Below are positions 1-64,000 of a stretch of DNA of 64,000 bases, piece after piece. Both the position numbers and the translations under genes were made by a program. Every line of letters starts with the position of its first letter. The first letter of the stretch is position 1. Source of the DNA: a bacterium (GTDB lineage: Bacteria > SAR324 > JACQKK01); the NCBI GenBank assembly GCA_965240465.1, contig OZ251219.1, positions 1,056,001 to 1,120,000 of the forward strand, in the 5' to 3' direction. The notes under the pieces were generated by a model, which searched no databases, had not been told where the DNA came from, and saw nothing but the letters and a program-made list of their open reading frames with translations.

Positions 1-638
1 CTATAAGCGGATTTGCAGCCATGAAGGCTCTTTCCACTCGCAATGATGATCCAACCAGGGCTTCCTGCCCTTATGATGTTAATCGGGACGGCTTTGTCAT
101 GGGTGAAGGGGCAGGGATACTAATCCTGGAAGAATATGAACATGCCCGCAAACGTGGGGCCCCTATCTACTGTGAATTGAAAGGCTATGGTGTTAGTTCC
201 GATGCCCATCACATCACCACCCCCAGTGCCGAAGGACCCGAACGCAGTATGAACAATGCTATTAGCGACGCTCAGTTGTCCATAGACGAAATAGACTACA
301 TCAATGCCCATGGCACCTCTACCCCAGTAGGTGATATTAACGAAATGAAGGCTATTAAAGCCGTCTTTGGCGAACGAGCTAACAAAGTTAGTATTTCTGC
401 TACCAAATCCATGATAGGACATTTGCTAGGGGCTGCTGGTGCCGTAGAAGCGATAGCCTCCATTAAGTGTTTAATTAACGGGATTGTGCATCCTTCTATC
501 AACATTGAAGAGTTAGATCCAGAATGCAACCTGAACGTCACCCCCAATGTAGCCAAAGAAATGCCTATAAATGCCGTCATGAGCAACTCTTTCGGTTTTG
601 GTGGTACCAATGCGACGCTCATCTTTCAAAAAATTTAA
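1..638 (+). CDS. fabF: 3-oxoacyl-ACP synthase II, C-terminal part (5' end outside window)
   Basis: [31 protein letters not shown] and [10 protein letters not shown] ketoacyl-synthase motifs. Confidence 0.95.
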
Positions 639-691
639 TTTTTTACAGCACTCGAGACAATTTCAAGCATTTCCTTTGAGAATTATCTCTT

Positions 692-1069
692 ATGATCGTC
701 AAAAGCCTAAGATATACTAAAACACATGAATGGATAAAAGAAGAAGGCAACGTTGTCACCATTGGTATTACAGATTATGCACAAGAACAGCTAACCGAAG
801 TGGTATATGCAGAATTGCCAGAAATAGGTAAGCAATTGAGTGCCGGTGATACGGCTGCTGTGTTGGAATCAGTCAAATCAGTGAGCGATATATATGCTCC
901 TGTGACTGGTAGGGTGGCGAAAGTAAATGCGGCCCTAGTTGATACTCCAGATATTATCAATACCAGCCCCTATGATGAAGGCTGGATATTTAGTTTGGAA
1001 GTAGAAAATATAGAGGGTGATTTCATGGATGCAGATGCCTATCAAGCCTTCATTGGGGAAGATTCTTAG
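692..1069 (+). CDS. gcvH: Glycine cleavage system H protein (lipoyl carrier)
   Basis: YTKTHEW, GITDYAQEQL, ESVKSVSDIYAPVTG (lipoyl Lys), INTSPYDEGW. Confidence 0.95.
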   Translation: MIVKSLRYTKTHEWIKEEGNVVTIGITDYAQEQLTEVVYAELPEIGKQLSAGDTAAVLESVKSVSDIYAPVTGRVAKVNAALVDTPDIINTSPYDEGWIFSLEVENIEGDFMDADAYQAFIGEDS

Positions 1070-1088
1070 TACGCTTTCTGGGGTCCTG

Positions 1089-1265
1089 TTAGGGTTTGTT
1101 AGTACGGTTGCGAAGAGAATCCTCCAGGGAGATTACATTGTCTCCCAGTCCCTCCAAATTATCTTTTATTTTATTCCATTTACCGCAATGCGGGCAGCAT
1201 CCCATCCATTTTGAGAGGCGTTTGAGGCATGCGTGGCAGACAAATCCTCGTCTTTTTTTGGTCAT
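1089..1265 (-). CDS. 58-aa RadA/Sms-type zinc-ribbon mini-protein (not in ORF track)
   Basis: Hand translation: MTKKRRGFVCHACLKRLSKWMGCCPHCGKWNKIKDNLEGLGDNVISLEDSLRNRTNKP*. The F-x-C-x2-C-x6-W-x-G-x-C-P-x-C-x2-W-N pattern matches the RadA N-terminus. Confidence 0.7.
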   Translation of the reverse strand: MTKKRRGFVCHACLKRLSKWMGCCPHCGKWNKIKDNLEGLGDNVISLEDSLRNRTNKP

Positions 1266-1364
1266 AGCTGAAGATAGAAGTAGGGGTTGCTAGGTACAAA
1301 TTGTAGCACACCTAGCAATCTTAGCTGAAAGGCGCGTGAGCGGTATGCTCGTAGTATCCATGGA

Positions 1365-1739
1365 TCAATCATTTGTTATGGCTTCTGGTGCTTCTAAGGT
1401 GTAGGTTTCGGGCGAGCTGCTTTCAGTCTCGCTTTTGCGAGGCAAATCCATATCTTGAGAGGACAGTTCTGGCTGAGGGCTATCAGTAGAGGTTGTGGTT
1501 GTTGGTATAGCTATGGACAGCAGCACCTGCTGCAATTCGCTTTTCCACTCTGTAAAGGAGACAGATTGGGTTTCTCCTTGGGTGTTGATGATCCAGCTGC
1601 TTTCCTTTGTCAGTCGTAATTCTTGTGTTTTTGCAACTAGGGTCGCCACAGATTGAGATGGATGTAATTGCTCTTTGCCTTCTGTGGGAATCAGAGAAGA
1701 CTGTGATGAAATGGTGCTATCTGAGTTATTCATAGTCAT
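1365..1739 (-). CDS. Hypothetical protein, S/T/E-rich
   Basis: 124-aa ATG-started ORF in an otherwise empty interval; no recognisable family. Confidence 0.5.
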   Translation of the reverse strand: MTMNNSDSTISSQSSLIPTEGKEQLHPSQSVATLVAKTQELRLTKESSWIINTQGETQSVSFTEWKSELQQVLLSIAIPTTTTSTDSPQPELSSQDMDLPRKSETESSSPETYTLEAPEAITND

Positions 1740-3753
1740 TTACGATAAATTATTATAATGATTTTAATAGAATATCCTTGCGTTTGTGCATTTTTTTTGT
1801 TACAACCCGCTGTATGTAGTGTTTCTCATCATTTCCTTATTGCCAGATTTGGTTATTTACATCAAGTTAATTTTGTTTCTGTGGATGTTGTTTTAATATT
1901 TTTAACCTAGGCTGGCTGTTTTATTCGGTTAGCGCAAATTGAAAGATAGTATGTTAATTAAAAAATTTAAGATGGGGGTTAGAATGGTAACAGCTTTGTG
2001 GTGCTTGTTTTGTTTGTGGATAATCCCGGGCACACCAGAGGTTTGGTCGCAGACTAAAGCTGTAGTGCAGGGTAGTTCCAAGGCTAAAGTAAGTGGTCTA
2101 AGGAGAGGTACGTTTAGCGTGGACCCTGTGACACTACACCCCCTGAATGCAACTGGCCTTTATGCCCAGAATATATTGGGTTCTATCTACGAAGATTTGC
2201 TGGAGCTAAGTTATGAAAAATTGGAATACACCCCTTTGTTGGCAAAACGCTTTGAGGTTTCCAAAGACAAACTGACTTATACGTTTTACTTGAATCCCAA
2301 GGCAAAATGGGCGGATGGCAAGCCACTAACTGCTGAGGATGTGAAATTCAGCATGGATTTGCTACTTAATAAAAAGCTGAAGACGTTTGCTAAATGGCAG
2401 TCCTACTATTCTAGGGTAAAAAGTGTGAAAGTTCTGGATCCCCATACTGTACGTTTCAATCTTACTGAAGATCATTTTCTAAACATGGTGAGTCTCGCGG
2501 GGATAAGGGTAGTACCGAAACACATGTTTAATTTAGATGAACCTAATAAAACCAAGCTTACCAAGAAGCCAGTGGGTAGTGGGGCGTATCGCATGACACG
2601 CCGTAAGAGGGGAAATAGCATACTGCTGGAACGACGTGATGATTATTGGGGTTGGGATTTGCCGCAAAATAAATATCGCTTCAACGCTAAGCACGAACTG
2701 ACAAAAATTATTCTTAATGACAAAGTTGCTTTGGAAACATTCAAGAAAAAGGAACTGGACATACTTTCCTTGACAGCCAAACAATGGGTACATGAAACTA
2801 AAGATCCAAGGTTTGGGATTGGTAGACAACCAAATAAACCCTTTGTAAAGTTGCAGGTACGAAACAAACAGCCTCGCTCATACCGCTATGTAGGTTGGAA
2901 TCTGGAGTCCCCCCTATTTAATGATCGCCGCGTAAGAATAGCTTTGTCTCACCTTTTTGATCGTAAGACAATCATTGATAAATTTTACTTCAATTTACAT
3001 GTTCCCGCGGTGGGCCCATTTGAAGTCAATTCTGTTTACTCTTCTCCTAAAGTAAAGCCGATTAAATTCTCCATTCCCAAGGCCATTGCTTTGTTGAAAG
3101 CCGCCGGTTGGAAAGATACTGATAAAGATGGAATAGTAGACAAAAATGGGCGACCTTTGAGATTTACCGTCCTTACCGCTGATAATGAAACTTCACCAAA
3201 ATTGCTCACCCTGACGCAAGGTAACATGCGTCAGGCAGGAGTAGACTTGAAAATTAAAGTAGTAGAATGGTCAACCCTTCTAAAGATAATTGATGAATAT
3301 ACTTATGATGCTGTGATGTTAGGTTGGTCACGGGGTATTTGGACAGACCCGACCGCTTTGTGGCATTCTAAGGGTGCTGTTGCCGGTGGCTTGAATCTTG
3401 TACGCTACAAAAACCCAGAAGTAGACAAGTTGATCGATAGAGCTGCTAAATCTGTTGGTACCAAGGAACGGATTCGTTTGTATCGCAAGGTTCATGAGTT
3501 GATACACAGAGATCAGCCATATGCTTTTATGGTAGAACAAGCCGCCTCTTTCTATGCGTATAATGCTGATTTGCAACAGGCAAAAAAGTGGTACAACTAT
3601 GCCCTGGGCAGTGATTACTGGTGGCTTGAAAAGCCAGCTAAGACTAAATAACAAAAGCTTTCTATGTACACATAACGTTGTGCATAAGGAGCTATGGAGA
3701 TGGAAGAATGTCAGTTTGATTTGGTGGTGGTTGGTGGCGGTCCTGCGGGGTAT
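1604..3753 (+). repeat. Direct repeat copy 1 (2150 bp) of tandem duplication
   Basis: Matches 4014..6163 at offset 2410, with about 9 substitutions found by eye. Confidence 0.95.
1939..3651 (+). CDS. ABC transporter family 5 (oligopeptide-type) solute-binding protein, copy 1
   Basis: N-terminal hydrophobic signal; LTYTFYLNPKAKWADGKPLTAEDVKFS family-5 signature; PVGSGAY; FNDRRVR. Start may be a downstream ATG. Confidence 0.9.
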   Translation: MKDSMLIKKFKMGVRMVTALWCLFCLWIIPGTPEVWSQTKAVVQGSSKAKVSGLRRGTFSVDPVTLHPLNATGLYAQNILGSIYEDLLELSYEKLEYTPLLAKRFEVSKDKLTYTFYLNPKAKWADGKPLTAEDVKFSMDLLLNKKLKTFAKWQSYYSRVKSVKVLDPHTVRFNLTEDHFLNMVSLAGIRVVPKHMFNLDEPNKTKLTKKPVGSGAYRMTRRKRGNSILLERRDDYWGWDLPQNKYRFNAKHELTKIILNDKVALETFKKKELDILSLTAKQWVHETKDPRFGIGRQPNKPFVKLQVRNKQPRSYRYVGWNLESPLFNDRRVRIALSHLFDRKTIIDKFYFNLHVPAVGPFEVNSVYSSPKVKPIKFSIPKAIALLKAAGWKDTDKDGIVDKNGRPLRFTVLTADNETSPKLLTLTQGNMRQAGVDLKIKVVEWSTLLKIIDEYTYDAVMLGWSRGIWTDPTALWHSKGAVAGGLNLVRYKNPEVDKLIDRAAKSVGTKERIRLYRKVHELIHRDQPYAFMVEQAASFYAYNADLQQAKKWYNYALGSDYWWLEKPAKTK

Positions 3754-4029
3754 AATGCAACTGGCGTTTATGCCCAGAATATATTGGGTTCTATCTACGA
3801 AGATTTGCTGGAGCTAAGTTATGAAAAATTGGAATACACCCCTTTGTTGGCAAAACGCTTTGAGGTTTCCAAAGACAAACTGACTTATACGTTTTACTTG
3901 AATCCCGAGGCAAAATGGGCGGATGGCAAGCCACTAACTGCTGAGGATGTGAAATTCAGCATGGATTTGCTACTTAATAAAAAGCTGAAGACGTTTGCTA
4001 AATGGCAGTCCTACCTTTGTCAGTCGTAA
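3694..4029 (+). pseudogene. Chimeric ORF: first 20 codons of lpdA fused in frame to an internal oppA fragment
   Basis: MEMEECQFDLVVVGGGPAGY is identical to the lpdA start and is followed by NATGVYAQ...KWQSY from the SBP; it spans the duplication junction. Confidence 0.75.
3754..4014 (+). repeat. Third partial copy (261 bp) of SBP coding segment
   Basis: Matches 2146..2406 and 4556..4816; carries the copy-2 allele (ggcgtt) plus a private aag>gag change. Confidence 0.9.
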
Positions 4030-6163
4030 TTCTTGTGTTTTTGCAACTAGGGTCGCCACAGATTGAGATGGATGTAATTGCTCTTTGCCTTCTGTGGGAA
4101 TCAGAGAAGACTGTGATGAAATGGTGCTATCTGAGTTATTCATAGTCATTTACGATAAATTATTATAATGATTTTAATAGAATATCCTTGCGTTTGTGCA
4201 TTTTTTTTGTTACAACCCGCTGTATGTAGTGTTTCTCATCATTTCCTTACTGCCAGATTTGGTTATTTACATCAAGTTGATTTTGTTTCTGTGGATGTTG
4301 TTTTAATATTTTTAACCTAGGCTGGCTGTTTTATTCGGTTAGCACAAATTGAAAGATAGTATGTTAATTAAAAAATTTAAGATGGGGGTTAGAATGGTAA
4401 CAGCTTTGTGGTGCTTGTTTTGTTTGTGGATAATCCCGGGCACACCAGAGGTTTGGTCGCAGACTAAAGCTGTAGTGCAGGGTAGTTCCAAGGCTAAAGT
4501 AGGTGGTCTAAGGAGAGGTACGTTTAGCGTGGACCCTGTGACACTACACCCCCTGAATGCAACTGGCGTTTATGCCCAGAATATATTGGGTTCTATCTAC
4601 GAAGATTTGCTGGAGCTAAGTTATGAAAAATTGGAATACACCCCTTTGTTGGCAAAACGCTTTGAGGTTTCCAAAGACAAACTGACTTATACGTTTTACT
4701 TGAATCCCAAGGCAAAATGGGCGGATGGCAAGCCACTAACTGCTGAGGATGTGAAATTCAGCATGGATTTGCTACTTAATAAAAAGCTGAAGACGTTTGC
4801 TAAATGGCAGTCCTACTATTCTAGGGTAAAAAGTGTGAAAGTTCTGGATCCCCATACTGTACGTTTCAATCTTACTGAAGATCATTTTCTAAACATGGTG
4901 AGTCTCGCGGGGATAAGGGTAGTACCGAAACACATGTTTAATTTAGATGAACCTAATAAAACCAAGCTTACCAAGAAGCCAGTGGGTAGTGGGGCGTATC
5001 GCATGACACGCCGTAAGAGGGGAAATAGCATACTGCTGGAACGACGTGATGATTATTGGGGTTGGGATTTGCCGCAAAATAAATATCGCTTCAACGCTAA
5101 GCACGAACTGACAAAAATTATTCTTAATGACAAAGTTGCTTTGGAAACATTCAAGAAAAAGGAACTGGACATACTTTCCTTGACAGCCAAACAATGGGTA
5201 CATGAAACTAAAGATCCAAGGTTTGGGATTGGTAGACAACCAAATAAACCCTTTGTAAAGTTGCAGGTACGAAACAAACAGCCTCGCTCATACGGCTATG
5301 TAGGTTGGAATCTGGAGTCCCCCCTATTTAATGATCGCCGCGTAAGAATGGCTTTGTCTCACCTTTTTGATCGTAAGACAATCATTGATAAATTTTACTT
5401 CAATTTACGTGTTCCCGCGGTGGGCCCATTTGAAGTCAATTCTGTTTACTCTTCTCCTAAAGTAAAGCCGATTAAATTCTCCATTCCCAAGGCCATTGCT
5501 TTGTTGAAAGCCGCCGGTTGGAAAGATACTGATAAAGATGGAATAGTAGACAAAAATGGGCGACCTTTGAGATTTACCGTCCTTACCGCTGATAATGAAA
5601 CTTCACCAAAATTGCTCACCCTGACGCAAGGTAACATGCGTCAGGCAGGAGTAGACTTGAAAATTAAAGTAGTAGAATGGTCAACCCTTCTAAAGATAAT
5701 TGATGAATATACTTATGATGCTGTGATGTTAGGTTGGTCACGGGGTATTTGGACAGACCCGACCGCTTTGTGGCATTCTAAGGGTGCTGTTGCCGGTGGC
5801 TTGAATCTTGTACGCTACAAAAACCCAGAAGTAGACAAGTTGATCGATAGAGCTGCTAAATCTGTTGGTACCAAGGAACGGATTCGTTTGTATCGCAAGG
5901 TTCATGAGTTGATACACAGAGATCAGCCATATGCTTTTATGGTAGAACAGGCCGCCTCTTTCTATGCGTATAATGCTGATTTGCAACAGGCAAAAAAGTG
6001 GTACAACTATGCCCTGGGCAGTGATTACTGGTGGCTTGAAAAGCCAGCTAAGACTAAATAACAAAAGCTTTCTATGTACACATAACGTTGTGCATAAGGA
6101 GCTATGGAGATGGAAGAATGTCAGTTTGATTTGGTGGTGGTTGGTGGCGGTCCTGCGGGGTAT
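4014..6163 (+). repeat. Direct repeat copy 2 (2150 bp)
   Basis: Matches 1604..3753 and continues into intact lpdA. Confidence 0.95.
4349..6061 (+). CDS. ABC transporter family 5 solute-binding protein, copy 2
   Basis: Same motifs as copy 1; 5 amino-acid differences (S/G, L/V, R/G, I/M, H/R). Confidence 0.9.
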   Translation: MKDSMLIKKFKMGVRMVTALWCLFCLWIIPGTPEVWSQTKAVVQGSSKAKVGGLRRGTFSVDPVTLHPLNATGVYAQNILGSIYEDLLELSYEKLEYTPLLAKRFEVSKDKLTYTFYLNPKAKWADGKPLTAEDVKFSMDLLLNKKLKTFAKWQSYYSRVKSVKVLDPHTVRFNLTEDHFLNMVSLAGIRVVPKHMFNLDEPNKTKLTKKPVGSGAYRMTRRKRGNSILLERRDDYWGWDLPQNKYRFNAKHELTKIILNDKVALETFKKKELDILSLTAKQWVHETKDPRFGIGRQPNKPFVKLQVRNKQPRSYGYVGWNLESPLFNDRRVRMALSHLFDRKTIIDKFYFNLRVPAVGPFEVNSVYSSPKVKPIKFSIPKAIALLKAAGWKDTDKDGIVDKNGRPLRFTVLTADNETSPKLLTLTQGNMRQAGVDLKIKVVEWSTLLKIIDEYTYDAVMLGWSRGIWTDPTALWHSKGAVAGGLNLVRYKNPEVDKLIDRAAKSVGTKERIRLYRKVHELIHRDQPYAFMVEQAASFYAYNADLQQAKKWYNYALGSDYWWLEKPAKTK

Positions 6164-7519
6164 GTGGCTGCTATTCGGGGATCTCAACTGGGAATGAGCG
6201 TGGTGTGTGTGGAGAAGCATGCCGCATTGGGGGGAGCTTGCTTGAACGTGGGATGTATCCCTAGTAAGGCACTGTTGGAATCTAGTGAATTGTACTCACA
6301 TGCTCAACATGGAATGTCTGTGCATGGAGTAAATATCACGGGGGCTAAACTAAACTTGTCGGCCATGATGGCAAGGAAGAATAAGGTGGTGTCAAATACC
6401 ACTCGGGGGATTGACATGCTATTGAAAAAAAACAAGGTCAAAAGAATTGAAGGAAAAGGCCAATTGTTGGGTAGTGGAAAGGTGATGGTCAAGTTGGCTA
6501 CGGGGAAGTCAATGACATTAAGCTACAAGCATTTGTTGTTGGCCACAGGTAGTAAGCCCGTAGAGCTGCCAAAAGTACCATTTGATGGTCAACAGGTCAT
6601 CGATTCCACTGCAGCACTGAGTTTGGATAAGGTTCCAGAACATATGATAGTAGTGGGAGGCGGTGCGATTGGTTTGGAAATGGGTTCGGTGTGGATGCGA
6701 TTGGGTGCCAAGGTGAGTATCATAGAGATGAGCAATACTCTGCTAGGAGGATTAGATTCTGAAATAAGTGCACTGGCGGAGAAGGTGTTTAAGAAGCAAG
6801 GTTTTTATTTCTATTTGGGTGCAAAACTTGAGCAGGTAAAACGATCAAAGCAGGGGGTATCGGCTTACTTGAAAAAGCCAAATGGTGATCAAGAAGAGCT
6901 ACAGGGGGATGTGATGTTGGTTTCTGTAGGCAGGCGACCATGTACAGATGGGTTAGGTCTGCAAGAAGCAGGAGTGAAGCAGGATGAGCGGGGAAATATT
7001 GTGGTAGATGATTCATATCAGACCAGTGTGGCGGGAGTGTATGCGGTGGGTGATGTGATAGCAGGTCCTATGCTAGCCCATAAAGCATCCGAAGAGGCAG
7101 TGGCGGTAGTAGAAAATCTGGCAAGCAAAGCTGCAACACGTTTGAACTATAGAGCAATTCCCTGTGTTGTGTATACCTGGCCTGAGATTGCTTGGGTAGG
7201 AAAGGGCGAAAATGAACTAAAGCAGAGTGGAATAGCCTATAATGTAGGCAAGTATCCGTTTATGGCCAATGCTCGTGCTCGTACCATGGACGAAACAGAA
7301 GGGTTGGTAAAAGTACTGGCCGATGCAAAAAATGACCGACTACTCGGATTGTGGATCTTTGGAGCACGGGCATCAGACATGATTTCAGAAGCATCCTTGG
7401 CTATGGAATTTGGTGCCAATGCAGAAGATATTGCTCGCTCAGTGCACGCCCATCCGACCTTATCGGAGGCTATCAAGGAAGCCGCCTTGGCAGTAGGTAG
7501 TGGGGCAATACACATTTAG
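6104..7519 (+). CDS. lpdA: Dihydrolipoamide dehydrogenase (E3)
   Basis: GGGPAGY FAD motif, GGACLNVGCIPSK redox disulfide, HAHPTLSE; aaggag SD upstream. Confidence 0.97.
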   Translation: MEMEECQFDLVVVGGGPAGYVAAIRGSQLGMSVVCVEKHAALGGACLNVGCIPSKALLESSELYSHAQHGMSVHGVNITGAKLNLSAMMARKNKVVSNTTRGIDMLLKKNKVKRIEGKGQLLGSGKVMVKLATGKSMTLSYKHLLLATGSKPVELPKVPFDGQQVIDSTAALSLDKVPEHMIVVGGGAIGLEMGSVWMRLGAKVSIIEMSNTLLGGLDSEISALAEKVFKKQGFYFYLGAKLEQVKRSKQGVSAYLKKPNGDQEELQGDVMLVSVGRRPCTDGLGLQEAGVKQDERGNIVVDDSYQTSVAGVYAVGDVIAGPMLAHKASEEAVAVVENLASKAATRLNYRAIPCVVYTWPEIAWVGKGENELKQSGIAYNVGKYPFMANARARTMDETEGLVKVLADAKNDRLLGLWIFGARASDMISEASLAMEFGANAEDIARSVHAHPTLSEAIKEAALAVGSGAIHI

Positions 7520-7716
7520 AAAAAATGAAGCTATATCTGGTGGTTTTTCAATGACTGCTATAGGATTTTAGAAAAGCAATAAACGGTTAGAGATGTTCTC
7601 TTACCCTAAAAAAACTTGCAATATGAAGGACAAATTGGATACATTGATACCCCGCTGGGATATAATTTACGGGGAGGAGTGATGGGTCCTTTGTTTCAAG
7701 CATTAAAGGGGTTTAT

Positions 7717-8778
7717 ATGGCACAAGCAAAAAAGAGACACCTACACGCAGTAGAAAAACCTAAGCTGCTAGACATAAAAGATTTGACCCAACGACAGCAA
7801 GAGTTGCTGAATGAATTGGGAGCTAAAAAATTGGTACAGATGTATCGGGATATGTTTTTAATTCGCTCGTTTGAGCGATATGCTGAGCATATGTATCAAC
7901 AGCAAAAGATTAGAGGATTCTTGCACGTGTACATGGGGCAAGAAGCGGTAGGGGTCGGTATGCTCAGTGCCTTGCGAAAAGATGACTATGTTACCGCTTC
8001 TTATCGTGATCATGGAATCTCGCTGGCCTTGGGCTTAGATCCTGGGGCTTGCATGGCAGAATTGTTCGGCAAAGCGACAGGAGTATCAGGAGGTCGGGGA
8101 GGTTCAATGCATTATTATAGCAAGGATAAAAATTTATTTGGTGGTCATGGAATTGTAGGTGGTCAAATTCCGGTGGGCTTGGGGGCTGGCTTTGCTACTT
8201 ATTATGAGGGTAGCGACAAAGTCAGTTTGGTGCTAATGGGTGATGGTGCGGTGCAGCAGGGTTCTTTTCACGAGTGTTGCAATATGGCAGGATTGTGGCA
8301 GTTGCCAGTTCTATTTGTGATAGAAGACAACATGTATGGCATGGGTACCTCGGTTGATAGGGCTTCTGCAGTGAGTGATTTTACACTAAAAGGAGAGGGA
8401 TACGCGATGGAGTCCTTTCATGTGGATGGGATGAATCTGCTGGATTGCTATGCCACAATAAGCGATGCGGTAGCTGTCCGACGTAAAAAACCTTCCCCTT
8501 TGTTAGTAGTAGCAAAGACGTATAGATATCGTGGGCACTCCATTTCGGATCCTGCGGGTTATCGCAGTAAGTTAGAAGTTGAACATTATCGGCAAATGGA
8601 TCCTATCCAACAAATAAAAGGGTTGCTACTCAAATTAAACTGGCTGACCGATGATACCGTCAAACAGCTGGAACACGATGTGCGTAACCAAATACAGGAA
8701 GCAATAAAATTTGCTGAAGAAAGTCCCGAGCCAGAGCTTTCAGATCTAGGGAAACATGTATTTGCTGAAGAGATATAA
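7717..8778 (+). CDS. pdhA: Pyruvate dehydrogenase E1 alpha
   Basis: IRGFLHVYMGQEAV, GRGGSMH, GDGA...N TPP motif, TYRYRGHS. Confidence 0.95.
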   Translation: MAQAKKRHLHAVEKPKLLDIKDLTQRQQELLNELGAKKLVQMYRDMFLIRSFERYAEHMYQQQKIRGFLHVYMGQEAVGVGMLSALRKDDYVTASYRDHGISLALGLDPGACMAELFGKATGVSGGRGGSMHYYSKDKNLFGGHGIVGGQIPVGLGAGFATYYEGSDKVSLVLMGDGAVQQGSFHECCNMAGLWQLPVLFVIEDNMYGMGTSVDRASAVSDFTLKGEGYAMESFHVDGMNLLDCYATISDAVAVRRKKPSPLLVVAKTYRYRGHSISDPAGYRSKLEVEHYRQMDPIQQIKGLLLKLNWLTDDTVKQLEHDVRNQIQEAIKFAEESPEPELSDLGKHVFAEEI

Positions 8779-8909
8779 TTAAGCAGTTAGGATCATTGTA
8801 AAAAAGAAAAATTAGGTGAACCGGCAATGAAAACAATGATGATTATAAATAACAATTATGACAGCGATTATAGCGGTGATATTAAAGTCGCGGCAACAAG
8901 GAGACTGTG

Positions 8910-9893
8910 ATGAGTAAGACGGTCACCACTAGAGAGGCTCTTAGAGAAGCCTTAATTGAAGAAATGGAGCACGATGAGCGTGTGTTTCTGATCGGAGAAG
9001 AAGTAGCCGAATATGATGGGGCATACAAGGTAAGCGAAGGATTGTTAAAGCAGTTTGGAAAGCGTCGGGTAGTGGATACGCCCATCTCCGAGAATGGTTT
9101 TATGGGGCTTTCTGTGGGGGCAGCAATGGCGGGGTTAAGGCCAGTTGTTGAATTTATGAGCTTTAATTTTTCTTTGGTGGCCTTGGATCAAGTTTTTTCT
9201 AATGCAGCCAAGACTTGCTATATGTCGGCAGGACAGTTTAATTTACCGATGGTGATGCGAGGACCTGGAGGGGCAGCGGCTGGAGTTTCATCTCAACATT
9301 CCAACTGTTTGGAGAGTTTCTTCGCGTATATGCCAGGGCTCAAGGTGGTTATGCCAGCTACGCCTAATGACGCCAAAGGTTTGTTGAAGACCGCGATCCG
9401 GGATGAGAATCCAGTGGTATTCATAGAAAATGAATTGCTGTATGGAATATCGGGGGAAGTGGAAAGCGGGGAAGTTTTAATTCCATTTGGGAAAGCACGC
9501 ATTACCAAGCTAGGCAAGGATGTGACCATCGTTGCCCATAGTAATATGCAGCATATGCTGACTACCAAGTTGGCAGAATTTGAGGCAGAAGGAATTGATG
9601 TGGAATTGATAGATCCGCGTACCATCAAACCCCTTGATATTGACACCATTGTGGAGTCGGTAAGAAAAACGCATAGAATGGTGGTGATGGAAGAAGGGCA
9701 TCGCTTTGCTGGAGTAGGAGCAGAAATTGCTGACCAAACTTACAATTGTTGCTTTGATGAATTAGATGCTCCTATCTTACGAGTGGCTCAAAGCGAAAAC
9801 CCCTTGCCTTATGCTAAGAATTTAGAAGCGGCTTCCTTGCCTTCGGTTGGTCAAGTAATAAGAGCTGCCAAAGAGGTTTTATATCGAAATTAG
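8910..9893 (+). CDS. pdhB: Pyruvate dehydrogenase E1 beta
   Basis: GEEVAEYDGAYKVS, DTPISE, RPVVEFM, QHS. Confidence 0.95.
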   Translation: MSKTVTTREALREALIEEMEHDERVFLIGEEVAEYDGAYKVSEGLLKQFGKRRVVDTPISENGFMGLSVGAAMAGLRPVVEFMSFNFSLVALDQVFSNAAKTCYMSAGQFNLPMVMRGPGGAAAGVSSQHSNCLESFFAYMPGLKVVMPATPNDAKGLLKTAIRDENPVVFIENELLYGISGEVESGEVLIPFGKARITKLGKDVTIVAHSNMQHMLTTKLAEFEAEGIDVELIDPRTIKPLDIDTIVESVRKTHRMVVMEEGHRFAGVGAEIADQTYNCCFDELDAPILRVAQSENPLPYAKNLEAASLPSVGQVIRAAKEVLYRN

Positions 9894-9982
9894 TGGAAAG
9901 GAGGGGGGATTTCTGGCAGTGGAACGAAGTTTTGATGCAGTGTGTTTAGTGCAGTGGAAATGAAATTAAGAAAGGATACATA

Positions 9983-11332
9983 GTGGCCACATTGCTGAGG
10001 ATGCCCAGTTTGAGTCCCACCATGGAAAGTGGGGTGGTGGTGGAATTTAAAAAAGCAGAAGGCGAATATGCCGAGATGGGGGAGGTGTTTGCTGAGATAG
10101 AAACAGACAAAGCCGTCATGGAATATGAGCTGGTTTACGAAGGCTATGTGAAAAAATTGCTAGTGGAAACAGGAAAAGAACTACAGGTAGGAGATCCCAT
10201 TGCAATTCTGGCAGAAACGATGGAAGAAGATATCTCAGCCTGCTTGGCAGAAAGTAAGCAAGCAATCGTAAAGCAAGCAATCGTAAAGCAGGACATCGCA
10301 AGTCAAGATAAAATTACGGCTCAGGAAAAGCCCGAAGTATCGGCTGAAATAAAAACTGATGCCCCCCAACCAACTATCACAGCAGTCACCCAGGATACAA
10401 CTCCCCTTCAAGCTGTGGCAAATGGAGCCGAAAGAGAGCAGGTAACCAAACGCACCAAGATTTCTCCCTATGCACGCAAATTGGCTCAAGCTTCAGGGTT
10501 GAATTGGCAGGGGATGATCGGCAGAGGTGCTGGGGGACGAGTAATCGCTGCTGATATTGAGGTAATCCTAGCTAACAGTGGAGATGTTGGTCTGGGAGCA
10601 AGTGGGGGAATGGCGTCTACTCCTGCGGCGGCAGAAATATTTGGCAATAAGCCTCACATAGATGTGCCTCTGGGGATGATGCGCAAAGCAATTGGACGCA
10701 AAATGGTGGAATCTAAGACCTCTGCCCCTCATTTTCAAGTGAACTGTACCATAGCTGCTGATGGCTTGGTGGAAATTCGCAGTCAACTTAAGCAGGCACT
10801 GCCAAATTTACGAGTGTCGGTGAACGATTTTGTCATGCGTGCCTGTGCAATTGCACTGGCACAGCATCCTGAGATGAACAGCCATTTATTGGATGGATTT
10901 ATTAGGCGATATCGGCGGGTGGATTTAGCGGTGGCAGTGGCTACTGAAGAAGGTCTGTTGACTCCTATCATTGAAGATGTTGCTCAAAAGAGTTTGGTGC
11001 AGTTGGGCAGCGAACTGAGGGGCTTGGCTAAGAAAGCCCAAGCACGTCAATTGAAGCCTGAAGAATATACGGGAGGCACATTCACTGTCTCTAATTTGGG
11101 CATGTTTGGGGTGGATGGTTTTAATGCTATCTTGAACGTTCCTCAAGTGGGTATTTTAGCAGTCGCAGCAATTCTGGATGCAGCAGTAGTACGAGGTGGA
11201 AAAATAGAAGTGGGCAAGACAATGAACCTGACGCTTTCATGTGATCATCGAGCAGTAGATGGCATCAATGCGGCGTGTTTCATGGCTACCATACGGAGCT
11301 TATTGGAAGCTCCTGCAGCTCTGGCATTCTAA
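9983..11332 (+). CDS. pdhC: Dihydrolipoamide acetyltransferase (E2)
   Basis: MPSLSPTMESG, EIETDKA lipoyl site, ISPYARKLA E3-binding, DHRAVDG catalytic motif. Confidence 0.95.
   Translation: MATLLRMPSLSPTMESGVVVEFKKAEGEYAEMGEVFAEIETDKAVMEYELVYEGYVKKLLVETGKELQVGDPIAILAETMEEDISACLAESKQAIVKQAIVKQDIASQDKITAQEKPEVSAEIKTDAPQPTITAVTQDTTPLQAVANGAEREQVTKRTKISPYARKLAQASGLNWQGMIGRGAGGRVIAADIEVILANSGDVGLGASGGMASTPAAAEIFGNKPHIDVPLGMMRKAIGRKMVESKTSAPHFQVNCTIAADGLVEIRSQLKQALPNLRVSVNDFVMRACAIALAQHPEMNSHLLDGFIRRYRRVDLAVAVATEEGLLTPIIEDVAQKSLVQLGSELRGLAKKAQARQLKPEEYTGGTFTVSNLGMFGVDGFNAILNVPQVGILAVAAILDAAVVRGGKIEVGKTMNLTLSCDHRAVDGINAACFMATIRSLLEAPAALAF
10256..10290 (+). repeat. 15-bp in-frame tandem duplication in the pdhC linker (KQAIV)
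   Basis: aagcaagcaatcgta x2 plus a partial copy. Confidence 0.9.
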
Positions 11333-11430
11333 GTAATGCCTCTTAAAATAGTTGTTAGCAAAGCGTCAAGGAATGTTAAAGGCACATTAAATTCTGAAAA
11401 CAGAATGGTAAAATAGTAGGTTAAAGCAAC

Positions 11431-13080
11431 ATGAGGCACGCTTTTTTCTACACTATTTTATTAGGATTGTTCCTCTTTTTTGAGCCATGCTTGGCACAAG
11501 AAAATCAACCCCCCCTTAAATCGCCTGAGGATATTCCTCAGACGCCCTTGCAAGATTTATTAGCAGGCCTAAAAACCGAGCAACGCGGAGAAAAGCTATA
11601 TGTAGAGATATCGGTTGCCGAATTGTTGCACTTAACCCTGAAGGTTAATTTGAGTTTGGTTTCCTTGCGACTGCAAGAGCAAGAATTTCGTGCCAAACAG
11701 ATAGGAGCAAAGGGAATATTTGATTTCAATTTAGGTCTGGAAGCTGCAACAATCACCAGCACATTAGCAACCCATGGTGGTAATTCTGGCAATGTTGCAG
11801 ACGATAATTCTTATCTGGATATTTCTCGTTCCAAGAAAAATACTCAGCGGTTGGTATTAAGCAAGCCCACTCGGTTAGGATGGAAATATCAAATTAGTCA
11901 TTCACGCACTACTACGGATAGCACTTCTTATCAAGTGTCTAATCCGGGTGAGCAACCGGATCAAGGGATAACACGGCCGATTTTTTACACTCAGGAGACT
12001 GAGGTTAGGCTCACAATGCCTCTCAGGAAGGGGGCAGGCTGGAAATTCAACAGTATTCCCTTGCGTAGGTCTTATTTAGAATTCACGGCTCAGCGGCTAA
12101 TCAATCGTAGCAGGGAAGAGCAAATCTTAACCCAAGTGGCCTTACTATACTGGCAAATGGTGGGAGTACAAGAAACCCTGATTGCTCGCCAGCAGGCAGT
12201 TGAACTATCCGAACAACTATTGCAGGATGCCCGCACACGCTTTAATGTAGGAGCATTGGCTAGACAGGGAGTTATCTCTGCAGAATTGCGCTTGGCTAGT
12301 CGTAAGCAAGAAGCCTTGCAGGCGGAATTAGCAGTACTTGAAATTGAGAGCTTATTACAGGCTTTGCTGAATGTCAGCGATCTGCGTATTGGACTGATTG
12401 CCAAAGATGTGGCCGGAGAACACAGTATCAAGGATCTTAATCGCCAAGAATTGCTGGCACAGGTAAAGCAGAATCATCCTGAGCTAGCCCTGCTGGATAC
12501 TCAACTGGAGCAAACACGCCTAAATTTGCTGCAAGCAAAAAACAGTAGTCGCACTAAATTGGATTTAGATCTGTCTTATAAGCAAAAAGGTTTTGGTGAT
12601 TCTTACTCAACCAGTAGCAGAATACATAAGCCTCAGAACGAACAGGAAGTCAGGCTCACTTGGCAAATTCCTCTATTTGGACGCAAGCCGAAGTCTGATC
12701 GCCAGCGATATTTGTTGGAGGAACAGCGTACCTTCTTGGGTATCAAAAACAAACAAACAGAACTAGAAGTGAGTTTGCTAGGGATATTACTTGAATTACG
12801 CTTGAATAAAGGGGGCATTGCTCAAGCCGAAGCAGCAGAAAAATTGGCACGCACGAACTTAGAATCGGAGGTACAACGATTTAGAGTGGGACGCAGTACC
12901 AATACCGTGGTAACTCAAGTGCAAAATGAGTTCACCAACACCCAATTAGGAACTATTCTAGCCAAAACCAGATTTGAAGAATCTTATCTAAAGTTGTTAG
13001 CATTAACAGGCAATCTGTATGATACCTTTGGTTTGGAATCTACTTATGCCCCTGAAGTAAAAAGTAATGCCGTTAAATAA
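11431..13080 (+). CDS. TolC-family outer membrane efflux protein
   Basis: Signal peptide; two helical repeats (RFNVGA, RFRVGRST); LLALTG; sits upstream of MFP and RND genes. Confidence 0.85.
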   Translation: MRHAFFYTILLGLFLFFEPCLAQENQPPLKSPEDIPQTPLQDLLAGLKTEQRGEKLYVEISVAELLHLTLKVNLSLVSLRLQEQEFRAKQIGAKGIFDFNLGLEAATITSTLATHGGNSGNVADDNSYLDISRSKKNTQRLVLSKPTRLGWKYQISHSRTTTDSTSYQVSNPGEQPDQGITRPIFYTQETEVRLTMPLRKGAGWKFNSIPLRRSYLEFTAQRLINRSREEQILTQVALLYWQMVGVQETLIARQQAVELSEQLLQDARTRFNVGALARQGVISAELRLASRKQEALQAELAVLEIESLLQALLNVSDLRIGLIAKDVAGEHSIKDLNRQELLAQVKQNHPELALLDTQLEQTRLNLLQAKNSSRTKLDLDLSYKQKGFGDSYSTSSRIHKPQNEQEVRLTWQIPLFGRKPKSDRQRYLLEEQRTFLGIKNKQTELEVSLLGILLELRLNKGGIAQAEAAEKLARTNLESEVQRFRVGRSTNTVVTQVQNEFTNTQLGTILAKTRFEESYLKLLALTGNLYDTFGLESTYAPEVKSNAVK

Positions 13081-13123
13081 TAATTGACCAAATTTAATTG
13101 CTACCAACAAATTCTGACTAAAC

Positions 13124-14302
13124 ATGTTGAAAATTTTTACCATCAAAACAATTCCTTTTTACCGCTACATCTTTTTTCGTAGGTGTACGGGTATCCCAGG
13201 TTGGCGGGCAACAACTATGCTGTTGCTACTGGCATCTGTTTTGTTGGTCAGTTGTGATCGCAAAAAAGCCTCGGGAAAAAAAGATAAGCTGCTACAAAAT
13301 ATCCCGATCACTAGTCGTCTGGTGGAAGTAGTGGAGGTTGGTAGCTACAGCTTTGACGTAAAAAAAACCTATATCGGCCATCTGGAGCCTAATCAGCGAG
13401 TCAAGTTACAAGCGGAAACAGGTGGAGTGATGGAAAAAGTTAATGTCATAGAGGGCAAGAAGGTAGTGGAAAAACAAGAGATGTTTCGCATCTCTACCAA
13501 GGAAATAGTTACCAGAAGGAATTTAGCTAGGACAAACTATCAACTGAGCAATGCTGAATATCAACGTAGCAAAAAATTGCACGTGGATAAATTAATCTCT
13601 CCTGCCGAATTAGAACGCACATTTAATGCCCGAGAAGTAGCCCGATTGAATCTTAAGCTGGCAGATTTAGAATACGACAAATCTGTGGTGCGTGCTCCTT
13701 TTGATGGATTTACCTTCCAACTATCAGTGACATCAGGGGAATTTATTAAAAAAGGACGCTTGCTAGCGGAAGTATTGGATGTAAGTCGCTTTAAGGCAGC
13801 CATTAATGTGCCTGAGGAGGATATTCGCTTTTTCACCCCCGACCTCAAAATAAAGCTGTTCTTTGATGCCCTGCCAGGTTGGAAGCAAGAAGGTCAAATA
13901 TTCAGCGTGGGACAGGAGGCTAATCAAAACACTCGCGATTTCACAGTGGAAATTGTAACAGATAGCACCAATGAGCAATTACGCTCTGGCATGCTGGTGC
14001 GGGTGCAAGCTCAGCTGGCATCATTTGTTAATCAGGTGTTAGTGCCACTTCACGCTTTGATAGAAAGAGACGATGGAACCTTTGTGTTTATAGTGCAAAG
14101 AGAAGTATCTGTGTTAAGAAGGGTGGAAACCGGGGTTTTACGCGGAAATTTAGTACAAATAAATGAAGGGTTGCGGGTGGGGGAATTGCTGGTTGTCAGC
14201 GGTCAGCACAAATTGACAAACGAAGTCCCAGTACGGGTACGAAAAATAGAAATGGACTTAGGTACAGAAATAGGTACCGATAACAATCCCGATGATACCT
14301 AA
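13124..14302 (+). CDS. RND efflux periplasmic adaptor (MFP)
   Basis: Lipobox-like LLVSC, VRAPFDG, LRSGM, GLRVGELLVVSG. Confidence 0.9.
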   Translation: MLKIFTIKTIPFYRYIFFRRCTGIPGWRATTMLLLLASVLLVSCDRKKASGKKDKLLQNIPITSRLVEVVEVGSYSFDVKKTYIGHLEPNQRVKLQAETGGVMEKVNVIEGKKVVEKQEMFRISTKEIVTRRNLARTNYQLSNAEYQRSKKLHVDKLISPAELERTFNAREVARLNLKLADLEYDKSVVRAPFDGFTFQLSVTSGEFIKKGRLLAEVLDVSRFKAAINVPEEDIRFFTPDLKIKLFFDALPGWKQEGQIFSVGQEANQNTRDFTVEIVTDSTNEQLRSGMLVRVQAQLASFVNQVLVPLHALIERDDGTFVFIVQREVSVLRRVETGVLRGNLVQINEGLRVGELLVVSGQHKLTNEVPVRVRKIEMDLGTEIGTDNNPDDT

Positions 14303-14318
14303 ACTGGATGTAATATAA

Positions 14319-14816
14319 ATGTCCCCTGATAAAATAAAAAATGTTTCCCAGATTGAAAAACCCCAGTTTTCTCAGGGGTGGTATGTTTGTGGTTTTCTAT
14401 CATTAACCATGGCTTGGACCTTGTGGTTACCCCAGAAACCGCGGTTGTGGTATTATCCTCAAACGCTCCCTCAGCAGATGGCATCCTTATTGATAATCCT
14501 GGGACTGCTGTTTATTGCGGTCGGGATGGTGAAAAATCGTGGTCATTCTGTCAGAGGATGGTTCACAGGACTGTTACTGGTATCTGCTTTGTTGTTATTC
14601 CCTATTTGGTTAGCTAGACAGGCACTCAATTTTGGAGGTCAACTAGCACCCTTGCTGATGGCAGCTTTGCTGGTGGTAGGAGGCTGGTTCTTCTTAAAAA
14701 TAAAACTACCTCTTAACAAACGCCAAAAAATGGCTAAGGAATCAGATCCCGGACCAGAAGAACCAATAGCAGACCCTCAGGTTGCCGAACAAAAAAATAG
14801 TACTCCTTCAAATTGA
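14319..14816 (+). CDS. Hypothetical membrane protein (about 4 TM)
   Basis: Four hydrophobic segments; lies within the efflux cluster. Confidence 0.65.
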   Translation: MSPDKIKNVSQIEKPQFSQGWYVCGFLSLTMAWTLWLPQKPRLWYYPQTLPQQMASLLIILGLLFIAVGMVKNRGHSVRGWFTGLLLVSALLLFPIWLARQALNFGGQLAPLLMAALLVVGGWFFLKIKLPLNKRQKMAKESDPGPEEPIADPQVAEQKNSTPSN

Positions 14817-14936
14817 GTCTATCTTCCCCTGCTCCTTTGTATTCCTTAGTCAACCGATAAAGCAGGTTTTTGTATCATCTTGCTACCACATTAGAACATT
14901 AAGACATAACTTCCATTTTCTGTTCCACTGTAAGTT

Positions 14937-17900
14937 GTGATGTCTCCCAGCCTGATTGCTCTTCGTAATCCTAATACCGTTTTGCTGTTGACGGCACTTG
15001 TCGTCTTTATGGGATTCAGCGCGTATCGCAGTCTACCTAGGGAGGCTAGTCCAGATATTCAAGTACCCATCTTGATGGTGAACATTCCTTTCCCTGGGGC
15101 TTCACCAGCAGATGTAGAGAAATTGGTCACTCACGAAGCTGAAGAAAAACTTCAAAATGTGGATAATCTAGAAAAAATAACTTCAGTATCTGCAGAGAGT
15201 GTTTCCATCATCACCCTGCAATTTGCCCTTGGGTTTGACATCTCAAAAGCTCGCAACAAGACGCGTGAATTGCTAGATGAGGCCATACCATCCTTCCCAG
15301 AAGATGTGGAAGAACCGATTATTAGTGAAATCAACCTATCCGAAGAGCCATTCATTCGCATCGTGCTTTCAGGAGATATCAGCTTGGAAGATTTGAGGGA
15401 ATTGGCTGAGGCAATGGAAACAGATATTGAATCATTCGCAGAAACGCTGAAAGTCAATGTATTCGGTGGATTAAAGAGAGAAATTCAAGTTTATGTCAAT
15501 CCCGAAAAACTTCGTTACTACGGCACTTCATTGAATAGGGTAGCCAGTGTGGTGGCTTCTGAAAACAGCACCCTGCCTGGTGGTTCACTAGAAATAGGAC
15601 CACAACGCTACTCTATTCGTGTCCCCAGCGAATATAAAACCCCAGAAGAAATAAGTCAGGTTATTGTATCAGCTGTGGGGGATTCTTCTGTACATGTACG
15701 CGATCTAGCACGGGTAGTTTTTGGCTTTCAAGAGCAAGTATCGCGCTCACGACTGGACGGTAAGGAATCGGTTTCTGTAGCTGTTTCTAAACGCAGTGGT
15801 GCCAATCTGTTTAATCTCAGAGAAAAAATTGAGGGCTTGCTTAGCCAGTACAAGGAGCAGAACCCAAAGATACGCTTTGTCGTGTTGGCAGATACCTCGG
15901 TATTTGTGCGTCAGTTTGTCAATGATTTGGAAAACAATGTGATCACAGGCTTTTTATTAGTGTTTTTAGTACTGCTGATAGTAATGGGTGCCCGTAATGC
16001 TTTGTTGGTAGCCAGTGCGATTCCGCTATCTTTTCTGATGGCTATGATTGTGATGCGTCTGTTGAATTTCACCTTAAATTTTGTGGTGTTGTTCAGCCTG
16101 ATTCTCAGCTTAGGACTATTAGTGGATAACGCCATTGTGGTAGTGGAAAATATTTACCGTCACCTGCAAAGTGGGAAATCTCGCTTGGAAGCTGCCAAAC
16201 AAGGAGTACAAGAGGTAGCCATGCCTGTTTTTACCTCCACTCTGACTACCCTGGCGGCCTTTACTCCCTTGATTTTTATGCCGGGTATTGTAGGTGAATT
16301 TTTGTCTTATTTGCCGCGTACTCTCATTTTCACGCTTAGTGCCTCGTTAGTGGTGGGATTAGTGATTAACCCGGTCTTGTGTTCTCGGTTCTTAAAGATG
16401 CCCAAGAAAATCTTAAGAAATGATAATGAACTGGCTAATCTGGAAAAATCTCCGATGCTACTACGCTATAGACATTGGTTAGATTTTTGTCTGCAGAGAC
16501 GCAAACGCGTGTTGTTGGGGGCAGTGGGGGCATTTGTGGGAGTTATCTTCCTTTATGGAGTATTAGTGCTATCTAAAAAAGGGGTTGAATTCTTTCCTGA
16601 AACAGAGCCAGATAGCGCCACGATCACGGTGAGAGCAGCTCCTGGTGCCAGTTTGGATAATTCTGATGCCGTAATGCAACAATTGGAATATATCGTGGAT
16701 GAGAAGCAAGACAATTTGGTGTCCTATCTCACCAATGTAGGTGGTGGTGCCAGAGGCTCTTCAGGGGTGCATATCAGCCAATTGACTATGGAATTTCCTA
16801 TTTGGAAAGAGAGGAAATCCCGTCCTAGCGAGGTGATTGAAAACCTGCGGGAGGATATTAAGCAATTAGCAGGGGTAGATGCCAGCTTAGAACTACAAGC
16901 GGCAGGGCCTCCTACCGGTAAGCCTATCAACATAGAGTTGAGTGGTAATGACTTAAGAAAAATGTTGGAGATCAACAATGACATCAAAAGCCGTATTACC
17001 GACATTCCTGGATTAGTGGGTTTGGAAGATAATTTTGAGCGTGTGCGTCCCGAGCTTCAAATTCGGCTGGACAGAGCTAAAATTGCTCGTGCGGGTCTTT
17101 CCAGTCAGGAAATAGGAAAGCTGATACGCACCGCGTTTAATGGACGCACCGTATCAACCATGCGAGATGGGAAAAAAGAATATGACATCATAGTGCGTTT
17201 GGATGAACGCTTTCGTAACAGAATCCAAGATATTTCGGATCTACATGTGTTCACAAAAAATGGTGAGCAACTGCCATTAAGCGAATTAGCCATTATTTCT
17301 ACTGCTCCTGCTTTGGGTTCAATTCGCCATGTAGGGCTGGATAGGGTAATTACCATCTCTGCTGATGTTCAAGGTCGTTCAGGTCCGGTAGTCTTAAAAG
17401 ACGTGAGAGAACGCTTGCAGAATTTTCCTCTGCCTAAGGGCTTTGCGATTCGTTACACGGGCGAGCAAGAAGATCGCGAAGAAGCACAAAGTTTTCTGGG
17501 CGAGAGTTTTCTGGTAGTGCTGTTCCTAATATTCATTATCTTAGTCACCCAGTTTAATTCATTTCACATCCCCCTGATTATATTAAGCTCGGTAATGCTC
17601 TCTTTAATCGGAGTGTTTTTGGGACTAATTATTCACAACCGCCCGTTTAGCATCATGATGGGTGGTATCGGGGTAATATCCTTGGCAGGAATTGTGGTTA
17701 ATAACGCCATTGTGCTACTGGATTTCATCACCCAGCTTAGAAAGCGAGGATACGCTCTCAGGGAAGCAGTCTTGCTAGGCGGTATGGCGCGACTTCGTCC
17801 AGTATTGCTGACGGCTATTACAACGGTATTAGGGTTGCTTCCAGTAGCCATGAAAGTAGAATTTTCCCCGCTAAGTTGGCCGCCAATATTATTCGGTAGC

Positions 17901-18380
17901 GAGAGTGGAACCTTCTGGGTACCTATGGCATTAGCTGTGATTTATGGACTGTCGGTATCCACAGTGCTGACCCTGTTTTTTGTTCCTACATTGTACCTTA
18001 CTTTAGAAGAAAGCACTTGGAGTTTCCGTTCGCTACTCAAGATATTCAACCCGATGCTGTTGCTCAGTGGGGGCTTAAAACTAGCAAATGGAGTTTGGAA
18101 ACTGACTGATGCCCAGTTTCGTCGTCAATGCCTGCGGAGCGTACTTTCAAGTGTGATTGGATTATTCCAGCTGTTGCAAGTTTTGCTATCTCGCCTTAGG
18201 TGTTATTATCCTGTTGTTCGCCAATATGCTCTCTACTTAAAAGACAAAGCACTAAAGAAAGAAACATGGCAGGAATTAAGGAAGATGTTAATCCAACGCA
18301 TTCGCCAATTTATCAAACAGATTCTGCTACAGCTCAAAAATAAATGGCAGCAACTGCAAGAAACCCAAAATAAAAAATAA
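14937..18380 (+). CDS. RND efflux permease (AcrB/AcrD/AcrF family)
   Basis: PGASPADVE, LLVDNAIVVVENI, GIVVNNAIVLLD, RLRPVLLTAITT; extra C-terminal tail. Confidence 0.95.
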   Translation: MMSPSLIALRNPNTVLLLTALVVFMGFSAYRSLPREASPDIQVPILMVNIPFPGASPADVEKLVTHEAEEKLQNVDNLEKITSVSAESVSIITLQFALGFDISKARNKTRELLDEAIPSFPEDVEEPIISEINLSEEPFIRIVLSGDISLEDLRELAEAMETDIESFAETLKVNVFGGLKREIQVYVNPEKLRYYGTSLNRVASVVASENSTLPGGSLEIGPQRYSIRVPSEYKTPEEISQVIVSAVGDSSVHVRDLARVVFGFQEQVSRSRLDGKESVSVAVSKRSGANLFNLREKIEGLLSQYKEQNPKIRFVVLADTSVFVRQFVNDLENNVITGFLLVFLVLLIVMGARNALLVASAIPLSFLMAMIVMRLLNFTLNFVVLFSLILSLGLLVDNAIVVVENIYRHLQSGKSRLEAAKQGVQEVAMPVFTSTLTTLAAFTPLIFMPGIVGEFLSYLPRTLIFTLSASLVVGLVINPVLCSRFLKMPKKILRNDNELANLEKSPMLLRYRHWLDFCLQRRKRVLLGAVGAFVGVIFLYGVLVLSKKGVEFFPETEPDSATITVRAAPGASLDNSDAVMQQLEYIVDEKQDNLVSYLTNVGGGARGSSGVHISQLTMEFPIWKERKSRPSEVIENLREDIKQLAGVDASLELQAAGPPTGKPINIELSGNDLRKMLEINNDIKSRITDIPGLVGLEDNFERVRPELQIRLDRAKIARAGLSSQEIGKLIRTAFNGRTVSTMRDGKKEYDIIVRLDERFRNRIQDISDLHVFTKNGEQLPLSELAIISTAPALGSIRHVGLDRVITISADVQGRSGPVVLKDVRERLQNFPLPKGFAIRYTGEQEDREEAQSFLGESFLVVLFLIFIILVTQFNSFHIPLIILSSVMLSLIGVFLGLIIHNRPFSIMMGGIGVISLAGIVVNNAIVLLDFITQLRKRGYALREAVLLGGMARLRPVLLTAITTVLGLLPVAMKVEFSPLSWPPILFGSESGTFWVPMALAVIYGLSVSTVLTLFFVPTLYLTLEESTWSFRSLLKIFNPMLLLSGGLKLANGVWKLTDAQFRRQCLRSVLSSVIGLFQLLQVLLSRLRCYYPVVRQYALYLKDKALKKETWQELRKMLIQRIRQFIKQILLQLKNKWQQLQETQNKK

Positions 18381-18433
18381 ATCCATACCTTATTTGTTAA
18401 AAGCCTTAAAAATGTTTTCCTCAGTGGTTTACT

Positions 18434-19240
18434 ATGTCTCCTTGCCGCCAACCACATATTTGTACGGCTACGGTGTCTGATCTAGCTTCAGTAGTTTTTA
18501 ACAGGTTTTCCTTGCGAAGATTATCCTGGCAAAGGTTATCTAGGCTATTATTCTTACCTCGCTGTTGGAACTGTGGTTTATTGCTGGATGGCAAATCTCA
18601 CCAACCTTATTTTTGCTACTCCTGTTTTACAGAACTTCCATGGCAAGAAACTCCTCCGCCATGGCCTAGAAATCTCAGGGATAATCGTCGTCGCCACCTG
18701 GATGGCATCTGGTCTGCGTTAGCCTATCAACCCCCAGTGCAGTCGTGGATCTGGAATTTCAAGTATCATCGCCAAGACCAGCTAGCTTATATGTTGGGTT
18801 GGCTATTGGCACAAGCATCTCTCCAGTTATTTTCTAAACTCTCTTTCCAGATTGTGTTGCCTGTCCCTCTGCATCCCAGTCGTGTTGCTTGGCGTGGATT
18901 TAACCAATCGCAATTATTGGCTCGGTGCTGGCTTAAGCATCTTTCTGTAGAAAATAGTTTTTCAAAAAAAGTATCCGAGCCATTGCCTGAAATCAATACT
19001 CATTTACTGCAACGCGTCCAACCCACCAAACCCCAAATGGAGCTGTCCTTGGCAGAGCGTGCTGCTAATGTTCGTGATGCCTTTGCTCCTGCTAACCATA
19101 AGCCCAATCTTAGCAATAAGTGCATCTTGTTGGTGGATGATGTATTCACCAGCGGGAATACTCTCAATGCATGTGCAAAAACACTAAAATCTATGGGAGC
19201 TAGCGAAGTGTGGGGGTTTACTCTGGCGTGGAGACCTTAA
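18434..19240 (+). CDS. comF: ComF family protein (Zn ribbon + PRTase domain)
   Basis: CWNC...CYSC, PVPLH, RGFNQS, LLVDDVFTSGNT. Confidence 0.9.
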   Translation: MSPCRQPHICTATVSDLASVVFNRFSLRRLSWQRLSRLLFLPRCWNCGLLLDGKSHQPYFCYSCFTELPWQETPPPWPRNLRDNRRRHLDGIWSALAYQPPVQSWIWNFKYHRQDQLAYMLGWLLAQASLQLFSKLSFQIVLPVPLHPSRVAWRGFNQSQLLARCWLKHLSVENSFSKKVSEPLPEINTHLLQRVQPTKPQMELSLAERAANVRDAFAPANHKPNLSNKCILLVDDVFTSGNTLNACAKTLKSMGASEVWGFTLAWRP

Positions 19241-19242
19241 AA

Positions 19243-19623
19243 ATGAATTCATCAACAAGCAAATCATCGGTAAGAAAGCCTATAAAAAAGCCTTCCAAAC
19301 CTTCATCTGCAACCATCAAAAAAGATACTCCCAAAGCAGGTGATTCCCCCTTACGCGTTCGCATGCCATTAAAAATAGGCATCTTGCTGTTGGTCGTCCT
19401 CACCCTGATGAGCAGATGGGTAGATAATTCCTTGAAAGATATTCTGCTACTGGCGGCCATGGTAGTTGCCTTGTGGACTGCCTTCAGTCTGCCTTATATT
19501 CATCGTCCCCCGCCTCAACATAGAGATACTGTTTTTTTCCCTACCGCTCCATCTCTCAAACCCGACCAAGGATCTGATGAACCTCCTGACCCCAAAGATT
19601 CCGATAAATCTCCCTTACCCTAA
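19243..19623 (+). CDS. Hypothetical 2-TM membrane protein
   Basis: ATG 2 nt after the comF stop; two hydrophobic helices. Confidence 0.6.
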   Translation: MNSSTSKSSVRKPIKKPSKPSSATIKKDTPKAGDSPLRVRMPLKIGILLLVVLTLMSRWVDNSLKDILLLAAMVVALWTAFSLPYIHRPPPQHRDTVFFPTAPSLKPDQGSDEPPDPKDSDKSPLP

Positions 19624-19665
19624 AGTACATTGGCAAATAGGCGAGGGCTTTTCTTACTCTAACAG

Positions 19666-20751
19666 TTGCTCTTTGTGAACTTCCAACCAGAATATGAGCC
19701 GCTCCGCCAGCTGGCAGATCAGCATGGCTTCTTGACGAAAGACAAAGTGGAATACATGCTAGGCGGCGGCTCAGGCAAGCGATTTTTTCGAATGCAGGTT
19801 AATGCCTATCCCTCAAGCGATATTAGTAGCCAATCCTGTAGCTATGGGAGCATCGTGGGAGTACTGGCAGAAACCAGCGAGCAAGTTAAACAATTTACTA
19901 CTAGTACGAACTTTTTTGCCTCCCAAGGTTTGCCTGTAGTTCGCTGCTTGGCTACAGGAAGTACTCCCCCCTGTTATTTGCTGGAAGATCTAGGCAATTG
20001 GACACTCTCTCAGCGGTTACAGAAATGGAGAATCAATAAGACAGATAGCATCCTCCCCGCTCTCTCTAAGGTAGTTTCTTGGCTACCGCGTTTTCAATGG
20101 CACGGAACCCAAGGTTTTAATCGCCAGCAATTGCCTATCAGGAATAAAATTAACCACCGCACCATTCAGAAGGATTGGCAGACCTTTACCCAATTCTTTA
20201 TCAAAGAACATCACCGAGATATGTTGCCCTCTATGGTAAAAGCTCAAGCTGATATCAACCAATTACTTACGCAGGTAGCCGACTTAGAAGGTTGCTGGTT
20301 TTGCTATCGTGATTTCCACTGCCGCAATATCATGTGGCCTGCCGAAGATGCTACTGGCGGGCCAATCTTTATTGACTATCAAGATGGCATGCAAGGTCCT
20401 CTAGCTTATGACCTAATTTCTCTGCTCTACAGCCCCGATACTGGCATTAATTCAGACCAGCGTGCTCAGTTGACTACCACCTATCTAGAGGTACTTGCTC
20501 AGACAGGTTTGCCTGTGCCAGCTGATTTCTCTCGCCAGTGTCTTTTGCTTACTTGGCAAAGACGCACCCAAGCATTAGGGGCTTATGCCCGCATCGCCAA
20601 GCAGGGCAAGTCCGAATTTTTAGCAAAGATTCCAGTAGCAGTTGCAGATCTACTCCAATTGCTGAAAGACAATCAATTTCCGTCTGGGCTTCCATCTTTA
20701 CAGGATTGGATAAAAGAATTATTGGAGAAAGCAGCGGCTCTTAATTATTAG
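19666..20751 (+). CDS. APH-like phosphotransferase, probably anomeric MurNAc/GlcNAc kinase (AmgK-like)
   Basis: GSGKRFFR, LLEDLG, YRDFHCRNIM, IDYQD, GPLAYDLISLL. Confidence 0.75.
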   Translation: MLFVNFQPEYEPLRQLADQHGFLTKDKVEYMLGGGSGKRFFRMQVNAYPSSDISSQSCSYGSIVGVLAETSEQVKQFTTSTNFFASQGLPVVRCLATGSTPPCYLLEDLGNWTLSQRLQKWRINKTDSILPALSKVVSWLPRFQWHGTQGFNRQQLPIRNKINHRTIQKDWQTFTQFFIKEHHRDMLPSMVKAQADINQLLTQVADLEGCWFCYRDFHCRNIMWPAEDATGGPIFIDYQDGMQGPLAYDLISLLYSPDTGINSDQRAQLTTTYLEVLAQTGLPVPADFSRQCLLLTWQRRTQALGAYARIAKQGKSEFLAKIPVAVADLLQLLKDNQFPSGLPSLQDWIKELLEKAAALNY

Positions 20752-20900
20752 AGTATGATGTGCTACGAATTTCTCCGAGGATTATCCTTGTCTTCTAAAG
20801 AAATAAAAAGCAGGGATAAAAAATGATATTATGATTGAGAAAGTTGTTTTAAGCTAAGGATGCATATTCTAAAAGAGATATAGCATTCTAAACAAAGGAG

Positions 20901-22466
20901 TTGATGATGATTTGGTGGTGGATCGCAGGAGTGGTACTGGCATTACTGTTGTTGCGAGCATTGATAGATGTGGTACAACGCCAGCATACGATTTTGCATA
21001 ATTTTCCTCTGTTGGGTCATTTGCGATACCTACTGGAGGCGGTTGGTCCAGAACTGCGTCAGTATATTGTTACCAACAATGAGGAAGAGCGTCCTTTTAG
21101 TCGTGACCAAAGGCGTTGGGTGTATGCTTCCTCCAAGTTAGAAAATAATTACTTTGGGTTTGGTTCAGACAACGATATGGATAAGGAAAGAGGACATATT
21201 ATTGTCAAGCATGTAGCCTTTCCCTTAGAGGTTCCCGTGGCAGGTGGTGAGCATTACGACCCTGACTATTGGCTACCTTGTGGTAAGGTGTTGGGGAAAA
21301 CACGCAAGCGGAAGCATGCCTTTCGGCCGCAGTCATTGGTGTATTGTTCGGGGATGAGCTTTGGTGCTTTGAGTTCCACAGCCATTGAGTCTTTGAATAA
21401 GGGTTGTAAATTGGTGGGATGTCTGCACAACACGGGTGAAGGTTCGGTATCGCCATATCATCAGCATGGGGCGGATTTGATATGGCAGATAGGCACGGGA
21501 TACTTTGGCTGTCGCGATCAGCATGGAGGATTTGAAATCAATCGTTTTAAGCAAGTAGTCGAAGAAAACCCCGTACGTTGTATAGAGATTAAGCTTAGTC
21601 AGGGTGCTAAGCCTGGCAAGGGAGGTATTTTGCCTGCGGAAAAGATTACCGCAGAGATTGCCACTATTAGGGGCATTCCTAGGAATAAAGATTGCCTTAG
21701 TCCTGCGGGGCATACTGTTTTCTCGGATGCAGACGGGCTGCTGGATTTTGTGGAAAAGCTGGCTAGTGTTTCGGGTTTGCCAGTGGGCATCAAGTCTGCG
21801 GTGGGCGACATGGGTTTTTGGAAAGACCTGACACGCTTGATGAAGCGCGGTAATCGGGGGGTAGATTTCGTCACCATAGATGGCGGGGAAGGTGGAACGG
21901 GAGCAGCCCCCCTGGTATTTACCGATCATGTGTCTATGCCATTTAAGACGGGGTTTAATCGGGTGCACCGAGTGTTTGCAGAGGCGGGTCTGGTAGAGAA
22001 AGTGGTATTTATTGGCTCAGGGCGACTGGGGTTGCCATCGCGAGCTATCATGGCTTTGGCTTTAGGCTGCGATATGATAGCTGTTGCCCGTGAATCCATG
22101 CTAGCCATCGGTTGCATACAAGCACAGCGATGCCACACAGGTAGCTGTCCTTCTGGAGTAGCCACTCAAAATCGCTGGCTTAAATCGGGCTTAGATCCTA
22201 ATTTAAAGTCGGTTCGCTTTGCTAATTATATTGTTACCTTAAGAAAAGAATTGCTGTTGCTTTCCTATGCCTGTGGTCAACTACACCCGTCCTTAATTCC
22301 TACAGATCAATTTGAGCTGTTGGATGGAGGTGATGCTATCTCATTTGCAGAAAATTATCAGCTGAAGAAAAATTCTTGTTTATTGTCAAAAAATGACCAA
22401 GAAAGCCTTAAAAAAGTAATCGCCCAGCATAGCGTACCACCAGAAGAAAAAACTAAGGTTGCCTGA
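20901..22466 (+). CDS. FMN-binding glutamate synthase family protein
   Basis: SGMSFGALS, NTGEG, EIKLSQGAKPGKGG, DGGEGGTGAAP, CIQAQRCHTGSCPSG. Confidence 0.92.
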   Translation: MMMIWWWIAGVVLALLLLRALIDVVQRQHTILHNFPLLGHLRYLLEAVGPELRQYIVTNNEEERPFSRDQRRWVYASSKLENNYFGFGSDNDMDKERGHIIVKHVAFPLEVPVAGGEHYDPDYWLPCGKVLGKTRKRKHAFRPQSLVYCSGMSFGALSSTAIESLNKGCKLVGCLHNTGEGSVSPYHQHGADLIWQIGTGYFGCRDQHGGFEINRFKQVVEENPVRCIEIKLSQGAKPGKGGILPAEKITAEIATIRGIPRNKDCLSPAGHTVFSDADGLLDFVEKLASVSGLPVGIKSAVGDMGFWKDLTRLMKRGNRGVDFVTIDGGEGGTGAAPLVFTDHVSMPFKTGFNRVHRVFAEAGLVEKVVFIGSGRLGLPSRAIMALALGCDMIAVARESMLAIGCIQAQRCHTGSCPSGVATQNRWLKSGLDPNLKSVRFANYIVTLRKELLLLSYACGQLHPSLIPTDQFELLDGGDAISFAENYQLKKNSCLLSKNDQESLKKVIAQHSVPPEEKTKVA

Positions 22467-22552
22467 TTTTGCACTGCCTAGTTTTATTATCAGTTGTCTT
22501 TATAAAAGCTGAAAAAATACGAATTTTAGAAACATTTTATTGTTAGTACCTA

Positions 22553-23338
22553 ATGGATATTCGTAGCGAATCGTTTTTATTTCCCAACTCTAAAGGTCAG
22601 AATTTAGATAGCCGTTTAGAGTACCCAGAATCATCCCCTTCTGCGTGTGCCATATTTGCTCACTGCTTTACTTGCTCAAAGACTTCTGTTGCTGCTTATC
22701 ACATTAGCAAACAACTGGCTAGAAAAGGAATTGCGGTACTCAGGTTTGACTTTACTGGCCTGGGTGCCAGCAAGGGTGAATTCTCCGATACCAATTTTTC
22801 TTCCAATGTCCAAGACTTGTTAGCTGCGATGGATCACTTGAGCAAAGTAATTGCCCCGCCCTCTTTACTAGTCGGTCATTCCTTAGGAGGTACTGCCTGT
22901 TTGGCAGCTGCTCTGCAATCTCCGTATGTTAAGGCTGTGGCTACCATTGGTTCTCCTGCTGAGCCTGCCCACGTGGCACGCCTTATTTCTCCTGTAGAAC
23001 GGAAGGCTATCCAAAACCAGCCAGAAGTCACTGTCCAGATTGACGGTCGCCCTTTTCGCATCCGTAAGCAATTTCTTGATGACATCCAACAGTACAAATT
23101 ACTGGAAAAAATTCCCCAGCTGAATAAAGCTCTGCTCGTAATGCATGCTCCTGGCGATGATACCGTCCCCATAGATAATGCTACCCGCATCTTCATGCTT
23201 GCTCGCCACCCGAAAAGTTTTTGTTCCCTTGATAGTGCAGATCACTTGCTCACCCGTTCCCAGGATGCCCAATGGGTAGCAGATATCATTGCTGCTTGGG
23301 CTGGGAGGTTCATCAAGACCAGTTATCAAGCATCTTAG
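22553..23338 (+). CDS. Alpha/beta hydrolase (like the N-terminal domain of OsmC-fused hydrolases, OsmC part absent)
   Basis: AHCFTCSK, FDFTGLG, GHSLGG nucleophile elbow, HPKSF-x-SLD-x-ADHLL. Confidence 0.88.
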   Translation: MDIRSESFLFPNSKGQNLDSRLEYPESSPSACAIFAHCFTCSKTSVAAYHISKQLARKGIAVLRFDFTGLGASKGEFSDTNFSSNVQDLLAAMDHLSKVIAPPSLLVGHSLGGTACLAAALQSPYVKAVATIGSPAEPAHVARLISPVERKAIQNQPEVTVQIDGRPFRIRKQFLDDIQQYKLLEKIPQLNKALLVMHAPGDDTVPIDNATRIFMLARHPKSFCSLDSADHLLTRSQDAQWVADIIAAWAGRFIKTSYQAS

Positions 23339-23371
23339 AACGATATTTAAGTCTTTCATTAGGGAGGGCCA

Positions 23372-23443
23372 TGGGCACGGCTGGGATTGAACCAGCGGCC
23401 CCCACCATGTCACGGTGGTGCTCTCCCACTGAGCTACGTGCCC
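23372..23443 (-). tRNA. tRNA-Val(GAC), CCA not encoded
   Basis: Reverse complement GGGCACGTAGCTCAGTGGGAGAGCACCACCGT-GAC-ATGGTGGGGGCCGCTGGTTCAATCCCAGCCGTGCCCA folds as a cloverleaf. Confidence 0.95.
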
Positions 23444-23564
23444 TTGCTTTTCCAGCACGGGGATATGTGATGCTATCTATAACCCAAACGACTGGAAACA
23501 GTGCTGAGGTTATCATAATCAGGCTTTTATTCTCAAGATATATGGATTCATATTTAACATGTAA

Positions 23565-24110
23565 ATGTGGCATAATAGAACAAAGGGCAATACATATAAA
23601 AAGTACATTGTGAATTTATTATCATTTTTTGGTTTGTTTAGGGGCTCAAAGTCTACCACTGGTTTAGTGGCTGAGGCTGTGGCAGGGAAATTATCTACGG
23701 ATATGAATTCTGTGCAAGAAGGTTGTCTTGAAACGGATGAGCAGCTTAAGGTTTGGGATACTCCACTGGTGGACTTGGATGAACTTGGTTTGGCAGGTTG
23801 GCAAATGGAGCGTGGAGTCAAATGGCGTATGCCCCCTGCGGGTGAGGTACGAATGGATAGCAATTGGTTCATAAATATTACCCAAGAGTGGTTTAATGTT
23901 GAAGAGAGCCTAGAAGATACAGGGTGTCCTTCGCTATTGGATTGGAACAGCGAGCGTGAAAAGGTGGGGGTTCTCAGTATGAGAGATTTAGTGCTGGACT
24001 TACAACCTTTTGCCTCAGACAAGGGGGCGGAAGGCTGGTGGGAAAGGCAGGGAGTAATGTCGCTGAATATGGAGGAATTAGAGACTGCCAAGCGTGCAGT
24101 GGAAAAATAA
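23565..24110 (+). CDS. Hypothetical acidic, Trp-rich protein (start uncertain)
   Basis: 181-aa ORF between tRNA-Val and the 23S leader. Confidence 0.55.
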   Translation: MWHNRTKGNTYKKYIVNLLSFFGLFRGSKSTTGLVAEAVAGKLSTDMNSVQEGCLETDEQLKVWDTPLVDLDELGLAGWQMERGVKWRMPPAGEVRMDSNWFINITQEWFNVEESLEDTGCPSLLDWNSEREKVGVLSMRDLVLDLQPFASDKGAEGWWERQGVMSLNMEELETAKRAVEK

Positions 24111-24238
24111 AGAGATTTTGAAATATTATTTCTTGATGGCATTATTTTACAATAATTTTTAATAGTCTGCTTGCAGACGGTTTAATTGTGGTTTATGGTA
24201 GAAGATAATGAAACGCAGGTCATTTTAGATGGCTTGAA

Positions 24239-24249
24239 GTTCTTTGACA
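24239..24249 (+). promoter_or_regulatory. rrn boxA-like antitermination site
   Basis: GTTCTTTGACA resembles boxA (TGCTCTTTAACA), about 115 nt upstream of the 23S. Confidence 0.65.
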
Positions 24250-24343
24250 GTAGTGTATGAGGACCCAAAATGCGGATGTGCATTTTGGGCAAATAAGCTT
24301 GAATTCGTAGTGATTTTTGGTTGGCCTTGATAGGGCTGATCTG

Positions 24344-24363
24344 TTGAGGATCTGTGGAATAAA

Positions 24364-24370
<7 letters not shown>
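24344..24370 (+). other. 5' arm of 23S processing stem
   Basis: ttgaggatctgtggaataaaagtcaag pairs with 27359..27383 cttgacttttattccacatcctcaa (2-nt bulge). Confidence 0.8.
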
Positions 24371-27365
<2,995 letters not shown>

Positions 27366-27425
27366 TTTATTCCACATCCTCAATACACTAAAAGCAAATA
27401 CGCTGCAGTCAAAACTCCTGTGGAC

Positions 27426-27470
27426 GCAGAATCCTTGGAGGCAGAATCCCTGGAGGCAGAATCCCTGGAG
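27426..27470 (+). repeat. 15-bp tandem repeat x3 (gcagaatccYtggag)
   Basis: Read directly. Confidence 0.9.
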
Positions 27471-27491
27471 GGATACTTGGATAGGAATATC

Positions 27492-27519
27492 TTGACAAAA
27501 ATCTAGAAGTTGTTATACG
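27492..27519 (+). promoter_or_regulatory. Candidate sigma70 promoter for the DUF1761 pair and 5S
   Basis: TTGACA-N16-TATACG with an extended TGn. Confidence 0.5.
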
Positions 27520-27587
27520 CTCTGGACGCAGTGACAGGTGGTCACTTGTTCATACTCTTTTTTTCTAGAATTAAAGGATATATCATT

Positions 27588-27989
27588 ATGAAAACGTTTT
27601 CCTCATTTCCCTGGCGGTACATTATTTTGGCTGCTGTAGCTTCTTTTGTTCTTTCTTTTGTATGGTATAGCCCTCCTCTCTTTGGTGAAATATGGGCTAC
27701 TTTGAGTGGAATTAATCCTGAAAATTTTGGGGTGTTCTTAGCGATAGTATCTTTCATTACTTATTTGCTACAGGCCACGGTTTTATTTGCTGTTTTAAGA
27801 GCTTTTAACGCCAAAGGACTTGATGGGGAATGGTTCACTGCGGTTCTGCTAGTCGGAGTTACAGGCACTCTGTACTTATCAGGCGGTGTTTTATATTTGC
27901 AGAGGCCGCTTGATTTATTTTATATTGAAGGCGGTGATTACTTGCTTGGTATTTTTGTGACCGGATTGATATTGAGTCGCAAGGTATAA
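27588..27989 (+). CDS. DUF1761-like membrane protein
   Basis: AAVASFVLSFVWYSPPLFGEIW motif, 4 TM; AAGGA SD before ATG 27588. Confidence 0.8.
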   Translation: MKTFSSFPWRYIILAAVASFVLSFVWYSPPLFGEIWATLSGINPENFGVFLAIVSFITYLLQATVLFAVLRAFNAKGLDGEWFTAVLLVGVTGTLYLSGGVLYLQRPLDLFYIEGGDYLLGIFVTGLILSRKV

Positions 27990-28055
27990 GAATTTTGTAG
28001 AATAGTAGGTTGTCAATTTGCTATTTTCTTAACACTTCCTTCAAGAGAGGTTTTT

Positions 28056-28460
28056 ATGGAATTGATTTCAGTACTCCCCTTTGGTGCCATCGTGTTGGCA
28101 ACTGTGGCATCTTTTGTTGTTCAGTTTATCTGGTACAGCCCACTGGGATTTGCTAAGGCTTGTAAAAAGTTCAGCAACTCAAACCAAAATTGTAATTGCT
28201 CTATTGCTTATGGTATTTCGCTCAGCTTAATTGCTTTGTTTTTGCAGGCCGTATTGTTGTCTTTTGTATTACAGGCTCTGAATTCTCAAGGCTTTGACAC
28301 GGCTTTGTACGTAACTAGTTTGCTGCTGATTATCAGTGGTAGTGCTAATATGCTGATGGGCTCACTTAGTAATCAAAAGTCAAATATTTTTTTGGCTATT
28401 AACGTAGGAGGATACACAGCAACCGTGGTAACCTCTGCTATAGTATTGGCACTTGTTTAA
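28056..28460 (+). CDS. DUF1761-like membrane protein, paralog
   Basis: ATVASFVVQFIWYSPLGFAK...LAINVGGY; gagg SD. Confidence 0.8.
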   Translation: MELISVLPFGAIVLATVASFVVQFIWYSPLGFAKACKKFSNSNQNCNCSIAYGISLSLIALFLQAVLLSFVLQALNSQGFDTALYVTSLLLIISGSANMLMGSLSNQKSNIFLAINVGGYTATVVTSAIVLALV

Positions 28461-28493
28461 CGTATTTTAAGAAGGAGAAAAACGGCTTTGGTT

Positions 28494-28610
28494 TTGCGGT
28501 GATTATGGCGGAGATGTTCCACCTGTTCCCATCCCGAACACAGTAGTGAAAGTTTCCTGCGCCGATGGTACTGCCCCTTTCAGGGGTGGGAGAGTAGGGC
28601 GTTGCCGTGA
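28494..28610 (+). rRNA. rrf: 5S ribosomal RNA
   Basis: cacctgttcccatcccgaacacagtagtgaa, cgccgatggtact, gggagagtagg; ends approximate. Confidence 0.95.
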
Positions 28611-28673
28611 TCCAAGCCGTTTATTTTCCTCATTTTGCGAATACGGGTTGTTTTAATCCATCACATTTAAGTT

Positions 28674-28706
28674 AAGCAAGATTGCCGTTATGGGCGTATC
28701 TTGCTT
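28674..28706. terminator. Hairpin between convergent 5S and cyaY
   Basis: AAGCAAGAT...ATCTTGCTT inverted repeat. Confidence 0.5.
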
Positions 28707-28755
28707 GCCCTCGAAATAGGACAGTATGGCAGCTTGTTTGCTGTTGTAAGACTAA

Positions 28756-29085
28756 TTAGAACTCTACAGTAATACCTGTTTCGTCCTGGATGATTTTTCT
28801 GAGGAGAGCCAGTAATTCATTGGCGGAGTCTTTTTCATCTCGCCATGACTGAGTTTCTGAGTGGTAGGAAAATCGGTAGGCAGTGCCTTTGGATGCTACC
28901 GCCAGCCAGAGCTGTTGCAAGGGCGGTTGTGTACTGATGATCCAGTACTTCTGATTAACAATTAAGGTGAGAGTTCCGTGGCTGTCTTCGCACTCAATTT
29001 GGTCATCATCTAGGGCATCAATGACGCTCTGGATGTGCTTGCGAGTGGCCTCAATTTTTTGTCGGTATACTTGGGGAGTGAGCAT
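28756..29085 (-). CDS. cyaY: Frataxin-like iron donor CyaY
   Basis: GTLTL, WIISTQPPLQQLWLA, YRFSY; 109 aa. Confidence 0.85.
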   Translation of the reverse strand: MLTPQVYRQKIEATRKHIQSVIDALDDDQIECEDSHGTLTLIVNQKYWIISTQPPLQQLWLAVASKGTAYRFSYHSETQSWRDEKDSANELLALLRKIIQDETGITVEF

Positions 29086-29104
29086 ATAATCTATGTGTCA
29101 GGGG

Positions 29105-29181
<77 letters not shown>

Positions 29182-29371
29182 TTGTTGCTTCAACCGATTT
29201 CCTGACCCTTAAAATGAGCATGACAAAGAAAAAAACAGAAACACACCATACGGCTATGGTAATGCGTTTTCTTTATCGGGGCAAGTTTTTAGTTGATGAT
29301 TCTAAGCTTGAATTCAAAAAACAATACCAAGATGGAATATTCTATCAACTCAAATGCGTTGACTGCGGATC

Positions 29372-30151
29372 TTGATTTCATGCCATGTCTTTTGCAATTC
29401 CTTGCTTGTACCAATAATAATAGTAAGAACATCTTTAGGTTCAGTAGTACCATGCCTTAGGGAAGCGGTATTTTTGCTTTTTGCTGTTGATGAAAATTTC
29501 ATGGTTGAGATCATCCTACTTACGTTAAGAATCAGTCTGACGGCAGCCTTGTTGGCGGCTGTGTTGGGATTACCCTTAGGGGCTGTGTTAGCATTTTGCC
29601 GATTTCCTGGTCGTCAGGTGCTGGTGGTATTGGTGAATACCTTTATGTCCTTGCCACCAGTGGTAGTGGGAGTGGGGGTATATTTGTTGCTGAGTCATGG
29701 GGGAGTATTAGGTTCGCTGGAGTGGTTATTTACTCCGGCTGCAATGGTGCTGGCACAAACGATTTTGGCACTACCAATTGTCGCGGCGTTGAGTCGTGAG
29801 ATATTGAATTCATTGTGGTCTGAGTATGGTTGTTTGCTACGTTCGCTGTACGCTAGTGTTCCTCAACGATTTTTGACCTTATTATGGGAGGGTCGGGGAC
29901 AGTTAATAACGGCAGTATTAGCTGGTTTTGGTCGGGCGATTTCAGAGGTAGGTGCGGTATTGATAGTGGGTGGTAATATTTTTGGTCAGACGCGTGTATT
30001 GACTACGGCTATTGCTCAGCAAGCCAGCCAGGGAGAATTGGATATGGCTCTTCAATTGGGGATGATTTTGCTAGGGTTGGCGTTGAGTGTCAACTTATTG
30101 ATGCAGATTATGCGTACTCGTTTGTTGCCTCATGAGGTTGCGGTGCCTTAG
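29372..30151 (+). CDS. tupB: Tungstate ABC permease, TupB-like (start uncertain)
   Basis: FMSLPPVVVG, AGFGRAISEVGAVLIVGGNI, TRVLTTAI. Confidence 0.85.
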   Translation: MISCHVFCNSLLVPIIIVRTSLGSVVPCLREAVFLLFAVDENFMVEIILLTLRISLTAALLAAVLGLPLGAVLAFCRFPGRQVLVVLVNTFMSLPPVVVGVGVYLLLSHGGVLGSLEWLFTPAAMVLAQTILALPIVAALSREILNSLWSEYGCLLRSLYASVPQRFLTLLWEGRGQLITAVLAGFGRAISEVGAVLIVGGNIFGQTRVLTTAIAQQASQGELDMALQLGMILLGLALSVNLLMQIMRTRLLPHEVAVP

Positions 30152-30227
30152 TTTTAGGCAATTGAAGTGGTACTGTCGGCAAGCATAAGGCGGGATATAA
30201 CCCAAGATAAGGACAGGATATAGTTAG

Positions 30228-30902
30228 GTGCAAACAGCAATATTGAGCTTTAAGGCGGTTAGTTTTCGGGTGAGGGAGCGTTTGGTGTTGCAAAATGTAA
30301 GCTTTGATCTGGTTCAGCAGGGATGTACGGCTTTGCTGGGACACAATGGAGCTGGAAAGACGCTCAGTTTGATGTTGGCACACGGATTATTACAGCCTGC
30401 AGAGGGGTGCATTTGTTGGTCTAGTGAGGTGGTGGCTACTCAGGAGAGGGTTTTGGTATTGCATAATCCGGTTTTGCTGAGGCGTAGCGTACTAGCAAAT
30501 GTAATGTATCCACTTTTGCTTAGAGGAGTATCCCGAAACCAAAGCCGTAAGCGAGCACGGCAGGCTCTGGAGCATGCCCGCCTCATGCACCTGATTGACG
30601 CTCCAGCCCGTAGTTGTTCTGCGGGCGAAAAGCAACGGATAGCCCTCACACGGGCTTGGGTTTGTCGTCCAAGAATACTACTGCTAGATGAACCCACTGC
30701 TAACCTAGATCCCGCAGCAGTGCAACACATAGAAACAATGTTGCAACAAATAATCGGCGAGGGTAGCCGAGTGTTGCTGGCTACTCATGACTGGTCACAA
30801 GCTCAGCGATTGGCATCAGACGTGCTACTACTAAAACAAGGGCGGCTTATCAGACACCAGTCGGCAGAACAATTTTTCGTGCAATCACCCCGTAGCTGTT
30901 GA
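30228..30902 (+). CDS. tupC: Tungstate ABC ATPase, TupC-like
   Basis: GHNGAGKT, PVLLRRSVLANV, SAGEKQR, LLLDEPTANLDP. Confidence 0.8.
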   Translation: MQTAILSFKAVSFRVRERLVLQNVSFDLVQQGCTALLGHNGAGKTLSLMLAHGLLQPAEGCICWSSEVVATQERVLVLHNPVLLRRSVLANVMYPLLLRGVSRNQSRKRARQALEHARLMHLIDAPARSCSAGEKQRIALTRAWVCRPRILLLDEPTANLDPAAVQHIETMLQQIIGEGSRVLLATHDWSQAQRLASDVLLLKQGRLIRHQSAEQFFVQSPRSC

Positions 30903-30915
30903 TTAACAACCCAGT

Positions 30916-31314
30916 CTATCGCTTGGAGTATTGGAAATGCTTGCGTGCCCCGGGTTGACCGTATTTTTTGCGTTCTACCTTGCGAGAATCTCTAGTAAGC
31001 AACTTAGCTTGCTTGAGGATTGGTCGAGTCTCCTTCTCTGGCCAGGTTTGCAAAGCACGGGAGATACCATGGCGGAGGGCTTCAGCTTGACCGTTGTAGC
31101 CGCCTCCTCTAATGGTGGCGAGGATGTCAAAGGTGTTACTGGTGTCTGTGAGTTCAAGGGGCTGTTTCACGGTTACTTGCAGAGATTTTTGTTTGAAATA
31201 ATCTTCCATTGAGTGACTATTGATGGTAATTTTGCCTGTTCCTGGTCGCATGTAAACGCGAGCTACAGCACTCTTCCGTCTGCCAGTACCGATTAATTGC
31301 TTGGAAATATCCAT
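30916..31314 (-). CDS. rpsI: 30S ribosomal protein S9
   Basis: GTGRRKSAVARV, ERKKYG, QYSKR. Confidence 0.98.
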   Translation of the reverse strand: MDISKQLIGTGRRKSAVARVYMRPGTGKITINSHSMEDYFKQKSLQVTVKQPLELTDTSNTFDILATIRGGGYNGQAEALRHGISRALQTWPEKETRPILKQAKLLTRDSRKVERKKYGQPGARKHFQYSKR

Positions 31315-31320
31315 AGGGTT

Positions 31321-31824
31321 TTAGGGATTGGGATTTTGTCCTAATAGAAGCCATGGCTGTGCTTCTTGGGCTACGTGGGGGTGGTCTTCGTAGGGATAGA
31401 TTTTAAGTCTGGTGTGTAGGATATTCCGCCCCAGAATATTTTTAGGCAACATGCGTTTAATGGCTAGTCGCATTATTTCAGTAGGTTTGTTTTTCATCAG
31501 TTGTATCGCCTTAGTGGATTTCAGTCCACCAGGGTATCCCGTATGTCTGTGGTATTGCTTGTCTTGTAATTTATTGCCACTCAGCAAGATGTGTGCGGCG
31601 TTAATCACAACGACATAATCTCCCAGATTAAGATGAGGTGAAAAATGGGGCTTGTGCTTGCCTATCAACAGGCTAGCAATTTGACTAGCAGCCCTACCCA
31701 AGATCTGTGCTTTGGCATCCACCACCAGCCACTTAGGTGCTAGAGGGCTACGGGCACGGAAATCAAGCTGGCGAGGGGAGAATGTCTTGTTGCCTAAAAC
31801 AGGGCTTATTTTGTGTACGGTCAT
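31321..31824 (-). CDS. rplM: 50S ribosomal protein L13 (ATG at 31824 assumed)
   Basis: WLVVDA, LGRAAS, GKHKP, GDYVVVINA, HTGYPGGLK. Confidence 0.97.
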   Translation of the reverse strand: MTVHKISPVLGNKTFSPRQLDFRARSPLAPKWLVVDAKAQILGRAASQIASLLIGKHKPHFSPHLNLGDYVVVINAAHILLSGNKLQDKQYHRHTGYPGGLKSTKAIQLMKNKPTEIMRLAIKRMLPKNILGRNILHTRLKIYPYEDHPHVAQEAQPWLLLGQNPNP

Positions 31825-31969
31825 AGCTACAAGAGTTGTGGTAGAACTGGCCAATTAGTAGATGAGAGCATCAGCGGCCAGCCTGGCACAAAAGAGTGGT
31901 GTGCGTCAAGTTTTTTCAGTAATTGATAATTTAACCCCCATAATATTATGGTGGGTTGAGAGTACCAAG

Positions 31970-31986
31970 CTGGAATAGAAATTGCT
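31970..31986 (+). promoter_or_regulatory. Candidate sigma54 (-24/-12) promoter of the fliF-like gene
   Basis: CTGGAATAGAAATTGCT has exact GG-N10-GC spacing. Confidence 0.4.
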
Positions 31987-32071
31987 ACTTACTCCAAGGG
32001 AAGCTGGGAAGTTTTACAGTGCCTATCAAGAAAGGGTGGTGTTTTTAACTAGCGATGTATGAAGGTTACGA

Positions 32072-33064
32072 ATGGTTAGAATAATAGCGTTTTTGTTAGG
32101 GGTGGTGGGATTAGTGCTGTGGTTGGTATATGTATTTGTGCCGCTTCTGGATGAGGTTCGGTATGCACAACGTGGCGAGCAATCTAGTTTGATTGGGAAT
32201 AAGACTGAGGTTCAAGCTGGATTACAAACCGAGAATGGATCTATTTTAGTTAAAAGAGCAGTGAAATTGGTGGGAAAAGAGGATTTAGGGCGTCCTTTGA
32301 CGGAGGTGCGGGGACGAGTGGGTGAATATTTAGAGGTAAAGTTACGTTTGGAAGAATCTTTGAGAGGGCGGATTGTACGCCAGCTAGAGCCTTTGACGGG
32401 AGACGGACGAGTGCAAGTTTCCGTGTTTGCTGATCTACGAGCTGGGGGTAGCGAAGAGGATTTTTCTGAGAAAGCGTATTTGGAGTTAGCGGAGTCAAGG
32501 TTTTCTGAGACCCAAATTGAACGCTTGAGTATTTCACTGTTGTTAGGTAGGCGTCCAGTAGCAGCCGTTGCGGGAGAAGGTCTAGGGGCAGGCTATGATG
32601 AATGGAGTACTTGGGAACAAAGACAGATTGAACAGTTAGTCAAGGGGGCAGTGGGTTTCAATGAAGCACGGGGAGATACGCTAAAAATGGCTATCCTTAC
32701 TCTGGAAGGCGATGCAAAAACCTCGTTCTTGCCTTTAGTAAGCAAGCAATCAGTAGCAGATACAGTTAAGGGCTCTACACTAGGAATTCAACCTGCTAGG
32801 GGGGTCTTTTTCCTTGGGGGATCCCTAGGCTTGCTACTACTTTTAGTCCTGCTGGTGATCTTGCCGACAAGTAACAAAAAGCATCCGTTGCCACCAGAAT
32901 CTCATTTTAACAGAGATGATAACCACCCAGAGAGCAATCCATTTGGTAGTGAGTTTGATGCCGCTACCTTCTCACCAGTAGCACCTGTCCGCAGGCAAGC
33001 CATCTCTGCGGCAAAAGAAGACCCCCAAACAACTGCCCGAATCCTAGAAGAGTGGCTTAGTTGA
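32072..33064 (+). CDS. Shortened FliF-like (flagellar M-ring C-terminal domain) membrane protein
   Basis: Two TMs; VQVSVFADL, IERLSISLLL, IEQLVKGAVGFNEARGD, and C-terminal EDPQTTARILEEWL, all typical of FliF. Confidence 0.7.
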   Translation: MVRIIAFLLGVVGLVLWLVYVFVPLLDEVRYAQRGEQSSLIGNKTEVQAGLQTENGSILVKRAVKLVGKEDLGRPLTEVRGRVGEYLEVKLRLEESLRGRIVRQLEPLTGDGRVQVSVFADLRAGGSEEDFSEKAYLELAESRFSETQIERLSISLLLGRRPVAAVAGEGLGAGYDEWSTWEQRQIEQLVKGAVGFNEARGDTLKMAILTLEGDAKTSFLPLVSKQSVADTVKGSTLGIQPARGVFFLGGSLGLLLLLVLLVILPTSNKKHPLPPESHFNRDDNHPESNPFGSEFDAATFSPVAPVRRQAISAAKEDPQTTARILEEWLS

Positions 33065-33974
33065 TATTCTCGCACTTAGCTACGATATCGGAGGTTCTTG
33101 GTTTAATTTTACGGAATATGCGTCCATCGGCAACAACCAACCCTGATAAGATTATGGACATGCCAATCCATTCACGAACGCTAATCACCTCTTGAAAAAA
33201 TAGTACTCCCATGATGGTAGCAAATATGGGAATCAACATTACCGTCAGTACGGCATTTACTACTCCTGCTTCACGCACCAAGATGAAAAACAGTAAGAAG
33301 GCAATCGCAGATGAAAAAAATCCTAAACTCAACAAAGACAGCACCAGCGTCAAAGAAAATTCAGGCCAGTCGGTATTAGTCCAGAGTACCCACGGCGATA
33401 AGATAATAAAGCTGGTTAGCATCATGCCAGCACAGTTAGCAACATTGTCTATGTGTTTCATGCTATTTCTGATGTACACCCCATTAACCCCATAAAACAT
33501 CACGGCTAGTGTCACTAAAGATCCACCTAGGATGGGATTAGACCCTGCCTCGCCTGTTGCTCCGAACAGCACGATTATCCCTGTTATACCCATCAAGATA
33601 CTCAATAAACGTATGACGGTTATCTTATCATCTGTAGTGAAATAGTGGGCGGCCACCAAAGCAAAAAAAGGAGTAGTGGAATTAAAAACAGCGGTCATGC
33701 TAACACCGATAAAATTCTGCCCCCAAGCAATAAAAGTGACTGGGAGGGCAAAGCCAAATGCTCCTGCCACAAAATAATGACGAAAATTCTGTCGGAGGTT
33801 GAAGGGAATTTTCTTCCACCTCATCCAAGTTATCAAGGTTATAAATGCAATGACAGATCTAATCATCACAATGCTGGAAGGTGGTAATTGCTGAACCACA
33901 ATTTTATTAAACACAAAACTTAACGCCCATAAGAAACTCAGAGTTACCAGCATTATCCAACAACGGGTGTTCAT
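33057..33974 (-). CDS. DMT/EamA family transporter
   Basis: About 10 TM, LWALSF, NSTTPFF, two EamA repeats. Confidence 0.9.
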   Translation of the reverse strand: MNTRCWIMLVTLSFLWALSFVFNKIVVQQLPPSSIVMIRSVIAFITLITWMRWKKIPFNLRQNFRHYFVAGAFGFALPVTFIAWGQNFIGVSMTAVFNSTTPFFALVAAHYFTTDDKITVIRLLSILMGITGIIVLFGATGEAGSNPILGGSLVTLAVMFYGVNGVYIRNSMKHIDNVANCAGMMLTSFIILSPWVLWTNTDWPEFSLTLVLSLLSLGFFSSAIAFLLFFILVREAGVVNAVLTVMLIPIFATIMGVLFFQEVISVREWIGMSIILSGLVVADGRIFRKIKPRTSDIVAKCENIN

Positions 33975-34129
33975 TAAAAATACCTAACAGTTGAGTTAAA
34001 AAAGAGATGTACCCTAAACGGGTTAGCCGTTTTACCAGCTACATGTGCCTCGTTTGGATATATTTCAGTAGAACTAAAGCATACAAGAACTGCATGATTA
34101 CAGCAGTTCCAGTATATGTCAACAGTTGC

Positions 34130-35821
34130 CTAAGGGTCAGGTTTCGCTTTGGTGATCAGAGGAGGATGATTAGTCAGCCATTCAGCAGCAGAAACGATGC
34201 CATCCAGTAGCATAGAGGCAGTAAAGCTACACGAGGGAATACGTTGTATATCTCGGGAAAGCCCATGCCAACTGACTCCCAGAGCAGCAGCCCTCATAGC
34301 AGGCAGTCCTTGAGCGAGTAATCCGCCTAGCATTCCGCTTAAAACATCACCACTGCCTGCGGTAGCAAGGCCTTCATCACCACTAGTATTGATGAGTGCC
34401 GTTCCATCGGGGGCAGCTACCACGGTTGCGGCACCCTTCAGTACCACCACCGCCTGAGTAAGTCGTGCTGCCCAACGTGCCCGATCAATACGCTCCTTTG
34501 CCAAACTGTCTTTGGATATCCCAAACAAGCGACAAAATTCGCCTGCATGAGGAGTAATGATGGTGACTGCCAGTCTATTTTTTAGCAATAGCAGATCAGC
34601 TTTGGTGGTGAAATCCAACGCGTTTAGAGCATCGGCATCCAGCACCAAAGGCAAGGGTGAATGTAGCATGCACCTTACAAACTCGGCTGTTTCCGATGCC
34701 AGACCCAAGCCACAGCCCATTACTAAGGCGTGCCTGTTTGAATCTTGTTTGCCGGCATTTTTTCTAGTGCTAGGGTCGTTAAGGGAGAGAAAATGCTCGG
34801 CATCTGGGGCTTCAAAGTGTTCTATGTTGGTGGTTCGGGGGACAGATGAGGTCATTAGTTCTGGAGCTTGCGATACAAATTTATCCAGCAGAGCCGGTGG
34901 AACGCCCAGAGTGACCAAGCCTGCTCCTACTCTCAAGGCTGCTTGTCCAGCTAGCCATGTAGCTCCTGCCATTCCTTGACTACCTGTTAGACATAGAACC
35001 TTTCCCCTTTCCCATTTGTGGGCTTGGGGTTTTGATTTAGGCATCCAAGTTGCTGCTACCTGTGGAGTAAGTAGCCACAAGGGGGCATCCTTGGGAGACC
35101 ACCAAGCAGGAACTGCGATGGAAACAATTTTAGTACGACCCGCTAGTTCAACTCCCGGGTGTTGATACAAACCGGGCTGGGGCACTTGAAAACAGCAGGT
35201 AAGATCACAACGACAGGCATCCCCCTGCACCATTCCGTTCCATCCGTCCACCCCAGAAGGTATGTCAACCGCCAGCTTAAAAGCAGTAGCCTGATTAAAA
35301 CAGCACACCAATTCTTTAGCATCGCCAGCCAAGGGTTTTTTCAACCCTGTACCAAATAGGGCATCCACCAGCACAGCAGCTTCTTGTATGGTGGACACCA
35401 CCCTGATATGTTCCTCTGGCCATCTCAGGGTCACACCCAAGGCTTGCCAAGCCTTAGCATTGGCTTTAGCCTCAGCAGTTTTTGGGGTTCCCAAAGCAAC
35501 TACCACCGCTCGACCACCGGCATTTACTACCAAACGTGCGGCAGCATAGCCATCACCGCCATTATTGCCAATTCCACAGCAAAAAACCGCAGTCTTAGTA
35601 ACCCGATCACCAACCTTACTGCACTCTGATCCTACCGAGGATAGTTGCTCCATCACCAAGTGCATCACTGCAGTGGCAGCATTTTCCATAAGTAGATATG
35701 CAGATAAACCGTGTCTAGCGACAGCACGCTCATCCATGGTAGCCATTTCCTCTGGCGATGCCAGCCTTATCATAGGTGCTTCCTCCAAAGCTCCAATATA
35801 ATCACTAACTTTTGCTACCAA
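34130..35821 (-). CDS. nnr: Bifunctional NAD(P)HX epimerase/dehydratase
   Basis: LMENAA, GNNGGDG, DALFGTG, VDIPSG, LDADALN, TPHAGEF, ATAGSGDVL. Confidence 0.93.
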   Translation of the reverse strand: MVAKVSDYIGALEEAPMIRLASPEEMATMDERAVARHGLSAYLLMENAATAVMHLVMEQLSSVGSECSKVGDRVTKTAVFCCGIGNNGGDGYAAARLVVNAGGRAVVVALGTPKTAEAKANAKAWQALGVTLRWPEEHIRVVSTIQEAAVLVDALFGTGLKKPLAGDAKELVCCFNQATAFKLAVDIPSGVDGWNGMVQGDACRCDLTCCFQVPQPGLYQHPGVELAGRTKIVSIAVPAWWSPKDAPLWLLTPQVAATWMPKSKPQAHKWERGKVLCLTGSQGMAGATWLAGQAALRVGAGLVTLGVPPALLDKFVSQAPELMTSSVPRTTNIEHFEAPDAEHFLSLNDPSTRKNAGKQDSNRHALVMGCGLGLASETAEFVRCMLHSPLPLVLDADALNALDFTTKADLLLLKNRLAVTIITPHAGEFCRLFGISKDSLAKERIDRARWAARLTQAVVVLKGAATVVAAPDGTALINTSGDEGLATAGSGDVLSGMLGGLLAQGLPAMRAAALGVSWHGLSRDIQRIPSCSFTASMLLDGIVSAAEWLTNHPPLITKAKPDP

Positions 35822-35935
35822 GTACTTCTCCTCCCAAAAAAGCTAGAATGCCAAGTCCTAATAGATAGGCTTGGTATGATGGGGCATCTTATTAAATCAG
35901 CCTCGTCTAGCAAACACGCAAACTCAACTAATCTG

Positions 35936-36235
35936 TCACCATTTGTGAGGCAACAACTCCAGTACCTCTACTCCCATACCATTTTTTGTGTTGACCAACC
36001 GTCCTCTAGCCAACAATCTGCCCTGTGCTAGAATGTCTACCTGTTCGTTGGTAGTGCTTTTAAACTCTAATTCCTTGCCTTCACGCAAGTTAAGCAACTG
36101 CCGAGCCGTCAGTTGAGTTGTTCCTATCACCGCACTCACATTCATAGGTACATTCTCAAAACGACTAAAATTACCAGCTGATTTCCCTCTTTCCCAGCGT
36201 CTTTTTGCCAATTTTTCGCCTAGATTTTCGGTCAT
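35936..36235 (-). CDS. FliN/SpoA-domain protein
   Basis: VPMNVSAVIG, LLNLREG, VDILAQGRLLARGRLV, GVEV. Confidence 0.8.
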   Translation of the reverse strand: MTENLGEKLAKRRWERGKSAGNFSRFENVPMNVSAVIGTTQLTARQLLNLREGKELEFKSTTNEQVDILAQGRLLARGRLVNTKNGMGVEVLELLPHKW

Positions 36236-36466
36236 AACAAGTGGTCTTTCTAATGTTTTTGCAATATATTATTCTCTACGATTGCTAAATAACTCTACTT
36301 AGATTCTATCTACCAGTAATGCTAATATCTTACCATCTTAATCGCCGACTAATTTTTTAAGTAGCTAAAGTAAATAGAAACAAGTTGTTGGCACATTCTC
36401 AGCATGACATATCGTGAAAAATAAGCTCCCTGGACTATTAAATCTCATAAGCAATCAGTAGTACCC

Positions 36467-37153
36467 ATGTCCCCAACCCAACCCAATCTTTACCGACTGG
36501 ATATCAGCCGTCATAGCCTGCTGGTACTGGTGCTGTTGTTGTGTTTTACTGCAGCTCTGCTATTTTACCTCGGTATGGTGACCGGTCTTGCCAAACGGGA
36601 AGCTAATCCTAGCAATACTCCTCCTCGCAACATCACCAGCCGTGACGCCTCCACAGTGCCTAAGCCCAGTACGCTTGCTTTTAACAGTGCTCTACAGCCG
36701 GGCAAAGATACCATAGAACCGCTCTTCACCCAGCGAGCGGCCTCATTCCAACAAACCCAAAAATTGCTACAGCAAGCTAATCAATTACTTGGTATGCAAA
36801 CTACTGATAGTACCTATCGTATTCCAACCTCAACTGTGACGTCACAAACGCCCCCACCGATATCCGACCTGCCCAAAGCCGCCCTGCTAAGCCCAATCCG
36901 AACCACCTCTGCTGAAAATAAGACTACCCTCTACACCCTGCAGGTGTTCTCTTCCACTAAACTTCAATCTGCACAGCAACTAAAAAATAAACTGCGTGAA
37001 CAAGGCTTTAACGCCTATCTGGAAAAATCTATACTGGGAAAGAAAACTTGGCACCGAGTACGAGTAGGTAAACTACCAAAAAAACAAGCACAAGAACTCA
37101 TACCACAACTAAAGCAACGAGATCTCCAGCCTCAGTTGCTGAAAATACCCTAA
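36467..37153 (+). CDS. SPOR-domain membrane protein
   Basis: N-terminal TM, P/T linker, YTLQVFS...WHRVRVG. Confidence 0.85.
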   Translation: MSPTQPNLYRLDISRHSLLVLVLLLCFTAALLFYLGMVTGLAKREANPSNTPPRNITSRDASTVPKPSTLAFNSALQPGKDTIEPLFTQRAASFQQTQKLLQQANQLLGMQTTDSTYRIPTSTVTSQTPPPISDLPKAALLSPIRTTSAENKTTLYTLQVFSSTKLQSAQQLKNKLREQGFNAYLEKSILGKKTWHRVRVGKLPKKQAQELIPQLKQRDLQPQLLKIP

Positions 37154-37203
37154 AAGATTGCATCATTCCTGAAGCCCATACACATTTGTAGAGTGTCATA
37201 AGA

Positions 37204-37234
37204 TGATCTGGAAAGGATATTCCTCTCCAGATCA
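37204..37234. terminator. Hairpin between convergent SPOR and hsp20 genes
   Basis: TGATCTGGA...TCCAGATCA inverted repeat. Confidence 0.6.
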
Positions 37235-37256
37235 GCAAAAGGGCTTTTATGGTAGG

Positions 37257-37682
37257 TTATTCGGCCTTAATTCTGGCTTGATTAACCTTGATTTCTCGTG
37301 GAGTGGCTTCTGGCAGTTTAGGGAGTTCCAATTTTAGCACTCCGTATTCAAGGCGGGCAGATATGTTTGCTTCGTCCACCAATTCGCCAAGGCGGAAATT
37401 ACGTTGAAATTCTCCGTAGCAGCGTTCGGAGCGGTACATGCCATTTTCTTCTATTTGAGTCTCTTTTTTATTTCCAGAGATAATTAAAATTCCCTCTTTG
37501 ATTTCCACTTTGATGTCCTTGGCAGCTAAGCCTGGCATCTCTGCGGTAACCACCAGATGGGATTTTTCGTTGTAGATATCCACTTTAGGAATGAAAACAT
37601 TAAGTTGGTCTGCCTCAGGGGTTTTGAAAAAATCTCCCCACATGGTATCCAGCAAGTTGTTTTTGTGATAAGTAGCTTTCAT
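37257..37682 (-). CDS. Small heat shock protein (Hsp20)
   Basis: PKVDI, AEMPGL, ERCYGEFQRNFRL, GVLKLELPK. Confidence 0.95.
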   Translation of the reverse strand: MKATYHKNNLLDTMWGDFFKTPEADQLNVFIPKVDIYNEKSHLVVTAEMPGLAAKDIKVEIKEGILIISGNKKETQIEENGMYRSERCYGEFQRNFRLGELVDEANISARLEYGVLKLELPKLPEATPREIKVNQARIKAE

Positions 37683-37802
37683 AATAATGTACCTCTCTCA
37701 GAAAGAGCCGTTTTACTAACGACTAAGGACGCTATTTAGGCGTCTGGGAAACAAGGAGAAAAAGCATCTCCGTTTTTACAGGGGGAGAATTTCTCTCCTC
37801 TG

Positions 37803-37829
37803 TTAGCACTATAACCAATAAAGTGCCAA
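37803..37829. promoter_or_regulatory. CIRCE (HrcA operator) upstream of hsp20
   Basis: TTAGCACTA-N9-AAGTGCCAA versus consensus TTAGCACTC-N9-GAGTGCTAA. Confidence 0.8.
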
Positions 37830-37837
37830 CTTGTCAA
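37808..37837 (-). promoter_or_regulatory. Sigma70 promoter of hsp20, overlapping CIRCE
   Basis: Minus-strand TTGACA-N18-TATAGT. Confidence 0.7.
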
Positions 37838-38172
37838 CTACCCAGCAACGCAAATTCTGTAAATATCACAGAACTAGTTGTTATCATTAAGGATAATCAG
37901 GGTGTATATCGTTGTTCCCCCACCGCTAACCATACAAAAATGCACACTGCAAGATACTCCCCAGCTAGCCATCCTAGCTTGTACCTGCTTTCGCCAAAAA
38001 TGGGCTGGATCTTAGAAAAAAAGAGCGAGAGACACTAGCAGTGCCACGGTCAGGATAATGCCAGAGATAATAGTGCCAGATATGCTATCCAACGGATTTT
38101 TCATGTGGTTCTCCATAGGGTTATTGGTAGTAAAAAAAGAGAGGTGCTTAGTGGTGGTGTTTTGTGATGAAT

Positions 38173-38772
38173 TTAACCGCGTAGAAATCGTACAAATGTC
38201 AGCAACCCTACCACTACACCAATGACAAGAATGCTATAAACTCCAGTGAGCGAGCCTTGATAAAACACCCATGGCCCGTGCGGGGAAGCTCCCATAAAAA
38301 ATAGCATTGGGATGGAATACAACGTGTTGAGGCGTGAGGCTAGAAAAGCTGTTCGTCTGTTTTTGGAAACGTCTTGAGAGTTTTTGTTTGCTACGGAAGC
38401 GATGATTAGTTTTTGGTTAGGCCAGATTACAAACCATACATTGAACCACATCAAGCTACCAAGTATTGAACCTATGAGAATATAAATACCGCGAGAGCTG
38501 CTCCAATAAATGCCACCGAAAATAGTATGGTTGATGCACAGCATTATCAGGCCTGCTACAAAGGTAACCATAGCCGCCCAGCGAAACCACCAGAGAGCTG
38601 AAGGTAGCAAATTCAGGGTTACATCCTTCTTAGTTTCATTAGAAGCTTTGGCTAAAAAGGGAACTTGAACAAAATTGAAATAATAAAGGAGCCCAATCCA
38701 GGTAATTCCCGCCAGAAAATGCGTCCAGCGTAGCAGGCCAAACCAGCCATTGATATCAAGTAATTCGTTCAT
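38173..38772 (-). CDS. PuuD/Urate_ox_N-like membrane protein
   Basis: LRWTHFLAGITWIGLLYYFNFVQ, WWFRWAA, MWFNVWFVIWPNQK, SRLNT. Confidence 0.8.
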   Translation of the reverse strand: MNELLDINGWFGLLRWTHFLAGITWIGLLYYFNFVQVPFLAKASNETKKDVTLNLLPSALWWFRWAAMVTFVAGLIMLCINHTIFGGIYWSSSRGIYILIGSILGSLMWFNVWFVIWPNQKLIIASVANKNSQDVSKNRRTAFLASRLNTLYSIPMLFFMGASPHGPWVFYQGSLTGVYSILVIGVVVGLLTFVRFLRG

Positions 38773-39052
38773 GATTTGTTCCTTAGGTTAGGGGGGGTAT
38801 ATGTTGTCTGTTAATGTAGAGAAAAAGTTTGCAGCATAAAACAACTCAGCTAGATAATGTCCGATGCTAATGGTAGATAGATTGTTTTGTCAACAGGCAA
38901 TTGCGAGGTAATTTGTCCTTACTTTTTGGGTGGTACTTTTTCAAACAGTTGACATTGTCCGTTAAAAAAGTTGATTTTTAATGCAATTGAGGGTTAATGG
39001 TACTGGGGGTTTTGTTGTGGCACGCTTGATTAGCTTATTTTTAATGTGATTT

Positions 39053-39586
39053 ATGAAGAATGATATTCACCCTGAGTTAAAATCCACTGAATTTAATTGT
39101 GCATGTGGCAAGAGTTTTACTTCTTTGTCTGTGTTGGGTGGTGGTGTTCACCTGGATATTTGTGCAGCTTGCCATCCTTTTTTCACGGGCAATGAAAAAT
39201 TGCTGGATACCGCCGGACGGATTGAAAGATTCAAGAGTCGTTATGACCGTCCCCAGCCTGTAAAAGATAAAGCTAAACCTAGTAAATCATCGGGTCAGGA
39301 AGCCAGAGAGAAACTGGTGATTAAACCAAAATCTGTTAAAAAACCGCGGTTGCTTTCGCATGGTAGAAATTTGGCTAACAAGGTCGCTAAGAACGCAAAA
39401 ACTGAGAACGCAAAAACTGAGAACGCAAAAGACGAAAAATCCACCACCAATAAACTGCCTCTTGCCGGCAAGACCGTGACACAAACCGTAGTACAAACGG
39501 ATGCGAGTAAAACAGATGAAGACAAGTCCGCGGTATCACAAAAAGATGAAAGCAAACCTGCCACCCTAAATACCGATTCTGCTTAG
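39053..39586 (+). CDS. rpmE: 50S ribosomal protein L31 with long C-terminal extension
   Basis: MKNDIHP, CACG, DICAACHPFFTG, DTAGRIERF. Confidence 0.93.
   Translation: MKNDIHPELKSTEFNCACGKSFTSLSVLGGGVHLDICAACHPFFTGNEKLLDTAGRIERFKSRYDRPQPVKDKAKPSKSSGQEAREKLVIKPKSVKKPRLLSHGRNLANKVAKNAKTENAKTENAKDEKSTTNKLPLAGKTVTQTVVQTDASKTDEDKSAVSQKDESKPATLNTDSA
39391..39430 (+). repeat. 15-bp in-frame tandem repeat (ENAKT units)
   Basis: gaacgcaaaaactga, about 2.7 copies. Confidence 0.9.
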
Positions 39587-39624
39587 AGCGTTTCGATTAG
39601 AGTATTTCGATTAGAGTATTTTGA
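39583..39624 (+). repeat. 14-bp imperfect tandem repeat x3 filling the rpmE-prfA gap
   Basis: ttagagcgtttcga ttagagtatttcga ttagagtattttga. Confidence 0.85.
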
Positions 39625-40697
39625 AAGAACATGTATTATCAGATAAAGCACGGGCAAGGATTCCCGCACTGGAGGAGCGTTATCAGGAGATTTCCCACCA
39701 ATTGGCAGACCCTAGTATCGTATCTGATGCCAAGCGTTTGCGAGATTTAGGTCGGGAGCATGCTACCCTCCAGCCCTTGATTAAAGCTTGGCAGGATTGT
39801 CAGAACCTGCAGGCTGAAGTGGATTCTCATCAGCGTTTGCTGGATGACCAGCATGAAGATGAAGAACTGAAACAGCTGGTAGCAGAAGAACTGCCTCAGC
39901 TAAAAATCCGTCTGGCTACCTGTGAGCAAGAATTGGGCATGCTGCTAGCACCCAAAGACCCTCTCCACGATGCCCATGTCATTTTGGAAGTGCGAGCAGG
40001 GACTGGTGGAGAAGAAGCCTCGTTGTTTGCTGCCGATCTGGTACGTACCTACACTCGCTATGCCGAAAGACAAGGCTGGATTTATGAAAACATCAACCTG
40101 CAAGCCAGTGAGAGCGGTGGCATTAAGGAAGCCTTGTTATCTATTCAAGGCAAAGGTGTTTATGGCAAATTAAAGTACGAAAGCGGTGTACATCGGGTGC
40201 AACGAGTTCCCAGAACCGAATCCCAAGGGCGTATTCATACCTCTGCAGCCACGGTGGTGGTACTACCAGAGGCGGAAGAAGTTCTAGCGGAAATACAGCC
40301 TCAAGATATCCGCATTGATGTGTTTCGCTCATCCGGACCAGGCGGACAAAGTGTCAACACTACCGATTCCGCGGTACGCATCACTCATCTGCCTACCGGC
40401 ATCTCTGCTCAAAGCCAAGATGAAAAATCTCAGCACAAAAATAAGTCCCGGGCTATGAAGGTTTTGCAAGCCCGCCTGTTTGACCGCCTCCAACAAGAAC
40501 AAATACGCCAGCAAAGTGAACAACGCCGCGATATGATCGGATCTGGGGATCGTAGTGAACGCATCCGTACCTATAACTTTCCTCAATCAAGAGTAACTGA
40601 CCATCGCATTGGACTTACCCTACATAAATTGGAAGCTATACTCTCAGGCGATCTGGATGAGCTTATTCAAGCCCTCGCTCAGTACCAGAGCTCCTAG
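39621..40697 (+). CDS. prfA: Peptide chain release factor 1
   Basis: RAGTGGEEA, PRT (PxT) specificity motif, GPGGQSVNTT. Confidence 0.97.
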   Translation: MKEHVLSDKARARIPALEERYQEISHQLADPSIVSDAKRLRDLGREHATLQPLIKAWQDCQNLQAEVDSHQRLLDDQHEDEELKQLVAEELPQLKIRLATCEQELGMLLAPKDPLHDAHVILEVRAGTGGEEASLFAADLVRTYTRYAERQGWIYENINLQASESGGIKEALLSIQGKGVYGKLKYESGVHRVQRVPRTESQGRIHTSAATVVVLPEAEEVLAEIQPQDIRIDVFRSSGPGGQSVNTTDSAVRITHLPTGISAQSQDEKSQHKNKSRAMKVLQARLFDRLQQEQIRQQSEQRRDMIGSGDRSERIRTYNFPQSRVTDHRIGLTLHKLEAILSGDLDELIQALAQYQSS

Positions 40698-40884
40698 CCC
40701 TTGGCATCAATAGTTCAGGAGGAATTACATAAGAACTGGTGGCTTAAAAAGAAACAACTTAAATCTAAAAAGGGGATAACTCTAAATTTTTAGTTTTTCG
40801 TGCAAGCATAGTGATAAATCTTGTGGTACAAACTAGGTAGTGGGTAAATATGTTTTATGGGTATGATTAGACACGGAGGTCTAC

Positions 40885-43485
40885 ATGGGGCTATCGCTGT
40901 CTCGTTTTACACAGAAAGCCCAGGAATCTATCTTGGCAGCTCAACAGCTGGCTAAGGAGAAGCAACACGCTAAGATAGACCCTGAGCATCTGTTACTGAC
41001 GCTAATTAAACAGCCTGATGGACTGGCACACGGGATGCTGGTACAATCCGCTGGCGATCGGAATGGAGTAGATAAATTGGCGTCTCAATTGGAGCGTCAT
41101 TTAGAGCGATTGCCTAGGACGGCTTCATCGGGTACTCAGCCATATGTATCCAAGAAATTGCAGTCTGTGATTGTACGCTCTGAGCGTGAAGCAGCTTCTT
41201 TGCGCGATGAATTTACAGCTCCAGAGCATTTATTGATTGGCTTATCCTTAGATCATAGTGGGGTAGCTCAAGAGTTGTTGCGTAATCATGGGATTAATCG
41301 TCAGAGTGGTTTGGGGATTTTACGAGAATTACGGGGTAGTGGGAGTAATCTGGGGGAAGTGGAGAATCCGTTTGGGGCTTTGGACAAGTACTGCGTAGAT
41401 TTAATCCAGCAGGCTCGTTCAGCTAAGTTGGACCCTGTTATTGGTCGTGATGATGAGGTACGCCGCGTAATTCAGGTATTGAGTCGGCGACGCAAAAACA
41501 ATCCTGTCCTTATTGGCGAGCCGGGAGTGGGGAAAACAGCCATTGTAGAAGGTTTGGCTCAGCGTATTTTGGCGGGCGATGTGCCAGAGTCTTTGAGGAA
41601 TAAGAGGATTATGTCGCTAGATTTGGGAGCCTTGGTGGGAGGTGCTAAGTTTCGCGGTGATTTTGAGGATCGGGTGAAGTCCATCATCAGTGCAGTGGAG
41701 AGTGCTGCTGGTGCAGTGATTGTGTTCATTGATGAGCTGCATACCATTGTGGGGGCGGGGGCTTCTGAGGGTACGCTAGATGCTGGCAATATGCTTAAAC
41801 CAGCATTGGCACGTGGCAGTCTTCGCTGTGTTGGTGCTACCACTCTGCAGGAATACAAGAAATATATTGAAAAAGATCCTGCCTTAGAAAGACGCTTCCA
41901 GCAAATCATTGTGAACGAGCCTAGTGCAGAATCCACCATTGCCATTCTGCGGGGACTCAAAGAAAAATACGAAGTTCATCACGGCATTCGCATCAAGGAT
42001 TCTGCTATCATTGCGGCGGCTAGATTATCTGAACGCTACCTCTCAGAACGCTTCCTCCCCGATAAAGCCATTGATCTCATTGATGAATCATCTGCTAATC
42101 TCTGCATTGAAATAGATTCACTACCCACCGAACTAGATAAAATTGACCGCCGTGTCATGCAACTAGAAATAGAAGCCCAAGCCCTTAAAAACGAAGACGA
42201 CCCTCCTAGCAAAGAACGACTCAAAAAACTGGAAAAAGAATTGTTCTCCTTAAAGCAAAACAGCCAAGAAAAAAAAGAAAAATGGCAAAAAGAAAGAAAT
42301 GCTATTCGCTCTATCAGAGAACTCCAAGAAAAAATTGAACGCACCAGACAAGAAGAACAAGAAGCTCAAAGGGCTGGCAACTTGGAACTGGCTGCTCGCC
42401 TAAAATACGGCGTCCTTGATGAACTTAATAAAAACCTCACAAGTGCTAACCAAAAACTTCGCGACTTAGGCGGCAAACGCATGCTCAGAGAAGCCGTTGA
42501 AGAACAAGACATCGCAAGCGTATTACACCGCTGGACCGGCATCCCCGTAGAACGCATGCTCCAAAGCGAAAGACATAAACTACTCCAAATGGAAAAAACC
42601 CTCGCTTTGAGAGTTGTCGGACAAGCCCAAGCCCTGAAATCTGTCAGTAATGCCATCAGGCGTTCGCGGGCTGGTATCCAAGACCCTGACCGTCCGATTG
42701 CCTCTTTAATTTTTGCTGGGTCAACGGGAGTAGGCAAAACCGAACTGGCCCGCTCCTTGGCAGCCTTTCTCTTTGATGATGAACGCTCTATGCTCAGGCT
42801 TGATATGTCTGAGTACATGGAAAAACACTCCGTGGCACGCATGATCGGTGCTCCCCCAGGCTATATAGGCTTTGAAGAAGGTGGCTCACTCACCGAAGCC
42901 GTCCGCCGTAGGCCTTATTCGTTGCTGCTGCTTGACGAAATTGAAAAATCTCACCCCGATATATTTAATCTTTTTCTTCAAGTCATGGACTCAGGAAGAC
43001 TTACCAATAGCCAAGGTCGTACCGTTGATTTCCGCAATACCGTGATCATCATGACTACCAACATTGGACAGCAAGCCTTGCAAAATGGTCATCCGATTTC
43101 TCATCAGCAAATTGTCCAGCAAACCCGTGTCTCCCTGAGAAAATGCTTCCGACCCGAATTTCTTAACCGTCTTGATGAAATAATTGTATTCCAATCCATA
43201 GACAAGCAGGCTCTGGAAAAAATAGTGGACATTCAGCTGACAGACCTTCAGAAAAGACTCTCGGCACAGGGAATTCGTGTTTTTCTCTCTGCAGAGGCCC
43301 GTAGCTATCTTGCTAAGCAAGGATTTGATCCTCACTTCGGCGTCCGACCTCTGAAGAGGGTCATCCAGCAGGAAATTCTAGACGTTCTAGCTTCCAAAAT
43401 ACTGGAAGATGATCTCAAACAGGGTGATGTTATCAGGGTGATTAAGTCAGAAAAAGGAAGGCTAGAGTTCAATAAGGGGGAGTAG
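40885..43485 (+). CDS. clpB: ATP-dependent chaperone ClpB
   Basis: Two AAA modules (GEPGVGKT, GSTGVGKT) with a long coiled-coil M domain (AARLKYG); ggagg SD. Confidence 0.96.
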   Translation: MGLSLSRFTQKAQESILAAQQLAKEKQHAKIDPEHLLLTLIKQPDGLAHGMLVQSAGDRNGVDKLASQLERHLERLPRTASSGTQPYVSKKLQSVIVRSEREAASLRDEFTAPEHLLIGLSLDHSGVAQELLRNHGINRQSGLGILRELRGSGSNLGEVENPFGALDKYCVDLIQQARSAKLDPVIGRDDEVRRVIQVLSRRRKNNPVLIGEPGVGKTAIVEGLAQRILAGDVPESLRNKRIMSLDLGALVGGAKFRGDFEDRVKSIISAVESAAGAVIVFIDELHTIVGAGASEGTLDAGNMLKPALARGSLRCVGATTLQEYKKYIEKDPALERRFQQIIVNEPSAESTIAILRGLKEKYEVHHGIRIKDSAIIAAARLSERYLSERFLPDKAIDLIDESSANLCIEIDSLPTELDKIDRRVMQLEIEAQALKNEDDPPSKERLKKLEKELFSLKQNSQEKKEKWQKERNAIRSIRELQEKIERTRQEEQEAQRAGNLELAARLKYGVLDELNKNLTSANQKLRDLGGKRMLREAVEEQDIASVLHRWTGIPVERMLQSERHKLLQMEKTLALRVVGQAQALKSVSNAIRRSRAGIQDPDRPIASLIFAGSTGVGKTELARSLAAFLFDDERSMLRLDMSEYMEKHSVARMIGAPPGYIGFEEGGSLTEAVRRRPYSLLLLDEIEKSHPDIFNLFLQVMDSGRLTNSQGRTVDFRNTVIIMTTNIGQQALQNGHPISHQQIVQQTRVSLRKCFRPEFLNRLDEIIVFQSIDKQALEKIVDIQLTDLQKRLSAQGIRVFLSAEARSYLAKQGFDPHFGVRPLKRVIQQEILDVLASKILEDDLKQGDVIRVIKSEKGRLEFNKGE

Positions 43486-43550
43486 GAGTACAGCATCCCT
43501 TAGATTAGCAATCTATTTTTGGGTATGCTAAGGCTCTTGCAAAACAAAGC

Positions 43551-43913
43551 TTACTGAGCTCCTCTCGGTGAGGGATTAAGGAGTTCAGCTTTTTCATTGT
43601 TAGCGATGATAGGCTCGTTACTGGGAGAGTAAGTATATTTGAAGCCATAGCATGAGATGGCGATCTTACGTTCATAGGGTTCCTCTTTGATGAATTTCCT
43701 GAGTTTTTTGAGTAGTTGTCGGTAGGGGAGTTCTTCTTCCATGAGGCCGTAGAGGTTTTTATCTAGCATTTTGTGGTTTAGGGCTTCAATTTCGGTTCTT
43801 ATTTTATTACGGGCATCAGTTCTCATTTGTGGTTCACCTTCTGAAACGGTGAATCCCACGATGTAGTTAACTTTAGTGTGTCTGAGGGTTTTTTCAGGCT
43901 GGTGCAATGCCAT
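43551..43913 (-). CDS. Hypothetical protein, paralog of 49974..50285
   Basis: 120 aa, AAGGAG SD; N-terminal half aligns by eye to the 49974 ORF. Confidence 0.7.
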   Translation of the reverse strand: MALHQPEKTLRHTKVNYIVGFTVSEGEPQMRTDARNKIRTEIEALNHKMLDKNLYGLMEEELPYRQLLKKLRKFIKEEPYERKIAISCYGFKYTYSPSNEPIIANNEKAELLNPSPRGAQ

Positions 43914-44473
43914 TTGTACTCCTTTTTTGGAATGAAAACAATCTGTCAGGGTTAGTAATAGGAAAAAGGGTGTATGTTTTATAGTGGGGATGCGTAGTGG
44001 TGTCTTCTATTATAAACTGGTTTAAAGTTATGGGGGCTGAATCAATTACCTAGGGGTTTCATTTATGGGTTTATAGACTAGTAGTTTTTGGAAACGGTCA
44101 AGCTTTTGCGGCTAGCATCATTATATTCAAAAGTGATTTTTCAATGTCATACTCTAATTTTTTGTCTGTCATGTGCGTACTTCTATCCGATTATTATTGT
44201 GAGGATGTATATCTAAGCTTTTATCATTTATAAAGTGTTCAAAGTAATTAGCCGATGGTTTTTTCACATTGGACGCAAAAAACAATTATTTTAGTGGGAT
44301 TAATGTGCTTGTCTATAAAAACGTTTTAATTTTTGTATTAATATTTATCCATAATTTTTCTAATTTGTCAAAAATTGCAAATCCTTTGATATATTTTGTC
44401 AAAAGCAGATAATTTTTAGATACCCAGAAATTAAGAACGAATATATCTCATGATTTAAGGTTAGACTGTAGTA

Positions 44474-46264
44474 ATGGGTTATAAACAAATCTCTGAATAT
44501 GGCTTGATAGGCAACATGCATACCGCTGCTTTGGTGGGAACGGACGGTGCAATGGATTGGCTACCCATGCCGTTTTTTGATTCTCCCTCAGTGTTTGGGG
44601 CTATCTTGGATGAGGAGCGTGGCGGTCATTTTAAGATATGTATGCAGGATGAGTGCCGCAGGCAACAGTTTTACTATCCTGATACCAATGTGCTGGTAAC
44701 TAGATTTTTGCACGGAGATGGTGTCGGTGAGGTGCAGGATTTCATGCCGATATACTCAACGGCTGGCAGTGATAATCCGCATTGTATTTATCGGTTGGTG
44801 AAGTGCGTGCGGGGAGAAATTAAAATACGCATGGAGTGTTATCCGTCATTTGATTATGGTTTGGGTAAGCTGAATGTTCGTTGTAGTGAGCGAGGAGCCT
44901 TATTTGAGAGTGGCCAGCAACGGATGGCATTATTGGCAGATGTGGAGATAAACGAGGATAAGAAGGGGGTAACATCTCAGTTTAGGATGTGCCAGGGCGA
45001 GAGTCGGGCATTTGCGCTGAATTATGGAGTGGAAGGGAGTGAGACTGACCTGCTCAGTAACAAAGTGGATGTCAAGCAGGCCCTAAAGGATACGGTTGAT
45101 TATTGGCAGCGATGGGTTGCCAGTAGCCATTATCAGGGACGCTGGCGAGAGATGGTTAATCGTTCGGCTTTGACCCTAAAGTTACTCACATTTAAGCCGA
45201 CAGGAGCTTTGGTGGCGGCTCCCACTACCAGTCTGCCTGAGGCGATTGGTGGAGAGCGTAACTGGGATTATCGTTATATTTGGATGAGGGATGCTTCTTT
45301 TTCAGTGTATGCGTTAATAAGGCTTGGCTTTATAGAAGAAGCCTCAGGCTTTATGAATTTTTTGTTCAAGCACATTATCACACCACGTGATAATGGGGAG
45401 TTACAAATTATGTACACCATTCACGGACAAAAAGAGTTACCCGAAAAACAACTAAATCACCTGAGTGGTTATCGTAATTCAGCACCCGTGAGAATAGGCA
45501 ATCGGGCTGTTGATCAACTACAGCTAGATATTTACGGAGAGCTACTGGATGCCATTTATCTTTTTAACAAGTATGGTGGCCCGATCTCTTATGAACAATG
45601 GCAGGGAGTAGAAAGGCTAGCCGATTGGGTCAGCGATAACTGGCAACGAAAGGATCAGGGGTTGTGGGAGCAACGCAAAGAACCGCAACATTTTGTTTAT
45701 TCAAAGGTGATGTGCTGGGTAGCCTTAGACCGGGCAATTCGGATTGCTAGAAAGCGTGGCTTACCGGGTAATATATCAAAATGGTTCTCCCAGCGCGATA
45801 AAATATATCGCGAGGTGATGAAAAAAGGCTGGAATAAAAAGCTCAACAGCTTTGTTCAGTACTACGGTAGCAGTTCCTTGGATGCCTCCAACCTAGTGAT
45901 GCCCCTAGTGTTGTTTATTGCCCCTAATGATCCCCGCATGGAAGCCACTATTGACAGTACCATCAAGCATCTGGTTTCCGATTCTCTGGTGTTCCGCTAT
46001 CTCAATTTTGACGATGGCTTCAAAAGCGAAGAAGGTACTTTTTCGCTGTGTAGCTTCTGGCTAGTGGAGGCACTCACGCGGGCCAAAAGACTGAAAGAAG
46101 CTCGCTTGGTGTTTGAGAAAATGCTCAGCTACGCCAATCATTTGGGTTTATACAGCGAAGAAATATCTCCCACCGGGGAATTGTTGGGCAATTTCCCCCA
46201 AGCATTCAGTCATTTTTCACTTATCAGTGCCGCCTTAAACCTAGACCGTACTCTTGGTTCTTAA
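44474..46264 (+). CDS. Glycoside hydrolase family 15 (trehalase/glucoamylase-like)
   Basis: AAPTTSLPE-x2-GGERNWDYRY-x-WMRD, QLDIYGE, GLWE, YSEE, GNFPQAFSH. Confidence 0.93.
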   Translation: MGYKQISEYGLIGNMHTAALVGTDGAMDWLPMPFFDSPSVFGAILDEERGGHFKICMQDECRRQQFYYPDTNVLVTRFLHGDGVGEVQDFMPIYSTAGSDNPHCIYRLVKCVRGEIKIRMECYPSFDYGLGKLNVRCSERGALFESGQQRMALLADVEINEDKKGVTSQFRMCQGESRAFALNYGVEGSETDLLSNKVDVKQALKDTVDYWQRWVASSHYQGRWREMVNRSALTLKLLTFKPTGALVAAPTTSLPEAIGGERNWDYRYIWMRDASFSVYALIRLGFIEEASGFMNFLFKHIITPRDNGELQIMYTIHGQKELPEKQLNHLSGYRNSAPVRIGNRAVDQLQLDIYGELLDAIYLFNKYGGPISYEQWQGVERLADWVSDNWQRKDQGLWEQRKEPQHFVYSKVMCWVALDRAIRIARKRGLPGNISKWFSQRDKIYREVMKKGWNKKLNSFVQYYGSSSLDASNLVMPLVLFIAPNDPRMEATIDSTIKHLVSDSLVFRYLNFDDGFKSEEGTFSLCSFWLVEALTRAKRLKEARLVFEKMLSYANHLGLYSEEISPTGELLGNFPQAFSHFSLISAALNLDRTLGS

Positions 46265-46398
46265 ACAAGATTGAATTCCTCACTTTGCCTTACATCAATA
46301 AAATGCTAGAGTACTCCAGCAGTAGAACCAATGCTTAACCTAAATGGCAAAAAATACTAAAAAAGAAGCTGGTAAAAATACTGATCAGGTACGCAAGG

Positions 46399-47907
46399 AT
46401 GCATGCTTTATTAATCGCATTATGGCTGGGATTGTTCTTGGGATTGGTGTGGGGAGTTCAGAAACCCTGGGCAGTGGGAGTAGGTATTCTGCCCGCCTTG
46501 ATATGGGTGCAGGTCCTCATTTGGAGTAGCCACATCCGCTTTCATGGGGAGCGTACTCGCCCTAAGAAAAGACAACCCCAAAACCGACAACGAGCTCTGA
46601 GTAAGGCCTCACAGGCAGTAACTGGAGATAAGCCATTGTTGTCAGCAGGGAGGTTTTCCCGTTTTCGTTCTCAGTTGATGAAAACTCAGCAAAAGGGATT
46701 ACTTACTGGGCAACAACCCCAAACCCGCAGATTTCGTTTCTCTTCGTTTTCACCCTTGCCTAAACAACCAGACCCCCCCACGCAGATTCAGTCCGTACCT
46801 CCTAAACCTGCACTTTCTAGGCCTGTACCAGTTAAGCCTGCACCTACTAATTCTGCACCTACTAATCCTGCGATTGCTAAGCCTGTACCAAAAACTTTGG
46901 AAGAAAAACCTAGCCAGGACCGAACCTACAAGCCCTCTTCAGTACCCAAAATACTTGAGAACAAGGCATCAAAAGCATTGGCAGATCAACCATCAGTATC
47001 CGAATCACCCCCAAAACAGCTTACCCGAGTGCCAAAAACCCCCGTCCGCCAGAATACAAGCCAGCCATCTCTCAAGAATATGCCTCCTGAACTAAGCAAA
47101 ACTCGCCGCCAGCTAGCATCCCAAGGCACAATTGATGAAAGCCAAAACATGCTCGGCATATTTGATGACCTACGCATTCCACCAAAAAAGAAAACTAGCC
47201 TGCTCATCTCTGCCCAAAAACAGGTTAATCCTCAGCACCAAAAAAGCACACCCCCTAAAAATAAACTTAGCAAAATCGCACCGAAGGTATCCAGCCAGCC
47301 TAACAGGAACACTGCCAATCAGCCCAAAACCCAGCCCCTCAATCTGGCCACGGTAGCATGTGCCAATGGCGAATGGGAAAAAGCACGCCTACAGATTAAT
47401 AGTCATATCAGCCAGTCGCAGTCACCCCAACCTCAAGCCCTTAAACTGCAAACCATGCTAAACCTCCACGACGCTAACCCCGAAAACGCCTCCCAATACC
47501 TAGCACAATGGTTAAAACTACAACCCAACCTTGAGCTTGCCGATTTACAAGATCTCTGGAATTGCCTCCCTGATAATGCCAGTACAGATCTCACCCAGCT
47601 CACTCAAAAACAGACCCTCCAAACCCTCATTCAACAGGCACAAATATCCAAAAACTACCAAACCCTCCAAGATTGCTACCCCTTACTTAGCTCGCTCCTA
47701 GAAAAATTGGGCGAACAACAAGAACTCATCCAGTGCTTGAGGCAGCAACTCCAACTCCATGAACAACTGGGCGATATCCCCAAACAGCTTGAACTTATTG
47801 ACCAACTTGGCCGCCACTACTACAACATGAAGCAAACCAATGAGGCTCAAGCCTGCTACAAAGCAGGACTAAAACTCAAAGAACAGCTCAGCAACTCTGC
47901 TTCATGA
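46399..47907 (+). CDS. Membrane-anchored protein with P/Q-rich linker and helical (TPR-like) C-terminus
   Basis: 2 N-terminal TMs; LGRHYY...AQACYKAGL is TPR-like. Confidence 0.65.
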   Translation: MHALLIALWLGLFLGLVWGVQKPWAVGVGILPALIWVQVLIWSSHIRFHGERTRPKKRQPQNRQRALSKASQAVTGDKPLLSAGRFSRFRSQLMKTQQKGLLTGQQPQTRRFRFSSFSPLPKQPDPPTQIQSVPPKPALSRPVPVKPAPTNSAPTNPAIAKPVPKTLEEKPSQDRTYKPSSVPKILENKASKALADQPSVSESPPKQLTRVPKTPVRQNTSQPSLKNMPPELSKTRRQLASQGTIDESQNMLGIFDDLRIPPKKKTSLLISAQKQVNPQHQKSTPPKNKLSKIAPKVSSQPNRNTANQPKTQPLNLATVACANGEWEKARLQINSHISQSQSPQPQALKLQTMLNLHDANPENASQYLAQWLKLQPNLELADLQDLWNCLPDNASTDLTQLTQKQTLQTLIQQAQISKNYQTLQDCYPLLSSLLEKLGEQQELIQCLRQQLQLHEQLGDIPKQLELIDQLGRHYYNMKQTNEAQACYKAGLKLKEQLSNSAS

Positions 47908-47989
47908 TTTCTTAAAAATAAGCACCGACTGTGCAATACTGAATGCAAAACTAGTTAATGCTAACTGCTACTTCCATCTGAAAAAAACC

Positions 47990-49891
47990 ATGGCTGACCC
48001 TCAATCACCCCCCGATGACTTGCCAGCTACAGACTCAAAAAGTAATTACAAAGCAGAGCAAACAAACAACGCTCATCCCTCCCAATCTCATCAAACAGAC
48101 TACCAACCGCCCAGTTTGATGGCCAAAGATCGCACTCACCCTCTCTATCGCCTGCGACACTCGCTGGCACATGTGTTGGCTCAGGCGGTCTGCCAAATTA
48201 GAGATAAACCCCGGTTAGGATATGGTCCCCCCACCGAGAATGGCTTCTTCTACGATTTTGAAGTCTCCCCGCCCCTTAAAGAAGAAGAATTCCCACTGCT
48301 AGAAAAACATATGCACCGTATCATCAACGAAGACCAAGCATTCCATCAAACTTCGCTACCAAGCCAGCAGTTAATTTCGCAACTGGAAGACCAAAACCAG
48401 CCCTACAAGGTGGAAATGGCTAAGGAATTGCTCGCAGAAGGTAATCAAACCCTAAGCGTCTACAAAAATGGTCCCTTTGCTGACATGTGTGACGGGCCTC
48501 ATGTGTCCTCCACCATGAAACTACCTGCCGATGCCTTCAAGCTGGACTTCTTGGCAGGGGCTTATTGGAAAGGTCAACAAGGAAATCCCATGCTCCAGCG
48601 AGTACACGGGCTAGCATTTGCAACTAAAAAAGAATTAAGTACTTTTCTCCAGCAGAGAGAACTAGCCAAACAGCGCGACCATCGCAAACTCGGTCAGCAG
48701 CTACAACTATTCACCATCTCAGACGAAGTAGGCAAAGGACTACCCCTCTGGACGCCCCACGGAGCTACCATCTGTGCCGAACTAGAAAAACTAGCCTCCG
48801 AAATGGAGTTCCAAGCCGACTACCAACGCGTTTCTACCCCTCACATTACCAAAGAGCAACTCTACCATACCTCAGGACATCTTCCCTACTACAAAGACTC
48901 TATGTTCCCTCCCATGACAGCAGAAAATGAAACTTTCTACCTAAAGCCCATGAACTGCCCTCATCACCATATGATCTACAAATCTCAGCCCCGTAGCTAC
49001 CGAGATCTACCTCTGCGACTAGCCGAATACGGCATGTGCTACCGCTATGAGCAATCCGGCGAACTCAGCGGATTACTGAGAGTACGTGCCCTGAACATCA
49101 ATGATGCCCACATTTACTGCACTCTTGATCAAATCAAACAAGAACTAATTGATGTAATGCAAATGCACCTTGATTATTATCGCTTGTTTGGCATCACTCG
49201 CTATTGGATGAGACTCTCTCTTCCAGATTTGGACAAAACTAAATATGCAGGCTCCAAAGATACATGGCTAAAAGCTAATAAACTGATAGAAACCGCCTTG
49301 CAGGAACTCGGTCAGCCCTTCCACACCGAAATAGGCGAAGCAGCTTTCTACGGACCTAAAATTGATTTCCAAATCGCCAATGTGGTTGGCAGGGAAGAAA
49401 CTGCCTCCACTAACCAGCTAGACCTCATCATGGCAGAGAATTTTGGGCTTGAATATGTAGGTCATGACAATCAATTACACCGCCCTCATATCATTCACCG
49501 GGCTCCCCTTGGTTCACACGAACGATTTATTGCCTTTTTAATTGAACACTATGGCGGAGCTTTCCCCACCTGGCTGGCACCGATCCAAGCTATTATCCTG
49601 CCCGTCAGCCCCAAGCTCCACTTACAATACTCTGAAAAACTGCATCAAATGATGAAAAAACAATTCATCCGTACTCAAATACTCTACAACAACGAATCCC
49701 TAGGCAAACGCGTCCGTTACGCTCAAACCCAGAAAATACCCAATATCATTATTATCGGAGACCAAGAGCAACAAGATTCTAGCATCTCATGGCGTAGGCA
49801 CGCCCAAACCGACCAAATCACTCTCTCCTTAGACATCTTCTTGAAAAAAATACTTAATGAGATAAACTCTAGGCTTGATTGGAGAAATTAA
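47990..49891 (+). CDS. thrS: Threonyl-tRNA synthetase
   Basis: LRHSLAHVLAQAV, DMCDGPHV, RDHRKLG, LKPMNCPHH, AAFYGPKID, HRAPLGSHERF. Confidence 0.97.
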   Translation: MADPQSPPDDLPATDSKSNYKAEQTNNAHPSQSHQTDYQPPSLMAKDRTHPLYRLRHSLAHVLAQAVCQIRDKPRLGYGPPTENGFFYDFEVSPPLKEEEFPLLEKHMHRIINEDQAFHQTSLPSQQLISQLEDQNQPYKVEMAKELLAEGNQTLSVYKNGPFADMCDGPHVSSTMKLPADAFKLDFLAGAYWKGQQGNPMLQRVHGLAFATKKELSTFLQQRELAKQRDHRKLGQQLQLFTISDEVGKGLPLWTPHGATICAELEKLASEMEFQADYQRVSTPHITKEQLYHTSGHLPYYKDSMFPPMTAENETFYLKPMNCPHHHMIYKSQPRSYRDLPLRLAEYGMCYRYEQSGELSGLLRVRALNINDAHIYCTLDQIKQELIDVMQMHLDYYRLFGITRYWMRLSLPDLDKTKYAGSKDTWLKANKLIETALQELGQPFHTEIGEAAFYGPKIDFQIANVVGREETASTNQLDLIMAENFGLEYVGHDNQLHRPHIIHRAPLGSHERFIAFLIEHYGGAFPTWLAPIQAIILPVSPKLHLQYSEKLHQMMKKQFIRTQILYNNESLGKRVRYAQTQKIPNIIIIGDQEQQDSSISWRRHAQTDQITLSLDIFLKKILNEINSRLDWRN

Positions 49892-49973
49892 GCTGATTTT
49901 TTACTTGAATATGAATTTGTCTCGTGTGAAAATTAAGAGTGAGGTTTATTCAATCATCAAAAAGAGTTAAAGC

Positions 49974-50285
49974 ATGAGAGTCCAAAAACCAGAGGATGTA
50001 TTAGAAAATCCCCACGTCACTCACTTATTCGGCTATAATGTCAGCGGCGAGGAGGAAAGATCCAAAGTCATTAAATCTCAAATAGAGCAGTACATAGAGC
50101 CACTAGAACAAAAATGGTGCATAGGCCAAATTGTCTACGGAATACAACTCCAGGGATGTGGTCGGCGTTTCATTGATAGACTGGGGCATAACATCGGTAA
50201 TACCGGTAACAGTGCTAATTTCACCCTGTTTATTCTTGAATACCCCGGTATTTATGCCAACATTTCCATCAAGCGTTCTCTTTAA
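49974..50285 (+). CDS. Hypothetical protein, paralog of 43551..43913
   Basis: 103 aa; shares the PE-x2-L-x4-V-x4-G-[FY]-x-VS and YG pattern. Confidence 0.65.
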   Translation: MRVQKPEDVLENPHVTHLFGYNVSGEEERSKVIKSQIEQYIEPLEQKWCIGQIVYGIQLQGCGRRFIDRLGHNIGNTGNSANFTLFILEYPGIYANISIKRSL

Positions 50286-50353
50286 GCATAGCCGAGAGAT
50301 ATAGCCAGTCCTCCGACAGACCGATTATTTTCTCAATCTTATCAAGCACACAA

Positions 50354-50381
50354 CCCCCATATCCCTCCTAGGGATTGGGGG
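50354..50381. other. GC-rich hairpin at a C-rich/G-rich composition switch
   Basis: cccccaTatccct-cct-agggattggggg, a 12-bp stem with one bulge. Confidence 0.6.
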
Positions 50382-50611
50382 GAGGGGGGCGGTGGTTTTG
50401 GATAATCACACATGTGGCCCGCGTTATAAACAGATATTACGGTAATTGCGACATAAAAAATGGGAGGTACGCACATCCACTTACTGGTTATTTTATCTTC
50501 ATCAGCTTGATAAAATACTTGATAACAGGTAGTTTGGGAGAAATAATCACTACAGGTTTTGATTTTTCAAAAAATGTGTTATAAGGAAGTCAGTCGTTAG
50601 GGAGATGTTTT

Positions 50612-52960
50612 GTGTTTAAATCCGTGCTTAAGATTATTTGTTTTGTGAAGTGTCGTGTATATCACCTTACGGCTTTGATATGTTTTTCTGTGTTGCTTAA
50701 CGCTTGTGGGGGCGGGGGCGGCGTTTCTGAAGTTAATTTTGACAGAGATGGTGATGGAGTGCCCAACATTTATGATCTCTGCCCTGACTCACCGGGTTGG
50801 AAGACTGATCCTAATGCTGATACCAACCCTGACCGCGACGGCGACGGTTGCAGGAATGAGGAAGATGCTTTGCCCGACAATGGGCGTGAAAGTAAGGACA
50901 CAGACGAAGATGGAGTTGGTGATAATGCTGATGATTTCCCCATGGATCCAACTGAACAAGTGGACACTGATGAGGACGGAGTTGGTGATATGGCTGATCA
51001 ATGTGAAACAGGTGCCAAGAAATGGAGGAGCAATGGCTACACCGATCGCGACGGCGACGGCTGTAGAGATTATGACAAGAATGTCTACCAAGAAGTGATT
51101 GAAGATGTTTTTCCTGATGATCCTTCTGAGAACAAAGATTCTGATGGGGACGGAAAGGGAGATAATTCAGATGAATGTCCGGGTACCAACACAGACCCTG
51201 ATGAAGATGGTACCACAGACCTTGCTGATAAAAATGGTTGTAATGATAAAGATTATGCCATTAGGGATAAAGACTCTGACGGTGATGGCATGCCAGACAA
51301 ATCAGACGGTGATGACGACGGTGATGGAGTGGATGATGGCCCTGATGTAGATTCAGATGGAGATGGCTTGATTGAGATTTACAATGCGGAAATGTTGAAC
51401 AACATTCGCTACGATCTAAGGGGTACTAGCTACAAAACTAGTGAAACAGGCACAGCTGGTACCACTGGCTGTGGAGGATTAAATAGCATTAGTACCTGCA
51501 ATGGCTACGAGCTAGTCGCTGATATTGAACTGGCCCCAGTTGAGCAGGTTGGCAAGAGTGGTTGGCAACCCGTTGGGGTGTTCGTAGGTGTTTTTGAGGG
51601 AAATAACTTTACCATTAGCAACTTGGTTATCTCTCATAATGAAGAGCGTGTTGGTTTCTTTGCTACAGTGGGTACAGCAGGCGAAGTGAGAAATTTGAGA
51701 TTTAAGAGAGGCTATGTTGATGGAGGCAGTTATGTGGGTGCTTTAGCAGGCAGGGTTAGCGGAACCATTGACAATGTATCTGTTGACGGCATTTCAGTAG
51801 GTGGAACGACAGAAGTTGATTATGTGGGGGGTCTGGTGGGGTATAGTGAAAGTAGTAGTGTTATCAGAAACAGCCGGGTTTCCTGTTACAATTGTAGCGT
51901 CTTCCAGGCATCAATCTCGAGTTCTTACGGCAGTGACCATGTGGGTGGATTGGTGGGATACAACCTGGGTATTATAGAGGACAGCAATAATAATTGCCTT
52001 GAATGTGCCGTACATAGTGGCGAAGGTGATGACAATTTGGGGGGGCTGGTAGGATATAACTCGGGTGTCATTCGAGACAGCGAGTCTTATTGCTATTCAT
52101 GCACTTCATATTCCAAGCTTGTCGATATCGGAGGTGATAGCAATATAGGCGGATTGGTGGGACACAACATAGGTACTATTCAGAGCAGCTCCGCTGGGGG
52201 AAGAGTCAACGGAGTTGATGGTAATGACAATATGGGAGGGTTGGTAGGCTTGAACGGCGACGGCGGTAAAATTGAGAATAGCTATAGTGGTTTAGCTTAT
52301 GTCTATGGCGGTGGAAGAGATGCTTCTGGTGATAGGATTGGAGGCCTAGTGGGGATAAACTCCGGCGAAATATTAAACAGCTATTCCGTTCATGGTATAA
52401 AAGCTTCTGGCGGCAATGACGTTGTTGGAGGCCTAGTGGGACAAAACTGGTTTAGAGGAACTTATGGTACCATTAAATACAGCTATTCTACCGGCGATGT
52501 TGATGGTGGTAAATTGAACAGCAAAATAGACCCTTTCAGTGGGGATGAAGTTTGCACAGGTTCTTTTGCTAGACCTCAGATTGTGGGCGGACTGGTGGGA
52601 AGCAATAGCAATTCCTTTGGCTTTGTTGGTTCGACGGAGGGTACCATTATTGCCAGCTATTACAGTAACCAAGCCGCCGTTAGTGGCCTTGGAAAATGTG
52701 GAAAAAAGGGTAGTAGTGCTGGCACCGGAATCACCATAGGCCAACTGAAGGCCATTAATGCCGACAGTACCAAGGTGCATTTTGGTAATAATAAAAAATG
52801 GAGTGAAGATAACTGGGATTTTGGCTCCAATGCACAGTACCCATCCTTAAGATCGTGGCTACCCGATGATGAAAAAATCGATGATAAAAAAGGTAAAGTG
52901 ATTTGCGGGCAACCAGGAACTTTCCAACTACGACCCACCCGTGTGTTGTGTCCCAGTTAG
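50612..52960 (+). CDS. Lipoprotein with thrombospondin type-3-like Ca-binding repeats and GLUG repeats
   Basis: LLNAC lipobox; DxDGDG repeats; multiple (V/I/L/M)GGLVG-x-N repeats. Confidence 0.85.
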   Translation: MFKSVLKIICFVKCRVYHLTALICFSVLLNACGGGGGVSEVNFDRDGDGVPNIYDLCPDSPGWKTDPNADTNPDRDGDGCRNEEDALPDNGRESKDTDEDGVGDNADDFPMDPTEQVDTDEDGVGDMADQCETGAKKWRSNGYTDRDGDGCRDYDKNVYQEVIEDVFPDDPSENKDSDGDGKGDNSDECPGTNTDPDEDGTTDLADKNGCNDKDYAIRDKDSDGDGMPDKSDGDDDGDGVDDGPDVDSDGDGLIEIYNAEMLNNIRYDLRGTSYKTSETGTAGTTGCGGLNSISTCNGYELVADIELAPVEQVGKSGWQPVGVFVGVFEGNNFTISNLVISHNEERVGFFATVGTAGEVRNLRFKRGYVDGGSYVGALAGRVSGTIDNVSVDGISVGGTTEVDYVGGLVGYSESSSVIRNSRVSCYNCSVFQASISSSYGSDHVGGLVGYNLGIIEDSNNNCLECAVHSGEGDDNLGGLVGYNSGVIRDSESYCYSCTSYSKLVDIGGDSNIGGLVGHNIGTIQSSSAGGRVNGVDGNDNMGGLVGLNGDGGKIENSYSGLAYVYGGGRDASGDRIGGLVGINSGEILNSYSVHGIKASGGNDVVGGLVGQNWFRGTYGTIKYSYSTGDVDGGKLNSKIDPFSGDEVCTGSFARPQIVGGLVGSNSNSFGFVGSTEGTIIASYYSNQAAVSGLGKCGKKGSSAGTGITIGQLKAINADSTKVHFGNNKKWSEDNWDFGSNAQYPSLRSWLPDDEKIDDKKGKVICGQPGTFQLRPTRVLCPS

Positions 52961-53055
52961 TTGTCGTGCTAGACTGGTGAAGTGTTAACCTAGTGTTTTT
53001 ATGTGGTTGCAGTACATAAATCACGGTATTTTTTGTTTCTTTTGCGGGTAGGCTT

Positions 53056-53775
53056 ATGAAATATTTACCAAGATTGGTAGGGGTGTTATTGGTTGGTGGG
53101 TTGGTAGGCTGTTCTTCCTCAGGTGATAATAAGAGTAGTGCAAGTGCATGTGCGGGTGTTAAGGTAGCAAACGTGACCGGTGAGGCTACTTATACGGTGG
53201 AGTTTGTTTCCACTTGGAGTGCGGCTACTCATCCGGTTAACTTTCCAAGTGACCCTCATTTTTCGCCCTTGATTGGAGCCACTCACAAGGAAGGATTGGA
53301 TCTATTTAAGCTGGGTGAAATTGCTTCAGATGGAATAGAATTCATGGCTGAGACTGGCGGTAGAAGCAAGCTGGAAAGTGAGATTGCCTGCTTTAAGGTG
53401 GCTGGCAAAGTTGAGAATGTGATACTAGCTACAGGGGGTCGTACTGATGTTCCTGTAAAAAAATCAGTCACGTTTGAGATAAACAAGAGTCATTCTTATG
53501 TGTCCTTAGTCGCCATGCTAGCACCCAGCCCTGATTGGTTTGTGGGCATACATGATGAGAACCTATTGGACGCAAGTGGCGATTGGTTGACAGAGAAGGT
53601 ATTCCCCTTGCGTTTGTATGATGCTGGCACTGATGACGGTTTGACTTACAACTCAGCTAATGCTGAGACCCAACCCCGTGGGGTTATTACTAGATTGACC
53701 AGTGGTACCAACGACGCCAGCTTTGATGATGGCAATCCACCAGTGGGTACATTTACATTCAGATTACAACAGTAG
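53056..53775 (+). CDS. Spondin_N-domain lipoprotein
   Basis: LVGC lipobox; HFSPLIGATH, MAETG, MLAPSPDWFVG, YDAGTDDG. Confidence 0.88.
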   Translation: MKYLPRLVGVLLVGGLVGCSSSGDNKSSASACAGVKVANVTGEATYTVEFVSTWSAATHPVNFPSDPHFSPLIGATHKEGLDLFKLGEIASDGIEFMAETGGRSKLESEIACFKVAGKVENVILATGGRTDVPVKKSVTFEINKSHSYVSLVAMLAPSPDWFVGIHDENLLDASGDWLTEKVFPLRLYDAGTDDGLTYNSANAETQPRGVITRLTSGTNDASFDDGNPPVGTFTFRLQQ

Positions 53776-53837
53776 CTGGGGATAGGGAAGGGTTGGTAGA
53801 CGAGAGGGGGGTAGGGAATTTTGGTAGGGTTGTCCAT

Positions 53838-55853
53838 ATGGCTTTGGGGCGGTTGTTGTCTGTGGTAGATGCCCGCAAGCGATTGTGGGCGAGTATTTGT
53901 TTGGACCCTGTGGGTGAGGAGTGGGTTTCTCTGGAGGTGGCATGGGGACGGGTGTTATCGTGCAATGTTGTCAGTGGGATGAACATCCCGGGCTTTGACA
54001 GGAGCAATGTAGATGGATATGCAGTGCGGGCGGAAGACGCCAGCGGATCTCTTAGTCAGCCGATTGAATTGCAGTTAACGGGCGAAGTTTTAGATTGTGG
54101 GGTGCAGCCTAAGAAAGAGGTCAGCGGTGGGTTAGCGACTGAGATTGCCACTGGGGGAATCTTGCCCAAAGGGGCAGATGCCGTAGTGATGCTGGAGTAC
54201 ACACGTTGCGAGCGAGGTTTGTTATTGGTGGAGCGTTCGGTTACTGCGGGCGAGGGATTTACTCATACGGGGAGCGATTTGGCGTGCGGAGAGACGGCGT
54301 TGGATCGTCAAGTGGTGGTGACGGCAAGGGAGACTGCAGTGTTGTCAGCCTTGGGGATGGATAAGGTGTTGGTGTATAAAAGGCCAAAGGTGGCTATTTT
54401 GTCAACGGGTAATGAGTTAAGTGTGCCGGGGAAGCCTTTGACGGCGGGGAGGGTTTATGATTCCAATGGCTATATGCTGGCTGATGCAGTTCGTGAGCAG
54501 GGCGGTGAACCAGTGTTCATGGGTATTTTTCCAGATGATGAAGCTCAGCTGGAAGCAGGTTTGCGACAAGCTTTGGCAGAGTGTGATTTGGTTCTACTTT
54601 CGGGTGGAAGTAGCAAGGGGAAGGAGGATATTAATCATCAGGTAGTTGCTAAGTTAAAGCCCGGCATTTTTGTGCATGGAGTTACCTTAAAACCGGGCAG
54701 ACCCTTGTGTCTAGCAGCAGCAGAACAGAAACTGGTGGCTATTTTGCCGGGTTTTCCGTCTTCGGCAGCTTTTACCTTTTATTTAATGATAGCCCCAGTA
54801 CTAAGAAAACTAACGGGCAGACTTCTCAAGTATCCAGAATTTGAGCCTGATGTTGACATTCCCATTGCTACTAACAGCAAGAAGGAAGCCTCTTCTTTGG
54901 GTGATGAACATTCCTCAGTGGCATACTCTACTTTTAACTCTGCAGAACGGGTGAGAGCTACCTTGCCTATGGGTATGAAATCGGCATCGGGACGCACCGA
55001 ATTTACGCTGGTATATCTGACTGAAGGTCGTAGTGGTTTGAATGCTTGGCCTTTGGATAAGGGTTCAGGCTCGGTGTCAGCATTTAGTCGTGCAGATGGG
55101 TTTATAGTGACACCCCAGCAGCAACAATGGCTTGAGGTCGGTAGCAATGTAGAGGTTCATTTGCTTAACAAGGAGCATGCCAGTGCCGACTTAGTGGTGA
55201 TTGGTAGTCACTGTTTGGTCTTGGATAAATTACTGGCATTATTCAGCGAGCAAGGCTGGGGAACAAGATACATTCCAATCGGTAGCGAGAAAGGATTGCA
55301 AGCGGCTCAGCGAGGTGAATGCGATTTGGCTGCCTACAACACGTTGCATGAGACATCGGAATCTTACAAGGCTCCCTTTCTTACCCCAGACCTACACTTA
55401 GTGAAAGCCTATCAACGACAACAATCTTTCATCTTTAGAAAAGATGACCCCCACTTTGTTAATAAAACCTTGTCACAAGCCTTACACACTGCCACTTCTA
55501 AGCCTGAAATCATCATGGTTAACCGAAACCGTAGCAGTACCACCAGAACTCTCATCAACAGCTTGATCGGGAAACAAAAACCCCGCGGTTTCTTACACGA
55601 GGCACAATCGCAACAAGCCGTGGTAGCTGCCATCTTGCAAGGTCGTGCCGATTGGGGTATAGCCACTACTGTTGCGACGGTATCCTTGCCTTTGGAGTCC
55701 ATCCCGATCACCGCAGATGATTTTAATCTAATCATCCCCAAAGACCGACTGACAAAACTGGCCGTGCAAGCATTTTTGGCATTGCTTCCCAAGCATCATC
55801 AAGATCTCGTAGAATTGAATGTCAAACCCTACTCAACTCCCAAGCCATCCTGA
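53838..55853 (+). CDS. moeA: Molybdopterin molybdotransferase MoeA fused to a C-terminal PBP domain (ATG 53838 assumed)
   Basis: FDRSNVDGYAV, IATGG, STGNEL, SGGSSKG, LPGFP, IGSHC, NRN. Confidence 0.88.
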   Translation: MALGRLLSVVDARKRLWASICLDPVGEEWVSLEVAWGRVLSCNVVSGMNIPGFDRSNVDGYAVRAEDASGSLSQPIELQLTGEVLDCGVQPKKEVSGGLATEIATGGILPKGADAVVMLEYTRCERGLLLVERSVTAGEGFTHTGSDLACGETALDRQVVVTARETAVLSALGMDKVLVYKRPKVAILSTGNELSVPGKPLTAGRVYDSNGYMLADAVREQGGEPVFMGIFPDDEAQLEAGLRQALAECDLVLLSGGSSKGKEDINHQVVAKLKPGIFVHGVTLKPGRPLCLAAAEQKLVAILPGFPSSAAFTFYLMIAPVLRKLTGRLLKYPEFEPDVDIPIATNSKKEASSLGDEHSSVAYSTFNSAERVRATLPMGMKSASGRTEFTLVYLTEGRSGLNAWPLDKGSGSVSAFSRADGFIVTPQQQQWLEVGSNVEVHLLNKEHASADLVVIGSHCLVLDKLLALFSEQGWGTRYIPIGSEKGLQAAQRGECDLAAYNTLHETSESYKAPFLTPDLHLVKAYQRQQSFIFRKDDPHFVNKTLSQALHTATSKPEIIMVNRNRSSTTRTLINSLIGKQKPRGFLHEAQSQQAVVAAILQGRADWGIATTVATVSLPLESIPITADDFNLIIPKDRLTKLAVQAFLALLPKHHQDLVELNVKPYSTPKPS

Positions 55854-56709
55854 AACAGATTTATGCAAAAAAATGACTATTTTAGAAGCAACAATTTCCC
55901 AGTCCGCGATCAATAATCCCGCAGTATCCAAGCCAGTTACAACTTGGGCTGTTATTCCTGCTCGCAGTCAGTCAGTTAGATTTCCGGGCAAGCCGTTGGC
56001 GTCCATACTGGGTAAGCCAATGATAGAACATGTCTGGCAGCGTACTCAGGCATCCCCTGAGGTTAACAGAACCTTTATTGCTACTGATGATGAAGACATC
56101 GCCAAGGCGGCACGGGGATTTAAGGCTGAGGTGGTTATGACAGGCACTTGTGAAACTGGCGGAGAAAGGGTTGCTGAGGCAATACACATTTTGACATCCT
56201 CTCTGAAGTCTGGGCGTTCTCCTGATTGGGTACTTAATGTTCAAGGCGATGAGCCTACCATCAATCCTCAAGACCTCTCTACCCTAGTCAAGGGCATGAA
56301 CCAAGCCCGCAATCAATCTGCCAGACTAGGAACGCTTATTTACCCTATTACCGAACAGCAAGTTCTAGATAATCCCCACGTGGTAAAAGTTGTTATCAAC
56401 CAACAGCAGCAGGCACTCTATTTTTCTCGTGCTCCTATCCCACATGTACCAGCACATGCCCAATCTGAAACTGGAACCCAACTACAGTCTTGCTGGCAGC
56501 ATATCGGGGTTTATTGTTTCAAAACCTCTTTTTTGGAAACATTTGCTACTCTGCCAAACACTCCGCTTTCACAACAAGAACAATTAGAACAACTACGGGT
56601 GCTTGAACATGGGATCCCGATATTTTGCTTCCCCGCCCAAACACTATCAATTGGTGTAGATGCTCCTGCAGACATTGCCAAAGCCGAGAAAGCACTTTTA
56701 AGTAGTTAG
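55819..56709 (+). CDS. kdsB: CMP-KDO synthetase (start uncertain)
   Basis: IPAR-x2-S-x-RFPGKPL, NVQGDEP, ALYFSRAPIP, HIGVY, EQLEQLR. Confidence 0.93.
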   Translation: MSNPTQLPSHPETDLCKKMTILEATISQSAINNPAVSKPVTTWAVIPARSQSVRFPGKPLASILGKPMIEHVWQRTQASPEVNRTFIATDDEDIAKAARGFKAEVVMTGTCETGGERVAEAIHILTSSLKSGRSPDWVLNVQGDEPTINPQDLSTLVKGMNQARNQSARLGTLIYPITEQQVLDNPHVVKVVINQQQQALYFSRAPIPHVPAHAQSETGTQLQSCWQHIGVYCFKTSFLETFATLPNTPLSQQEQLEQLRVLEHGIPIFCFPAQTLSIGVDAPADIAKAEKALLSS

Positions 56710-56741
56710 CCGTGTGTCGGGTGGCAGTGTCATGCGGTAGC

Positions 56742-57770
56742 TTAACTGCCTGCTACAAGGGGAAACCGTTTGTATTGAGCGACATGCTGAGAAAGGGTTT
56801 GTATCAGTTGTGCGATGTTTTCTCCTGAGAGTGCTGAAATGGCTAGGGTTTCAACATTGGTTAGTTGACGGAGATATTGGAGGCTTTTTTTAATTTGCTG
56901 AGGTAATATAAGGTCTATTTTAGTTAAGGCTACCAGTCGTGTTTTTTTGGCTAGGGAGGGATTGAATTGTTGGAGTTCTTGATTGAGGGTCAGCCAATTT
57001 TTCTTGAGTTGCCCTAGGGGAGCTTGTTCCAGCATAAATAGTAGGATGCCAGAGCGTTCTATGTGCTTGAGGAATTGTGTTCCCAGACCACTTCCCTGAT
57101 GTGCCCCTTGGATAATACCAGGGATATCTGCTACGACGAAGCTGTCAATTTGATCTGCATAGCTGGCTGGGACAACCCCCAAGTTAGGAATGAGAGTGGT
57201 AAAGGGGTAGTCGGCAATCTTGGGGCTAGCTCTAGATATGCGACTTATGAGGGTTGATTTACCTGCATTGGGCAAGCCGACCAATCCTATATCGGCTAGT
57301 AGTTTTAGCTCCAGACTAATATCTAAGGACTGCCCAGCTTGCCCAAGGCTCGCATGCATGGGAGTACGATTAACCGAAGTTTTCATGCGAGCATTTCCCT
57401 TGCCTCCTTCTCCGCCTTCCAAACACAATTGCGGGTTTTCATCTAGGATTTCCAGCAACAAGGTGCCTTCATCTGCCCGACGAATAATTGTTCCCAGAGG
57501 AGCTTCTAGTCGCAAAGATTTTCCTTTGGCCCCGTGTTTTTTTTTGCCCAGGCCGCGTTTGCCGTCTCCAGCCCGATAACGCTGGTGATTGTGAAAATCC
57601 AACAGGCTGTGTTTGGTCAGTACTCCTTGTATCCAGACACTTCCTCCTTGTCCGCCATCGCCACCATCGGGACCGCCCCTAGGAACAAATTTTTCCCGCC
57701 GAAAGGAAACACACCCATCACCTCCCTTGCCTGAGGTTATTTCAATGACTGTTTCATCTACAAAACGCAT
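56742..57770 (-). CDS. obgE: GTPase ObgE/CgtA
   Basis: FRREKFVPRGGPDGGDGG, GLPNAGKS, YPFTT, DIPG, TKID. Confidence 0.97.
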   Translation of the reverse strand: MRFVDETVIEITSGKGGDGCVSFRREKFVPRGGPDGGDGGQGGSVWIQGVLTKHSLLDFHNHQRYRAGDGKRGLGKKKHGAKGKSLRLEAPLGTIIRRADEGTLLLEILDENPQLCLEGGEGGKGNARMKTSVNRTPMHASLGQAGQSLDISLELKLLADIGLVGLPNAGKSTLISRISRASPKIADYPFTTLIPNLGVVPASYADQIDSFVVADIPGIIQGAHQGSGLGTQFLKHIERSGILLFMLEQAPLGQLKKNWLTLNQELQQFNPSLAKKTRLVALTKIDLILPQQIKKSLQYLRQLTNVETLAISALSGENIAQLIQTLSQHVAQYKRFPLVAGS

Positions 57771-57981
57771 TTTTTACCAGTGGTTCTGTTGGAGTTTTTC
57801 ATTTATCAGCTGGCAAGCAAATTTATTAGCAGCTAACCTTACCTGATTATTTGCTGTGCTGCTCTGAGACGAATAATTCCACGCTAGTTTTTACATGTTG
57901 ACATATTACTTGGATGAACATACAACCTAAGATGGGGTATGCGAGGAAAAGGGCTGGTAACCGTGATAAAAATGGTAATTC

Positions 57982-58770
57982 ATGATTGATTTCAAGGGCA
58001 AGCGAGGATTGGTGTTGGGGATAGCCAATCAGCGTAGCATTGCTTATGCGGTAGCTAGAGGTTTGAGTGATAGCGGAGCGGATTTGGCATTGACGTACGC
58101 TCCGGATACTAAGGGTCGTTTTGAGAAGTTTGTGCGAGGTTTGCAGGATAAATTGACGGTTTCAGCGGTGTTACCCTTAGATGTTAGAGAGGACAAGCAG
58201 TGGGAGGATTTGTTTGGAGATTTAGATAAGGTTTGGTCTGAGGGTTTTGATTTTGTTTTGCATTCGGTTGCTTATGCAGAGCGTGATGATTTAGAGAAGG
58301 GTTTTTCAAGTACCTCGCGTGAGGGATGGATGATAGCCCAAGATGTGAGTGCGTATTCATTGTTGCCATTATCGCGATTGGCAACCGAAAGGATGAAGGG
58401 TCGTCAGGGGGGTGGATCGTTGGTGAGCATGTCTTTTATTGGGGCTCTACTGGCGGTTCCCAATTATAATGTGATGGGTCCAGCCAAAGCCGCTTTGGAA
58501 GCGGCTACCCGATATTTAGCACGTCAATATGGCACGGAGAACATCCGTTTTAATTGTGTTTCTGCTGGGGCTTTGCGGACGTTGTCATCAATGGGGGTGA
58601 ATAATTTTAGCGAGATGCTCCAAATTGCTGGTGACCATTCTGCTTTGGAGCGTAATATATTGGTAGGGGAGATAGCTAATGCTGCACTCTTTCTACTCAG
58701 CGATATTTCTTCTGGTGTTACAGGCCAAACTCTTTATGTGGACGGCGGCTTTAACGTAATGGCTAACTAA
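57982..58770 (+). CDS. fabI: Enoyl-ACP reductase
   Basis: GIANQRSIA, SAYSL, YNVMGPAKAALE, TGQTLYVDGG. Confidence 0.95.
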   Translation: MIDFKGKRGLVLGIANQRSIAYAVARGLSDSGADLALTYAPDTKGRFEKFVRGLQDKLTVSAVLPLDVREDKQWEDLFGDLDKVWSEGFDFVLHSVAYAERDDLEKGFSSTSREGWMIAQDVSAYSLLPLSRLATERMKGRQGGGSLVSMSFIGALLAVPNYNVMGPAKAALEAATRYLARQYGTENIRFNCVSAGALRTLSSMGVNNFSEMLQIAGDHSALERNILVGEIANAALFLLSDISSGVTGQTLYVDGGFNVMAN

Positions 58771-58786
58771 AACGGGAAGTTCCCCC

Positions 58787-59224
58787 ATGGGAACGAGCAA
58801 ATCAGACCACCAACTACCAGCATTTGACAGCCCTGCAGTAATTCGTACTGACTGGTTGGAGACGTTTGAATATCAGGGGCCACGCCAAAAAATTCAGTAC
58901 TGCAGTAAGGAGTTCTCTGCGGTTTGCCCTTATTCTGGGCTACCAGATGTTGCCGAGCTAAGTATTCATTACATTCCCTCTAAGCTTGTGTTGGAATTAA
59001 AATCTCTCAAGTACTACCTTGTTTCCTTTCGTAATGTGGGAATATTCCAAGAGCCAGCCACTGCCAGAATTTATGAAGACATGTTTGCTCTGTTAAAGCC
59101 TCAACGGCTTTTGGTTAAAACCCGCTACAATACCAGAGGAGGTATTGATGCACTCTGTGAAATATGCTCTGAACAGCAAGCCAATCCATCCCCTGCCAGT
59201 GAGACCATAAGCCATGGCCGATAA
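58787..59224 (+). CDS. queF: preQ0 reductase QueF (type I)
   Basis: EFSAVCPYSGLPD, ELKSLKYY, RGGI. Confidence 0.93.
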   Translation: MGTSKSDHQLPAFDSPAVIRTDWLETFEYQGPRQKIQYCSKEFSAVCPYSGLPDVAELSIHYIPSKLVLELKSLKYYLVSFRNVGIFQEPATARIYEDMFALLKPQRLLVKTRYNTRGGIDALCEICSEQQANPSPASETISHGR

Positions 59225-59954
59225 TAAAATTAGCGTGTGGGTCAATGGAGCTAAGGGCAAAATGGGACGTCAAGTTACCCAAGCTGTGCAGGCTACCCCA
59301 GATCTCGTACTATCAGGGCAAAGCGATAAGGATGACAATCTCACCGAGTGTTTATCCCAAGCACAACCGGATGTTTGTGTTGATTTTACTCACCCTGAGG
59401 TAGTCTACAAAAATGCTAGTACCATCATTGCCGCGGGTGTAAGTCCGATCATCGGCACTACGGGGCTTAAAGAATCCGAGGTTAAAGCCTTAGCTGCTGA
59501 AACCCAGGACCAGCAAGGAGGCCTAATCGCCCCTAATTTTGCTATCGGGGCAATACTAATGATGCGTTTTGCTGCAGAAGCAGCTAAATTTTTTTCTTAT
59601 GCCGAAATTGTAGAGATCCATCATGATGGCAAAGCAGATGCCCCCTCGGGCACAGCTATTAGTACCGCAGCGGGTATTCAGAAAAACCGACCTAATCCTC
59701 CGAGCTTGAAAACCATTTCACAAGAGCTTTATCAAGGTGCTCTGGGTGCTAAGGTACATGGTACTACCATCCATGCCTTGCGTTTGCCCGGTTTTATTGC
59801 CAACCAAGAGGTTATCTTAAGCCAAGCGGGCGAGAATTTAAGGATATCACATCAAGTAATCCACCGAGAATGCTTCATGCCGGGGGTGATTCTTGCCTGC
59901 CGTAAGGTGCCGTCATTAACGAAGCTGCATTATGGTCTGGAGAGCATTATTTAG
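59214..59954 (+). CDS. dapB: 4-hydroxy-tetrahydrodipicolinate reductase
   Basis: GAKGKMG, DFTHP, GTTG, APNFAIG, EIHHDGKADAPSGTA. Confidence 0.95.
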   Translation: MADNKISVWVNGAKGKMGRQVTQAVQATPDLVLSGQSDKDDNLTECLSQAQPDVCVDFTHPEVVYKNASTIIAAGVSPIIGTTGLKESEVKALAAETQDQQGGLIAPNFAIGAILMMRFAAEAAKFFSYAEIVEIHHDGKADAPSGTAISTAAGIQKNRPNPPSLKTISQELYQGALGAKVHGTTIHALRLPGFIANQEVILSQAGENLRISHQVIHRECFMPGVILACRKVPSLTKLHYGLESII

Positions 59955-59992
59955 CTTTGATAAGGTGATTGTTGTTGGGGGATTTGCCGATC

Positions 59993-62900
59993 TCATTGGG
60001 GTAGCTGAATGTTGCTTTTGATATTCAATGGTTGAGATTCTGGTACTAGGTGTATTTGGAGGATGCGGGGGTTTGTTTGCAGAGTGTTTTTTAGGATATC
60101 TATAACTTGGTTTTGTGTAATAGATTGCAGATGTTTAGCAAGTAATTGTCTGCGTTGGGGGTTTTCGTGTAGGAAGATGTTCTTAAAGTTGTAGTAAGTG
60201 AGGGAAGCAAGACTGTTGAAGTGTTGAGTTTGCTCAGCGAGGGCATTGGACTTTAGTTGTTCAAATTTGTCTGCGGGGAGGTTTTCAATGTGTTTAACGA
60301 ATAAGGGGATGAAGGCTTGGATTCGGGATTGGAGGTATTCTGAGGAGTATTCAGCTGACTGCACTGCCATAATCAAGGAATTACTTTTGAGTATTGATCT
60401 AGGATAAGCGACGGTATAGTATCCTAGTTGTTGTTCGGTGCGAAGTTGATTAAAGAAAAGTTCATAAAAAGGCGATCGTAAGATGCTGATGACAGATTCT
60501 ATTGTGGGTAGAGATACTTCAGGTGAGAATTGGTAATAATTGAGGGCAAAGTTGTTGCTATGTTTGATTGGATGGTGGAATTGAAAGGTTTTTTTGGAGG
60601 GGATGATTTTTACTGTTGGTGGGATTTGAGTAGTTTCAGAGTTAGGGCTTGGGGCTATTTTGGCAAGCATCTTGGAGGCTTTTTTGGGTGATAGACTACC
60701 GACAATCAGGGCTTCCAGTTGGAATGAGCTGAACACCTTTTGGGCGTATGTTAGGACATCTTCGAGCGAAGTGTTTTTTGAGGCCTCAGCCAGATGGGTC
60801 GGGTGATGGTATGCAGGCAGCAATAGGGGGTATAGGAAGTCTGTAGACTGATTTGCGGGGGCATCGGTTTCTGTATCCAGCCAATCTTTCCTTATTGTTT
60901 GTTTAATACTATCAAAGCGTGCGGTGGAGATGGAAGGTTTCTGCATGTGCTGGATGAGTAGTTCCAACACTTTGGGTAATTGGTCAGAATATCCTTCTAT
61001 TCCCAGGAACATCCCTTTGCTGGAGTATTTTAGATTGTAGCTGATGGCAGCAATGAGTAAGGGATAGCCCAGTTCGTTAAGGCTTTCTAAGACTGTACTA
61101 ATATACAATTCAGTGAGTGCCTGCTGCTGGCGGTTTTTGCCGTGTTGAGGCAAGGTAAATTGCAACATTATTTTAGATTTAGGAGCACGGAAATGCCAGT
61201 CTTCCAGGTGAAATGCTTTTACAGATGGTGTTTGTAGCAACAGGGTAGGTTGAGGAGAAAGAACCTGATTGATAGATTTTTCCAAAGTACTTGTTATGCG
61301 TGGGAGCAGGGTTTTCAATTCAGATTGGAATTCGCCAAAGTTTTTGAATGAGTTTTCTTTCATTTGTGTAAGGGCATTAATTGCCTCGGGGGGCAAATTG
61401 TTTTCTTTGGCTCTTATTAGGGTATCTTCACCGATGTAGGGGGCTGCCGCGCGGTTTAACAAGCGGGTATCTTTAGCGATGAATTTGTTAGGTTGAGGCA
61501 GCTTCCAGCGAGGATCTGGTTCGGCATTGAGCAGCTGTTTATATAAATCGCCAGAGATTTCTTCATAGCTGTAAGAGGTTTTATAATAATAATCGGTTTT
61601 GTTACCTTTAATGTTTTTGTCTGCCAGTATCACCTGCATGCGTTCCGCAGAGAAGTTCTGCATGGCTTCATGTTGTATTTTAGAATTGGGGCGAGTGGGA
61701 CCGTATCTTGCTCGGGGGAGGGAATCAAGAGGGAACAAAACCATGGAACTAGCGTTTCTGGTAGCTACACGTGTGGCACTGGTTTCGTTGTCAAAGTCAA
61801 AATCAAGCTGTGATAGTTGAACATCTTGCTTGAGTAGCCATTCAGGAAGAGGTTGCTTTTTAAGAGCATTAAAAACTCCAATGGTTTTTAGTAGAACCTC
61901 TTGGTACTGCTCTACTCCTTTGGGAGTCAGTTCAATGGACACACTCAGATTAGATCCTCCCAGTGCGTTTATGTATTCGGACGAATGCAAAGCTACTGCC
62001 AGTTCATCTTCCTTTAGCAAAGAAAGCAGGCTACCAGGTCCTTCATGAGCAAGCACATGATTGATAGCCGACAGAGGCTGCTCACGATAGTATTCATTGA
62101 ACCTTTCCAATAAGAAATCAATTATCAGTTCTGGAGAGTCCTTTACAGAACGAACTTTAACAAGCCGTAGTGCTTGCTTTGGTTCAGTACCATAAGTGGA
62201 TAGCTCTAATTTTTTCAGATCACGAACTTCAATGGGAGAAAAATATTTCTTTGTAAGTTCTTCCAAATACTCCAACGGTTGAGGCCCAACTATAGACAAG
62301 TTCATGTTATCGGCTGAATAATGATCAAGAAAAAAGTCATTAAGTACTTTTGGGGTGACATTCTTTAGGCTTTCTGCATTGCCAGTATAAAATCCCCGCC
62401 GAGGATCATCTTCATCATAGATAGAGCGTCTCAAATTATATATGCGCCAGCCATCTGAGCTTATATTTTTCGCATGTTCAGATGCTACCGCTTTAACTTC
62501 TTTATCCGTGTATTCTTCTGATAACAGGGGAGAAATAAAAAATTGTGAGAAACGGTCTAAAGCTCCTTCCAATGCGTTTGGCAAAACCGTAAAGTGGTAA
62601 TTAGTGTGGTCATTAGATGTATAAGCGTTGGCATAGCCACCATTATCAGCCAGGTACCTTGAATAATCGTTATTTTTTGGATATTTCTCAGTCCCCAAAA
62701 ATAGCATATGCTCCAGAAAATGTGCCAACCCTTGATGCTCTTTAGGATTGTGTATAGAGCCAGTCTCCACCGCTAGTGACGCGGCAGAATCAGAGAACCG
62801 GGAATCAGATACCAATATAACCTCCAGACCGTTCTCCAGTTTAAGGATGGAAATTCTTTTTCCTGAGTCCCCCATTTCCCCACGATATAACATCAATAGT

Positions 62901-63010
62901 CCTCCAATTATTCCTGCCAATATTAGTACCCCTAGCAAGACCTGATTGTTTTTCAAGTAATTTTTTGCCTTGCTAGCAACGTTTTTAATAAGTCCCATTT
63001 TGTAGTCCAT
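59993..63010 (-). CDS. M16A (insulinase/pitrilysin-like) zinc peptidase with N-terminal TM anchor
   Basis: GLAHFLEHMLFLGTEKYP, NAYTS, LDRFSQFF, FNQLRTEQQLGY. Confidence 0.92.
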   Translation of the reverse strand: MDYKMGLIKNVASKAKNYLKNNQVLLGVLILAGIIGGLLMLYRGEMGDSGKRISILKLENGLEVILVSDSRFSDSAASLAVETGSIHNPKEHQGLAHFLEHMLFLGTEKYPKNNDYSRYLADNGGYANAYTSNDHTNYHFTVLPNALEGALDRFSQFFISPLLSEEYTDKEVKAVASEHAKNISSDGWRIYNLRRSIYDEDDPRRGFYTGNAESLKNVTPKVLNDFFLDHYSADNMNLSIVGPQPLEYLEELTKKYFSPIEVRDLKKLELSTYGTEPKQALRLVKVRSVKDSPELIIDFLLERFNEYYREQPLSAINHVLAHEGPGSLLSLLKEDELAVALHSSEYINALGGSNLSVSIELTPKGVEQYQEVLLKTIGVFNALKKQPLPEWLLKQDVQLSQLDFDFDNETSATRVATRNASSMVLFPLDSLPRARYGPTRPNSKIQHEAMQNFSAERMQVILADKNIKGNKTDYYYKTSYSYEEISGDLYKQLLNAEPDPRWKLPQPNKFIAKDTRLLNRAAAPYIGEDTLIRAKENNLPPEAINALTQMKENSFKNFGEFQSELKTLLPRITSTLEKSINQVLSPQPTLLLQTPSVKAFHLEDWHFRAPKSKIMLQFTLPQHGKNRQQQALTELYISTVLESLNELGYPLLIAAISYNLKYSSKGMFLGIEGYSDQLPKVLELLIQHMQKPSISTARFDSIKQTIRKDWLDTETDAPANQSTDFLYPLLLPAYHHPTHLAEASKNTSLEDVLTYAQKVFSSFQLEALIVGSLSPKKASKMLAKIAPSPNSETTQIPPTVKIIPSKKTFQFHHPIKHSNNFALNYYQFSPEVSLPTIESVISILRSPFYELFFNQLRTEQQLGYYTVAYPRSILKSNSLIMAVQSAEYSSEYLQSRIQAFIPLFVKHIENLPADKFEQLKSNALAEQTQHFNSLASLTYYNFKNIFLHENPQRRQLLAKHLQSITQNQVIDILKNTLQTNPRILQIHLVPESQPLNIKSNIQLPQ

Positions 63011-63146
63011 GTTTTTAATTCCAAAAGATAAGCTGGACTACCTCCTTCCCAGCATCATCGGTAAATTTATACTACCTACGATTACATTAAATTGATACAT
63101 TTTAGGATACTTAGTCAACTAAATGTTTAACTCATCTCCTTAGGTA

Positions 63147-63644
63147 ATGTCAAAACATATATACATTTCCCTGGGCTCAAACTTAGAACCCAGAAAACAT
63201 CTGCCTGAGGCCATGGCAGGGCTGAAAAAATTGGTCACCGTTCATAACATCAGCCCCACTTATCGAAGTATGCCTTACGGCATTACTGCTCAGCCCCATT
63301 TTCTTAACGTCGTCACCGAGTGCTTTGCAGACTGCACTCCTCTGCAACTGTTGAAACAATTGCTCTCCCTTGAAAAAACCCTGGGGCGAGTTAGAGCTAA
63401 CATTCCTAAAAATGGACCACGCTTAATTGACCTTGATATCCTAGACTTCCAATCTCTCACCATGTCTCACCCCCAACTTACTCTACCACACCCTCAGCTA
63501 CACAAAAGAAATTTCATCCTTAAGCCACTCAGCGATGTCAGCCCCAGCTGGCGACATCCCATCCTAAAGTGTTCAGCCGCAAAATTATTGCAAGATAATC
63601 AAACCAACCCGCCAGTCCGTGAATTCCTCAAACTGAATGCCTAA
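63147..63644 (+). CDS. folK: 6-hydroxymethyl-7,8-dihydropterin pyrophosphokinase
   Basis: LGSNL, FLNVV, GPRLIDLDIL, LPHP, RNFIL-x-PL. Confidence 0.95.
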   Translation: MSKHIYISLGSNLEPRKHLPEAMAGLKKLVTVHNISPTYRSMPYGITAQPHFLNVVTECFADCTPLQLLKQLLSLEKTLGRVRANIPKNGPRLIDLDILDFQSLTMSHPQLTLPHPQLHKRNFILKPLSDVSPSWRHPILKCSAAKLLQDNQTNPPVREFLKLNA

Positions 63645-63672
63645 GCCAAATGCCTAAGCCAAATGCCTAAGC
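63636..63672 (+). repeat. 13-bp tandem repeat (aatgcctaagcca, about 2.8 copies) carrying both convergent stop codons
   Basis: folK TAA lies in unit 1; the DUF805 TAG (minus strand) lies in unit 3. Confidence 0.9.
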
Positions 63673-64000
63673 AGAGCCAGCATCGGTTTTATCAGCGGAT
63701 GGAATTTGATCAGGTAGCACAGGTTGCTCTGTGGGTTTCTGTTCTTGATTATCAAGCTCATCCTGCGTGTTATCCTTTTCCTGTTGCGAGGGTACATCCC
63801 CATAGCGATTTGCATTTGGCTCGCTGGGTTTGAATAGCAATATCAGGCCGAATATGAAGCTCACCAAGGGAATGAGAAACAATAGGCACCACCAGCCACT
63901 CCAACCAATATCGTGTAGGCGTTGCACTGGAAGGCAAATGATATTAGCCCAGCTGTACAGGAGGTAAAGAGGTAGATATACCAGCAGGAAAAGGTCAGCT
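63667..64000 (-). CDS. DUF805 family membrane protein, C-terminal part (5' end outside window)
   Basis: QRLHDIGWSGWW-x-LLFLIP...NRYG; frame stays open to the window edge. Confidence 0.88.
   Translation of the reverse strand, partial: ADLFLLVYLPLYLLYSWANIICLPVQRLHDIGWSGWWCLLFLIPLVSFIFGLILLFKPSEPNANRYGDVPSQQEKDNTQDELDNQEQKPTEQPVLPDQIPSADKTDAGSA

What the first reader, a model, noticed from the sequence alone, without database searches (positions are those of the whole stretch)
1..64000. Sawtooth G/T-to-C/A strand skew that resets at transcription-unit boundaries regardless of gene direction
Seen: on the + strand, blocks start G/T-rich, drift to C/A-rich, then jump back. Hand counts in selected 60-nt lines: moeA (+) 53881-53940 G27/C6 versus 55441-55500 G6/C19. 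The minus-strand M16 gene, read on +, gives 60061-60120 G19/C4 versus 62881-62940 G6/C17. clpB gives 41281-41340 G20/C6 versus 42541-42600 G9/C17. Line 47581-47640 gives G6/C23. Resets fall in intergenic gaps of every type, near 20.9, 23.6, 29.5, 30.9, 32.0, 37.2, 38.8, 40.8, 43.5, 50.4, 53.8, 56.7, 57.9 and 59.95 kb. Wavelength appears to scale with operon length: the long + run is G-rich at 6-11 kb and C-rich at 18.5-20.7 kb. So the sense strand of each unit is G/T-rich at 5' and C/A-rich at 3', and protein ends shift accordingly (G/V/E/R-rich starts, Q/P/T/H/N-rich ends). Established: ordinary bacteria show one skew sign per replichore, flipping C-to-G only at the origin. Inference: many origin-like flips could mean dispersed or transcription-coupled (R-loop) replication initiation, a boundary-anchored ssDNA-damage or repair gradient, or selection on mRNA structure. 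The counted lines were picked by eye and are not a statistical test.
Basis: partly seen in the sequence, partly recalled or inferred. Interest (0 to 1): 0.85.

Follow-up and report, generated by a model that had tools for sequence, protein, structure and literature searches.

The report
Operon-by-operon G-to-C skew sawtooth
In this small bacterial genome and its sister species, every operon-like block of genes starts G-rich and ends C-rich on its own coding strand, even at silent codon positions; this pattern is known in mirror image from yeasts, its cause is still open, and I found no report of it in bacteria.

Summary
All 7 hand counts are exact. All 14 named resets are local upward skew jumps. 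Genome-wide, 504 of 688 ORFs of at least 900 nt lose G and gain C from 5' to 3' at third positions. At fourfold sites C rises from .240 to .305 and G falls from .214 to .156, while A and T stay flat.

Jumps occur at real intergenic gaps of every orientation. They do not occur at same-strand junctions of 40 nt or less, so the unit is an operon-like block. The gradient adds to an ordinary single-origin replication skew.

The congener G001 shows the same gradient. Eleven other relatives and E. coli do not.

Dispersed replication origins are not supported. The cause is unresolved. I favour a transcription-unit-anchored, strand-asymmetric substitution pressure (about 0.4) over selection on nascent RNA (about 0.3). 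The closest precedent is the opposite-sign gene skew of unicellular fungi (PMC3315797). Earlier notes of this scan report similar sawteeth on other DNA: a Planctomycetota genome with opposite sign and a giant-virus-like genome with the same sign.

The parts
6104..20751 (+). Long same-strand run of 11 ORFs forming one slow tooth, from G-rich to C-rich
   Evidence: 500-nt skew goes from +0.35/+0.38 at 6-7 kb to -0.11/-0.14 at 19.5-20.5 kb. GC3 skew by thirds is +0.51 +0.67 +0.13 in the first ORF and -0.08 -0.23 +0.08 in the last.
20700..20700 (.). Upward jump (reset)
   Evidence: J=+0.40, 97th genome percentile, 51 nt from an ORF end.
23540..23540 (.). Upward jump (reset) upstream of the 23S rRNA gene
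   Evidence: J=+0.48, 98.7th percentile. The 23S rRNA gene is at 24364-27367.
37190..37190 (.). Upward jump (reset)
   Evidence: J=+0.39.
40885..43485 (+). clpB: a single-gene tooth
   Evidence: Pfam AAA_2, ClpB_D2-small and Clp_N. GC3 skew by thirds is +0.51 -0.46 -0.14.
43420..43420 (.). Upward jump (reset)
   Evidence: J=+0.42.
44474..50285 (+). Four-ORF tooth: GH15 glycosidase, an ORF of unknown family, a class II aminoacyl-tRNA synthetase (my reading: thrS), and a small ORF
   Evidence: Pfam hits. GC3 thirds are +0.40 +0.26 -0.14, then +0.28 -0.29 -0.47, then -0.21 -0.47 -0.43. All-site skew goes from +0.32 to -0.38.
50370..50370 (.). Upward jump (reset)
   Evidence: J=+0.35.
53793..55853 (+). 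moeA-like gene with a strong internal gradient
   Evidence: Pfam MoeA_N, MoCF_biosynth and MoeA_C. GC3 thirds are +0.55 +0.38 -0.22.
56650..56650 (.). Upward jump (reset)
   Evidence: J=+0.39.
57880..57880 (.). Upward jump (reset), the strongest in the window
   Evidence: J=+0.59, 99.5th percentile.
57982..59954 (+). Three-ORF tooth
   Evidence: GC3 thirds are +0.62 +0.63 +0.12, then +0.04 -0.11 -0.30, then -0.20 -0.13 +0.13.
59930..59930 (.). Upward jump (reset) at a convergent junction
   Evidence: J=+0.52, 99.1st percentile. It lies between the + ORF ending at 59954 and the - ORF 59993-63010.
59993..63010 (-). M16 peptidase gene on the minus strand. Its own sense strand also runs G-rich to C-rich, so the + strand shows the same left-to-right fall.
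   Evidence: Pfam Peptidase_M16, M16_M and M16_C. Sense GC3 thirds are +0.16 -0.27 -0.55. + strand skew goes from +0.48 to -0.30.

Best explanation
WHAT IT IS (shown): each operon-like block is a run of same-strand genes with no real gap between them. Each block carries its own antisymmetric G/C gradient: the sense strand has G over C at the block's start and C over G at its end. The gradient is strongest at silent sites and weaker at first and second codon positions. It is added on top of an ordinary single-origin replication skew.

HOW IT MOST LIKELY ARISES (inferred): a substitution pressure tied to the transcription unit treats the two DNA strands unequally, and the disfavoured strand changes along the unit. 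Near the start the sense (non-template) strand loses C relative to G. Near the end the template strand does. One possible cause is that strand exposure, damage or transcription-coupled repair differs between the initiation-proximal and termination-proximal phases of transcription. In a small, drift-prone genome this pressure is written into silent sites and, more weakly, into protein composition.

Not shown: that the pressure is mutational rather than selective, and which enzyme or lesion is involved.
For: Anchoring
- Upward jumps sit at ORF boundaries (72% within 100 nt, against 22% of random points). Downward changes do not.
- The jump is about 0 at same-strand junctions of 40 nt or less, and +0.19 to +0.28 at most classes of real gap in G000. 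G001 shows the same.
- Multi-ORF blocks of 3-6 kb show a block-scale gradient.

Action at the nucleotide level
- All 8 fourfold codon boxes shift.
- Twofold sites shift by the only synonymous route open to them: G/(A+G) falls from .479 to .346.
- All three codon positions shift in the order pos3 > pos1 > pos2. Relatives are flat at all three.
- The shift is the same in all four next-base contexts.

Not replication
- Slopes are equal in leading and lagging genes.
- The effect is additive with the replication offset.

Ongoing force
- G000 and G001 share only 36.8% identity at aligned fourfold sites, against 25.3% by chance. Both still show the gradient.
- Fourfold-only slopes of 358 orthologue pairs correlate at r=0.47.

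Pointing to mutation rather than selection
- In G000 the first-versus-last-third contrast matches the leading-versus-lagging contrast at all six site classes. For example C is .228/.293 against .230/.294, and G is .222/.168 against .216/.169.
- The drop is slightly larger in the least conserved proteins (-0.47) than in the most conserved (-0.33).
- The trait appears only in the genome-reduced genus of 1.6-1.7 Mb, and not in 11 relatives or E. coli.
Against: - Terminator-side resets at convergent gaps are as large as promoter-side resets, and larger in G001. A process proportional to sense transcription does not predict this.
- Outward skew does not correlate with gap GC content or with the number of -10-like hexamers facing that way (rho about 0 in both genomes).
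- Differences between recent paralogues have an ordinary spectrum: 61-64% transitions and 7-8% C<->G in the two identity bands with enough differences (866 and 8980; a third band has only 19). These are mostly GLUG-family copies.
- In G001 the replication contrast is richer in C<->T than the gene-position contrast, so the signature match is imperfect.
- No candidate gene loss tracks the trait. Rho and Mfd are present in 5 of 5 genomes. Family-1 Ung and RecG are absent in 5 of 5. MutY is missing only in G000. Y-family polymerase is also missing in G009, which has no gradient. RNase HI and HII, MutS, MutM and RecA are found in G000.
- The C-richness stops at the stop codon instead of running into the 3' flank.
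- Orthologues whose neighbourhood differs between the two species gave no clear shift (5' end p=0.65, 3' end p=0.07).
Confidence: 0.4

Rival explanations
1. Selection on the composition of the nascent RNA. The starts of units are kept G-rich and C-poor, and the ends C-rich and G-poor. C-rich, G-poor, unstructured RNA is what the Rho termination factor loads on (recalled knowledge, not from a call). Such a ramp would protect the ribosome-free early part of a transcript and favour termination at the end of the unit. It might equally tune RNA:DNA hybrid or R-loop stability.
For: - The target looks like G and C content as such. G is exchanged for C where that is synonymous and for A where only that is synonymous, with A and T flat at fourfold sites.
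- The shift is independent of sequence context.
- The unit is the operon-like block, with equal amplitude at its two ends.
- Rho is present.
- Intrinsic-terminator-like hairpins downstream of ORFs are no commoner than inside ORFs in G000 (12% against 13%). The same crude detector gives 36% against 17% in E. coli.
- Per-gene slopes are reproducible between the two species.
- The paralogue substitution spectrum is ordinary.
Against: - The gradient is kilobases wide, far wider than a Rho loading site needs.
- It alters protein composition.
- It is not stronger in conserved proteins, used here as a proxy for high expression.
- It appears in the reduced genomes, where weak selection should work worst.
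- Relatives with Rho and an equally poor terminator signal (G009) lack it.
- The 3' flank just after the stop codon is not C-rich.
- In G000 its composition signature equals that of replication skew, which is normally read as mutational.
Confidence: 0.3
2. An orientation-blind DNA process anchored in intergenic gaps. An example would be repair or restart synthesis that begins in gaps and runs outward for about 1-3 kb on the strand leaving the gap 5' to 3', with a biased error spectrum.
For: - All gap types reset about equally, and junctions without a gap do not, including convergent pairs with gaps of 10 nt or less (n=14 and n=12, J about 0).
- A symmetric two-ended decay model fits best in both genomes. 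For G000, dDev is 1918 against 1472 for a 5'-only model, with lambda about 1 kb. For G001, dDev is 1906 against 1197.
- Amplitude is independent of the expression proxy.
- The signature resembles replication skew.
Against: - No shared motif was found in the gaps of either genome.
- Jump size is unrelated to tandem repeats, gap GC or gap length beyond about 40 nt.
- By all-site skew, divergent gaps jump more (+0.13 to +0.23) than convergent ones (+0.06 to +0.15).
- No such process is known to me.
Confidence: 0.15
3. Dispersed replication origins at gene boundaries, or a sawtooth set by fixed Okazaki-fragment start sites.
For: The geometry is that of origin-flanked skew: an abrupt C-to-G jump followed by a gradual decline. 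In G000, leading genes run from +0.23 to -0.07 and lagging genes from -0.02 to -0.25. This is close to what a fork-entry model predicts.
Against: - Replichore skew is conventional, with one DnaA-like gene at its minimum.
- The gene amplitude (0.39-0.42 logit) is 2-2.5 times the replication offset (0.16-0.21 logit). G001 has the weaker replichore skew but an equal or stronger gradient.
- Teeth range from about 1 kb to 14.6 kb and follow gene blocks, not a fixed length.
- There is no reset at tight junctions.
Confidence: 0.03
4. Position-dependent codon selection through tRNAs (a translational ramp, or the growing cost of errors along a gene).
For: G-ending codons of Glu, Lys and Gln have no C-starting anticodon tRNA in the 44-tRNA set, so their decline toward the 3' end could be read as rising codon optimality.
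Against: - First and second codon positions shift the same way.
- Fourfold boxes that do have CNN tRNAs (Ala, Gly, Pro, Thr, Val, Ser, Leu) also shift.
- The unit is the block, not the cistron.
- The effect is not stronger in conserved genes.
Confidence: 0.03

Closest known systems
[quoted passage not shown]
   Same: - The two ends of a gene have opposite skew sign, with intermediate values between.
- Fourfold sites and amino-acid usage are both affected.
- AT skew is comparatively uniform.
- The 3' effect peaks at the stop codon rather than beyond it.
- The cause is unresolved, with mutational and adaptive hypotheses both open.
   Different: - Polarity is reversed: fungi run C to G, this genome runs G to C.
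- The unit here is an operon-like block, not a single gene.
- This organism is a bacterium with a different RNA polymerase and coupled translation.
- The fungal skew extends into promoters and 3' UTRs. Here the flanks are near zero.
Replication-associated GC skew of bacterial chromosomes
   Same: - The composition signature at fourfold and twofold sites is the same in G000.
- The upward jump has the geometry of an origin.
   Different: - Replication skew has one sign per replichore and flips only at origin and terminus. That component is present here as a separate, additive term.
- The sawtooth is anchored on gene blocks and is independent of fork direction.
Transcription-associated strand asymmetry, including skews that decay from transcription starts in mammals (seen only as search listings and the opening lines of abstracts: PMC2927911, PMC2817419, PMC3787257; the rest is recalled)
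   Same: - The skew is anchored at the starts of transcription units.
- It decays over about 1-2 kb.
- It runs in both directions from a boundary.
   Different: - Classical bacterial transcription skew keeps one sign along the gene and pairs G>C with T>A. Here the sign reverses and A and T do not follow at fourfold sites.
- No dependence on an expression proxy was seen.
Sawtooth ('N-domain') skew between replication origins in mammalian genomes (recalled, not read here)
   Same: The shape is the same: abrupt upward jumps separated by gradual declines.
   Different: - Scale: megabases there, 1-15 kb here.
- The mammalian pattern is tied to mapped origins.
- Here amplitude grows with unit length instead of staying fixed.
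Earlier notes of this scan on other DNA (e1-3893603, Planctomycetota, C to G; e1-5666717, giant-virus-like genome, G to C; unchecked AI notes)
   Same: Both describe a gene-anchored sawtooth at silent sites, and both also compare it with the fungal pattern.
   Different: - They concern other lineages, and one has the opposite sign.
- I did not re-test them.
- The operon-level unit and the match to the replication signature are shown only here.

Membership tests
Replication-associated (replichore) GC skew | Skew sign is set by replication direction and flips only at origin and terminus | tested here: not met
   The background component meets this: cumulative minimum at 600 kb, maximum at 1560 kb, and a DnaA-like gene at 605 kb. 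The sawtooth does not: the slope is the same in leading and lagging genes (-0.201 and -0.199 per kb), and there are 203 upward jumps with J>=0.4 across the genome.
Origin-bounded sawtooth (N-domain type) | Upward jumps coincide with replication origins | not testable with these tools
   No replication-timing or nascent-strand data exist. No raw reads are available, only contigs. Indirect evidence is against it: one DnaA-like gene and a normal replichore skew.
Origin-bounded sawtooth (N-domain type) | Jump amplitude is fixed and independent of domain length | tested here: not met
   The first-to-last drop grows from 0.22 for 1-kb units to 0.36 for 2-kb units. In single-gene units it grows from 0.24 to 0.44.
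Classical transcription-associated strand asymmetry | The coding strand keeps one sign along the whole unit | tested here: not met
   The sign reverses. With the replication offset removed, block quarters are +0.14, +0.04, -0.11 and -0.23. The two-ended model beats the 5'-only model.
Classical transcription-associated strand asymmetry | G>C is accompanied by T>A (the cytosine deamination signature) | tested here: not met
   At fourfold sites T goes .306 to .299 and A .239 to .240 while C and G swap. The weak A-T trend over all sites is also present in relatives that have no G/C gradient.
Classical transcription-associated strand asymmetry | Strength scales with expression | tested here: inconclusive
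   Only a proxy was available (protein conservation between G000 and G001). The drop is -0.33 in the most conserved quartile and -0.47 in the least conserved. No RNA holder was listed.
Fungal-type opposite GC skews at gene ends (McLean & Tirosh 2011) | Opposite skew signs at the 5' and 3' ends with an intermediate middle | tested here: met
Fungal-type opposite GC skews at gene ends (McLean & Tirosh 2011) | Fourfold-degenerate sites and amino-acid usage are both affected | tested here: met
   All 8 fourfold boxes shift. D, V, C and W fall; Q, N, Y, I, T, K, H and P rise. The GC skew gradient at positions 1 and 2 is absent in relatives.
Fungal-type opposite GC skews at gene ends (McLean & Tirosh 2011) | Polarity: C-biased at the 5' end and G-biased at the 3' end | tested here: not met
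   Here the 5' end is G-biased and the 3' end C-biased.
Fungal-type opposite GC skews at gene ends (McLean & Tirosh 2011) | The skew extends into promoters and 3' UTRs | tested here: inconclusive
   Upstream flanks have a skew of only +0.03 to +0.09. Downstream flanks are -0.08 in the first 20 nt and then 0 to +0.08. Flanks are short and mixed with signals.
Translational ramp / position-dependent codon bias | The effect is confined to synonymous codon choice and to each cistron | tested here: not met
   Codon positions 1 and 2 shift too. There is no reset at tight cistron junctions.

The most novel reading that the evidence does not exclude
Bacteria can carry a so far undescribed strand-asymmetric substitution process that is anchored on transcription units. 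It switches the affected strand between the start and the end of each unit, and it can outweigh replication skew two-fold. It would be the bacterial counterpart, with reversed sign, of the unexplained fungal gene skew. Different lineages (this genus, a Planctomycetota group, a giant-virus-like genome) would show it with either sign. The skew would then be a sequence-only read-out of operon boundaries and of a hidden step in transcription-coupled damage or repair.
Probability: 0.4. Interest if true: 0.8.

Novelty: new variant of a known kind. Interest (0 to 1): 0.62.

Why it matters
- Standard teaching holds that bacterial GC skew reports replication direction. Here a second, stronger layer reports operon structure. 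It reshapes silent sites and protein ends, and it has been maintained in two species whose silent sites are about 85% randomised relative to each other.
- It offers a clean comparison for a question left open since the fungal report of 2011: what makes the two ends of a transcription unit mutationally or selectively different? Two small complete genomes have the trait, and 11 sampled relatives do not.
- Practical use: the jumps could mark operon boundaries in uncultured genomes without RNA data. They also distort methods that use skew to find origins, or codon usage to find foreign genes.
- My six literature searches (and on the lineage) found no description of such a pattern in bacteria. Subscription journals and supplementary files were not searchable.

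Tried and rejected
- **Artefact of ORF calling:** rejected. The gradient holds in the 411 ORFs that have a congener orthologue and in the middle quintiles of genes.
- **Long genes looked flat.** This traces to a 56-ORF GLUG-motif family with its own RNY-like codon pattern. I left that family out by homology from then on. With it included, a 5'-only model fitted better.
- **A gene-level reset inside operons** seemed present in unpaired analyses. It vanished in the paired third-position test.
- **Link to tandem repeats:** 1472 TRF arrays, but jump size is the same with or without a repeat in the gap.
- **Spurious bidirectional promoters in AT-rich gaps:** no correlation with gap GC or with -10-like hexamers.
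- **A shared gap motif:** none found.
- **G-runs or quadruplex motifs:** the GGG/CCC ratio follows base composition.
- **Next-base context:** none.
- **A G<->C-rich mutation spectrum:** paralogue differences are ordinary.
- **Loss of intrinsic terminators as the distinguishing trait:** relatives G009 and G008 also show little or no enrichment.
- **Candidate gene losses** (rho, mfd, ung, recG, mutY, Y-family polymerase): none tracks the trait.
- **Low GC content as the cause:** G028 (40.8% GC) is flat, although n=17 ORFs.
- **Natural experiment on orthologues with changed neighbourhood:** inconclusive.
- **Expression and polymorphism data:** no RNA holder was listed, and the DNA holders are kept as contigs only, so I laid no reads.

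Full report
**1. Setting**

No gene caller was available, so I used my own rule: the longest ORFs of at least 100 aa, accepted greedily with at most 15% overlap. This gave 1206 ORFs covering 89% of the genome. ORFs shorter than 100 aa are missed and starts are the longest possible, so gap sizes are approximate.

- clpB at 40885-43485.
- A moeA-like gene at 53793-55853.
- An M16 peptidase at 59993-63010 on the minus strand.

**2.

- All seven quoted 60-nt lines have exactly the stated G and C counts.
- The 500-nt profile shows the teeth.
- With a jump statistic J (skew of the 600 nt to the right minus the 600 nt to the left), all 14 named resets are local upward jumps. Eight reach J>=0.35, and these are exactly the window's eight peaks at that threshold, each 21-102 nt from an ORF end. 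The other six lie at the 85th-95th genome percentile.
- In the window, 19 of 23 ORFs of at least 900 nt fall in third-position skew from 5' to 3'.

Genome-wide:
- 504 of 688 ORFs fall. 190 are significantly negative and 32 significantly positive at p<0.01.
- Of the 80 strongest upward jumps, 72% lie within 100 nt of an ORF boundary, against 22% of random points. Half lie in non-ORF DNA, against 11%.
- Of the 47 strongest downward jumps, 21% lie near a boundary, against 23% of random points. This asymmetry is what defines a sawtooth.

**3. Which sites change**

- At fourfold-degenerate sites C rises from .240 to .305 and G falls from .214 to .156 across gene quintiles, in all eight codon boxes. 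A (.239 to .240) and T (.306 to .299) stay flat.
- At twofold sites G/(A+G) falls from .479 to .346 and C/(C+T) rises from .366 to .393. In G001 the values are .517 to .342 and .382 to .484.
- GC skew falls at all three codon positions, in the order pos3 > pos1 > pos2, in G000 and G001. It does not fall in relatives.
- Amino acids follow: D, V, C and W fall; Q, N, Y, I, T, K, H and P rise.
- The A-T skew trend along genes is also present in relatives. The lineage-specific part is therefore G against C, not 'G/T to C/A'.
- The shift is the same whatever the next base. GGG/CCC ratios follow base composition.

**4. The unit is an operon-like block**

Unpaired analyses suggested a partial reset at every gene. 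The paired third-position test is clearer.

| Junction type (G000) | Jump |
|---|---|
| Same strand, gap 10 nt or less | +0.03 +- 0.04 |
| Same strand, gap 11-40 nt | -0.02 +- 0.04 |
| Tandem, gap 41-120 nt | +0.19 |
| Tandem, gap over 120 nt | +0.22 |
| Convergent, by gap class (11 nt and more) | +0.28, +0.07, +0.24 |
| Divergent | +0.19 to +0.27 |

- G001 repeats this: -0.07 and -0.01 at tight junctions, and up to +0.53 at convergent gaps.
- Multi-ORF blocks of 3-6 kb show a block-scale fall. G000 quarters are +0.17, +0.08, +0.02 and -0.08; G001 quarters are +0.23, +0.09, -0.06 and -0.09.
- The drop grows sublinearly with length.
- Once the GLUG family is left out (paragraph 9), a symmetric two-ended decay model fits best (G000: dDev 1918; G001: dDev 1906). 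It beats both a linear-in-relative-position model (1862; 1687) and a 5'-only model (1472; 1197).

The caveat is that my units are inferred from spacing, not from RNA.

**5. It is not replication**

- Cumulative skew has one minimum (about 600 kb) and one maximum (about 1560 kb).
- The only DnaA-like gene lies at 605,074-606,393. The match is full length but scores 206.8 bits, below the curated cut-off of 343.9.
- Slopes are equal in leading and lagging genes. Their profiles are parallel: +0.23 to -0.07 and -0.02 to -0.25.
- A model in which all the skew arises where forks enter units would need the gene amplitude to equal the replication offset. The amplitude is in fact 2-2.5 times larger (0.42 against 0.21 logit in G000; 0.39 against 0.16 in G001).
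- In G001, lagging genes start G-rich (+0.085) and leading genes end C-rich (-0.093).
- G001 has the weaker replichore skew (about +-0.05) but an equal or stronger gradient.

**6. It is specific to the lineage and actively maintained**

- The congener G001 (1.72 Mb; 1.2 Mb examined) shows the gradient.
- None of 11 other relatives does. Five have 23 or more ORFs (G009 74, G008 50, G019 35, G030 33, and G011 and G022 23 each). Six have fewer (G028 17, G004 13, G014 7, G005 5, G015 4). Mean whole-gene changes in the eight genomes lie between -0.02 and +0.17, all within about two standard errors of zero.
- E. coli (150 kb, 58 ORFs) shows a weak trend of the opposite sign: fourfold skew goes from +0.07 to +0.22.
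- G000 and G001 are about 70% identical in DNA. At 31,213 aligned fourfold sites, identity is 36.8% against 25.3% by chance, so about 85% of these sites are randomised.
- Both genomes still have the gradient. Fourfold-only slopes of 358 orthologue pairs correlate at r=0.47 (r=0.58 for all third positions). Conserved exceptions such as rpoB are shared.
- The force is therefore ongoing and depends on the gene's context or identity.

**7. What causes it**

*Evidence pointing to a mutational, strand-asymmetric pressure:*
- In G000 the composition of first against last thirds of genes equals that of leading against lagging genes at all six site classes. Fourfold C is .228/.293 against .230/.294. 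G is .222/.168 against .216/.169. T is .304/.290 against .308/.286. The two twofold ratios match likewise. 'A and T flat' is therefore no argument against mutation in this genome.
- The response at codon positions 1 and 2 is a third to a half of that at position 3.
- The drop is a little larger in poorly conserved proteins.
- The trait is confined to the two reduced genomes.

*Evidence against a simple transcription-driven process:*
- Terminator-side resets equal promoter-side ones.
- Nothing correlates with promoter-likeness or gap composition.
- The paralogue spectrum is ordinary.
- G001's replication signature is richer in C<->T than its gene-position signature.
- No candidate gene tracks the trait.

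*Selection on nascent RNA* (for instance a ramp in Rho accessibility) fits the operon unit, the G-for-C exchange, and the lack of terminator-like hairpins. It does not fit the kilobase width, the effect on proteins, the lack of any expression effect, or the fact that relatives with the same Rho and terminator status are flat.

*An orientation-blind, gap-anchored DNA process* fits the symmetry, but I found no element for it.

My weights are:
- Unit-anchored mutational or repair asymmetry: 0.40.
- RNA-level selection: 0.30.
- Gap-anchored DNA process: 0.15.
- Dispersed origins: 0.03.
- tRNA-based codon selection: 0.03.
- Something else: the remainder.

**8. Comparison with what is known**

The closest description is McLean & Tirosh 2011 on unicellular fungi. 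I read the abstract, outline, passages and Discussion.
- Shared features: opposite skews at the two gene ends, at fourfold sites and in amino-acid usage; uniform AT skew; a 3' effect that peaks at the stop codon; and an unresolved cause.
- Differences: the sign there is reversed (C to G) and the unit is the gene.

Six literature searches turned up no bacterial description. Subscription journals and supplements were out of reach.

Two earlier notes of this scan report comparable sawteeth on other DNA. One is a Planctomycetota genome with the fungal sign; the other is a giant-virus-like genome with the present sign. I did not re-test them.

**9. A confounder worth knowing**

Fifty-six ORFs (143,895 bp, 9% of G000) belong to a GLUG-motif family.
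- They are rich in G, D, S, T and N.
- First positions are purine-rich and third positions pyrimidine-rich.
- Mean third-position GC skew is -0.50.
- They show no gradient.

These ORFs made long genes look flat and favoured a 5'-only model. I left them out by homology from then on. None was found in 1.2 Mb of G001.

**10. Verdict**

The replication-origin reading is not supported. The damage-or-repair reading is plausible but unproven. I class the finding as a new variant of a known kind: a bacterial, operon-scale, sign-reversed counterpart of the fungal gene skew.

Noticed in passing
window 50612-52960 (+); genome-wide in G000, e.g. L044-L053: A GLUG-motif protein family of 56 ORFs (about 144 kb, 9% of the genome). 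The proteins are rich in G, D, S, T and N. Codons are RNY-like and third-position GC skew is -0.50. No homologue was found in 1.2 Mb of the congener G001.
   Followed up: partly
window 1604-3753 and 4014-6163: A 2150-bp direct duplication at 99.6% identity (9 mismatches). Each copy carries a 570-aa family-5 solute-binding protein ORF (1939-3651 and 4349-6061).
   Followed up: partly
window 24364-28610: The 23S rRNA gene (24364-27367) has no 16S gene next to it in the window. About 1.1 kb separates it from the 5S gene (28495-28610), and that spacer holds two ORFs (27510-27989 and 28056-28460).
   Followed up: no
G000:C1:164968-169227 (-) and its G001 orthologue: rpoB runs against the rule, with a C-rich start and a G-rich end, in both species (slopes +0.49 and +0.82).
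   Followed up: no
G000 intergenic gaps, genome-wide: Homopolymer C/G runs of 10 or more occur in 30 of 826 gaps. TRF finds 1472 tandem-repeat arrays covering 14% of non-ORF DNA and 6% of ORF DNA.
   Followed up: partly
G000, G001, G008, G009, G004 (whole genomes): No RecG and no family-1 uracil glycosylase over the cut-off in any of the five genomes. MutY is missing only in G000. Y-family polymerase is missing in G000, G001 and G009. In G000, tblastn at E<=1e-5 found no hit to E. coli dnaQ, dut, recX or rph.
   Followed up: partly
G000:C1:605074-606393 (-): The only DnaA-like match is full length but scores 206.8 bits, well under the curated cut-off of 343.9. The initiator is divergent.
   Followed up: no
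G000 3' flanks, genome-wide: Hairpin-plus-T-tract structures are no commoner downstream of ORFs (12%) than inside them (13%). The same crude detector gives 36% against 17% in E. coli. In G001, gap words such as GGCAGCAGCC next to T runs suggest that it has some hairpin terminators.
   Followed up: partly
window 44001-44500: A sharply AT-rich non-coding stretch (28.8% G+C) upstream of the glycosidase gene.
   Followed up: no
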